Positions 1-37,373 of a stretch of DNA of 37,373 nucleotides are shown in pieces. The DNA lies in the NCBI GenBank assembly GCA_027340875.1, contig DAIENX010000090.1, positions 1-37,373 of the forward strand. Reading direction: 5' to 3'. The DNA comes from Elusimicrobiota bacterium. GTDB lineage: Bacteria; Elusimicrobiota; Elusimicrobia; Elusimicrobiales; UBA9959. The notes beneath the pieces were generated by a model. That model did not search any database, was not told the DNA's origin, and saw nothing but the letters and a program-made list of their open reading frames with translations. The number at the start of each line of letters is the position of its first letter. The first letter of the stretch is position 1. A program made the position numbers and the translations under genes.

Positions 1-333
1 GTCCCTCAGGCCGGCATTATACGCCTGGGTGGTATCCACCGGTTGCGGCTGCGGCTGGGGTTGGGATTGAGGCTGAGGCTGCGGACCGGGATGGCCGCCA
101 TTGCTGCCACCGGGGCCGCCGTTGTTGCCGCCAGGACCGCCGTGGTTGCCGCCGGGGCCGCCGTGATTGCCGCCAAGCTGCTGGCCGTTAAATTCTTTCT
201 GCTCTTGTATGAGCTGGTTTACGGCGCCGCCGATATCCGACAACCGCATGACGGAGCCGTCGGCAGCGAACACCATGCTCGAGGCTATCAAAAGAGAAGG
301 GAGCAACGACACCGCGTGGAAGGACTTTTTCAT
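1..333 (-). CDS. Secreted protein, partial (runs off window start), with Gly-rich GGNxGGP repeats and a PQ tract
   Basis: Not in the ORF track. Manual translation from ATG 333: MKKSFHAVSLLPSLLIASSMVFAADG...GGNHGGPGGNHGGPGGNNGGPGG...PQPQPQSQPQPQPQP...; open to position 1; AGGGG RBS upstream; same orientation as the array. Confidence 0.8.
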   Translation of the reverse strand, partial: MKKSFHAVSLLPSLLIASSMVFAADGSVMRLSDIGGAVNQLIQEQKEFNGQQLGGNHGGPGGNHGGPGGNNGGPGGSNGGHPGPQPQPQSQPQPQPQPVDTTQAYNAGLRD

Positions 334-407
334 CAATATACCCCTGTATACCGGTTTTTTTCGTAATTTCGATAAATGCATTTGTAAACACACCCCAAAT
401 TGCCCCG

Positions 408-1664
408 TTATTTCGACAGCCACTCCGCGAATTCGTCCCACTGCGTGTCCGCCGCGAACTTGAGCTCCTTGTAGGCTTTCTTCTCCAGCAGCACCGGCGG
501 CAGGTAGACCGCTATACCGTTGGAGCTGTTGAGCGGCCAGAGGCTTTTCTTGTTTATGACCACCAAGTCGTCGGAGATGAAGCGCGTCAGTTTTTTGGCG
601 GCGGCTTTCACGGCCGGGTCGGAGGCCTTGCCGGCGGCCAGCGAGGCGAAGTCGTAAAGGTCCTTGTTGCCCAGTGCGTCGTAGGTCTGCGCGGCCTTGC
701 GCGCCTTGACCAGCGCGGCCTTGTCGCCGGAGCGCATGGCGGCGCGGGCGAAGGCGTCCATCAGGGAGGCGAGCTCGCCCGCTTTGCCGGCGCGGATGAG
801 CGAATGGGTGGAGATGAGTTTCTTGTCCACCAAGTTGCCGGCCAGGAAGGCCTTCACGGTGCGCGTGCCAAGCTCTTCGGCGCCCATCGCGGGGGCGGCC
901 GCCAGCGCGCCCAGCACTTCGCGGTAGTTGTAGCCGTCGTTGGGCTCGGTCTGCTCGGAAGCGGCTATGTAATCCACCGCGCCGCGAATTTCGTAGGCCA
1001 CCTCGGCCATCTGCATCAGGCAGGCGTCGAAGGCCAGCAGGTCTATATGCCCCATCCCGGCCAGCGCGCGGCCCAGCTGAGGGGTGTCTATGTTATGGCC
1101 GGTCTCGTCGTCGTACGAGATGCCCTTCTCCGGGGCGGGGTCGCCCTTGAGCCAGCCGGAGCCGTGGTTCCAGACCACCAGCATGTACCTGCGGGCCGGG
1201 TATTCGCGCTTGGCCCACTCCACGAACTTCTCCAGTTCCTTCACGTCGCCCATGTCGGCCTGGCCCAGGTCGGCCACGGCTTTGGAATTGACTATGGCGG
1301 GATCCGCGTCGCGGGTTATGCAGAAGCGCCGGACTCCGGTCCAGTCGCCGTTGGAGGCGTCGAAGCCCTTCATGCGGCCCACCTGCGCCACTATATTGAC
1401 CTTCGGCCCGGAGCCCACGGTCTCCATCTCGTTGAGGTCGCTTATGCCGTATTTCTCCAGGTTGTTCTTGGCGTTCATGAAGACCATCACCGTCCACTCC
1501 TTGAGCGGAGGAGGCGGCGGAACGGCGAGGGCCGGGATGGCCGCGGCTTCCACGGTATAGGTCTGCCCGGCGAAGTCCAGCGCCGGCACGGCGCCTGTAT
1601 CCGCCGCCGCGGCAGCGCCGGCGGAAGAGAGCACAGCTATCAGCACGCCAAGTTTTTTAAGCAT
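408..1664 (-). CDS. Clostripain-related cysteine peptidase (family C11), secreted
   Basis: Signal peptide; WTVMVFMNAKNNLE, VVWNHGSGW (catalytic His), FDACLM (catalytic Cys) and ASEQTEP motifs; AAGGA RBS. Confidence 0.92.
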   Translation of the reverse strand: MLKKLGVLIAVLSSAGAAAAADTGAVPALDFAGQTYTVEAAAIPALAVPPPPPLKEWTVMVFMNAKNNLEKYGISDLNEMETVGSGPKVNIVAQVGRMKGFDASNGDWTGVRRFCITRDADPAIVNSKAVADLGQADMGDVKELEKFVEWAKREYPARRYMLVVWNHGSGWLKGDPAPEKGISYDDETGHNIDTPQLGRALAGMGHIDLLAFDACLMQMAEVAYEIRGAVDYIAASEQTEPNDGYNYREVLGALAAAPAMGAEELGTRTVKAFLAGNLVDKKLISTHSLIRAGKAGELASLMDAFARAAMRSGDKAALVKARKAAQTYDALGNKDLYDFASLAAGKASDPAVKAAAKKLTRFISDDLVVINKKSLWPLNSSNGIAVYLPPVLLEKKAYKELKFAADTQWDEFAEWLSK

Positions 1665-1690
1665 TGATCAGTCCTTTTTGTTCCCTGGGA

Positions 1691-2290
1691 TCAATTCCTG
1701 CCGTTCCAAATGGTCTCCAAACATTCATTCTCGACCCTGGTCGCGGCGGCTTTAGCCGACTCTATGTAACGCTGGTCGCGGACGGAGGCGGCGGTTGCGG
1801 CCGCCGCCGGGGCGGGGCGCTCGGAGCGGACTATATAAAAGAAGCCGCCGGAAGCCTCCCGCAGGAGCGAGGAGAAGAGCACCGGCCTGCCGCCGGCGTT
1901 GAGCCTTTTCACCTCTGCGGCCATAGCCCGGCCGGCCGCGGCCCTGCCGCCGAACACCGCGCTTACCGCAAGATCTCCGTTCTCGCCGGCGTCTGACAGA
2001 TAAGCTTCCCGTTCCGCCTCCTGGATGGGGCCGGAACCGTCTACATAAGCGGACTCCTCTTCGATGTCCCGCAGCGCGTCACGGAAATCTGCCGTAGTGA
2101 CCGACGCCGGGGCCGCAACCGGCTGGACCGGAGCAACCGGCGCTGCGGCGGGGGCCTGCGCCGCCGGCGGAGCCGTGTTGATCACCACCGCCGGACTTTC
2201 CTGGCGGTATGTACGCTTTGCATTGTCCATCAGGACGAAAACGCTGGACGATATTATCACTATCGTAAGGATCTCGGTCAGTTTGTTCAT
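1691..2290 (-). CDS. Hypothetical membrane-anchored protein with Pro/Ala linker
   Basis: ORF track gives 1691..2323; GAGGAG RBS favours ATG 2290 (MNKLTEILTIVIISSSVFVLM, N-terminal hydrophobic helix). Confidence 0.7.
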   Translation of the reverse strand: MNKLTEILTIVIISSSVFVLMDNAKRTYRQESPAVVINTAPPAAQAPAAAPVAPVQPVAAPASVTTADFRDALRDIEEESAYVDGSGPIQEAEREAYLSDAGENGDLAVSAVFGGRAAAGRAMAAEVKRLNAGGRPVLFSSLLREASGGFFYIVRSERPAPAAAATAASVRDQRYIESAKAAATRVENECLETIWNGRN

Positions 2291-2319
2291 ATCAGCTCTC
2301 CTCAAATAAATCAATCTGG

Positions 2320-2754
2320 TCAATCAGCCACCATAACGGTCAGGAACGCCGCGAAAGCCAGGCCGCCCACCAGAAGCACCGCCGCTTCAGGAGCCACTAC
2401 AGCCGCCAGTACCGCTGCGCCGACCACCAGCAGCCCGCCGCCTATCACGCGGGGGTCGGTGTAGGGGTTATCGAAGCCTTTGTTGGCGCCCGCGTTCATG
2501 CTCTTAAGTGCCGGGGGGGCCGTTACGCCAAGCTTGGCGTAATCCTTGGCCGGAGCGTTGACCCTGGCTTTTTCCACCGGCGCCAATTCCCCCTTTATCT
2601 CCACCGGGGAAGCCGCCGCCATGCGCGCGGCGGTCTGCATTTCGGAAAAAGTTTTGCCGCTGTCCATCCTGGAGCCTTCATAGTTATAGCCGGCGGCCGA
2701 GGCCGAGCCGGAAAGCGCCAGGGAAACCGTAAGGAGAAGTATCGTCTTTTTCAT
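2320..2754 (-). CDS. Hypothetical exported protein with C-terminal hydrophobic helices
   Basis: Signal peptide MKKTILLLTVSLALSGSASA, homologous to the leader of 8198..9610; C-terminal 40 aa strongly hydrophobic. Confidence 0.8.
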   Translation of the reverse strand: MKKTILLLTVSLALSGSASAAGYNYEGSRMDSGKTFSEMQTAARMAAASPVEIKGELAPVEKARVNAPAKDYAKLGVTAPPALKSMNAGANKGFDNPYTDPRVIGGGLLVVGAAVLAAVVAPEAAVLLVGGLAFAAFLTVMVAD

Positions 2755-2801
2755 AATTTTCGTCTGAACCAGTCCTTTGTTTTAAGTTCCGTCCACGATA
2801 A

Positions 2802-2926
2802 TATTTTAGCCCGCCCCTGGCCGGAACGCCTGAGGCGCGGGGCCCATCTATTCATGTTATTAGCCCCCCCGCTCCTGCCCCGGCGGCTTACGCCGGCAGG
2901 AGAACTAAAAACGATGTTTTATGACG
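2802..2926 (-). promoter_or_regulatory. Conserved upstream element, copy A
   Basis: + strand: TATTTTAGC(2802)-N17-GCCTGAGGC(2828)...GGCTTACG(ends 2892)...GTTTT-ATG-ACG(ends 2926); directly upstream of the gene starting at 2754. Confidence 0.75.
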
Positions 2927-2945
2927 CGGCAAACGGCTAAAGAGA

Positions 2946-2978
2946 GCCGCGCCCCCGGGGAGGCTCCGGGAGCGCGGC
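2946..2978 (-). terminator. GC-rich hairpin, probable intrinsic terminator
   Basis: GCCGCGCCCCCGG...CCGGGAGCGCGGC stem followed on the minus strand by TCTCTTT; homologous to the 9796..9826 hairpin. Confidence 0.6.
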
Positions 2979-3007
2979 GGGCCATTATCTCTTTCGACCT
3001 CTCCTGA

Positions 3008-3067
3008 TCACTTCGACGCGGTTTTGTATTCCAAAATCGTCGCCGTCGCTATCATTACTTTCTCCAT
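3008..3067 (-). pseudogene. 19-aa stub ORF (MEKVMIATATILEYKTASK), probable deletion remnant
   Basis: AAGGGA RBS; start resembles a signal-peptide n-region; followed by another AGGAGAGG RBS-like sequence just before the terminator. Confidence 0.35.
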
Positions 3068-3105
3068 GACTGTTTTTCCCTTATAAATATCGTTTTCCGC
3101 TAAAC

Positions 3106-3639
3106 TCACTTTAAGCTGCAACTCATCAGGACGGGAGCCTCGGGAGCCATATAATCGCCGTTATCAGAGTACACTGTAAAATAGGCCGGGAACGTTCCGG
3201 ACTGCCCGCCCGTAAATATGGCCTTCGGGAGAGAGAGTTCAAAACCTTCCCATGCGGTGGCGTCGCTGTAAAACTTCATAAACGAATATTTAGCCTCGTT
3301 GACGCGCATGATCCTCTCAAAGGTGAACTGCGCGGGCAGTTTTGTCGACATATTCAGCGGCAGACTGTCTTCAGGATCCGCCAGGACCAGCTTGGCTCCC
3401 TTCTCGCTTATAGTTCCCTTGAGCGCGGCTTTCTGTCCGGAAGAACACTCCAGCGACAGCCGCTTCGCTTTAGCGGCCGGGGCCTGGATCACGGCAGGCG
3501 CCGGTTCCGGCAGCTTTACGGATATCGCGCTGACTTCCCGAGGCGTCATCCTCTGCATGCCGGAGAAGTCGCCCGCAGACGCGCCGCAGACCGTCCCCAG
3601 TAGAATCGCTGCCAGCATTGTTTTTATCGTGTTATTCAT
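3106..3639 (-). CDS. Hypothetical secreted protein
   Basis: Signal peptide (MNNTIKTMLAAILLGTVCGASA), AAGGAG RBS, Pro-rich linker, Cys near both ends of the mature domain. Confidence 0.82.
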   Translation of the reverse strand: MNNTIKTMLAAILLGTVCGASAGDFSGMQRMTPREVSAISVKLPEPAPAVIQAPAAKAKRLSLECSSGQKAALKGTISEKGAKLVLADPEDSLPLNMSTKLPAQFTFERIMRVNEAKYSFMKFYSDATAWEGFELSLPKAIFTGGQSGTFPAYFTVYSDNGDYMAPEAPVLMSCSLK

Positions 3640-3733
3640 AATTTTCTTTTCTCCTTGTTCACCCGCTGTGCTGTATCGTTCTTCCCGGATCTGCTTGTCC
3701 AGGCGCGTGAAGGCTTTCTCCGGCCGGGCCGGC

Positions 3734-4648
3734 TTACTTGACCTTCAGCATGTCCACGGCGCCGATCTTCTCAAGACCGTCCACGGTCCGGCTGATCTCT
3801 ATGCGGGACTGCCAGCGCTGCATCTGCGAAGGTATGTTGTGGAGGGTGAGCGTGGTCACCAGTTCCAGCTTGCGGTCGGGACCGGCCTTGCGCGCCAGCA
3901 CGCCGCCTTTCAGCGACAGCGCCTTGAAACCGGCCAGGGACGGCTTGGCGTAGGAGTGGGGGTAGTTGTCGAAACTCTGCGTATTGTCCACGGAGGAGAC
4001 CAGGGCCATGCCGGGGGTCAGGATGTCGCGGTCCTCTACGAACTGGTTCATCAGCATGGCGTCCGGGTCGGCGGCCAGCTCCGAGCCGGCCAGCGGCTTG
4101 CCTTCCACCAGCACGTCAACTACGGCGTCGTTCATTTTGAGCAGGTTGACGGGAGTGTTATCGGCGGCGTAGCTCGCGAGGGCGGCTTTGCCCTGCATGC
4201 TGAGCGCGAAGAGCATGGTGTTGTCAGCCTTGGAATTGACGTAGACGGCCACGTCGAAGTTGTCCAACTTGGCGCCCTGGACGCCGTCGAAGGATTCGAT
4301 GGCCGGTATCAGCAGGCGGCCTGCGCCGTCTATCTCCACCGGAACGGTGCGGCTGCCGCAGACATGCGGCTGGGGCCAAAGGCCGGAGCGGTACATGCAG
4401 TTTACGACCAGCCTGGCCTTGTAGTCGGCCAGGTTGACGGAGTTCTGCTCAACCTGGAGCTGTACGGCCTTAGCCTGCAGCAGCACCTTCGCGGCGCTCT
4501 GCGCCTGCGGGATTGGCAGAACGTCGAAGGCGGAAGCCTTGGCCGCTATATCGGAGGCCTTCAGGCTCTGCAGGTCGGCCAGATCGGCCGCCTTGGCGCC
4601 CGCGGCGGCCAGCATCAGTATCATCGCTATCATTCCAGTCTTTTTCAT
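3734..4648 (-). CDS. Hypothetical secreted protein, paralog of 14195..15127
   Basis: Signal peptide; shares QLQVEQNSVNLADY, NCMYRSGLWPQPHVCGSR and HSYxKPSLA with 14195..15127; AAGGAG RBS. Confidence 0.88.
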   Translation of the reverse strand: MKKTGMIAMILMLAAAGAKAADLADLQSLKASDIAAKASAFDVLPIPQAQSAAKVLLQAKAVQLQVEQNSVNLADYKARLVVNCMYRSGLWPQPHVCGSRTVPVEIDGAGRLLIPAIESFDGVQGAKLDNFDVAVYVNSKADNTMLFALSMQGKAALASYAADNTPVNLLKMNDAVVDVLVEGKPLAGSELAADPDAMLMNQFVEDRDILTPGMALVSSVDNTQSFDNYPHSYAKPSLAGFKALSLKGGVLARKAGPDRKLELVTTLTLHNIPSQMQRWQSRIEISRTVDGLEKIGAVDMLKVK

Positions 4649-4690
4649 GATCTTCTCTCCTTATGTATGCCGGTTCGCCGGCCTCATTAA

Positions 4691-4816
4691 TAGTTTAGCT
4701 GTCCCGCGGGATTTCCGCCTGAGGCTGAGGTCACATCCCTGCGGCGTATTTCGCACTATTCGTTTTGCCCCGCCGGCTTACGTGGCGTGACGCGCCAGAA
4801 ACGCTGTTTCAGTACG
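4691..4816 (-). promoter_or_regulatory. Conserved upstream element, copy B
   Basis: TAGTTTAGC(4691)-N17-GCCTGAGGC(4717)...TTGCCCCGCCGGCTTACG(ends 4782)...GTTTC-AGT-ACG(ends 4816). Confidence 0.8.
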
Positions 4817-4961
4817 TGAAGCGGCCTTATAAAGGCACCTGGAAGCAGGAGACTCCGGCGGCGGTTCTGCGCCAACAGTCCGCTTACGGTGAAATCTACC
4901 TGTTTTGGGACCGCTTTTCCCAGGGCGGCCAGGGACCGGTCGTGAATATAGGACAAATAGA

Positions 4962-4999
4962 GGGGCGCAATACCCGGGCGAAGTCGAGTATTGCGCCCC
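4962..4999 (-). terminator. Hairpin downstream of 5021..6364, probable terminator
   Basis: Perfect 12-bp inverted repeat GGGGCGCAATAC / GTATTGCGCCCC, followed on the minus strand by TCTATTTGT. Confidence 0.65.
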
Positions 5000-5020
5000 C
5001 GTAACCCTGCCGGACCGCGC

Positions 5021-6364
5021 TTAGAGTGCGCAGGCGTTGGCGCGGATTATGAGCAGCTGCGCGTCGAGGGCCGCGGCTACGCTCTCCACCTCGTAACCGG
5101 ACAAGCGGGTATAGTCCGGGGTGCCGGCTATGGAAGCGGCCAGCTTGTGCAGACGGGCGGTGAAGCGCTCCATGCGCATAAGTTCCGTGCGCAGCGCCAT
5201 GCCGTCCAGCTCCCTTATGGCCTCCTCCATGCCGTACAGGGCGCCCTCGATGCCGAAGGAAGCGTCAGCCACGCCGCGCGTGTACGCCTCGGGCGCCTGG
5301 CCGTTGACGGCCATGGCCACGGTCTTGAGCCGCCCGGAGTGCATGCGCGACAGCCGCACGGCGCTGTCCAGGAAGGAATTGGGGGAGAGGCTCTTCTCCT
5401 GTGCCGCGCCGGTCTTATGCAGCGCGTCGTAGACGGGTTTGGCCACCACCACGTCCGTCACATAGTAATATTTGGCCAGGCCGAGGGCGGTGTCCGCCGC
5501 GTCCATCCCCGCCGCGTCCACTATGACCGTCCAGGGAAGCGTCCCGTGGACGGTTTTGAACTTATAGCCGGCCTTGGTCAGATCAGCGAAAACAATATCG
5601 ATGAATTGATTGTCGTCGATGTCCCAGGAGATGACCACTTTTATCTTGTCGTCGGCCATGTCGCCAGTTTTTATTTTGCGCAGGGCCATGTTCTGCTGGT
5701 TGTTCAGCTTCTTTTCAGACCTCTCCCGCATCTGGCCCACTATGAAGTCCCAGCAGGCCGGGGCCACGTCGTCGCTGCCCGCCCAGCCGGGGTTGGAGTA
5801 CTGGATGCCGCTGCTGGACAGTTCGTTCATGTCTACGGTGTAATTGTTATCGTAGTTGGAATCCCACTGCCCGTTGGCGAAGAAAGCCAGCTCTATCTTC
5901 TGTATCCCGCGGAAGCCCAGGTTGTCGGCCAGGGTGATGTAGTTCTCGTGGATCATCGCCGGGGTCATGAAGCCCGTGCCGTGCCACTCTTTGCCCAGCT
6001 CGATGTCGCGCGTGGACAGCTTGGTCCGGCCGTCCCCGCCGTAATACGAGACCATGACCCGCGCGGTTATCTTCTCGGCCCCGCCCAGGATGCCGCTTTT
6101 CTTATAGCCGATGATCAACCGCGTGTCCATCATGCCGCTGCCCACCGTGGCCAGCACGGCCGGGCCCCTGTTGACCACGTGCACCTTCTGATAACCGTAA
6201 TCCACCGGATAGTTGGACTTCTCCAGCTCCGGCATGGGGATGAAGACCCCTTCCTGCGCCTTAAGGTCGGCGGCCCTGAGGCCGTTGAGTTCCGCCCCGC
6301 CCGCGGCCAGAGCCGCGCCGGGCACCGCCGCCATCATCACCGCCAGCATTATCTTCTTGTTCAT
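5021..6364 (-). CDS. Secreted protein with CBM21/DUF6209-like WDxNY motif and a 106-aa inserted domain; paralog of 15182..16207
   Basis: Start set at MNKKIMLAVMMAA (6364) from the RBS and the paralog; IELAFFANGQWDSNYDNNY resembles starch/carbohydrate-binding module motifs; near-identical to 15182..16207 outside the insert. Confidence 0.85.
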   Translation of the reverse strand: MNKKIMLAVMMAAVPGAALAAGGAELNGLRAADLKAQEGVFIPMPELEKSNYPVDYGYQKVHVVNRGPAVLATVGSGMMDTRLIIGYKKSGILGGAEKITARVMVSYYGGDGRTKLSTRDIELGKEWHGTGFMTPAMIHENYITLADNLGFRGIQKIELAFFANGQWDSNYDNNYTVDMNELSSSGIQYSNPGWAGSDDVAPACWDFIVGQMRERSEKKLNNQQNMALRKIKTGDMADDKIKVVISWDIDDNQFIDIVFADLTKAGYKFKTVHGTLPWTVIVDAAGMDAADTALGLAKYYYVTDVVVAKPVYDALHKTGAAQEKSLSPNSFLDSAVRLSRMHSGRLKTVAMAVNGQAPEAYTRGVADASFGIEGALYGMEEAIRELDGMALRTELMRMERFTARLHKLAASIAGTPDYTRLSGYEVESVAAALDAQLLIIRANACAL

Positions 6365-6474
6365 TTGTTCCTGTCCTTTTCTGTGAGTTGATGGGGAACA
6401 GTGGTCTCCCCTGGTGTCCGGCAAAGCAGCTCTGCAACCGCCGGTCTTAGCGGCGCCCGCCTTCTGGCGCCGGG

Positions 6475-7149
6475 TCAGTTGCGGCACTTGACCGGCGCGA
6501 AGTAATAGGAGTAGATCTCTCCGCGGTTATCCCCGGGCACGATCCTGGTAATGATGTAGCCCGAATTCATCCTGACGGACATCACGCCCGTCTCCCAGTC
6601 AAGACCAAAGGATTCGGCGGCGGCGGAACCATTGGAGAATTTCGCCGGGTTCAGCGACACACGTGTGCTGCAGTAATCCACGACGAGCCGCTCTTCTCCG
6701 ATCTGGAACACCGCCGGGCCGTTTACGTTGAAGAGCGGCCCGCCGTCCGCGTAAGGGTTCGGCAGGGGCTGGCGTTGCCCGACAAACGCCGCGCGCATTA
6801 TCAGAGGTTTTCCGAGACCCATCATGAAAGACCTGCCCTCGAACATGCCGGTCAGGTCTGACTCCGAGGGTTGGGCGCCGGTATCGAACAGGCGCTTTAG
6901 TTCGACAAAAGGATTTGCCGGCCCCGCCGCGGCGTCTTTCAGCGCCGTTCCGGAGAACAGCGGCCCCGCGTCGTCCAGGACTTTGTCCAGGCAAGCCAGG
7001 CGCTCAATAGCGGCCGGTTCCGGGACTTTGATCTCTTCAGCCCTTTCCAGTTCCAGGCCGTTCATCGCGACGGCCGCTCTCTCCAGATCTCCGGCCCGGG
7101 CGGCGCCCGCGGCTGAAACAAGTATCAGTACCGCCAGTATCTTCTTCAT
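6475..7149 (-). CDS. Hypothetical secreted protein, divergent paralog of 16267..17010
   Basis: Leader MKKILAVLILVSAAGAARAGDLE; shared LFxxG...DLTG...GRxF, DxGPLF and C-terminal YxYYF motifs. Confidence 0.85.
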   Translation of the reverse strand: MKKILAVLILVSAAGAARAGDLERAAVAMNGLELERAEEIKVPEPAAIERLACLDKVLDDAGPLFSGTALKDAAAGPANPFVELKRLFDTGAQPSESDLTGMFEGRSFMMGLGKPLIMRAAFVGQRQPLPNPYADGGPLFNVNGPAVFQIGEERLVVDYCSTRVSLNPAKFSNGSAAAESFGLDWETGVMSVRMNSGYIITRIVPGDNRGEIYSYYFAPVKCRN

Positions 7150-7220
7150 AATTTATGTTTCTCCTTATATTTACCGGAACGCCTTGCCGTTGCTTGCCAG
7201 TCATTGTCCGGCTACATGTA

Positions 7221-7346
7221 TAGTTTATCCGCAAGGGGGCCTTTTCGCATGAGGCCGCGGTCCCGTCCCGGCGGCATATTTCGCACTACGCTCTTTGCCC
7301 CGCCGGCTTACGTCCGCGCACGAACTGCGATCGCTGTTTTGGCACG
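7221..7346 (-). promoter_or_regulatory. Conserved upstream element, copy C
   Basis: TAGTTTATC(7221)-N17-GCATGAGGC(7247)...TTGCCCCGCCGGCTTACG(ends 7312)...GTTTT-GGC-ACG(ends 7346). Confidence 0.8.
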
Positions 7347-7371
7347 CAGGCTGCCGCTACGCGCCCGCCCC

Positions 7372-7899
7372 TCACCGCATGCAGATATACTTGGCGAACG
7401 AGTAACCCGCGCCGGGGGTCTTTATATAACCGCCCATCTTCCCGTTCTTAAGCTTGTAGCCGCCGTCCATGAGCTGTTCCTCTGCGTAGAACTGGAACAG
7501 CGGGCCGTCGGCGTAGGAGCCGGAGTGCGGATCGACCACGTTGAATTTGCGGAACCCGACCAGCGAACTTCCGGCCTGGGGCGTGTAGCCCGGCACGGCG
7601 ACGTATTTTTCGGTGACGTAGTCCATCATGTCGAACGACAGGTACATGGTGTCCCGGCCGCTGAACCTCAGCGTCAGCTTCTCCAGATCGTACGGCTGGT
7701 TGTCGTCCACGCCGTAGCACTTAAATTTGAATTCCGCCCGCCTTTCCACCGCTGCCGCGGCCTTCGGGAGCGGCACCTCCGCCGCGGGCATAAGGGCCAG
7801 GTCCGCTGTCTTCATGCGCTGCAGGTCGGCAAGATCGGCCGCCTTGGCGCCCGCCGCCGCCAGCATCAGCATTACCACTATCATTCCGGTCTTTTTCAT
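7372..7899 (-). CDS. Hypothetical secreted protein
   Basis: Start set at ATG 7899 behind AAGGAGG; leader MKKTGMIVVMLMLAAAGAKAADLADLQ almost the same as that of 3734..4648, body unrelated. Confidence 0.85.
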   Translation of the reverse strand: MKKTGMIVVMLMLAAAGAKAADLADLQRMKTADLALMPAAEVPLPKAAAAVERRAEFKFKCYGVDDNQPYDLEKLTLRFSGRDTMYLSFDMMDYVTEKYVAVPGYTPQAGSSLVGFRKFNVVDPHSGSYADGPLFQFYAEEQLMDGGYKLKNGKMGGYIKTPGAGYSFAKYICMR

Positions 7900-7909
7900 G
7901 TTTTCCTCC

Positions 7910-8122
7910 TTAAAATCGCCGGTCTTGCCGGCCTGCCTCATCACTCCAGTAGCTGAATTCAGTCCGCGTTCTCCCCGCGGCTGCCGTATTCGGGATCCGT
8001 GCCCCTGCCGCCGGCGCCAGGCTCAGGTCCCTTGCCCTCAGGCGCTGCAGGTCGGCTATCTCGGCCGCCAGCGCGCCCGCGGCGATTCCCGCCATCACTA
8101 CCGCTATGATCAGTCCTTTCAT
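7910..8122 (-). pseudogene. Leader-only 70-aa ORF, probably a truncated paralog of 7372..7899
   Basis: ADLQRLRARDLSLAPAAGARIPNTAAAGRTRTEFSY aligns with ADLQRMKTADLALMPAAEVPLPKAAAAVERRAEFKF; the ORF ends just where the mature domain would begin. Confidence 0.65.
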
Positions 8123-8197
8123 GGTGTCTTCTTCGCTCCCCGCTTTCCTCCGGCCCGCCGCGCTGACCGGAGGTCTTCTTCTTCACTCTTCCGCGTC

Positions 8198-9610
8198 TCA
8201 GTCGCTGTCGCTTTCCACGATGCACTCCATGTAGTGGTAGGTCTGGGTCATGTCGGCGCCGGGGCCGGGGTCCACGCAGCTGCCGGCCGGGACGTCCTTC
8301 ATGATCTTCAGGAACTCGTCCCACCTGGTGGCTCCGGCCCAGGCCAGCTGGTCGTATCTGCGGTTATAGCCCTTGAACGGCAGGTATACGGCCAGGCCGT
8401 TGGAATGGCCGGCGGGCAGGTTGACGGTGGCGGCGTCGATAAGAAGCCTGTCGCGCAGGACCGTCATCAGGTTTTCGGCCCTGCCGGCCAGCGCGGGATC
8501 CGCTTTGGCCGTCCTGGCGGCAAAATCATACAGATCGCGGTTGTCATCATAGGCATAATGGCTGGTGCGGAAAATCTTCAGTTTCAGCCGCGGCTTCAGG
8601 TCGGAACCCAGCAACGCGTCGGTCCAGTTGTTGAAGGCGTCCATGAATTCCGGCAGGGCGGACATGCGTACCGCGGAGATAGTGACCTTGTCCTTGCGGG
8701 AGCCGTAGAAGCCGGCATAAGCGCGCACCATGGCGGCGGCCAGCTGTTCCGGGCTCTTTTGGGCGGCGGCGAACTCCGGCAGGAAGCCGTCGTAGGGGAA
8801 GCCGAAGCCCGGCACGGTCTCTTCGGAGCCCACCACGTAGTCCGCGTGACCCTTGACCTCGTAAAGCAACTCCGCCATCTGCATCAGGCAGGCGTCGTAG
8901 GCCAGTATGTCCACCTTCCCGATGGCGCGCAGGGCGGCGCCAAGCTCGGGGGTGGAGATATGGTTCTTGGTCTCATAGTCGTATGAGATCCCTTTGGTCA
9001 TCTCTGCGGGTACGGTGTCCTTGGAGGTGATCCAGCCGGAGCCGTGGTTCCAGATTATCAGGGCGTAATGGCGGGCGGGGAAGTTCTCCATGCCCCAGCG
9101 GGCGAAGTCAACAAGGTGCCGCCAGTCGCCCATGTCCACGTTCGCGAAAGACTGCAGCTCGGGGGAACTTATCGTCATTTCGTCGGTGTCTAGGGTAACG
9201 TAGTAGCGGCGCGAGCCGGTCCAGTCGCCGTCGAAGTGCACGTCGTTATCCTGCCCGTTCATGCGTCCTATCTCGGTGACGATATTGAGCGAATCCCCGG
9301 AACCGGTAAGTTCCATCTTGTTGAGGTTGTAAAGACCGGCCACCTCCAGATCGTTCTTGCCGTTTACATAGACTAACACGGTCCATTCCTTAAGCGGCTG
9401 AGGAAGGACGGGGGATATGGCCTGGGCCTGCGGCTGGATCCAGCCGAAAGCGCCTTTAGCCGGGACCGGCGCGGGAATAGCGGGATCAGTCGGACTGCCG
9501 CTCCTCGCGCGCAGGGTCTCAAAAGCTCGGCCGCGTCCTGCCGCCAGGGCCGGAATCGAGAGCGCCAGGGAAACCATCAGGAGAAGTATCGCCTTTTTCA
9601 TGATTTTCAT
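8198..9610 (-). CDS. Clostripain-related cysteine peptidase (family C11), secreted, second copy
   Basis: Signal peptide; EWTVLVYVNGKNDLE, IIWNHGSGW, YDACLMQ and GSEETVPG motifs; AAGGA RBS favours ATG 9610; short two-Cys C-terminal tail. Confidence 0.92.
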   Translation of the reverse strand: MKIMKKAILLLMVSLALSIPALAAGRGRAFETLRARSGSPTDPAIPAPVPAKGAFGWIQPQAQAISPVLPQPLKEWTVLVYVNGKNDLEVAGLYNLNKMELTGSGDSLNIVTEIGRMNGQDNDVHFDGDWTGSRRYYVTLDTDEMTISSPELQSFANVDMGDWRHLVDFARWGMENFPARHYALIIWNHGSGWITSKDTVPAEMTKGISYDYETKNHISTPELGAALRAIGKVDILAYDACLMQMAELLYEVKGHADYVVGSEETVPGFGFPYDGFLPEFAAAQKSPEQLAAAMVRAYAGFYGSRKDKVTISAVRMSALPEFMDAFNNWTDALLGSDLKPRLKLKIFRTSHYAYDDNRDLYDFAARTAKADPALAGRAENLMTVLRDRLLIDAATVNLPAGHSNGLAVYLPFKGYNRRYDQLAWAGATRWDEFLKIMKDVPAGSCVDPGPGADMTQTYHYMECIVESDSD

Positions 9611-9648
9611 TTGAGCCAGTCCTTTGCCTGAAGTATCGTCCACAACTA

Positions 9649-9773
9649 TAGTTTAGCCAATGCCCGGCTGGAAAGCCTGAGGCGCGTGGTCCCTTTATCC
9701 ATGTTATTGGCCCCCCCGCCCTTACCCCGGAGGCTTACGCGCGGCCGAGTATCAAAACCGAGGTTTTGCAACG
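9649..9773 (-). promoter_or_regulatory. Conserved upstream element, copy D
   Basis: TAGTTTAGC(9649)-N17-GCCTGAGGC(9675)...TTACCCCGGAGGCTTACG(ends 9739)...GTTTT-GCA-ACG(ends 9773). Confidence 0.8.
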
Positions 9774-9790
9774 CCGGCGGCAGCATGAAG

Positions 9791-9826
9791 AAAAACCGCG
9801 CCCCCGGGAAGGCCCCGGGGGCGCGG
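9791..9826 (-). terminator. Rho-independent terminator after 9867..10445
   Basis: 13-bp perfect stem CCGCGCCCCCGGG / CCCGGGGGCGCGG, then TTTTTCTT on the minus strand. Confidence 0.8.
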
Positions 9827-9866
9827 CGGACCGTGGCGGACGCCATGGTCTGCTGGAGCAATACGG

Positions 9867-10445
9867 CTACTCGCGGCAGGCCTCGTTGTCCATTATCGGC
9901 GCCGGGGAAAGCGACAATTCCGAAACCATTATGGAGTACGTCTTCACCGTTTCCGCCACGCCCCTCACCAGTATCCTCGCCTCGTACGAGGGACCGCCGC
10001 CGCAGGACCATTCTACGGTATCCATAGCCGCCGCCGTATCCGCGTCCAGGCGCTGCGCCACGTATTTCCTGGCGCTCTTGATAGCCTGCGGGCTGTCCGG
10101 GATCCTTTCAAGCTCGTACCTCTTGATAAGCTCCCATTTATCCCCCGCCGCAGAAACGCGGCGTACCAGGATATCCCCGTATGAGTCTCCCTCGTCGGAA
10201 ACCGTAAGCTCTATCTTGACGTCCTTTGAGAGGAACCGCTTGCGGGCCATAGCCTTGAACTTTCCCATGTCCTCATACGCGCTCTTCTCTCCGCCGGCGG
10301 CTTCGACATAGGCCGGCACTGCCGGGACCTTCGCCGCTTCCAGCTGGGCCGGAGTGAAGCCGAAGCTTTCCAGGCCGCCGCCGGCATAAGCCGCGCCCGA
10401 GGTTATCAACGTCAGAACCGCCGCGAGTATCGCATTCTTTTTCAT
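9867..10445 (-). CDS. Hypothetical secreted protein
   Basis: Signal peptide MKKNAILAAVLTLITSGAAYA; GGAG RBS; followed by a terminator. Confidence 0.82.
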   Translation of the reverse strand: MKKNAILAAVLTLITSGAAYAGGGLESFGFTPAQLEAAKVPAVPAYVEAAGGEKSAYEDMGKFKAMARKRFLSKDVKIELTVSDEGDSYGDILVRRVSAAGDKWELIKRYELERIPDSPQAIKSARKYVAQRLDADTAAAMDTVEWSCGGGPSYEARILVRGVAETVKTYSIMVSELSLSPAPIMDNEACRE

Positions 10446-10483
10446 CTCATTGTCTCCGTGTCCTTGTCTGGCTTCCCGTGCTC

Positions 10484-11500
10484 TCAGTACTGGCGGCAGC
10501 CGTAGAAGTCGTGCTGCGCGAGCCGCTTTATGGAATCAGGCGCGAGCAGGCCGTCATCCATGTTGAGCATTCTTCCGTAAAAGATCTCTACGGACGCCCT
10601 GTCGCCGAACACCTGAAGGGTAATCAGCCGCTCCGAGGCGTAATCGTAAGTGGAGAAAGCGGAGTTCCACTTAACGCGCCCCCCGATGAGGATCAGCTCA
10701 TCGTTGCGCCAGACCCCGGTGTTAGGGTTGAGGTTGGGCAGATTGCTCCCCAGGTTGTAGAACGCGTTGTTGACGTTCCTTAACACAAGCTGCTTTCTGG
10801 GCCTGCTCCCCTCAGAAATATCCAGCGTCAGGCCGTCGCATTTGACAACGGGGCGCCAGGTCGTCCCGGCGGAGCGCTCTTCGGCGGATCCGGCTGAAAC
10901 GTCGGCGCTCTTGATATCGTCCTCTATAGTATGTCCCACGGGGTAACCGTAGAGCTGGGCTGGCAGCAGCTTCTTCTTGACGGCGTCCTTGTACGCCTTC
11001 TCGCTGCTGAAAGTCACCACGATCGCCTGTTCGCCGCCGTGCCCGAGCACCTTAAGCCCGGTCACGCCCGGTATAGCCATGAGCTGCGCCCTGTGCATCT
11101 CCATGACCGCGGAGGCCGAAAGAGGGGCTATCTTGTCATTCTCTATCGTATGTCCCACGGGGTAACCATAGAGCTTAGCGGGCAGCAGCTTCTTTTTGAC
11201 GGCGTCCTTGTACGCCTTCTCGCTGCTGAAGGTGACCACGATCGCCTGCTCGCCGCCGTGCCCGAGCACCTTAAGGCCGGTCACGCCGGGTATGGCCATG
11301 AGCTTGGCGCGGTGCATCTCCAGGACCTCCGCGGCCGAAAGAGGAACTATTTCCGGCCTCGGAACTGCGACCTTCGCCTCCATGGCTTGAGTCATATTGA
11401 CCCTCTCAAGCGAAACGGCCGCGGCCGCTTTTTCAAGATCACCGGCGCGGACTACGCCCGCCGCGGAGACCAGTACCAGCATCGCTATCATCTTTTTCAT
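10484..11500 (-). CDS. Secreted protein with two tandem 73-aa repeats
   Basis: Leader of the AGDLE type; RBS spacing favours ATG 11500 over 11509; internal duplication LMAIPGVTG...AIVVTF...LP..LYGYPV. Confidence 0.85.
   Translation of the reverse strand: MKKMIAMLVLVSAAGVVRAGDLEKAAAAVSLERVNMTQAMEAKVAVPRPEIVPLSAAEVLEMHRAKLMAIPGVTGLKVLGHGGEQAIVVTFSSEKAYKDAVKKKLLPAKLYGYPVGHTIENDKIAPLSASAVMEMHRAQLMAIPGVTGLKVLGHGGEQAIVVTFSSEKAYKDAVKKKLLPAQLYGYPVGHTIEDDIKSADVSAGSAEERSAGTTWRPVVKCDGLTLDISEGSRPRKQLVLRNVNNAFYNLGSNLPNLNPNTGVWRNDELILIGGRVKWNSAFSTYDYASERLITLQVFGDRASVEIFYGRMLNMDDGLLAPDSIKRLAQHDFYGCRQY
10921..11345. repeat. Intragenic tandem duplication, 219-bp period, two copies
   Basis: About 10921..11126 and 11140..11345 are near-identical (shadow ORFs start at 10977 and 11196, offset 219). 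Confidence 0.92.
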
Positions 11501-11573
11501 AATTTCCATTTCTCCTTATTGTGTTACCGGAAGCGCCTTGCCGTTGTTGTCCTCTATCGTCCGGCTGTATACA

Positions 11574-11698
11574 TAGTTTACGCTGCGAGCGGCCTTCTCG
11601 CATGAGGCCATGGTCCCGGAGAACGGCATTTTTCGCACTACCGCCGTTGCCCCCCCGGCTTACGCCCGCGCACGGACCATATCCGAAGTTTTAGTACG
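11574..11698 (-). promoter_or_regulatory. Conserved upstream element, copy E
   Basis: TAGTTTACG(11574)-N17-GCATGAGGC(11600)...TTGCCCCCCCGGCTTACG(ends 11664)...GTTTT-AGT-ACG(ends 11698). Confidence 0.8.
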
Positions 11699-11771
11699 TT
11701 TACGTACGCGGCGCATGCGGTGCTCATCATCGTTTTCCTCATGACTTCCCTTCTCGCTCGCCCGTCCGTCG

Positions 11772-11992
11772 GTCGCCGTCGAAGTGCGCGTCGTATCCTG
11801 CCCGTTCATGCGGCCTATCCCGGTGACGATACTGAACAAATCCCCGGAACCCGCGGGGATAGCGGGATCAGCCGGACTGCCGCTCATCGCGCGCAGGGGC
11901 TACGGAACTCCTCCGCGTCCTGCCGCCAGGGCCGGCGCCGCGAACGACATAGAAACCGTCAGGAGAAGTATCGTTCTTTCCATGCTTTTCAT
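11772..11992 (-). pseudogene. Clostripain pseudogene derived from a gene like 8198..9610
   Basis: MKSMERTILLLTVSMSFAAPALAAGRGGVP* (TAG at 11900-11902), then SGSPADPAIPA fused to GSGDLFSIVTGIGRMNGQD (55-codon deletion), a 1-nt frameshift and loss of the rest. Confidence 0.88.
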
Positions 11993-12030
11993 TTGAGCCC
12001 GTCATTTTCCTGAAGTACCGTCCACAACTA

Positions 12031-12155
12031 AAGTCTAACCAGCGCCCGGCTGGATAGCCTGGGGCGCGGAACATATTTGTCTATGTAATTGGACCCGTGG
12101 TCCTTACCCGGCAGGTTCACACGGGCTGGCGGACGAAAAAGCAAGTTTTTGGACG
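12031..12155 (-). promoter_or_regulatory. Conserved upstream element, copy F (decayed)
   Basis: AAGTCTAAC(12031)-N17-GCCTGGGGC(12057)...TTACCCGGCAGGTTCACA(ends 12121)...GTTTT-TGG-ACG(ends 12155); same spacing, three boxes mutated. Confidence 0.7.
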
Positions 12156-12184
12156 CCGAAAAGCGTGCGTCTGGAACGCCGCGC

Positions 12185-13084
12185 CTACCATGCGGCCATC
12201 CCGGAGCCGCCGGTGAACCAGATATAATCGGCCGGCGGCGGGGCTATCTCCGCCGGCTTCCCGGGAGCGGCGGCGCCGGAGACGTAAACTGAGACCTGCG
12301 AGATCCCCGGCACAGCGGATTTTATCCGGGCCGGCACCCCCGCGTTGTACATTATCCGTCCGTTGCCGGTCAGCACCAGCAGGGAATAGTCCGGATTTTC
12401 GCCCAGAAAGCAGATAATGCGCGCGGCCAGCGCCGCGTTCCAGGCTGAAATGGAGAACAGATAGTTCTCCCACTCGGTCCTTTTCGCCGCGCTGCCCGCG
12501 TAAAAGCTTCTTTTTAAATACGCCAGGTACGGCTTATCCGCGTTCATGCGGATATCCTGCGGCAGCATCGCCCTTTCGCCCCGGTCAAGGGAAGCTATTC
12601 CGCCCTGCGCCAGCTTCGCGGGCAGGCCGCGCGGCAGATCAAGGGCCAAGACCTTCAGCTTATGTTCCCGGATATAAACGAAAAGCGGCTTGTACGGCGT
12701 GAAAGCGGCTTGTCCGCTCCAGGCGGAGCCTGACAGGAACTCCTTCTCCGGTATCCGGCCCGCGAGATAGCCGTCCAGCAGACGCTGGCTGCCTGAAGGC
12801 ACCATTTCCAGCCCTACCGCGACGCGGCCGCGCGCTTTTACCATCATATCGAGTATCTCTAGCCTGGCCAGCTGGCTTCTGGCGGATCCGCCGACCTCTC
12901 CGGCGTAAACCACGCGGGCGCCGCTTACCGCGTCCTCGAAAGCTGCCCTGGAAAGCCTGGTGCCGACGCGGGGATTGACCACGGCGAAGACGGGACTGTC
13001 GAACATCGAGAACGAAGGGGCGCCGGCGGCCGCGCGGCCTGGGCCGCCCGCCAGCAGCAGGGAAAAGCAAAGCACCGCTCTCAT
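12185..13084 (-). CDS. ChaN/DUF399-like exported protein (EreA/ChaN fold), degenerate motifs
   Basis: RVVYAGE, VAVGLEM, LDGYLAGRI.EKEFL, YKPLF, LAQGGIASL and LTGNG...GVPARI follow the ChaN pattern; N-terminal signal peptide. Confidence 0.75.
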   Translation of the reverse strand: MRAVLCFSLLLAGGPGRAAAGAPSFSMFDSPVFAVVNPRVGTRLSRAAFEDAVSGARVVYAGEVGGSARSQLARLEILDMMVKARGRVAVGLEMVPSGSQRLLDGYLAGRIPEKEFLSGSAWSGQAAFTPYKPLFVYIREHKLKVLALDLPRGLPAKLAQGGIASLDRGERAMLPQDIRMNADKPYLAYLKRSFYAGSAAKRTEWENYLFSISAWNAALAARIICFLGENPDYSLLVLTGNGRIMYNAGVPARIKSAVPGISQVSVYVSGAAAPGKPAEIAPPPADYIWFTGGSGMAAW

Positions 13085-13112
13085 ATGTCCGTCATCCTGA
13101 TCTCCGTGCGGC

Positions 13113-14003
13113 TCAGACTTCCCAATATATGAACGCGCTCGCCGGGAACCGCACGAGCTGCGCCAGCTTCTCCCGGCCGAGGCTGCGCTCTATGGCCAGC
13201 GCCTTGTGGCAGCCCGCGATATAGAACAGCCGCTCCCTGGACAATTCCTCAAGTATCCGGTCCCTGAACCCTCCGGTGAGCGCCTCTTTTGAGCGCGCCT
13301 CCAACTCCCAGAGCAGCGCGTCGAAAACGCGCAGTTTTTTCTCCAGGTCTCCCGCGCTCTCCAGAACGGAATAGTCGCGCGCGTCCAGCGCGCCCGCGCT
13401 CCTGCGCTTTTCGTAGGGGACCAGGGTGGCCAGGCCCTCGTTCATGGTGAATTCCATCACGAATTCCTTAAGATCCCCAACCGTCCTCGCGGCGGCCAGG
13501 TCCGGCAATCCGCGATAATATTCGAAACCCAGGTGGAAAAGCTCGTGCGGCAGGGAAAGGAGGAGTTCCCGTCTGTCCGCCAGGAAGCGCCCGTCGTTAA
13601 GGTTCACTACCACCTGCCCGTCCAGCGCTATACCGTCGCAGCCTCCCAGCGCGAATCGCACCACGGCCGTCTCGCAATAATCCTGCGGCAGATACCGCAG
13701 GTGCAGGGACAGGAACTCGTCGCGGATGGCAGGCTCGTTCTCCTTCAGGTATTTCAAGGCGGCCGCCAGTCCGGCGCGGTTCCCGGCAAGCCCGCCCAGA
13801 CCCGCTTCGGGAGAGCCTTTTCTGAAAGCCTGCGCCAGGGTTTGCGCGGAAAGCGGCCTGGAACAGTATCTGCGGCTGTGACTGACAATAAGCCGGTAGG
13901 CGGTATGCCCGAGCAGTTCTTTCAGTTTCCCGGGCGCGGGACGCTCAAGATACTCCAGCGCGGCCTCGGCCGCGGAGTAGTCCATCTCCACCTTTTGCGC
14001 CAT
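13113..14003 (-). CDS. Putative Zn-dependent protease (DUF5700/DUF2268-like)
   Basis: HELFH plus downstream NEGLA third-ligand motif; no signal peptide. Confidence 0.72.
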   Translation of the reverse strand: MAQKVEMDYSAAEAALEYLERPAPGKLKELLGHTAYRLIVSHSRRYCSRPLSAQTLAQAFRKGSPEAGLGGLAGNRAGLAAALKYLKENEPAIRDEFLSLHLRYLPQDYCETAVVRFALGGCDGIALDGQVVVNLNDGRFLADRRELLLSLPHELFHLGFEYYRGLPDLAAARTVGDLKEFVMEFTMNEGLATLVPYEKRRSAGALDARDYSVLESAGDLEKKLRVFDALLWELEARSKEALTGGFRDRILEELSRERLFYIAGCHKALAIERSLGREKLAQLVRFPASAFIYWEV

Positions 14004-14005
14004 AG

Positions 14006-14170
14006 TTATGAAGTTACAGGCAAACCGGCGGACTTCGGAACTTCCCAGGCGCCCAGCTCGGAAGCAGTCCCCTTTATCCAGAAGTCATCGGCTGCCGCGA
14101 TGAAAGCCCTGTCCCGCGGGGAGGCGGCAGCCAACAGGACCAGCGCCCCTGTCACTACGACATCCCTCAT
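14006..14170 (-). pseudogene. 54-aa leader-like stub ORF
   Basis: Not in the ORF track. GGAGGAG RBS, then MRDVVVTGALVLLAAASPRDRAFIAAADDFWIKGTASELGAWEVPKSAGLPVTS*; fills the gap between two genes. Confidence 0.5.
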
Positions 14171-14194
14171 ATTCTCCTCCGTCCGCCCGCGTTC

Positions 14195-15127
14195 CTAGTA
14201 CGCCTTCACGAGGTCGAGCCGCACTATCCGCTGCAGCCCGTCTACAGACCTCTCTATTTTCGCGCGGCCGCGGTAGCTCTCGGTCACCGTGTATGCCGTG
14301 CCCAGCCGGAGATCTGCAAAGAGCGACCAGCCGCGGGGGCTGTCCGCCCACTCGACCATCACCGCGGAGCCGAACTCCAGCGCCCGGAAAGCGGCCAATG
14401 AAGGCTTGGGATAACTGTGCTGGGCGTTATCCAGGCTCTGTATCCCGGTAAGGGGGGTCGCCAGCACCACCGGGTCTATGTCTTCGCCCGGGACGTGCGC
14501 GCTGTCGACGAAGGCCATGAACCTGGAGCTCTGGTCCTGCGCCATAGCGGAACCGGCCAGCGGCTTGCCTTCCACCAGCACCTCCACCTTGGCGGCGTTG
14601 AGCTTCAGCAGGCTGATGGCGCCGGTCTTGCGCGCGTAGGCAGCCAGGCCTTTCCTGCCGCTGGCGCCCAGCGTGAACAGCCAGTCGCGCGGATCGCCCT
14701 TTCTGGCGACGGTCACGCGCAGATCGAAGTTGTCGGGGTTCGCGCCGCGCGGGCCGTCGAACGCCTCGATGGGCGGCAGTATAAGCCTGCCGTCGGACGT
14801 TATTTCCACCGGCAGAACGCGGCTGCCGCAGACGTGCGGCTGCGGCCACAGGCCGGAGCGGTACATGCAGTTTACGATCAGCGTGGCCTCGTAATCCGCC
14901 AGGTTCACGGAATTCTGCTCCACCTGGAGCTGCATGGTCTTGGCGTCCACCAGCGTCTTGCCTTGCGCGTTTCCATGAACGCCGGGAAGCGCCGCCTCTA
15001 TCCCGGCCAGACCGGCCCTTATGCCGGCGGCGGTGACCCCGCCCAGCGCGTCGAAATCCGCCGCCCTCGCTCCGCCGGCCATGCACAGCACGGCCACGAT
15101 CATCAGATATTTTTTCATATTAGACAC
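14195..15127 (-). CDS. Hypothetical secreted protein, paralog of 3734..4648
   Basis: Signal peptide MKKYLMIVAVLCMAGGARA (start GTG 15127 or ATG 15118); shared body motifs with 3734..4648. Confidence 0.88.
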   Translation of the reverse strand: MSNMKKYLMIVAVLCMAGGARAADFDALGGVTAAGIRAGLAGIEAALPGVHGNAQGKTLVDAKTMQLQVEQNSVNLADYEATLIVNCMYRSGLWPQPHVCGSRVLPVEITSDGRLILPPIEAFDGPRGANPDNFDLRVTVARKGDPRDWLFTLGASGRKGLAAYARKTGAISLLKLNAAKVEVLVEGKPLAGSAMAQDQSSRFMAFVDSAHVPGEDIDPVVLATPLTGIQSLDNAQHSYPKPSLAAFRALEFGSAVMVEWADSPRGWSLFADLRLGTAYTVTESYRGRAKIERSVDGLQRIVRLDLVKAY

Positions 15128-15181
15128 TCTTCAGGTGGTCTCCTTTATATTTTCCATGCCCCGCGCGCTTTCCCCGGCAGC

Positions 15182-16207
15182 CTACAGGAGACTGGCGTTG
15201 GCACGGATGATGAGCAGCTGCGCGTCGAGCGCCGCTGCCGCGCTCTCCACCTCGTAGCCCGACAACCTGGTATAGTCCGGGGTGCCGGCTATGGAAGCGG
15301 CCAGCTTGTGCAGGCGGGCAGTGAAGCGCTCCATGCGCGTAAGCTCCATACGCAGCGCCATGGCGTTGCGCTCCTTTATAGCCTCCTCCATGCCGTACAG
15401 GGCGCCCTCTATGCCGAAAGAGACGTCGCCCACGCCGCGCGTGTACGCCGCCGGGACCTGGCCGTTGATCGCCATGGCCACGGTCTTGAGCCGCTCGGAG
15501 TGCATGCGTGACAGCCGCACCGCGCTGTCCAGGAAGGAATTAGCCGGGAGCCCCTTTTCCGGCATATCCCGCATCTGGGCCACGATGAAGTCCCAGCACT
15601 GCGGGGCCACCTCATTGCTGCCCGCCCAGCCGGGGTTGGAGTACTGGATGCCGCTGTTGGACAGATCGTTCATGTATACGGTGTAATTGCTGCCGTAGTT
15701 GGAATCCCACTGGCCGCCCGCGAAGAAAGCCAGCTCTATCTTCTGTATCCCGCGGAAGCCCAGGTTGTCCGACAGGGTGATATAGTCCTGGTGGATCATG
15801 GCCGGGGTCATGAAGCCGGTGCCGTGCCACTCCTTGCCCAGCTCGACGTCGCGCGTGGACAGCTTGGTCCGGCCGTCCCCGCCGTAATACGAAACCATGA
15901 CCCGCGCGGTTATCTTTTCCGCCCCGCCCAGGACGCCGCTCTTCTTATAGCCGATGATCAACCGCGTGTCCATCATGCCGCTGCCGACGGTGGCCAGCAC
16001 GGCCGGGCCCCTGTTGACGAGGTGCACCTTCTGGTAGCCGTAATCCACCGGATAGTTGGACTTGACCAGTTCCGGCATGGGGATGGAAACGCCTTCCTGA
16101 GCCCTGACGTCCCCGGCCTTCAGGCCGTTCAACTCCGCCCCGCCCGCGGCCAGCGCCGCGCCGGGCGCCGCCGCCATCATCACCGCCAGTATCATCTTCC
16201 TGTTCAT
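15182..16207 (-). CDS. Secreted protein with CBM21/DUF6209-like WDSNYGSNY motif; paralog of 5021..6364
   Basis: Signal peptide, GGAGG RBS, near-identity to 5021..6364 but without its insert. Confidence 0.88.
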   Translation of the reverse strand: MNRKMILAVMMAAAPGAALAAGGAELNGLKAGDVRAQEGVSIPMPELVKSNYPVDYGYQKVHLVNRGPAVLATVGSGMMDTRLIIGYKKSGVLGGAEKITARVMVSYYGGDGRTKLSTRDVELGKEWHGTGFMTPAMIHQDYITLSDNLGFRGIQKIELAFFAGGQWDSNYGSNYTVYMNDLSNSGIQYSNPGWAGSNEVAPQCWDFIVAQMRDMPEKGLPANSFLDSAVRLSRMHSERLKTVAMAINGQVPAAYTRGVGDVSFGIEGALYGMEEAIKERNAMALRMELTRMERFTARLHKLAASIAGTPDYTRLSGYEVESAAAALDAQLLIIRANASLL

Positions 16208-16266
16208 TCTGTTATCCTCCTGATAATTTTTTCCTGCACCGCCGCTCTCTTGTCTGCCGGCCTTCT

Positions 16267-17010
16267 TCAGTCGCGCGGGGTCAAGTCCATAAAATAATAG
16301 GTATAGAGCGTCTTCAATATACGCCCGGAGGCGGTATCCTTCTCGGTGAACTTCTCGACCAGATATTCCCCGGCTTTCCGTTCCTCGATGATCTGCTGGA
16401 TACCGTTGTTCCAGTTCATGACAGCCCGGGCTTCCGGGAAAATCATATAGTTGCGCTGCGGAGACTCCGGATGGCGGCGGACCCCGAAGGCGAAACTATA
16501 GTAATACGGATACTGGAAGAGGTGCTCTAGGCCTTTAAGCGCCCTTTTGTTGTAGTACTCGATGTCGTTCTCTATAAAACCGATCGCGAACCTCTCCTTG
16601 CCGGAAGAGCCGAACAGCGGGCCCTCGTCCGTTGCGCCGGCCGCCTCGTACTCCGATACCTTGACCACCATTCCTATCATGGCGCCCTTGGCGACCGTGC
16701 CGGCGGCCGTGAAAGTGCGGCCGGCCTTAATGCCGGTCAGGTCGGCCTGGGTGGCCGGGACGCCGCGCTCGAACAGGGCCTTCACCTTTTCGTAGCTGGT
16801 GGCGCCGGGCAGCCCCAGCAGTTCGCTGGGAGCCGTCTTGTCCATTTCGCCCAGCGCTGCGGCGGCGGAAGGTTCCGGGACCTTCATGTCCGCGGCCCGT
16901 TCCAGTCTGAGGTCAGTCAGGGCGGCCGCGGAGGCGGCGCTCTCCAGGTCCCCGGCCCGGGCGAGGCCCGCTGCCGAGACCAGTATCAGTATTGTCAGTA
17001 TCTTTTTCAT
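16267..17010 (-). CDS. Hypothetical secreted protein, divergent paralog of 6475..7149
   Basis: Start set at MKKILTILILVSAAGLARAGDLE (17010) behind GGAGGAGAAGAGG; shared motifs with 6475..7149. Confidence 0.85.
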   Translation of the reverse strand: MKKILTILILVSAAGLARAGDLESAASAAALTDLRLERAADMKVPEPSAAAALGEMDKTAPSELLGLPGATSYEKVKALFERGVPATQADLTGIKAGRTFTAAGTVAKGAMIGMVVKVSEYEAAGATDEGPLFGSSGKERFAIGFIENDIEYYNKRALKGLEHLFQYPYYYSFAFGVRRHPESPQRNYMIFPEARAVMNWNNGIQQIIEERKAGEYLVEKFTEKDTASGRILKTLYTYYFMDLTPRD

Positions 17011-17088
17011 TTCCTCTTCTCCTCCTATGAGTCCCGGATTCGCGGAGCGCCTTGCCGTCATTTGTCCGCTGTTCTCCGGCCGTGTATA

Positions 17089-17214
17089 TAGTTTAGCCGC
17101 AAGCGGCCTCCCTCGCCTGAGGCGGCGGACCCGACCCGGCCCTGTATTCTTTCCCATAGCTTTTGCCCGGGCGGCTTACGCGCCGGAATGCAGTAAAAAC
17201 GCGGATTAGTTACG
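17089..17214 (-). promoter_or_regulatory. Conserved upstream element, copy G
   Basis: TAGTTTAGC(17089)-N17-GCCTGAGGC(17115)...TTGCCCGGGCGGCTTACG(ends 17180)...GATTA-GTT-ACG(ends 17214). Confidence 0.8.
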
Positions 17215-17330
17215 CGAAGCGGCGGACCCGAAAGACCCGTGAACCTGATCGGGGGGACCGGGAAGACCTGAAACTTTATGGACCGCGGCGCATCTAATAG
17301 ATGAGACCCGACTTTCGCAAGGACGCAAGA

Positions 17331-17687
17331 ATGAATCCAGACCCGGAAACCCTCAAATCCTATATCCTGCCCGCCGGCGTAGCCGGCTTCCTCCTCTACC
17401 GCTACCTGCGCTTCAGAGCCGTCAAGAAGCGCCTGCCCGGCCTTGCCGCTGCCGGCGCGGTGTTCGTGGACGTGCGCTCTCCGGCAGAGTTCGCCTCCGG
17501 CAACAGGCCCGGGAGCCTGAACATCCCGCTCGACGATATAACCGGCGGAGCGAAGAAACTGGATAAGACCCGGACCATAGTGCTCTGCTGCGCCTCCGGC
17601 GCCCGCAGCGGCGTAGCAGCTGGCATCCTGAAGAGCATGGGCTTCAAGAACGTGATCAACGCCGGGTCCTGGCAGAATACGCTTTAA
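17331..17687 (+). CDS. Membrane-anchored rhodanese-like sulfurtransferase
   Basis: FVDVRSPAEF...NIPL...CCASGARS active loop; N-terminal TM helix; AAGGA RBS favours ATG 17331. Confidence 0.9.
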   Translation: MNPDPETLKSYILPAGVAGFLLYRYLRFRAVKKRLPGLAAAGAVFVDVRSPAEFASGNRPGSLNIPLDDITGGAKKLDKTRTIVLCCASGARSGVAAGILKSMGFKNVINAGSWQNTL

Positions 17688-17728
17688 GACGCGTGCGGAG
17701 CCGCGCCCGGTTTTTATAGAATCTGTCC

Positions 17729-18490
17729 ATGAGGAACCTCATCTTCCTGCCGCTGGCCGCGCTGCTCGTTTCCTGCGCCACCGTGCCTTACACCAACAGG
17801 CACCAGTTCAATATCATCTCCGCCCCGGAGGAGGACAAGATGGGCCTCCAGGCCTGGCAGGAGGTGCTGTCCAAGGCCAAGCTCTCCGGCGACGCCCGGG
17901 CGGCCGCGATGGTGGAGCGCGTGGGACGGAGGATAGCCGCCGCGGCGGACCAGCCGGGCTATGACTGGCAGTTCAAGCTTATCGACGACCCGAAGACGGT
18001 CAACGCGTTCTGCCTGCCCGGCGGGCGCGTGGCCGTCTACAGCGGCATACTGCCGCTGACGCAGGACGAAACAGGCCTGGCCGTGGTGATGTCACACGAG
18101 GTCGCGCACGCGCTGGCCCATCACGGCGCCGAACGCATGAGCCAGGGCGAACTGGTGAGCCTGGGCGGGACGGCCCTGCAGATGGGCATGTCCAACAAGG
18201 ACCCGAAGGTGCAGCAGCAGGTCATGAACGCCTTCGGCATGGGCGCCAACGTCGGAGTGCTGCTGCCGTTCAGCCGCAGCCACGAGGCCGAGGCGGACCA
18301 CATAGGCCTCATCCTGATGGCCAAGGCCGGCTACGATCCGCGGGCCGCCGTCCCTTTCTGGCAGCGCATGGAGGCCTCCGGAGGCAAGAAACCGCCGGAG
18401 CTGCTCTCCACGCATCCATCGGACGCTCAGCGTATAAAGAAGATAGAGGCGGAGCTGCCGGAAGCCCTGCGTTATTACCATCCGCAATAA
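17729..18490 (+). CDS. M48 family zinc metallopeptidase lipoprotein (Oma1/LoiP-like)
   Basis: Lipobox LVSC; NAFCLPGG, HEVAH, FSRSHEAEAD and LSTHP motifs. Confidence 0.95.
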   Translation: MRNLIFLPLAALLVSCATVPYTNRHQFNIISAPEEDKMGLQAWQEVLSKAKLSGDARAAAMVERVGRRIAAAADQPGYDWQFKLIDDPKTVNAFCLPGGRVAVYSGILPLTQDETGLAVVMSHEVAHALAHHGAERMSQGELVSLGGTALQMGMSNKDPKVQQQVMNAFGMGANVGVLLPFSRSHEAEADHIGLILMAKAGYDPRAAVPFWQRMEASGGKKPPELLSTHPSDAQRIKKIEAELPEALRYYHPQ

Positions 18491-18508
18491 GGCCCTGCCC
18501 GGAAAATG

Positions 18509-18536
18509 AAAAGCCCCCGCGGGAACGGGGGCTTTT
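18509..18536. terminator. Bidirectional intrinsic terminator between convergent genes
   Basis: AAAAGCCCCCG-CGGGAA-CGGGGGCTTTT between the M48 gene and pilC. Confidence 0.88.
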
Positions 18537-18557
18537 TCGCGTCCGGCCGGCGCGGCC

Positions 18558-19760
18558 TCAGCCGACCATTTCGCCGAGGCTGAACATCGGCATGAACATA
18601 GCGATGACGATGGTGCCGATGACGACGCCGAGGAAGATCATGATCAGCGGCTCGAGCATCGAGGTGAGGCCCTTCACGGCCGTGTCGACCTCCGTGTCGT
18701 AGAAGTCGGCTATTTTCGTGAGCATCGTGTCCAGGCCGCCGGTCTCCTCGCCCACGCTGATCATCTGGATGACCATCGGCGGGAAGATGTTGGCCTTCTT
18801 GAGCGGGTCAGAGATGCGGCCGCCCTCCTTGATGGACTTCTGGCTGCCGTCGATGGCCTCCTCGATGACCTTGTTCCCGGCGGTCTTGGCCACCGTCTCG
18901 AGGCCCTGCAGGATCGGCACGCCGGACTTGATCAGCGTGCCCAGCGTGCGGCTGAACTTGGCGATGGCCACCTTCTTGAGCAGGATACCGAATATGGGGA
19001 GCTTCAGCGCTATCTCGTCCACCTTGCGCTCGCCCTTGGGCGTCTTCATCCACTTCTTGAAGCCCCAGACCCCGCCGCCTACCGGCGGGATCATGAACAG
19101 GATGTAGTGCCTGAGGAAGTCCGAGATGTTTATCAACTGCTGGGTAATGAAGGGCAGCTTGGCGCCGAAGCCGGCGAAGATGTCCTTGAAGATCGGGATG
19201 ACGAACACGATCAGGAAGATCGTGATTATGCCGGCTGCGCTGAACACCACTATAGGGTACATCAGCGCGCTCTTGACCTTGCCCTTCAGCGCTTCGTTGG
19301 ACTCGAGGTAGGCGGAGAGGCGCTCCAGGATGGTGTCCAGGATGCCGCCGACCTCGCCGGCGCGTATCATGGCCACGTACAGCTCGGTGAAGGCGTTGGG
19401 GTGCTTCTTCATCGCGTCGGCGATGGAAAGGCCGGCCTCGATGTCGGTGCGCAGGTTGTTCAGCACCAGCTTGAAATTGGGGGCTTCGGCCTGCTCTGAA
19501 AGTATCGTGAGGCCCTGGACTATGGGCACGCCGGAAGAGACCAGCGTGGAGAGCTGTCTCGAGAAAATGACGACGTCCTTGTTGTCTATCTTCCCGCCCA
19601 GCTTGCCCTGCTTTCCGGCCTTGCCCTTGGCTGGCTTTATCTCGGTGACGGAAAGGCGCTGGCCGCGCAGGCGGCCCAGGGCCGCCTTTTCGTCCGCGGC
19701 CTCTACCGTGCCTTCGGTCTGCTTGCCTACGGAATCTTTGGCCTTATACGCGAATAGCAT
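18558..19760 (-). CDS. pilC: Type IV pilus inner-membrane platform protein (T2SSF family)
   Basis: FSRQLSTLVSSGVP, AGEVGG.LD, ALMYP, GEETG.LD and LEP motifs; follows pilB-pilT. Confidence 0.95.
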   Translation of the reverse strand: MLFAYKAKDSVGKQTEGTVEAADEKAALGRLRGQRLSVTEIKPAKGKAGKQGKLGGKIDNKDVVIFSRQLSTLVSSGVPIVQGLTILSEQAEAPNFKLVLNNLRTDIEAGLSIADAMKKHPNAFTELYVAMIRAGEVGGILDTILERLSAYLESNEALKGKVKSALMYPIVVFSAAGIITIFLIVFVIPIFKDIFAGFGAKLPFITQQLINISDFLRHYILFMIPPVGGGVWGFKKWMKTPKGERKVDEIALKLPIFGILLKKVAIAKFSRTLGTLIKSGVPILQGLETVAKTAGNKVIEEAIDGSQKSIKEGGRISDPLKKANIFPPMVIQMISVGEETGGLDTMLTKIADFYDTEVDTAVKGLTSMLEPLIMIFLGVVIGTIVIAMFMPMFSLGEMVG

Positions 19761-19767
19761 CGTTCAC

Positions 19768-20844
<1,077 letters not shown>

Positions 20845-20880
20845 ATATGTTCGCTCCTGATCCCGTACTTAAAAATCCGT

Positions 20881-22704
<1,824 letters not shown>

Positions 22705-22758
22705 CTATATAATACAATAATTCAGAGCGGCGCCAGCGCCGGCGGCGCGCGGCCGGCC

Positions 22759-25116
22759 TCAGAAAAGCTCTTCGTCGGACTCCTGCGCCTTGAGGTATTT
22801 CACCTGTTCCGGTTCCAGCTGGGGATTCTCGAACCCGGTGGGGTCCTGCTCCTGGGAGCCTGCGGACGGCTCGTCAGGCAGCGGCAGTATCGGGATCTCC
22901 TTGGACGAGGCCTTGCGCGCGGCCTTCTTCCTGGCGGGCTTCTTGGCCGGAGCCGGAGCGGCGCTGACGCTCTTGGCCTTGGAGGAGGAGTCCAGCAGTT
23001 CTATGGCGTTGTTGTTGATACCCCTAAGGATGTCCTGCTTGGCGGCGTCCACCTCGAACTGGTAGATCAGCGGGTCCTGCTTGGGCCTCAGCAGGCGGTA
23101 CTGGACCACCAGTATGTCCCCGTGCAGCGGGGTGGCGGTCCACTCCTCGTTGGCGCCGCCGGAGGTGGACAGGAAGGAATTGGCGAACCAGCTGGCTATC
23201 GTGCCGCGGCCGCCGGAAAGCTTGTAGTTCTTCACGATGTCCAGGGCCTTCTTGATGTTCTCGCCGGCCGGGGGCTGCGCGGGAACCGGCTGGGGCTCGG
23301 GCTCCGCCTGGACCGGGGCCGTGGAGGCCTCCGGGGCGGCTTCCGGCTGCTGCGCTTCCGGCGCGGCGGCGGGCTGCTGGGCCGCGTCGGCCTTGGGTTC
23401 TATCTGGCTGGCCATCGCGGCGGGACGCTTCTTGGTGCCCAGGTTCAGCATGGAGAACTCGGAGAAGCTTACCCCCTCTCCGAGGAAGAAGTAACCGAGG
23501 CCGCCGGCGGCTATGGAGCCGAAGATCACCATTATGGCTATGAAAGCCGTGCGGCCGCCCCGCCGCTGCTTGGTCTGGGGCTTCTCGGCCTCCTTCTCCT
23601 TGGCCTTGCCCTTCTTCTCGGGCAGCTGTATGCGGCGGGTCTTGTCCGGGGAATCGGCCTCGGCCGCGGCGGGGGCTTCCTTCGGGGCGGCCGCCGGGGC
23701 GGGCTCGGGCTGAGCGGAAGGAGAGAAGGTCTGGGCCTGAGGGGCCGCGGCGGCAGCGGGCTGAGCCGGCGCGGGGACAGGCGTGGGAGCTGGAGCCGGA
23801 GCCGGCGCGGGCGCATGGAAGACCACCGGCTGCACGGGCTGGAACTGCGGCGCCGGAGCCGGCTGCGGGGCCGGGCGCGGGGCCTGGGCCTGAGGCGCCA
23901 TCCCCATGTCATAGGCAGGCGGCTTCGCCGGCTGCTGGCCGAAAGCAGGCTCTATCTGGGGCCTGGTCTCCAGCTGGAACTTCTGGACATCGTCGCGCTT
24001 GGGAGTTACGACAGTAAAATCATAGACGATGCCGCCGGCCTGCTGAGGCAGCGGCTCCAGCGCCTCGGGCTTGAACGCGCCGGGCGGAGCGACTTCGGGG
24101 CCGGGCAGCTCGTTGTCCTGACGGGAGCCGTAAACGTAGGCGGGAGGCTGCGTCTGACCAAGGCTCTTGAGCTGCCTGCTGGTCATGCCGGCCTCGCGCG
24201 GCTCCTCCTTCCCCTCCATGCCGACAGTGCTCTCGAGGCGGATGGTGGAGGCCGGCTTTATGCTCTTGAAGGTCCGCGCCTCTATCTTGGGGGCAGTGAC
24301 TTCCTGCGGCCCAGGTGCCGCCGCGGCGGGCTGGGCGGGCGCGGGAGCGGCCTCGACGGGGCCGGGCTCCGTTTTGGGAGGCTCCGCGGCCTGCGGCGCG
24401 GACGGGGCCGGCATGGCCTTGGGCGCCTGCGCCTGGGGCTCTTCCTTAAGCGAAAGCTCTTCCTTCCTTATCTCTTCCAGCTGGCGCCTGGCTTCTTCCT
24501 TCTCTTTGAGTTCGGCGATGACGCGGGCCTCTTCCAGTTCCCTGGAGGCCCCGGAGGAGGTTTCGCGCTCCCCCTTCAGCCTGGCCTCGAGCTCCTGGAT
24601 ACGGGCGGCGTTCTTCCTCTCCTCCATCTCCTTCATCCGTATCTTCTCGAGGAGGAGGTTCTTCTCCCAGCGGGCGGCCTCCAGTTCCTCCTGGATGCGG
24701 GAGAGGCGTATATCGAACTTCTCCGCCAGGTCGTAATCGGTATCCGCCGGCTTGCCGGCGGCGGGGGCCTCCTTATAGGCGCCCAGCACGTTATCGATGG
24801 CGTCAAGCAGCTCGCCGTAGCCGGAAGGTGTGGCGGGAAGCTCCTTGTTCTCGAAATAGCTTATGGGAGAGCTGAAGCCGGTCTCGTACTCGAAAGTCCC
24901 GGCGGCTACGCCCGCCGTGACCATGTGGCCGGAGCCTACGCTGAGGGCGGCGGCGATCTCGGCGACCTGGGCGGCCGGCCGCCAGTCCCCGGGGTTGTCT
25001 CCGGTTGAGCTTTCAGGGCAGACCAGGCTTTCCTCGGCGAAAGCGGGAAGGGCCAGCAGTTCTGCCGGCTCGTACGGCCCGAGGATATTGCCTTCCGAGT
25101 AGAACCAGTATTTCAT
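22759..25116 (-). CDS. GYF_2 (DUF4339)-like bitopic membrane protein with coiled coil and long Pro/Ala linker
   Basis: YWFY..GNILGPY...L....SLVC...DWRPA.QV.EI N-terminus; charged coiled coil; TM helix AFIAIMVIFGSIAAGGLGYFFL; C-terminal extracytoplasmic domain. Confidence 0.78.
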   Translation of the reverse strand: MKYWFYSEGNILGPYEPAELLALPAFAEESLVCPESSTGDNPGDWRPAAQVAEIAAALSVGSGHMVTAGVAAGTFEYETGFSSPISYFENKELPATPSGYGELLDAIDNVLGAYKEAPAAGKPADTDYDLAEKFDIRLSRIQEELEAARWEKNLLLEKIRMKEMEERKNAARIQELEARLKGERETSSGASRELEEARVIAELKEKEEARRQLEEIRKEELSLKEEPQAQAPKAMPAPSAPQAAEPPKTEPGPVEAAPAPAQPAAAAPGPQEVTAPKIEARTFKSIKPASTIRLESTVGMEGKEEPREAGMTSRQLKSLGQTQPPAYVYGSRQDNELPGPEVAPPGAFKPEALEPLPQQAGGIVYDFTVVTPKRDDVQKFQLETRPQIEPAFGQQPAKPPAYDMGMAPQAQAPRPAPQPAPAPQFQPVQPVVFHAPAPAPAPAPTPVPAPAQPAAAAAPQAQTFSPSAQPEPAPAAAPKEAPAAAEADSPDKTRRIQLPEKKGKAKEKEAEKPQTKQRRGGRTAFIAIMVIFGSIAAGGLGYFFLGEGVSFSEFSMLNLGTKKRPAAMASQIEPKADAAQQPAAAPEAQQPEAAPEASTAPVQAEPEPQPVPAQPPAGENIKKALDIVKNYKLSGGRGTIASWFANSFLSTSGGANEEWTATPLHGDILVVQYRLLRPKQDPLIYQFEVDAAKQDILRGINNNAIELLDSSSKAKSVSAAPAPAKKPARKKAARKASSKEIPILPLPDEPSAGSQEQDPTGFENPQLEPEQVKYLKAQESDEELF

Positions 25117-25193
25117 AGGTCCAGGTAGAGAAATTCTACAACCTGGCTATTTAGAATGTAATACAAAAATGTGGCGATTTTGTTACAGGGGTC

Positions 25194-25305
25194 GGCAGGG
25201 ATTGCTCCTCCCGGAAACCCGGCTTACTGCAAGGAAACCGTTGCGCGGTTTCCCCCCGAAGCGGGGCCCCCCTTCCCCAAGGGTTTCCTGGAGGAGCACC
25301 CTGCC
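25194..25305. repeat. Structured palindromic element (MITE/REP-like), copy 1
   Basis: Long stem GGCAGGG-TGCTCCTCC-GGAAACCC / GGGTTTCC-GGAGGAGCA-CCCTGCC enclosing two hairpins; core 25233..25276 matches 28813..28870 in reverse orientation. Confidence 0.72.
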
Positions 25306-25444
25306 TCCGCATCACGCAGAAACGAAATCATTAAGCCGCGGCCTTTAATGATAGGCCGTCCGCTCCGGCACTTGGCCCTGCGCACTAAAGGCTCCCTCGG
25401 GGAACATGCCGGCTCCTGCATCAAGATCACGGCAGGTGAAAAAC

Positions 25445-25583
25445 TGGAGCGGGTGACGAGGACTTTGCCGAGGAAGGCCGTCGCGGAGGCCCGAGCTTGC
25501 ATAGCGCGAGGGCCGAGTGACGAGCGGCGCGAACGGTGTTTGCGACCGCGTGCCTGACGAGACAAATCCTCGGCAGGACCCGC
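25445..25583 (-). pseudogene. 3' remnant of tRNA-Gly interrupted in the T-loop
   Basis: Minus strand: GCGGG-TCC-[110 bp]-AAGT-CCTCGT-CACCCGC-T-CCA; acceptor strand and U73 discriminator typical of bacterial tRNA-Gly; 5' half absent. Confidence 0.65.
25466..25575. mobile_element. 110-bp insert with perfect 9-bp terminal inverted repeats (MITE-like or intervening sequence)
   Basis: TGCCGAGGA (25466-74) / TCCTCGGCA (25567-75); internal hairpin GTCGC-GGA-GGCCC...GGGCC-GA-GTGAC. Confidence 0.55.
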
Positions 25584-25601
25584 GAACTTGCAGGCCTGCC
25601 G

Positions 25602-27044
25602 TTACAGTCTGTTTATGGCTAAAGCGATCCGGCGGAGGGCTTCGTCCCTGCCGAGCAGTTCGGCAATCTCTATGGCGCCGGTAGGAGTCACAGTCATGCC
25701 GGAAAGGGCTATGCGCAGCGGCCACATTACAGCACCCAACTTAAGCGGCTTCTGCGCAGAATAGCCCATGACACCATTAAGCAGGGGATTAAATTCCCAA
25801 GCATCCACTCCGGAAAGCAGACCATGCAAATCAGTAAGTGTCTCCTTGCATGATTCCAGCGTGGTCTTATTCTTCTTGTTGACGAACAACTCCGTGGAGT
25901 AGTTCTCGTCAAAGCCCGTCAGGAAAGAGGTCATAGCCGGCAAGTCCCCCAGCTTCTCCACCTTGCCCTGTATGTAGCCGGAAAGCTTTTTCGCGTCGAA
26001 GCCTTTTATAACGGTATCGGGATAGAACTTCAGGAAAAGCTCGTGGGCCTTCTCCGGAGACAGCGCCTTGACGTGCTGGGCATTGAGCCAGGTCATCTTG
26101 GTCTCGTCGAATATCGCCGGGGCTTTTCCTATGCGCGCTATATCGAAAGCCCCAACAAGCTGGTCCTTGGTAAAGAACTCCTGCTCGGTGCCGGGGTTCC
26201 AGCCCAGCAGCGCTATATAGTTCAGTATCGCCTCCGGCAGATAGCCCTTGGCCAGCAGGTCAGAAAGGGCCGCGCTGCCCTCTCGCTTGGAGAGCTTTTT
26301 TCCGTCGGGACCCAATATATGCGGCAGATGTATATGTTCCGGTATCTCCCAACCAAAAGCCCTGTATAGCAGTATATACTTCGGTGTGGAGGAGATGTAC
26401 TCGCAGCCGCGCATCACGTGCGTGATGCCCATCAGGTGGTCGTCCACTACGTTGGCGAAGTTGTACGTGGGGAAACCATCGCGCTTGAGCAGTATCTGGT
26501 CGTCGAGCTGCTTGTTCTCCACCACGATGTCGCCGTAGATGAAGTCCTTGAAGGAGGTGGAGCCCTCCTTATCTATCTTCTGCCGTATCACGAAAGGCAG
26601 TCCGGAGTCCAGCTTCTGCTTGATCTCGGCCTCGGCAAGGCGGCCGCAGCGGCCGTCGTAGCCGAATATCGACTGTCCCTCATCAGGCTCGCCCGGCTCC
26701 TCCTGCTTCTCCGCCTTCTCGCAGAAACAGCGGTAGGCGCGGCCTTCCTTCACGAGCTGCTCGGCGTACTGCCTGTAGAGCGGGCGCCGCTCGCTCTGCG
26801 TATAGGGACCGACGGGGCCGCCCATGTCCGGGCCCTCGTCGTGCTCGAGGCCGGTGACGCGCAGGCTCTCGTAGATCACCTTCACGCTGTCCTCCACCAG
26901 GCGCGCCTGGTCGGTGTCCTCTATGCGCAGTATGAACTTCCCGCCGTTCTTCCTGGCGTGCAGATAGGCGTACAGCGCGGTGCGCAGGTTGCCTATGTGC
27001 ATGTAGCCCGTAGGGCTGGGCGCGAATCTGGTCCTTACTTCCAT
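25602..27044 (-). CDS. gltX: Glutamate--tRNA ligase
   Basis: RTRFAPSPTGYMHIGN, LRIEDTD, PTYNFANVVDD and KLSKR motifs; helical anticodon-binding domain. Confidence 0.97.
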   Translation of the reverse strand: MEVRTRFAPSPTGYMHIGNLRTALYAYLHARKNGGKFILRIEDTDQARLVEDSVKVIYESLRVTGLEHDEGPDMGGPVGPYTQSERRPLYRQYAEQLVKEGRAYRCFCEKAEKQEEPGEPDEGQSIFGYDGRCGRLAEAEIKQKLDSGLPFVIRQKIDKEGSTSFKDFIYGDIVVENKQLDDQILLKRDGFPTYNFANVVDDHLMGITHVMRGCEYISSTPKYILLYRAFGWEIPEHIHLPHILGPDGKKLSKREGSAALSDLLAKGYLPEAILNYIALLGWNPGTEQEFFTKDQLVGAFDIARIGKAPAIFDETKMTWLNAQHVKALSPEKAHELFLKFYPDTVIKGFDAKKLSGYIQGKVEKLGDLPAMTSFLTGFDENYSTELFVNKKNKTTLESCKETLTDLHGLLSGVDAWEFNPLLNGVMGYSAQKPLKLGAVMWPLRIALSGMTVTPTGAIEIAELLGRDEALRRIALAINRL

Positions 27045-27078
27045 GTTGTGGTCCTCTTGGTCCGCTGATTATCCTGAA

Positions 27079-28728
27079 TTATTTGCGGCTCTCCTCGATC
27101 AGCTCGCGCGCGTGCTTCAGGCCGAGGTCGGTGCTCTGCTTCTTGCCGCCCAGCATGCGCGCTATCTCGCGCTCGCGCGAGGAGTGGTCCAGCTCGCGTA
27201 CGGCGGCGGCGGCGACGCCGGCCTTGACGTCCTTCTCCACGAAAAAATGCCTGTCGCCGAAGGCCGCCACCTGCGGCAGATGCGTGATGCAGAAGATCTG
27301 CTTGTCGCGGGCGAGCTTCGCGAGTTTCTCCCCTACCAGGCGGCCGGTCACGGCGCCTACGCCGGCGTCCACCTCGTCGAAGACCTGCGCGCCGATGCGG
27401 TCGGCCCGGCTGAGGACCGTCTTCAGGGCCAGCATGATGCGGGCCATCTCGCCTCCGGAAGCAGTGTAGCGCAGCGGCCTCAGCGGGTAGCCGGGGTTGG
27501 CGGTAAAGAGGTACTCGACCGAGTCCCCGCCAGAGGAGGAGATGTTCTCCTCGTAGTAGGCGCAGTCCACGGAGAAGCGCACTTCCTTGAAGCCCAGGCC
27601 CGCGGCCTCTTTTATCACCTCTGCGGAAAGCTTCTTCGCGGCCGCCTCCCGCCTGTCGTGCAGGGCGGAGGCGAGCTTGGCCAGCTTCGAGCGGGAGGCG
27701 GAGAGCTTCTTCTCCAGCTCGGAGCGGTCGAGCGTCATGTCCTCGAGGCTGACGGCCTTGGCCCGGAGCTCCTCGGCCTTGGCGAGCACGGCCGGGATGT
27801 CGGCGCCGTACTTCTTCTTCAAAGTCTTGAACTTCTCCAGGCGCGAGAGGACTCTGTCCACCTCGGCGGGGTCGCTGTGCACGCTTTTCCCGTAGGCCCT
27901 CAGCTCGCCGGAAAGGTCGCGCAGCTCTATGGCCGCTGTGCTCATGCGGGTCACCAGCGGGCCGGCCGAAGGATCGATCGCGTCCAGGGACTTGAGCCGC
28001 TCCAGCGTCTTCTCGGCCGCGTCCGCCGCCTCGTCCGCGAGGGAATGCGCGTCTCCCGACAGGCCGAAGAGCTTCTCCGAATTCTTCAGACGGGGCCAGA
28101 GGGCTTCCAGTTCCTCCTCCTCGCCTTCCTTCAGGCTGGCGGACTCGATCTCGTTCAGCTGGAACTTATAGAGGTCCAGCAGGCGGGCCCTCTCCTCCTC
28201 CGACAGCGAAACGGCGCTCATGGCCTCCTCGAGGGATTTCGCGGCGGCCCAGGCCTCGGCCACGGCCTTCGCCTCCTTTTCCAGCTTCCCGTAGCGGTCG
28301 AGCAGGTCCCGCTGGGTCTCGGGCTTCAGCAGGCTCTGGTGCTCGTTCTGGCCGTGGAAGTCTATCAGGCAGGACCCGAGCTCGGAAAGCTGGGCCAGCG
28401 TGGCGGGCGCGCCGTTCACCGCGGCGCGCGTGCGGCCCTTGGGATCGGCCTGGCGGCGCACCTTAAAGCTCCCGCCCTTTATCCCCCAGCGCTCGGCGGC
28501 GCTGACCGGAAGGTTGTCGGCCTCGAACTCCCCCTCCACTTCGGCGGAGGCCGCTCCGGGGCGCAGGATGTCGGAGCCGGAACGCTCGCCGAGCAGAAAG
28601 CCCAGCGCGGAGATGATGATGGATTTGCCGGCACCGGTCTCGCCGGTGAAGATGTTGAGCCCCTCTCCGGGCTGCAGCTCCAGCGAGTCTATCACCGCGA
28701 AATTCTTTATCGAAAGTCTCTTCAGCAT
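27079..28728 (-). CDS. recN: DNA repair protein RecN
   Basis: TGETGAGKS, FHGQNEHQ, ASGGEMARIMLALK, FDEVDAG and ITHLPQVAA motifs; downstream of nadK. Confidence 0.96.
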   Translation of the reverse strand: MLKRLSIKNFAVIDSLELQPGEGLNIFTGETGAGKSIIISALGFLLGERSGSDILRPGAASAEVEGEFEADNLPVSAAERWGIKGGSFKVRRQADPKGRTRAAVNGAPATLAQLSELGSCLIDFHGQNEHQSLLKPETQRDLLDRYGKLEKEAKAVAEAWAAAKSLEEAMSAVSLSEEERARLLDLYKFQLNEIESASLKEGEEEELEALWPRLKNSEKLFGLSGDAHSLADEAADAAEKTLERLKSLDAIDPSAGPLVTRMSTAAIELRDLSGELRAYGKSVHSDPAEVDRVLSRLEKFKTLKKKYGADIPAVLAKAEELRAKAVSLEDMTLDRSELEKKLSASRSKLAKLASALHDRREAAAKKLSAEVIKEAAGLGFKEVRFSVDCAYYEENISSSGGDSVEYLFTANPGYPLRPLRYTASGGEMARIMLALKTVLSRADRIGAQVFDEVDAGVGAVTGRLVGEKLAKLARDKQIFCITHLPQVAAFGDRHFFVEKDVKAGVAAAAVRELDHSSREREIARMLGGKKQSTDLGLKHARELIEESRK

Positions 28729-28789
28729 TTGAATATCAGCTTCCGCAATTCCGTTTTTATCTATGCCCTGCCCCTGCGGGGCGGTCGGA

Positions 28790-28896
28790 TAAATGACCTG
28801 TGAAGCCTTTGCGGAAGGGGGGGCCCCGCCTTAATTTCCCCGGCGGGGGGAAACCGACGCAAGGGTTTCCATCCTCCAGGCTGAACAGGGCATTTA
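28790..28896. repeat. Structured palindromic element (MITE/REP-like), copy 2
   Basis: 19-nt imperfect terminal inverted repeat TAAATGACCTGTGAAGCCT / AGGCTGAACAGGGCATTTA (16/19) enclosing the two-hairpin core shared with 25233..25276. Confidence 0.72.
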
Positions 28897-28910
28897 AACG
28901 AACGCCCCCC

Positions 28911-29753
28911 TTATCTTTCCCCCCAGCTGAGCTTCCTCCGCAGCATGTCGAAATAGGAGAAACCGTCGGGCACCAGCATCACGAAGCTCCTCGGATGCCG
29001 GCGCACCTTCACCACGTCGCCCGGCTGCAGCACGAAATTCTCCTGACCGTCCACGGAAAGAGCCATGACCTTGGGGCCGTAGCTGCCGCCGCGCACCTCC
29101 ACCTCCAGCTCGCCCGCAGCCGGCAGGGCTATAGGACGATGGGTAAGGGTATGCGGGCAAATGGGCGACAGCAGTACCACCTCCAGGTCCGGCATCACGA
29201 TGGGGCCGGAGGCCGCCAGGCTGTAGGCCGTGGACCCGCTCGGAGTGGAGACGATGAGCCCGTCGCCGAAGTAGTCCGACAGGAACTTCCCGCCGAAGGA
29301 GGCCTTCAGGCGGAAAGCGCGGGCCTCCTGGCTGCGGATCACGCAGTCGTTCAGGGCCGCCCGCGGGCCGAACACGGTCCTTCCGCCGCGGGACACGCCG
29401 ACCGACAGCAGGCTCCTCTTCACGCTGCCGAAGCCGCCGGAAAGGAACGAGCCGGCGGCGCGCATGAAATCCTTCTGCTCCATTCCGCTGAGGAAGCCCA
29501 GTCCGCCTGCGTTGATGCCCAGCACCGGGATGCCCTTGTTTATCACGTGCCTGGCCGCGTAGAGCACGGTCCCGTCCCCGCCCACGGCCACCGCCGCGTC
29601 GGCCGGGCCGAGGTCGCAGGACGGGTCGTTCACGCAGACGCGCTGCACCTTCGCCCCGCCCGCCTTCAGACGGCGCTCTATGGCCGCCGCGAAGGAAATG
29701 GCCTTCCGCCGCTTGGAGTTATAGAAGAGAACTACGCTCTTTATGCGTTTCAT
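28911..29753 (-). CDS. nadK: NAD(+) kinase
   Basis: GGDGT, GINAGGLGFL, ALND, GDGLIVSTPSGSTAYSLAASGP and PICPH motifs; start set at MKRIKSV (29753), just after the glnS stop. Confidence 0.95.
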   Translation of the reverse strand: MKRIKSVVLFYNSKRRKAISFAAAIERRLKAGGAKVQRVCVNDPSCDLGPADAAVAVGGDGTVLYAARHVINKGIPVLGINAGGLGFLSGMEQKDFMRAAGSFLSGGFGSVKRSLLSVGVSRGGRTVFGPRAALNDCVIRSQEARAFRLKASFGGKFLSDYFGDGLIVSTPSGSTAYSLAASGPIVMPDLEVVLLSPICPHTLTHRPIALPAAGELEVEVRGGSYGPKVMALSVDGQENFVLQPGDVVKVRRHPRSFVMLVPDGFSYFDMLRRKLSWGER

Positions 29754-29758
29754 AGTCC

Positions 29759-31447
29759 TCAGGCCGCCGGCCCTTTCTGCTCTATTTTCGCCCAGGTATC
29801 CTTCAGCGTGACGGTGCGGTTGAACACCGGCGCTCCGGGCCTGGAGTCCTTCGGGTCGGCGAAGAAGTAGCCGAGCCGCTCGAACTGGAAGCGCGCTCCG
29901 GGCGCGGCAGCGCCCAGCGAAGGCTCCAGCATGGCCTTCTCTATCACTTCCAGGGAATTCTTGTTGAGGTTCTTCTTGTAGTCCTCGCCCTCCGGCACGT
30001 CGTCCGGCTCGCGCGTCGTGAACAGCGCGTCGTAGAGACGCACCTTGGCCGGCACCGCGTGCCTGGCCGAGACCCAGTGTATCGTGCCCTTTATCTTGCG
30101 GCCGTCCGGGGCGTCGCCGCCCCTGGTGGCCGGGTCGTAGGTGCAGCGCACCTCGGTCACGTTCCCGGCGGCGTCCTTCTCCACGCCGACGCACTTCACG
30201 ATGTAGGCGGCTCGCAGGCGCACCTCCTGACCGGGGGTCATGCGGAAGAACTTCTTAGGCGGCGTTTCCTTGAAATCGTCCTGCTCTATGTAGAGCTCGC
30301 GGGAGAAAGGCACCTTGCGGGTGCTGGAGGCCGGGTCGGCCGGGTTATTGACCACGTCCATCTCCTCTGTCTTGTCCGCCGGGTAATTGTCGATGACTAC
30401 CTTTACCGGCTTCAGCACGGCCATAGCGCGCGGCGCGGTCAGGTTCAGCTCGTTGCGTATCGCGTTCTCGAGCACCCAGATATCGGAGACACCTGGCACC
30501 CTGGAGATGCCGACCTCGTCGCAGAAGGCGCGCAGCGCGCTGGCGGTATAGCCGCGGCGGCGGAAGGCCGCCACGGTGGGCATGCGGGGATCGTCCCACC
30601 CCTCCACGTAGCCGTTCTTGACGAGCTCCAGCAGCTTGCGCTTGCTGGTGACGGTGTTGCCCAGCGTCCTGCGGGCGAACTCTATCTGCTGCGGGTGGTA
30701 GATGCCGAGCTGGTCGATGAACCAGTCGTAGAGCGGCCTGTGGTCCTCGAACTCCAGCGTGCAGATGGAGTGGGTTATCCTCTCTATGGAGTCCTCGAGA
30801 CCGTGCGCCCAGTCGTACATAGGGTAGATGCACCACTTGTCGCCCTGGCGGTGGTGCTCGGCGTGCAGCACCCGGTACATCACCGGGTCGCGCATGTTGA
30901 TGTTCGGGTGGGCCATGTCGATCTTCGCGCGCAGCGTGCGGCTGCCGTCCGGGAACTCGCCGTTCTTCATGCGCGTGAACAGATCCACGTTCTCCTCGAT
31001 GGAGCGGTTACGGAAAGGGCTATCCTTGCCGGGCGTGCCGGGAGCGCCGCGGTGCTCGCGCACCTGGTCGGCGTTGAGGTCGCAGACGAAGGCCTTGCCC
31101 TTCTTCACGAGCTCCATCGCCCAGTCGTACATCTGCTGGAAATAATCGGAGGCGAAGAACAGCCTGTCCTCGAAGTCGCCGCCCAGCCACTTCACGTCCT
31201 CCACGATGGAATCGACGTACTCCTGTTCTTCCTTGGCCGGATTGGTGTCGTCGAAGCGCAGATTGAACTTGCCTTTGTAATGGCGGGCTATGCCGGAGTT
31301 CAGGATTATCGACGTGGCGTGGCCGATATGCAGATAGCCGTTAGGCTCCGGGGGAAAGCGCGTGTGCACGCGGCCCTCGAAGCGGCCCGTCTCGTTGTCC
31401 TTGTCTATCAGCTCGTAGATGAAATTCGTCCTGGCCGTGGTTTCCAT
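29759..31447 (-). CDS. glnS: Glutamine--tRNA ligase
   Basis: [46 protein letters not shown] and FQFERLGYF motifs; start set at [10 protein letters not shown] (31447). Confidence 0.96.
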
Positions 31448-31454
31448 AGATAAA

Positions 31455-31463
31455 ATTATAACA
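31455..31463 (-). promoter_or_regulatory. Extended -10 box (TGnTATAAT) 7 nt before the glnS ATG
   Basis: Minus strand reads TGTTATAAT-TTTATCT-ATG; no Shine-Dalgarno sequence. Confidence 0.65.
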
Positions 31464-31508
31464 ATATTCCCCCCCGCCAGGCTCAGGCACTGACGAAGTT
31501 GCGTCCCT

Positions 31509-31759
31509 GCCCTGCCCGGCCTATCGCAAACAACTTTAGTGCGCAGGGCCTGTCGCCGGAATAACCGGAGGGGTGACGCACGGACCCAGCCTTTTCGGAT
31601 CCGGCCGCGTAAGGTGAACGGCAGGCACGCTTCTCGCCAGCCTAGCAGGGGATGGGTGGAGCGGCCGGGACGGAAAGGCGGTCCGGGCGGCAGGACCCCG
31701 AACCTGCATTCGGCGACGTGAAGCACCCGCATATAAGGGAGCGTCTGACGGGGCAGGGC
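31509..31759. ncRNA. Unidentified structured element of about 250 nt (ncRNA or MITE)
   Basis: Terminal GCCCTGCCC / GGGCAGGGC; nested rod GTCGCCGGA/TTCGGCGAC, CGGACC/GGTCCG, GCCTTTTC/GGAAAGGC, TCCGGCCGC/GCGGCCGGG. Confidence 0.45.
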
Positions 31760-31773
31760 GAACCACTACAGGA

Positions 31774-33273
31774 TCAGTGCCTGAAATGGCGGATGCCGGC
31801 GAACAGCATCGTCGCGCCCCGTTCGTCGCACAGTCTAACGCAGTCCTCGTCGTCCTGCCAGCCGCCCGGCTGTATCACCGCGCTAGCCCCGCCGGCCAGG
31901 GCGGCCTTCAGGGTCTTCAGCGGCAGGGCCGCGTCGGCCGCCAGCACCAGCGGCCCGGCCCCGGGCAGGATGGGCCGCCTGTCGCGCAGGTGCCACACCG
32001 CGGCCCGCACCGCGTCGTACGAAGAGCTGCCGGAAGCGCTCACCGAAAGCACGGTACGGCCCTCCGCTATGACGGCGGCGTAGGTCTTGGCGTATTTCAC
32101 GGTCTTCCAGGCCAGCAGCAGCGACGCCGCCTCCGCCTCCGTCGGCTTGCGCCTGGTCACGCAGGCAGGATCGGCGTGGAAAAGCCTGTTGTCCTTCGCC
32201 TCTATCAGCACGCCGCCGGAGATGGATCTCAGCTCCAGCTCGTGCGGCGAGAGCACCGGCGCCGGCAGAGAAAGCACCCTCAGCCCCTCGCGGGAACGCA
32301 GTATCTTCAGCGCCTCCGGGCTGTAGCCGGGGGCGACCACGCTTTCCACGAAGGTCTCAAGAAGGAGCGCGGCGGCCTCGGCCTCCACCTGCCTGTTGAA
32401 GGCGGCGGTGCCGCCCACGGCCCCGGCCGGGTCGGCGGCCAGCGCTCCCCTCAGGCAGTCGGCCTGAGACGGCAGCGCGCAGACGGCGGAAGGCTTGTCG
32501 TGCTTGCAGACGGCGCAGACCGGTTCCTCGAACTCCAGCGCCAGCTCGAAGGCGGTATCCAGGTCCAGGTAATGGTTGAAATTGAGCCAGGGGCCGGAAT
32601 GCAGCCGCGCGGCGTTCAGCCCGGAAGGACGGGCCCCGCTGAGGGCGTAGAAGGCCGCGCGCTGATGCCTGTTCTCGCCGTACTCCAGCTCGGAGACCTT
32701 CCTGAGGCTCATGACGACCTCGTCGTCCAGCAGCGTGCCGGCAGGGGAAAGGTACTGCGCGACGGTGGCCTCGTAGGCGGCCAGGTACTGCCAGGCCCGG
32801 GCGGCCAGCTTGCGCTTGGCCTCCGGCTCAAGGCCGCCGGCGTCCCTGAAGGCCGCCAGCACCTCCTGGTAGTCAGCGTGCCGGCATACTGAGACCACGT
32901 TGCCGAAGTCCTTGGCGGCCGCCCTGAGCACGGCGGAGTTGGCCTGGTCGAGGTAATTCGACAGCTCGTCTACGGAAAAATCTTCCTGGGAGACTATGCC
33001 GGCGATAGGGTAAAGGTCCGCGGCCACCACGTAGAACCTGGGCAGTTCCACGCCGTTCTCGGATATTGCCGGGAACCTGCCTGAAAGGGCCTTCAGCAGC
33101 GCCGCCGGCACCGGCGGGGAATAGCGGACCTCCTCGGCCTCTATCCCCGCCTCCCTCAGCAGCTTATAAGTGGAACCGGAGGAATAGATGGAAAAGCCCA
33201 GCTCGGTAAGGCCCCGGGCGAAGTCCTCGACACCGGTCTTGTCATGAACGCAGAGATAGGCCGTCCTGTCCAT
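31774..33273 (-). CDS. purH: PurH-like bifunctional AICAR transformylase/IMP cyclohydrolase, highly divergent
   Basis: DKTG..FA..L, LYP, RAAAK, L.YGEN.HQ.AAFY, IQPGG and GIRHFRH motifs; several conserved motifs altered. Confidence 0.82.
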   Translation of the reverse strand: MDRTAYLCVHDKTGVEDFARGLTELGFSIYSSGSTYKLLREAGIEAEEVRYSPPVPAALLKALSGRFPAISENGVELPRFYVVAADLYPIAGIVSQEDFSVDELSNYLDQANSAVLRAAAKDFGNVVSVCRHADYQEVLAAFRDAGGLEPEAKRKLAARAWQYLAAYEATVAQYLSPAGTLLDDEVVMSLRKVSELEYGENRHQRAAFYALSGARPSGLNAARLHSGPWLNFNHYLDLDTAFELALEFEEPVCAVCKHDKPSAVCALPSQADCLRGALAADPAGAVGGTAAFNRQVEAEAAALLLETFVESVVAPGYSPEALKILRSREGLRVLSLPAPVLSPHELELRSISGGVLIEAKDNRLFHADPACVTRRKPTEAEAASLLLAWKTVKYAKTYAAVIAEGRTVLSVSASGSSSYDAVRAAVWHLRDRRPILPGAGPLVLAADAALPLKTLKAALAGGASAVIQPGGWQDDEDCVRLCDERGATMLFAGIRHFRH

Positions 33274-33281
33274 CGCCGGTG

Positions 33282-34916
33282 CTATTTCCCCTTCTCCACC
33301 TCTTCCAGGTAACGCTTCAGGCCGCCGGCGCCGTCCCCGGCTTTCTCGGCGGCCGCTATACCTTCTTTCAGTATCTTGACGGCGGAATCCTTGCGGCCGT
33401 GCTCGGCCTCTATCCTGGCCTCCAGGCCGATGATGCTGTAGCGGATGTTCCCGTAGGACAGACGCTCGGCTTCCCGCGCCTCCAGCAGCGCCTCGGGATA
33501 TTTCTTGAGCTTCAGCAGCGCGCCGGCGTAGGCGCGGTGGAAGGCGTACTCGCCGGGATAGGCCTTGACCAGCGCGGCGTACACCTCGGCGGCCTCGCCG
33601 TAGCGGCCGGACGCGGCCAGGTAACGGCCCTCGCAGAGGCGCAGCCCCTTAGCCCCGGCGGGGGCGGCGGCGGCCTCGGCCAGCTCGCGGCAGCTCTCGG
33701 AAGCGAGGAAATAGAACGGCCCGGCCTTTTCCTTCATGCCGACCTCCTCCAGCGCGTCGGCCACGGTGACGTAAATGTCGGCCGGCGTATAGCCCTCCGC
33801 CTCCGCGGAGCGGGAAGCCAGGAACCGGCCGGCGAGGGTGTCGGCGTCGTCGAGCCACAGCGCGGCCGCCTTGGGATCTATCCTGTGCAGGGAACCCACC
33901 CATTCCATTATCCCGACCTCGGCGTCCTTGCCGTCGCTGCCGTCGAAACGCGATATGGCGGAGGTATACACCGGCGCCAGGGCGGCGGCCGTCGAGGACG
34001 GCGCCTCCTCCACCGCCCTGGCCACGCCGGCATAGGCGTGCAGGAACTCGGCCTCCCGAGTTTTCAGTTCGGAGAGCAGTTCCATCGCTCCCTGCCACTT
34101 CTTAGCGTCCATCCTGGCCTTGGCCACGCGCAGCTTCCCCGCGTCGTCCAGGGAGGCGGCCGTCTCCTCCGCTTTCGCTATCGGCAGCTCCTTCCAGCGC
34201 TCCTGGTCCTTCAGCCACGCCGTGAAGGCCGGCAGGCCTGCGCTGCCGGTCCAGCGGCCTATCTCGTTGAGCGAGGCGTCGGCCACCAGGTAGGTCGGGT
34301 AGGCGTTCACAGAGAAGCGCTTCACCCACTCCGAGGCCTCCGGCTTGTCCACGTCCAGGCTGATACGCACCATGCCGGCCGTGGCTTCCATGAACTTCGG
34401 CTTGTCCAGCACGGTGCTCTCCATCAGACGGCAGGGCGGACACCATTTGGCGAAGAAATCGATGAACAGCAGCTTGTGCTCGTCACGAGCCTTGGTCTGC
34501 GACTCGAGCGGCACGTTCAGCAGGAAGCCCTCCAGGGCCTCCTCCTTCTCCTCCCCCGCCGTTCTTTTCGGCTCCTCCGTCCTCACGGCCGGACCGGAAA
34601 CGTCGAGGGTGAAATCGGCGAAGAAACAGGTATCGCCGCCGTCGGCGCAGATCTTCAGGCTCACGTCCTGGCGGCCGGGCGAAGGGAAGCGGCACTTGAG
34701 CGACTTCCGGCCCACGTCGAAAGCGGGCAGGGCGCCGCACTCCTGCGGAGCCTCCTCGTTGAAGTGATAGCCGGTTACGGTCCGGAACGCCAGCGTCTCC
34801 CCGGCTCGCACCGTCTTCGGGGGCGCCGGCTCTATCAGCTTGAGCGCGTCGCCGGTCGTAGCGGCGCCGGCCGGGATGGACAGCGCTCCGGCGGTCAAAA
34901 ACAGCAGGTATCTCAT
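33282..34916 (-). CDS. Exported thioredoxin-family protein with C-terminal TPR-like repeats
   Basis: Signal peptide; N-terminal Cys-containing DsbD-alpha-like segment (GYHFNEEAP); FIDFFAKWCPPCRLME, cis-Pro motif AYPT; helical repeats. Confidence 0.85.
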   Translation of the reverse strand: MRYLLFLTAGALSIPAGAATTGDALKLIEPAPPKTVRAGETLAFRTVTGYHFNEEAPQECGALPAFDVGRKSLKCRFPSPGRQDVSLKICADGGDTCFFADFTLDVSGPAVRTEEPKRTAGEEKEEALEGFLLNVPLESQTKARDEHKLLFIDFFAKWCPPCRLMESTVLDKPKFMEATAGMVRISLDVDKPEASEWVKRFSVNAYPTYLVADASLNEIGRWTGSAGLPAFTAWLKDQERWKELPIAKAEETAASLDDAGKLRVAKARMDAKKWQGAMELLSELKTREAEFLHAYAGVARAVEEAPSSTAAALAPVYTSAISRFDGSDGKDAEVGIMEWVGSLHRIDPKAAALWLDDADTLAGRFLASRSAEAEGYTPADIYVTVADALEEVGMKEKAGPFYFLASESCRELAEAAAAPAGAKGLRLCEGRYLAASGRYGEAAEVYAALVKAYPGEYAFHRAYAGALLKLKKYPEALLEAREAERLSYGNIRYSIIGLEARIEAEHGRKDSAVKILKEGIAAAEKAGDGAGGLKRYLEEVEKGK

Positions 34917-34939
34917 CTTCCCTCCCTTACGGATGCCGG

Positions 34940-37372
<2,433 letters not shown>

Positions 37373-37373
37373 A

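Follow-up and report, generated by a model that had tools for sequence, protein, structure and literature searches.

Recently copied leader sequences on unrelated secreted proteins in two gene islands of an Elusimicrobiota bacterium

How do secreted proteins with unrelated bodies come to carry nearly identical N-terminal leaders? This question is raised by an Elusimicrobiota genome with two dense islands of short secreted-protein genes, one in the 37,373-nt stretch analyzed here (DAIENX010000090.1:1-37373; hereafter, the window) and one at 14-39 kb of contig C66. The initial annotation described three leader families (i to iii) and proposed that a unit of terminator, promoter, ribosome-binding site, and leader is copied in front of different cargo domains, much like C-terminal exchange in polymorphic toxin loci. 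All of its coordinates were correct on re-check (Table 1; genes are named by their left coordinate).

Table 1. Features of the window, in order of position.
Position	Strand	Feature	Remarks
408..1664	-	Second clostripain-family peptidase	Unrelated leader
2320..2754	-	Small exported protein	First 14 codons common to clostripain 8198
2799..2932	-	Putative promoter element A	
2946..2978	-	Terminator-like hairpin	5' of element A
3106..3639	-	Secreted-type protein	Downstream of 3734; no Pfam family
3734..4648	-	Secreted protein, leader family i on B1 body	Codons 1-30 common to 7372
4688..4822	-	Putative promoter element B	Closest to element C
4961..5000	-	Terminator-like hairpin	5' of element B; unrelated to A/D hairpins
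5021..6364	-	Secreted protein	Domains X+Y+Z
6475..7149	-	Secreted protein, leader family ii	
7218..7352	-	Putative promoter element C	
7372..7899	-	Secreted protein, leader family i on 122-aa beta-barrel domain with terminal cysteines	Without own element
7910..8122	-	Orphan leader, 70-codon ORF	Diverged tandem copy of 7372 5' end (73% over 130 nt)
8198..9601	-	Clostripain-family peptidase (PF03415)	Leader family iii
9646..9779	-	Putative promoter element D	
9795..9827	-	Terminator-like hairpin	5' of element D; paralog of the 2946-2978 hairpin
9867..10445	-	Secreted protein, generic extended leader	No Pfam family
10484..11500	-	Secreted protein, leader family ii on unrelated body	Two 73-aa repeats and C-terminal domain
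11571..11704	-	Putative promoter element E	
11772..11983	-	Pseudogene F	Clostripain 8198 leader fused by internal deletion to later piece of 8198
12028..12161	-	Putative promoter element F	
14195..15118	-	Secreted protein, B1 body	Paralog of 3734 and C66:15715; different leader (MKKYL)
15182..16207	-	Secreted protein, domains X+Z	88-90% nt identity to 5021 outside insertion
16267..17010	-	Secreted protein, leader family ii	Body homologous to 6475 (39% over aa 1-156)
17086..17220	-	Putative promoter element G	134-135 nt, fixed spacing, ends in -10 box

For leader family (i), positions 4570-4649 and 7821-7900 are identical at 72 of 80 nt, as claimed, and genes 3734 and 7372 have 86% identity across nt -36 to +90. 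Self-comparison of the window placed this match in a block of 84% identity (4559-4684/7810-7934) and recovered blocks at 7071-7325/11422-11677 (76%), 7010-7312/16865-17180 (70%), 2711-2983/9558-9832 (78%), and 9460-9741/11844-12123 (79%). The shared 5' UTR attributed to family (ii), CGCCTTGCCGT, was located at 7180, 11534, and 17048. For family (iii), leader sharing between 2320 and 8198 was upheld, but it is limited to 14 codons. As the genome background, 285 signal-peptide-like genes (selected by a crude hydropathy rule) provided 40,338 pairs without a BLAST hit between the bodies, for which the first 75 nt have a mean identity of 56% and a 99.9th percentile of 70.7%. The corresponding values are 89% for 3734/7372, 75% for 6475/10484, and 73% for 10484/16267; that of 2320/8198 (77%) was calculated outside this pair set, because the gene caller placed the 8198 start internally. 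The eight most similar leader pairs among the 40,338 are all located within this island or the C66 island, and leader identity of the 3734/7372 type is far above the genome background. In recent pairs, 15/19 and 19/21 synonymous codons are identical. Family (ii) leaders have 8/17 and 8/16 synonymous codons in common with 10484, close to the background of 42%, which marks this case as old and leaves the common 5' UTR as its main support. An assembly artefact is not indicated as far as tested, i.e., in four public runs from one study, two of which may be the source of this DNA: contigs with zero or one differing letter cover 4380-5137 and 6113-8903 in three of these runs.

The bodies behind the family (i) leaders are unrelated, as had been proposed. 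That of 3734 is a 250-aa domain and that of 7372 belongs to a beta-barrel family (profile match 0.1%), and a check for hidden homology found no profile similarity between them. Both are conserved at 40-50% in other species and are therefore not simply fast-evolving. Because the predicted model of 3734 is of low confidence (pLDDT 45), the case against homologous folds comes from profiles and size more than from a pair of good models; a fold search with this poor model gave no match at E 0.001. It is very improbable that no swapping occurred and that whole genes were duplicated, with bodies diverging past recognition and leaders held by selection or convergent. All leaders are indeed of one genome-wide type, as a model trained on relatives only scored 37 of the genome's 559 signal-peptide-like proteins at 20 bits or more, compared with three with a shuffled tail, and the near-background synonymous identity of family (ii) is compatible with such a history. 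Nevertheless, bodies that are well conserved between species are unrelated to those of their leader partners, the recent pairs agree at synonymous codons, and one leader is found on both a Pfam C11 peptidase and B1. This explanation is refuted for families (i) and (iii) and for a further family of the C66 island (MKT..IPSDLRDA), which is carried by unrelated bodies including B1 and a clostripain; only the oldest pairs could still be explained in this way.

At least four leader families are distributed across the two islands. In the extended leader typical of this lineage, a short segment of some 15 residues joins the signal peptide to an Ala/Pro-rich linker. By a crude rule based on charge and hydropathy, the leaders resemble Sec signal peptides; as read from the sequence, they end at Ala-x-Ala-type sites with no lipoprotein cysteine. 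A practical consequence is that N-terminal similarity will falsely link unrelated proteins in such genomes; a search with 7372 returned 3734 as a homolog through the leader alone. Pfam and NCBIfam searches found no family for bodies other than the clostripains. For the 7372 barrel, the best fold matches tie at Z 7.7 (Gid4, a haemoglobin linker, and PliC, the last with an rmsd of 2.8 over 76 residues), a common arrangement from which no function is claimed, and an Atlas search with this body returned nothing above 0.86. The barrel is directly behind the signal peptide in at least 15 of 22 aligned homologs. About 30-60 extra residues precede it in 7372, P0007 (Elusimicrobiales), P0008, and P0028, and not in most relatives, a hint at a sorting tag.

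Trees built from leaders conflict with those built from bodies, both in the 3734 family and in the clostripains; the congruence that the initial annotation named as a refutation was not observed. In the clostripain tree, 8198 (support 100/99) and C66:16752 (100/100) group with paralogs elsewhere that have other leaders, such as C95:2911, the nearest body paralog of 8198. In the B1 tree, 14195 and C66:15715 are placed together, and their leaders belong to different clades of the leader tree (105 nt; 5 of 27 branches well supported). The initial annotation regarded 14195 as the true body paralog of 3734; the common B1 body and different leader were borne out, but the nearest body paralog of 14195 in the genome is C66:15715. 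The 14195 leader is related to an orphan leader at C66:37046, and C66:36084 has the same start as 10484 and a different C-terminus. Domain Y of 5021 (about aa 221-315) recurs in C66:38151 and on contig C65, and the shuffling includes internal domains as well as leaders. The first domain of P0005 was not confirmed as another domain Y (E 0.39). A simple recent three-gene duplication (G-15182-14195 to C-5021-3734) was rejected, given identities of 39%, 80-86%, and 47% and the grouping of 14195 with C66:15715.

Differing leader-body pairings were also found in related genomes, which are not independent samples. In G041, the leader of gene 1 is joined to the body of gene 2 of an operon present in G016 and G042; the switch point is between codon 24 and about codon 38, at or before a shared LP-x-P linker, and the sequences do not appear to polarise the direction of this event. 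Swaps within one genome, at 91% and 96% nucleotide identity, occur in G012 and G002, and the mature N-terminus of 2320 recurs in a G049 homolog that carries another signal peptide. Among 221 signal-peptide-like genes in the fetched loci, 11 of the 23 leader families with at least two members combine with two or more body families; L22, counted in the 11, is an artefact of a contig end. The exchange of leaders is genuine: recently copied 5' ends are carried by unrelated secreted proteins.

The proposed module stood as 5' reassortment onto unrelated bodies, but not as a fixed unit. The swapped unit extends 11 to about 230 nt upstream, and its 3' end varies from codon 14 to 67 (mostly 26-39) instead of forming a single consistent breakpoint. 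The terminator is included only at elements A and D, which have 229 nt upstream in common, including their hairpins (2946-2978 and 9795-9827) as originally noted. In family (i), 3734 and 7372 share the leader but not the promoter: identity ends 36 nt upstream, and 7372 has no element. Element B of 3734 (family i) is closest to C of family (ii) (76% over 106 nt), and across 13 copies the similarity of the elements shows little relation to that of the leaders (Mantel rho 0.19, p 0.053). A fixed cassette of terminator, promoter, ribosome-binding site, and leader, moved as one by dedicated machinery of a site-specific or retro type that uses the element as its recombination site, is highly unlikely. 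It would agree with the strict spacing and palindrome-like boxes of the element, the long common upstream region of A and D, and the 5 of 13 same-genome junctions at codon 37-39 (all five from one leader family); however, the junctions are inside coding sequence and away from the element, and family (i) and the C66 family do without it. The genome's recombinase matches (two tyrosine and three serine) are on other contigs only, with none found in either island (the window contig breaks off at position 1), and the genome, which is 92% complete, yielded no reverse transcriptase. Neither a linked recombinase nor a conserved junction site of the integron/shufflon kind was found, and no attC-like ends were seen on reading the window. 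The variable ends largely refute the cassette, and since the islands contain no recombinase gene, the swaps probably arose by duplication, deletion, and gene conversion of the ordinary kind.

Elements A-G are copies of a 134-135-nt sequence with four fixed-spaced boxes and a -10 hexamer (class TA[AG]A[AC]T) but no -35, and most copies are therefore missed by a sigma-70 scan. The window has seven copies and the genome 14 full-length ones, 13 in the two islands and one on contig C11. The element is present in 29 of 42 genus genomes and 22 of 59 family genomes, compared with 0 of 61 in two other families, and mostly precedes signal-peptide genes (the gene caller gave no gene at 13 of 48 hits). 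Genome-wide, the hexamer class peaks at -12/-13 before ATG (70 and 42 of 2230 genes; 22 or fewer at any other position). The TAAA..GCCG part was rejected as a sigma-28 promoter, for which spacing is 15 nt; here it is 11 nt, and GCCG is absent in A/D/F. It is scarcely credible that the element acts as a structured RNA leader or small RNA instead of a DNA promoter. The consensus allows two short helices, but it folds at only -3.9 kcal/mol with seven pairs, one with a two-sided change; a conserved base-paired fold with covariation was looked for and not found, and Rfam gave eight weak matches, none near the gathering score. Moreover, it is the length of the spacers, to within 1 nt, and not their sequence that is conserved, and the terminal -10 hexamer is 5-8 nt before the start codon in three relatives. 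These patterns suggest a previously unlisted promoter ahead of many of these secreted-protein genes. A search of mainly open-access literature, in part by the titles listed, found no description of such an arrangement for Elusimicrobiota signal peptides, secreted proteins, or predatory secretomes, or under conserved leaders and gene conversion.

A family of uncharacterised Elusimicrobiales helix-turn-helix (HTH) proteins of about 280 aa, distantly like DUF4423, is linked to the element by gene position and is predicted, with fair likelihood, to bind it. At HTH-anchored loci (a set that overlaps the element-anchored one), 43 element hits were obtained at E 0.1 compared with 0 in reversed decoys. 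The element is within 4 kb in 33 of 79 loci and directly adjacent in 22 (13 divergent, 9 downstream), and 31 of 34 ORFs after it are signal-peptide-like (genome-wide, 577 of 2428). Element and HTH copy numbers are correlated (rho 0.86, 27 genomes). Alternatively, the swaps may be incidental in an unstable tandem island, the element an ordinary regulon promoter of a global factor, and the HTH genes passengers. Consistent with this, both islands contain pseudogenes and orphan leaders (pseudogene F stops after 27 codons), 46 of 79 HTH loci show no element, and the window, whose contig ends at position 1, has no HTH gene, the nearest being on C66, C11, and C111; G067 and G100 have the element and no listed HTH match. 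This alternative is nevertheless unlikely given the direct adjacency at 22 loci, the recurrence of the arrangement in other genera (G062, G068), and the three genus genomes that lack both HTH and element matches. Six of ten HTH members have weak DUF4423 and winged-helix matches (best E 0.0035), below the Pfam cut-off for DUF4423 (PF14394) membership (30 bits; first member 17 bits). The two nearest Atlas clusters are Elusimicrobiota proteins with no Pfam family, and neighbours at 0.90-0.96 are Bdellovibrionota clusters, several with DUF4423; the likeness to DUF4423/HTH_3 proteins of that group is distant. No binding site was described among the entries listed for DUF4423 or Bdellovibrio, and no literature was found for TIGR02147.

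In the erp genes (OspE/OspF/Elp) of Borrelia burgdorferi, one promoter/operator, a leader, and a short sorting sequence are found on many independently derived bodies, which are co-expressed and recombining (PMC10016077). The islands resemble erp in having shared leaders on bodies of independent origin and a conserved promoter/operator before operons, though not on every leader-sharing gene. They differ in that erp has a single ancestral leader at an allelic locus on cp32 prophages, whereas here at least four families occupy two chromosomal-type islands beside housekeeping genes, the promoter is only sometimes carried along, the leaders lack a lipoprotein cysteine, and the candidate regulator is of an unrelated HTH family. 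In terminal reassortment of type III effectors, a promoter box and N-terminal export signal are fused to another gene by largely unregulated recombination of unrelated genes (PMC3191145, PMC2935791). Promoter and N-terminal signal on an unrelated 3' part and variable junctions are common to that model and these islands; here, the signals are apparently Sec-type, the bacterium is of a free-living environmental type, and insertion sequences were not noticed at junctions in a non-systematic search. The terminal reassortment model of Stavrinides et al. (2006) reportedly includes orphan 5' termini. Rhs/MafB/CDI polymorphic toxins, which undergo C-terminal displacement (PMC2935791), likewise have a conserved 5' part, exchangeable and evolutionarily old 3' parts, and fragments nearby, but the islands have no long conserved carrier and no strings of downstream C-terminal cassettes. 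The toxin analogy proved weak: both orphan pieces in the window (7910-8122, and F, which keeps an internal clostripain piece) are 5' leaders, not silent C-terminal cassettes. No orphan C-terminal cassette arrays were found, as downstream genes have their own leaders and orphans are mostly 5' pieces, and no toxin or immunity family was detected among 17 window and 17 C66 proteins (Pfam) or 12 proteins (NCBIfam), most bodies having no family at all. The islands are closer to Borrelia erp and effector terminal reassortment than to polymorphic toxins.

Taken together, these findings favor, with a probability of roughly 0.68, islands shaped by non-dedicated recombination in the leader or linker, with the element as promoter and the HTH family as candidate regulator. 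Mosaics and incongruent trees show recently copied 5' ends on unrelated domains; these would have arisen by local duplication, by deletions that join neighbours, and by gene conversion in patches, with crossing over inside the leader or the Ala/Pro-rich linker. Such recombination would be homologous or microhomology-led and need no dedicated enzyme. If an operon's first gene is the donor, the promoter would be carried along with the leader. Having a -10 hexamer but no -35, the promoter probably requires an activator, and a domain landing behind such a 5' end would become exported and partly co-regulated. A more tentative and rather doubtful extension is that the segment after the signal peptide is an Elusimicrobiales-specific sorting or anchoring tag, which with the HTH-activated phased promoter would form a portable module to export, place, and co-regulate, with reassortment selected for an inducible surface or prey-attack arsenal. 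The islands provide a non-pathogen case of a secretome built from small domains and export modules shuffled at the 5' end, and the events are young enough for mapping. The candidate regulator-site pair, i.e., the HTH family and the 134-nt putative promoter, marks a secreted-protein regulon across an uncultured family. Bdellovibrionota have related HTH/DUF4423 proteins, whose role a binding site, once established here, could indicate.

Genome-wide comparison confirms the report in the initial annotation of shared leaders (5′ gene starts with a signal peptide) on unrelated bodies, and all of its numbers on these leaders and their coordinates were reproduced on recomputation. As a background control, the first 75 nt were compared pairwise among 285 signal-peptide-like genes of the genome. 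The 40,338 leader pairs without body similarity had a mean identity of 56% and a 99.9th percentile of 70.7%. The top eight of these pairs (79–95% identity) all involve the window island or a second island on contig C66, and among those ranked 9–22 are pilin-type leaders and chance pairs, as well as two further pairs of leader family (ii) (6475/10484/16267; genes are named by start coordinate). One leader type is carried by 37 of the 559 signal-peptide-like proteins encoded genome-wide. The 3734 and 7372 junctions are spanned by public contigs in three of four runs, all from one study. The T at position 9365 is possibly an error of the window's assembly.

The 7372 body falls into a family of its own, for which 43 representatives were obtained at E 0.001, and a beta-barrel fold is confidently predicted for it (pLDDT 94.8); the named homologs of this domain are from Elusimicrobia. 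For 3734, the body comprises 250 aa and is conserved as a unit, at 40–49%, in two paralogs and two relatives. A comparison of the two body profiles gave no match (probability 0.1%). A further leader family on C66 (MKT..IPSDLRDA) was found on a paralog of the 3734 body family (B1), a clostripain, and three other bodies. In the clostripain body tree (n = 13), both 8198 and C66:16752 group with strong support with closest relatives that lie elsewhere in the genome and carry different leaders. Similarly, 14195 and C66:15715 group together in the five-member B1 body tree, and their leaders fall into different clades of a leader tree that is short and only partially supported. Clostripain-family paralogs number at least 13 in this genome and are found on several contigs with varied leaders. 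The IPSDLRDA-type leaders look membrane-anchored, with similar motifs in three relatives (G041, G016, and G002). The 15–35-residue segment that follows the signal peptide in the secreted proteins may have a sorting role.

The extent of the exchanged segment differs among families (see table). The junction set comprised 13 same-genome pairs with unrelated bodies, 11 of which are from this genome and six from one leader family. In 11 pairs, the shared block ends at codons 26–39, ahead of a Pro linker, and in the other two it ends at codons 58 and 67; its upstream reach exceeds 90 nt in four of the 13. Moreover, element similarity and leader similarity are almost uncoupled (rho 0.19, p 0.053). 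The initial interpretation, in which terminator, promoter, ribosome-binding site, and leader are copied as a unit in front of different bodies, is partly supported: leaders are reassorted onto unrelated bodies, but a fixed unit is not supported, as both the upstream extent and the junctions vary. In the relative G041, the leader of gene 1 is joined to the body of gene 2 of an operon that is present in G016 and G042. Short similar words lie on either side of the deletion in F and of the insertion in 5021. No recombinase genes were found on C66 or the window's contig, and no reverse transcriptase was found in the 92%-complete genome. We infer that the swaps arise by ordinary recombination, with no dedicated enzyme involved, within tandem arrays in which all leaders belong to the single type mentioned above.

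Internal domains are also shuffled. Gene 5021 corresponds to 15182 plus a 100-aa domain that is also present in C66:38151, 10484 and C66:36084 have the start and a repeat in common with different C-termini, and the 7372 barrel is the second domain in three homologs (P0003–P0005). The 73-aa repeats of 10484 presumably resemble protease prodomain-like modules, for which Pfam gives no confirmation. C66:19234 and 26184 (locus L002) are 97% identical over their first 94 residues, and one of these genes is short (137 aa).

Coordinates of features in the window and in other loci
Feature	Location	Remark
Common block, 3734/7372	−36 to +90	leader family (i)
Common block, 6475/10484	−176 to +79	leader family (ii)
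Common block, 2320/8198	−229 to +44	leader family (iii)
Common block, C66 leader family	−11 to +112 or +202
Contig-end-truncated gene	window 1–333	Gly/Asn/Pro repeats; 77% identity with C66:11218
Minus-strand genes	window 408–17010	majority with signal-peptide-like starts
Base difference	window 9365	T in window, G in all four public runs
Tandem 73-aa repeats of 10484	window 10916–11353	two copies, 90% nt identity
Pseudogene F	window 11772–11983
Housekeeping-type genes (presumed from motifs)	window 18558–37359	pilus assembly ATPases and membrane protein, tRNA ligases, RecN, DNA ligase, NusB
Second island	L001:14160–19131 and L002 (G000:C66:11000–42500)	six promoter elements and HTH genes
HTH gene	C66:32240–33961	tandem fusion
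Further chimera, gene of G042	L035:17523–18530	one body fused to C-terminal half of B1 body

The seven copies (A–G) of the conserved promoter-like element in the window align over 134–135 nt, gapless except for one base. The element contains CG..CAAAA-N5-TTTT (box 1), CGTAAGCC-N4-GGGCA (box 2), an AATA-like box, the near-palindrome GCCTCAGGC (box 4), and a terminal hexamer, TA[AG]A[AC]T. In 12 of 13 copies, box 2 is placed 58–59 nt ahead of box 4, and box 4 is placed 26 nt ahead of the hexamer; the remaining copy has no recognizable box 4. We take the hexamer as a −10 box because its class peaks 12–13 nt upstream of start codons genome-wide. The presence of a −10-like hexamer at this distance in 112 of 2230 ATG genes suggests many leaderless transcripts. 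The −35 position, which overlaps the palindrome, matches at no more than three of six bases, and neither an RNA fold nor an Rfam family was found for the element. Among 14 full-length matches in the genome, 13 belonged to the training set; weaker half matches lie upstream of other secreted genes. By the sequence model, the element is present in 29/42 genomes of the genus and 22/59 of the family, and in 0/61 of two other families.

The element is linked to secreted genes and to a family of uncharacterized HTH proteins (~280 aa). The 40 loci retrieved around element hits contain 48 matches, of which 31 have a signal-peptide-like gene downstream (13 lack a gene call) and 24 have an HTH gene within 5 kb. 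Conversely, 33 of 79 HTH-anchored loci contain the element (directly adjoining in 22) and 46 do not; by title, 74 of the 79 are Elusimicrobi-, four "bacterium", and one WWE3. Together with the named homologs of the 7372 domain, this points to Elusimicrobiota as the phylum of the genome. The HTH family occurs in 35/59 genomes of the family and 0/61 outside it, and its copy numbers correlate with those of the element (rho 0.86, n = 27). Given that the genomes are related to each other and that the element- and HTH-anchored locus sets overlap, this association denotes linkage, not proof of binding. As candidate regulators, the HTH proteins may activate the element through putative binding. HTH genes are absent from the window itself.

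Pfam families were found in only five of the 17 window proteins scanned: two clostripains, one ChaN-like and one DUF5700 protein, and the flanking rhodanese. The secreted-gene island probably continues past window position 1. The 2.8-Mb bin contains near-duplicate housekeeping genes, about 87–95% identical in nucleotides over their 5′ ends (C11/C77, C13/C29, C30/C81, C56/C85, C57/C76, and C6/C51), which probably represent a second strain or species. According to the available part of a sludge survey, Elusimicrobiota, Patescibacteria, and Dependentiae are the groups with the lowest number of proteins predicted to be extracellular, in genomes averaging 1.36 Mb (PMC11495043). Judged by a far cruder criterion, the present genome seems to hold more signal-peptide-like genes, so the two figures are not comparable.

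Our literature searches found no account of the element, the HTH family, or the leader swaps. A DUF4423 protein is listed as raised during in-prey growth in the available part of PMC12546842. By the cassette test, the present system differs from polymorphic toxins. It works similarly to the Borrelia erp genes, as far as the available text describes them (PMC10016077), and to effector terminal reassortment, as partly recounted in citing papers (PMC3191145; PMC2935791), yet is a member of neither.

What the first reader, a model, noticed from the sequence alone, without database searches (positions are those of the whole stretch)
2802..17214. Seven copies of a 125-126 bp four-box element with fixed spacing head the transcription units of a secreted-protein array
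Seen: copies at 2802, 4691, 7221, 9649, 11574, 12031 and 17089. In gene direction each reads CGT-N3-AAAAC-N23-CGTAAGCC..GGGGYAA...GCCTCAGGC-N17-GCTAAACTA. The spacers diverge in sequence but not in length: 17 nt between the two proximal boxes, 56-57 nt end-to-end to the CGTAAGCC box and 34 nt to the distal CGT in all seven. Every copy lies 39-79 nt upstream of a signal-peptide gene, and I saw none in the housekeeping half. Inference: TAAACT is a -10 box, there is no canonical -35, and the palindrome GCCTNAGGC plus two distal boxes are protein-binding sites. That would make this a multi-site activator-dependent or alternative-sigma promoter defining an unknown secretome regulon. A role as recombination or cassette-exchange sites is the alternative; no regulator or recombinase gene is in the window.
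Basis: partly seen in the sequence, partly recalled or inferred. Interest (0 to 1): 0.9.

Follow-up and report, generated by a model that had tools for sequence, protein, structure and literature searches.

The report
Two-tier promoter of Elusimicrobia secretome
The repeated 125-base block is a regulated promoter in front of exported-protein genes, and it most likely needs two proteins to switch on: a response regulator conserved across this bacterial class, and a member of an uncharacterised regulator family whose gene copies sit next to their own versions of the upstream binding site.

Summary
The element is real: 7 copies in the window and 7 more in this Elusimicrobia genome. It is not a structured RNA, and nothing favours a recombination site. 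GCCTNAGGC is the right half of a 16-bp site at about -42.5 plus the degenerate -35. That site recurs every 22-23 bp, like DosR boxes. Its simple form is common in genomes with one conserved NarL/DegU-type response regulator (503 sites in 48 genomes) and at background without it (20 in 70). The distal box belongs to an operator that changes with the clade of an adjacent XRE-HTH/winged-HTH (DUF4423-like) gene; 70 of 141 such genes have an element beside them. The window has no such gene; six domains lie in the sister arrays. No binding or transcription start is shown. The scan noted each tier before, separately, on other genomes (e1-2368049; e1-2363020, e1-900804); here they are joined and tested across the phylum.

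The parts
2802..2926 (-). Element copy 1; heads ORFs starting at 2754, 2290, 1664 (clostripain family) and 333
4691..4816 (-). Element copy 2; heads ORFs starting at 4648 and 3639
7221..7346 (-). Element copy 3; heads ORFs starting at 7149 and 6364
9649..9773 (-). Element copy 4; heads the clostripain-family gene (start 9601/9610) and ORFs starting at 8122 and 7899
11574..11698 (-). Element copy 5; heads ORFs starting at 11500/11509 and about 10426
12031..12155 (-). Element copy 6, the most degenerate; heads a truncated 27-codon signal-peptide remnant related to the gene at 9601
17089..17214 (-). Element copy 7; heads ORFs starting at 17010, 16207, 15118, probably running on to 14003 and 13084
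   Evidence: operon extent inferred from gene order
9749..9772 (-). Example (copy 4): distal operator, window type G-N4-A-[A-tract, N3, T-tract]-T-N4-C, everted palindrome centred about -118; proposed site of the XRE/wHTH paralogues
   Evidence: binding inferred
9722..9737 (-). Example (copy 4): site I, TAAGCC-N4-GGGYAA, weak response-regulator-like box centred about -87
   Evidence: binding inferred
9701..9716 (-). Example (copy 4): site II, weak box with conserved left half and AATA, centred about -65
   Evidence: binding inferred
9678..9693 (-). Example (copy 4): site III, TRGGNC-N4-GCCTCA type, centred about -42.5, abutting the -35
9673..9678 (-). Example (copy 4): degenerate -35 position (begins AGGC or ATGC in 14 of 14 genome copies)
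9650..9655 (-). Example (copy 4): -10 box TAAACT; start predicted near 9643, not measured
   Evidence: inference

Best explanation
The element is a two-input sigma-70 promoter. Tier 1: a single-copy NarL/DegU/DosR-type response regulator (G000 C109:26236-26910, behind a receiver-plus-kinase gene) binds as dimers to 16-bp TRGGNC-N4-GNCCYA boxes at about -42.5, -65 and -87 and recruits RNA polymerase to a promoter whose -35 is poor. About 28 other promoters in this genome have only these boxes and mostly precede exported proteins. Tier 2: in the long element the boxes are weak, so a dimeric XRE-HTH/winged-HTH regulator (distant DUF4423/TIGR02147 relative) bound at the distal operator, at a fixed distance from site I, is needed to stabilise or license the array. 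Paralogues carry clade-specific operators, so each addresses its own subset of secreted-protein operons. For the window's copies the best candidates are the paired and fused paralogues inside the sister array on C66, acting in trans. SHOWN: copies, geometry, -10/-35 register, signal-peptide bias, adjacency of regulator and element in relatives, operator symmetry, co-occurrence of box and response regulator. INFERRED: every protein-DNA contact, activation rather than repression, the AND logic, which paralogue serves the window, the start sites, and the signals.
For: Register: promoters with TTGAC align with the element so that ATGC/AGGC sits at -35, 17 nt from TAnnnT. DosR precedent (passages read): tandem in-phase boxes at -42.5 and -63.5, with G and C half-site bases and G12 kept (PMC3177182); contacts by N167, K168, K179, T180, K182, N183 (PMC13486717). 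The C109 protein has N-K and K-T-V-K-N at the same spacing; the genome's other two LuxR-type regulators do not. The simple box pattern numbers 503 in 48 genomes with the orthologue (backwards control 69) and 20 in 70 without (control 101); a wrong spacing gives 0-5 per genome. A box model from the 28 simple promoters peaks at exactly the three positions 10, 55 and 33 nt upstream of GCCTCA in 44 long elements of relatives. Adjacency: 22 of 51 strong element hits in relatives lie within 300 nt of a regulator gene, about 0.15 expected; 70 of 141 regulator domains have an element within 420 nt, 43 divergent and 27 tandem; strong elements (E<=1e-7) occur in 22 of 48 genomes with the family and 0 of 31 without. 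Operator: symmetry peaks 95 nt (long class, 3.75 of 7 pairs, median 1.82, n=53) or 72 nt (short class, 3.05, median 1.72, n=98) upstream of GCCTCA, one 23-bp unit apart; 4.74 of 7 within elements against 2.97-3.15 at shifted control positions over 23 clusters; half-sites differ by clade yet stay symmetric. In 25 of 40 divergent pairs a -10-like hexamer of the regulator's own gene lies 6-26 nt beyond the operator, and in 6 more the operator ends within 8 nt of its start codon (no shuffle control). Protein: model pLDDT 89.6, XRE-like 3-86 and winged-helix 122-207; homodimer score 0.68, best control 0.01, a mark reached by 20 of 30 solved pairs and 1 of 23 single chains, runs agree in at least 96% of contacts, pLDDT at least 78. 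Signal-peptide heuristic: 12 of 14 genome copies, 17 of 25 simple promoters, 118 of 137 in relatives, against 23 of 122 canonical promoters.
Against: No binding, start-site or expression data. The window contig has no regulator gene, and none of the 7 regulator domains of this genome has an element within 420 nt. The 13 C53/C66 copies lack the 21-bp palindrome of the relatives (15% reach 6 of 7 pairs, same as shuffles) and have an everted one instead (6.15 of 11 pairs, median 2.85), so their assignment to the family rests on position and on similar operators in some clades. Recognition-helix identity explains nothing beyond tree distance (partial r -0.02), so co-inheritance of neighbours is not excluded as the cause of the clade pattern. 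Sites I and II score weakly as response-regulator boxes (-7 to +2 bits against a median 11 for simple promoters). Three distant homologues with the same K-T-V-K-N helix sit in genomes with 1, 1 and 0 boxes; 8 of 48 orthologue-bearing genomes have fewer than 4; no box was found upstream in 26 regulator loci. Box and regulator co-occur largely along one clade, so another clade-wide protein could be the binder. In other families only 1 of 22 regulator loci has this element.
Confidence: 0.6

Rival explanations
1. One-protein model: the XRE/wHTH dimer alone reads the whole element, the XRE heads on the distal operator and the winged helices (or further dimers) on the TRAGC/TRGGC repeats every 22-23 bp; the likeness to response-regulator boxes is inherited but no longer used.
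For: The protein has two DNA-binding folds per chain. Sites I and II have their own strongly conserved bases (TAAGCC, GGGCAA, AATAC) that depart from the simple box and score weakly against it. The operator-to-site-I distance is rigid.
Against: Site III keeps the simple-box geometry and score (about 6-11 bits in 5 of 7 window copies). The same boxes occur without any paralogue in the genome, e.g. family f2 with 0 of 70 genomes carrying the family. The winged-helix recognition helix is alanine/lysine-rich and poorly conserved.
Confidence: 0.15
2. Response regulator only: the element is an ordinary DosR-like three-box promoter, and the distal operator merely autoregulates the adjacent paralogue gene (or represses the target) and was carried along when promoter, ribosome site and signal peptide duplicated as a block.
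For: Promoter-plus-signal-peptide blocks are shared by genes whose mature parts do not align. In divergent pairs the operator overlaps the regulator's own promoter or start. The window copies lack the left half-site of the relatives' operator.
Against: The distal block is conserved in all 13 C53/C66 copies, none of which has a regulator gene directly beside it, across duplication subfamilies. The operator is also kept in tandem layouts downstream of the regulator gene, where it cannot autoregulate (27 of 70).
Confidence: 0.17
3. Recombination or cassette-exchange site: a site-specific recombinase shuffles secreted-protein cassettes at these elements.
For: The array was not found at this position in the five same-genus genomes searched. 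Similarity between copies often begins within about 10 nt of the distal CGT.
Against: One element heads one to several genes; it has a full promoter register; similarity between copies 1 and 4 runs 57 nt past the distal box into the upstream terminator. No recombinase in the window; the genome's two tyrosine and three serine recombinases lie on other contigs. Homologous recombination between the repeated blocks remains possible.
Confidence: 0.04
4. Structured RNA leader or small RNA.
For: None beyond repetition.
Against: No Rfam match; the consensus fold of 14 copies has 3 pairs and -3.9 kcal/mol; the conserved part lies upstream of the -10 box.
Confidence: 0.01

Closest known systems
DevR/DosR regulon promoters of Mycobacterium tuberculosis (NarL subfamily; PMC3177182, PMC13486717, passages read)
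   Same: Two to four tandem in-phase boxes, proximal box at -42.5/-43.5 beside a suboptimal -35, G-N-C half-sites with a 4-bp centre, degenerate secondary boxes, same K-T-x-K-N recognition residues in the candidate regulator.
   Different: Period 22-23 bp rather than 21; targets are exported proteins; the kinase is a receiver-plus-kinase protein with no sensor or membrane domain evident from its sequence; an extra distal operator linked to a second regulator family.
DUF4423 (PF14394) / TIGR02147-type proteins of Bdellovibrionota and Fibrobacterota
   Same: N-terminal XRE helix-turn-helix followed by a DUF4423-like region, about 280 aa; expanded as paralogues here (up to 22 matches per genome).
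   Different: The Elusimicrobia proteins are distant (46 of 116 match PF14394 at E<=0.01, best 1.5e-8; the three of this genome that match score 17-21 bits, cut-off 30). No target or operator was found in print: one paper mentions DUF4423, in a proteomics table.
Controller (C) proteins of restriction-modification systems and phage cI-type XRE regulators (function recalled; fold match)
   Same: XRE head (C.AhdI Z 6.8, rmsd 2.4, 63 residues), palindromic operators beside the regulator's own gene, family members with distinct operator sequences.
   Different: Three-domain protein with a winged helix and a C-terminal dimerisation domain; operator 110-135 bp upstream of a target promoter that also carries response-regulator-like boxes.
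DegU/ComA control of secreted enzymes in Bacillus (recalled)
   Same: A NarL-family response regulator over an exoprotein regulon; the best structural hit of the DNA-binding domain has the same K-T-V-K-N-H helix (7x1k; recalled as DegU, labelled otherwise in the table).
   Different: Different phylum, different box, no evidence for the same signal.

Membership tests
Activator-dependent (class II-type) sigma-70 promoter | -10 hexamer TAnnnT with 17-nt spacing to a weak -35 | tested here: met
Activator-dependent (class II-type) sigma-70 promoter | conserved site centred near -42 abutting the -35 | tested here: met
   (position assumes a start 7 nt after the -10)
Activator-dependent (class II-type) sigma-70 promoter | mapped start site and dependence on the activator | not testable with these tools
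   needs start-site mapping and in vitro transcription
DosR/NarL-type tandem-box regulon | palindromic G-N-C / 4 bp / G-N-C boxes, two or more in phase | tested here: met
   site III clear, sites I and II weak
DosR/NarL-type tandem-box regulon | NarL-family regulator with the K179/K182/N183-equivalent residues in the genome | tested here: met
DosR/NarL-type tandem-box regulon | regulator and box co-distributed | tested here: met
   clade-confounded, and three distant homologues lack boxes
DosR/NarL-type tandem-box regulon | autoregulatory box before the regulator's operon | tested here: inconclusive
   none in 26 loci, but the operon start may lie beyond the DNA fetched
DosR/NarL-type tandem-box regulon | DosR-type targets (hypoxia/dormancy genes) and a gas-sensing kinase | tested here: not met
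   targets are signal-peptide genes; the kinase ORF begins with a receiver domain. Works like DosR promoters, is not the DosR regulon
DosR/NarL-type tandem-box regulon | phosphorylation-dependent cooperative binding | not testable with these tools
   needs footprinting
DUF4423 / TIGR02147 family | PF14394 above its curated cut-off, or an NCBIfam family hit | tested here: not met
   three proteins of this genome score 17-21 bits, cut-off 30, two do not match; no TIGR02147 hit for 5 proteins. Filed as a distant relative only; bit scores of the 116 members were not shown
DUF4423 / TIGR02147 family | XRE head plus DUF4423-like body | tested here: met
Integron-like or site-specific recombination array | dedicated recombinase at the array and one site per cassette | tested here: not met
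Structured non-coding RNA motif | conserved, covarying secondary structure | tested here: not met

The most novel reading that the evidence does not exclude
Elusimicrobia use a modular addressing system for their secretome: one class-wide response regulator gates all export promoters, and an expanding family of DUF4423-like XRE/winged-helix paralogues (up to 22 matches per genome, including tandem pairs and single-chain fusions) each reads its own operator variant at a fixed helical distance, so that new passenger genes recruited behind a promoter-plus-signal-peptide block fall under a chosen paralogue. This would give a first function and a testable specificity code to a large uncharacterised regulator family that is also expanded in Bdellovibrionota and Fibrobacterota.
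Probability: 0.45. Interest if true: 0.7.

Novelty: new variant of a known kind. Interest (0 to 1): 0.52.

Why it matters
Almost nothing is described about gene control in Elusimicrobiota (six literature searches gave no description of this promoter, the regulator pair or DUF4423 targets). The finding names a probable master regulator of the class, its box and its regulon of exported proteins, and gives matched protein-operator pairs for an uncharacterised family, which makes its function testable by simple binding assays. The mechanism itself (co-dependent activation at a sigma-70 promoter) is a known kind, and the scan had already noted each tier on other genomes.

Tried and rejected
RNA motif: no Rfam hit, 3-pair consensus. 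Recombination site: see rivals. Alternative sigma: 11 sigma region-2 matches in the genome, but the 6+17+6 register with TAnnnT fits the primary sigma; not excluded experimentally. CRP/FNR proteins (three) and the other two LuxR-type regulators were considered for the 16-bp box; the latter lack K-T-V-K-N; their distribution was not tested. My first genome scan used a wrong spacing and was redone. A best-palindrome-anywhere test was noisy and was replaced by position-fixed profiles. A residue-level code between recognition helix and operator was not shown (partial r -0.02). The shallow-alignment model (pLDDT 64) gave no Foldseek match at E<=0.001. Expression: no RNA holder listed; three same-study RNA runs gave only short unrelated pieces; no evidence either way. 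A generic TTGACA/TATAAT scan does not pick out the element. Synteny: five same-genus genomes share flanking genes, but the array was not found. Earlier-finding look-ups by sequence and by relatives were blank. Supplements of the three papers were not opened.


Full report
Observation. The seven copies are at the stated places on the minus strand with the stated spacings. A weight-matrix scan of the 2.8-Mb genome finds 14 copies at 37-71 bits: seven in the window, six in a second secreted-protein array on contig C66 and one on C11; the best unrelated hit scores 14.8 and the reversed genome at most 20.9. Copy 12031 is the most degenerate and heads a 27-codon remnant. The window's genes are mostly without Pfam family; two are clostripain-family proteases, and none is a regulator or recombinase (31 proteins scanned).

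Re-parsing the proximal part. Iterating a model of the proximal 52 nt over the genome and fetched loci gave 204 distinct hits against 3 in reversed sequence. Among them are promoters with canonical TTGAC in the same register, which puts the last four bases of GCCTCAGGC at the -35 position, 17 nt from TAnnnT; the -35 begins AGGC or ATGC in 14 of 14 genome copies. What precedes it is a 16-bp site, TRGGNC-N4-GNCCYA, centred near -42.5 if transcription starts 7 nt after the -10. The genome has about 28 further promoters with this site and often a weaker one 22-23 bp upstream. A symmetrised model from those 28 peaks at 10, 55 and 33 nt upstream of GCCTCA in 44 long elements of relatives (the first position is partly circular, and the class was chosen by the site I motif). 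In the window copies site III scores 5.7-10.7 bits in five of seven, sites I and II only -7 to +2.

Tier 1 candidate. This is the geometry described for DosR: tandem in-phase boxes at -42.5 and -63.5 with degenerate secondary boxes (PMC3177182, abstract and passages), read by K179, K182 and N183 with backbone contacts from N167, K168 and T180 (PMC13486717, passages). Of three LuxR-type regulators in the genome only C109:26236-26910 has N-K and K-T-V-K-N at that spacing; its best solved relatives are VraR and DevR. It is single-copy here and found in 72 of 80 genomes of the family and 110 of 251 sampled from the phylum. The pattern RGGNC-N4-GNCYY-N23-TAnnnTA counts 503 in 48 genomes with the orthologue (backwards control 69) and 20 in 70 without (control 101) (genomes not listed were taken as having no match); a wrong spacing gives 0-5 per genome. 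Against: three distant homologues with the same helix sit in genomes with 1, 1 and 0 boxes, 8 of the 48 have fewer than four, no box was seen upstream in 26 regulator loci, and the split follows clades, so another protein with the same range is not excluded.

Tier 2 candidate. Six of seven domains of an uncharacterised family lie inside or beside the C66 and C11 arrays, as two tandem pairs and one fusion. The family is in 49 of 80 genomes of the family. A sequence model of the element hit 58 of 80 genomes. Using the listed rows only (150 of 184 regulator matches; the 134 non-self rows among 150 of 250 element matches), 22 of 51 hits of at least 30 bits lie within 300 nt of a regulator gene, about 0.15 expected. 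In fetched loci, which cover all but 8 of the listed regulator regions, 70 of 141 domains have an element within 420 nt (a few more were missed by the threshold). Elements at E<=1e-7 occur in 22 of 48 genomes with the family and 0 of 31 without. Upstream of site I the relatives carry a 21-bp palindrome centred 95 nt (three-site class) or 72 nt (two-site class) from GCCTCA. Its half-site differs by regulator clade (for example TGGTAAC, GTTAAGC, TAGTGC, TRGWGAC) and stays symmetric: 4.74 of 7 pairs against about 3.0 at shifted control positions over 23 clusters; operator identity falls more slowly with tree distance than spacer identity. Helix residues add nothing beyond tree distance (partial r -0.02), so a residue code is not shown. 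In 25 of 40 divergent pairs the operator lies 6-26 nt upstream of a -10-like hexamer of the regulator's own gene, and in six more it ends within 8 nt of the start codon (uncontrolled), as expected for autoregulation. The protein folds confidently (pLDDT 89.6) into an XRE head and a winged helix (Z about 7-8, middling) and is a distant relative of DUF4423 proteins. A homodimer through residues about 224-283 scores 0.68, best control 0.01; that mark was reached by 20 of 30 solved pairs and 1 of 23 single chains; runs agree in at least 96% of contacts, pLDDT at least 78. This supports but does not show dimer formation.

The window's variant. The 13 C53/C66 copies keep the half-site nearest site I at the same position but not the far one. 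They show instead an everted symmetry, G-N4-A-N12-T-N4-C around an A-tract and T-tract (6.15 of 11 pairs, median 2.85). By inspection, similar operators accompany relatives whose helix reads F-S-Y-R, as in one partner of the C66 pairs; this was not counted. No regulator gene is on the window's contig, which ends inside the array, and none of the genome's seven domains has an element within 420 nt. The link for these copies is therefore weaker than for the family as a whole. In other families of the class only 1 of 22 regulator loci has this element.

Targets. A signal-peptide heuristic (any of the first three long ORF starts) is met after 12 of 14 genome copies, 17 of 25 simple promoters and 118 of 137 hits in relatives, against 23 of 122 canonical promoters. 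Promoter, ribosome site and signal peptide are shared as a block by genes whose mature parts do not align (4648, 7899, 8122; 2754, 9601, 11983), which suggests that the array grows by duplication of the 5' block and replacement of the passenger.

Mechanism and rivals. Most likely (0.6): a two-input promoter in which the phosphorylated response regulator occupies sites I-III and recruits polymerase, and a paralogue dimer at the distal operator makes the weak sites usable. Rivals: response regulator alone with a hitch-hiking or repressing operator (0.17), paralogue alone (0.15), recombination site (0.04), RNA (0.01). No binding, start site or expression was measured.

Comparison and novelty. It works like DosR-regulon promoters but is not that regulon (different targets and kinase); the second protein resembles DUF4423/TIGR02147 proteins without the tested members reaching the family cut-off. 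Six searches found no description of the element or of targets of this family; I saw listings only, except passages of PMC12546842, PMC13486717 and PMC3177182. I had recorded the paralogue reading before the first look-up and the DosR reading; the scan had noted each on other genomes (e1-2368049; e1-2363020, e1-900804). New here: both tiers in one promoter, the 23-bp modular step between two- and three-site classes, the phylum-wide box/regulator count, and clade-specific operators. Verdict: new variant of a known kind, interest 0.52.

Noticed in passing
window 7899, 8122, 4648 and 2754, 9601, 11983 (minus strand gene starts): Genes share promoter and/or ribosome site, signal peptide and the first 25-70 codons, but their mature regions do not align: apparent passenger swapping behind an export block.
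   Followed up: partly
window 11660-12030: Broken duplicate of the 5' part of the clostripain-family gene at 9601, with a stop after 27 codons and a later fragment 91% like 9247-9304.
   Followed up: partly
window 10917-11350: Internal tandem duplication of about 215-219 nt (89% identical) in the gene starting at 11500; a paralogue on C66 (36084) aligns over its first 131 residues.
   Followed up: no
window 5021-6364 and 15182-16207; 3734-4648 and 14195-15118: Two pairs of paralogous secreted proteins without Pfam family; the 447-aa member has about 80-100 residues absent from the 341-aa one.
   Followed up: no
L001:12240-13964 (G000 C66:32240-33964): Natural single-chain fusion of the two regulator paralogues that occur as separate adjacent genes at C66:40761 and 41622, suggesting a heterodimer.
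   Followed up: partly
G000 C109:26236-28116: Response regulator and receiver-plus-kinase pair conserved at 61-99% identity across much of the class, upstream of pilin-like, TadE-like and FtsH-like ORFs here (names from inspection); probable master regulator.
   Followed up: partly
L243-L246 and other hits: Clostripain-family genes occur in many copies in five same-genus genomes, some in tandem.
   Followed up: no
window 19768-25116: Type IV pilus/T2SS ATPase and platform genes beside the array, with a 785-aa proline/alanine-rich ORF without Pfam match.
   Followed up: no
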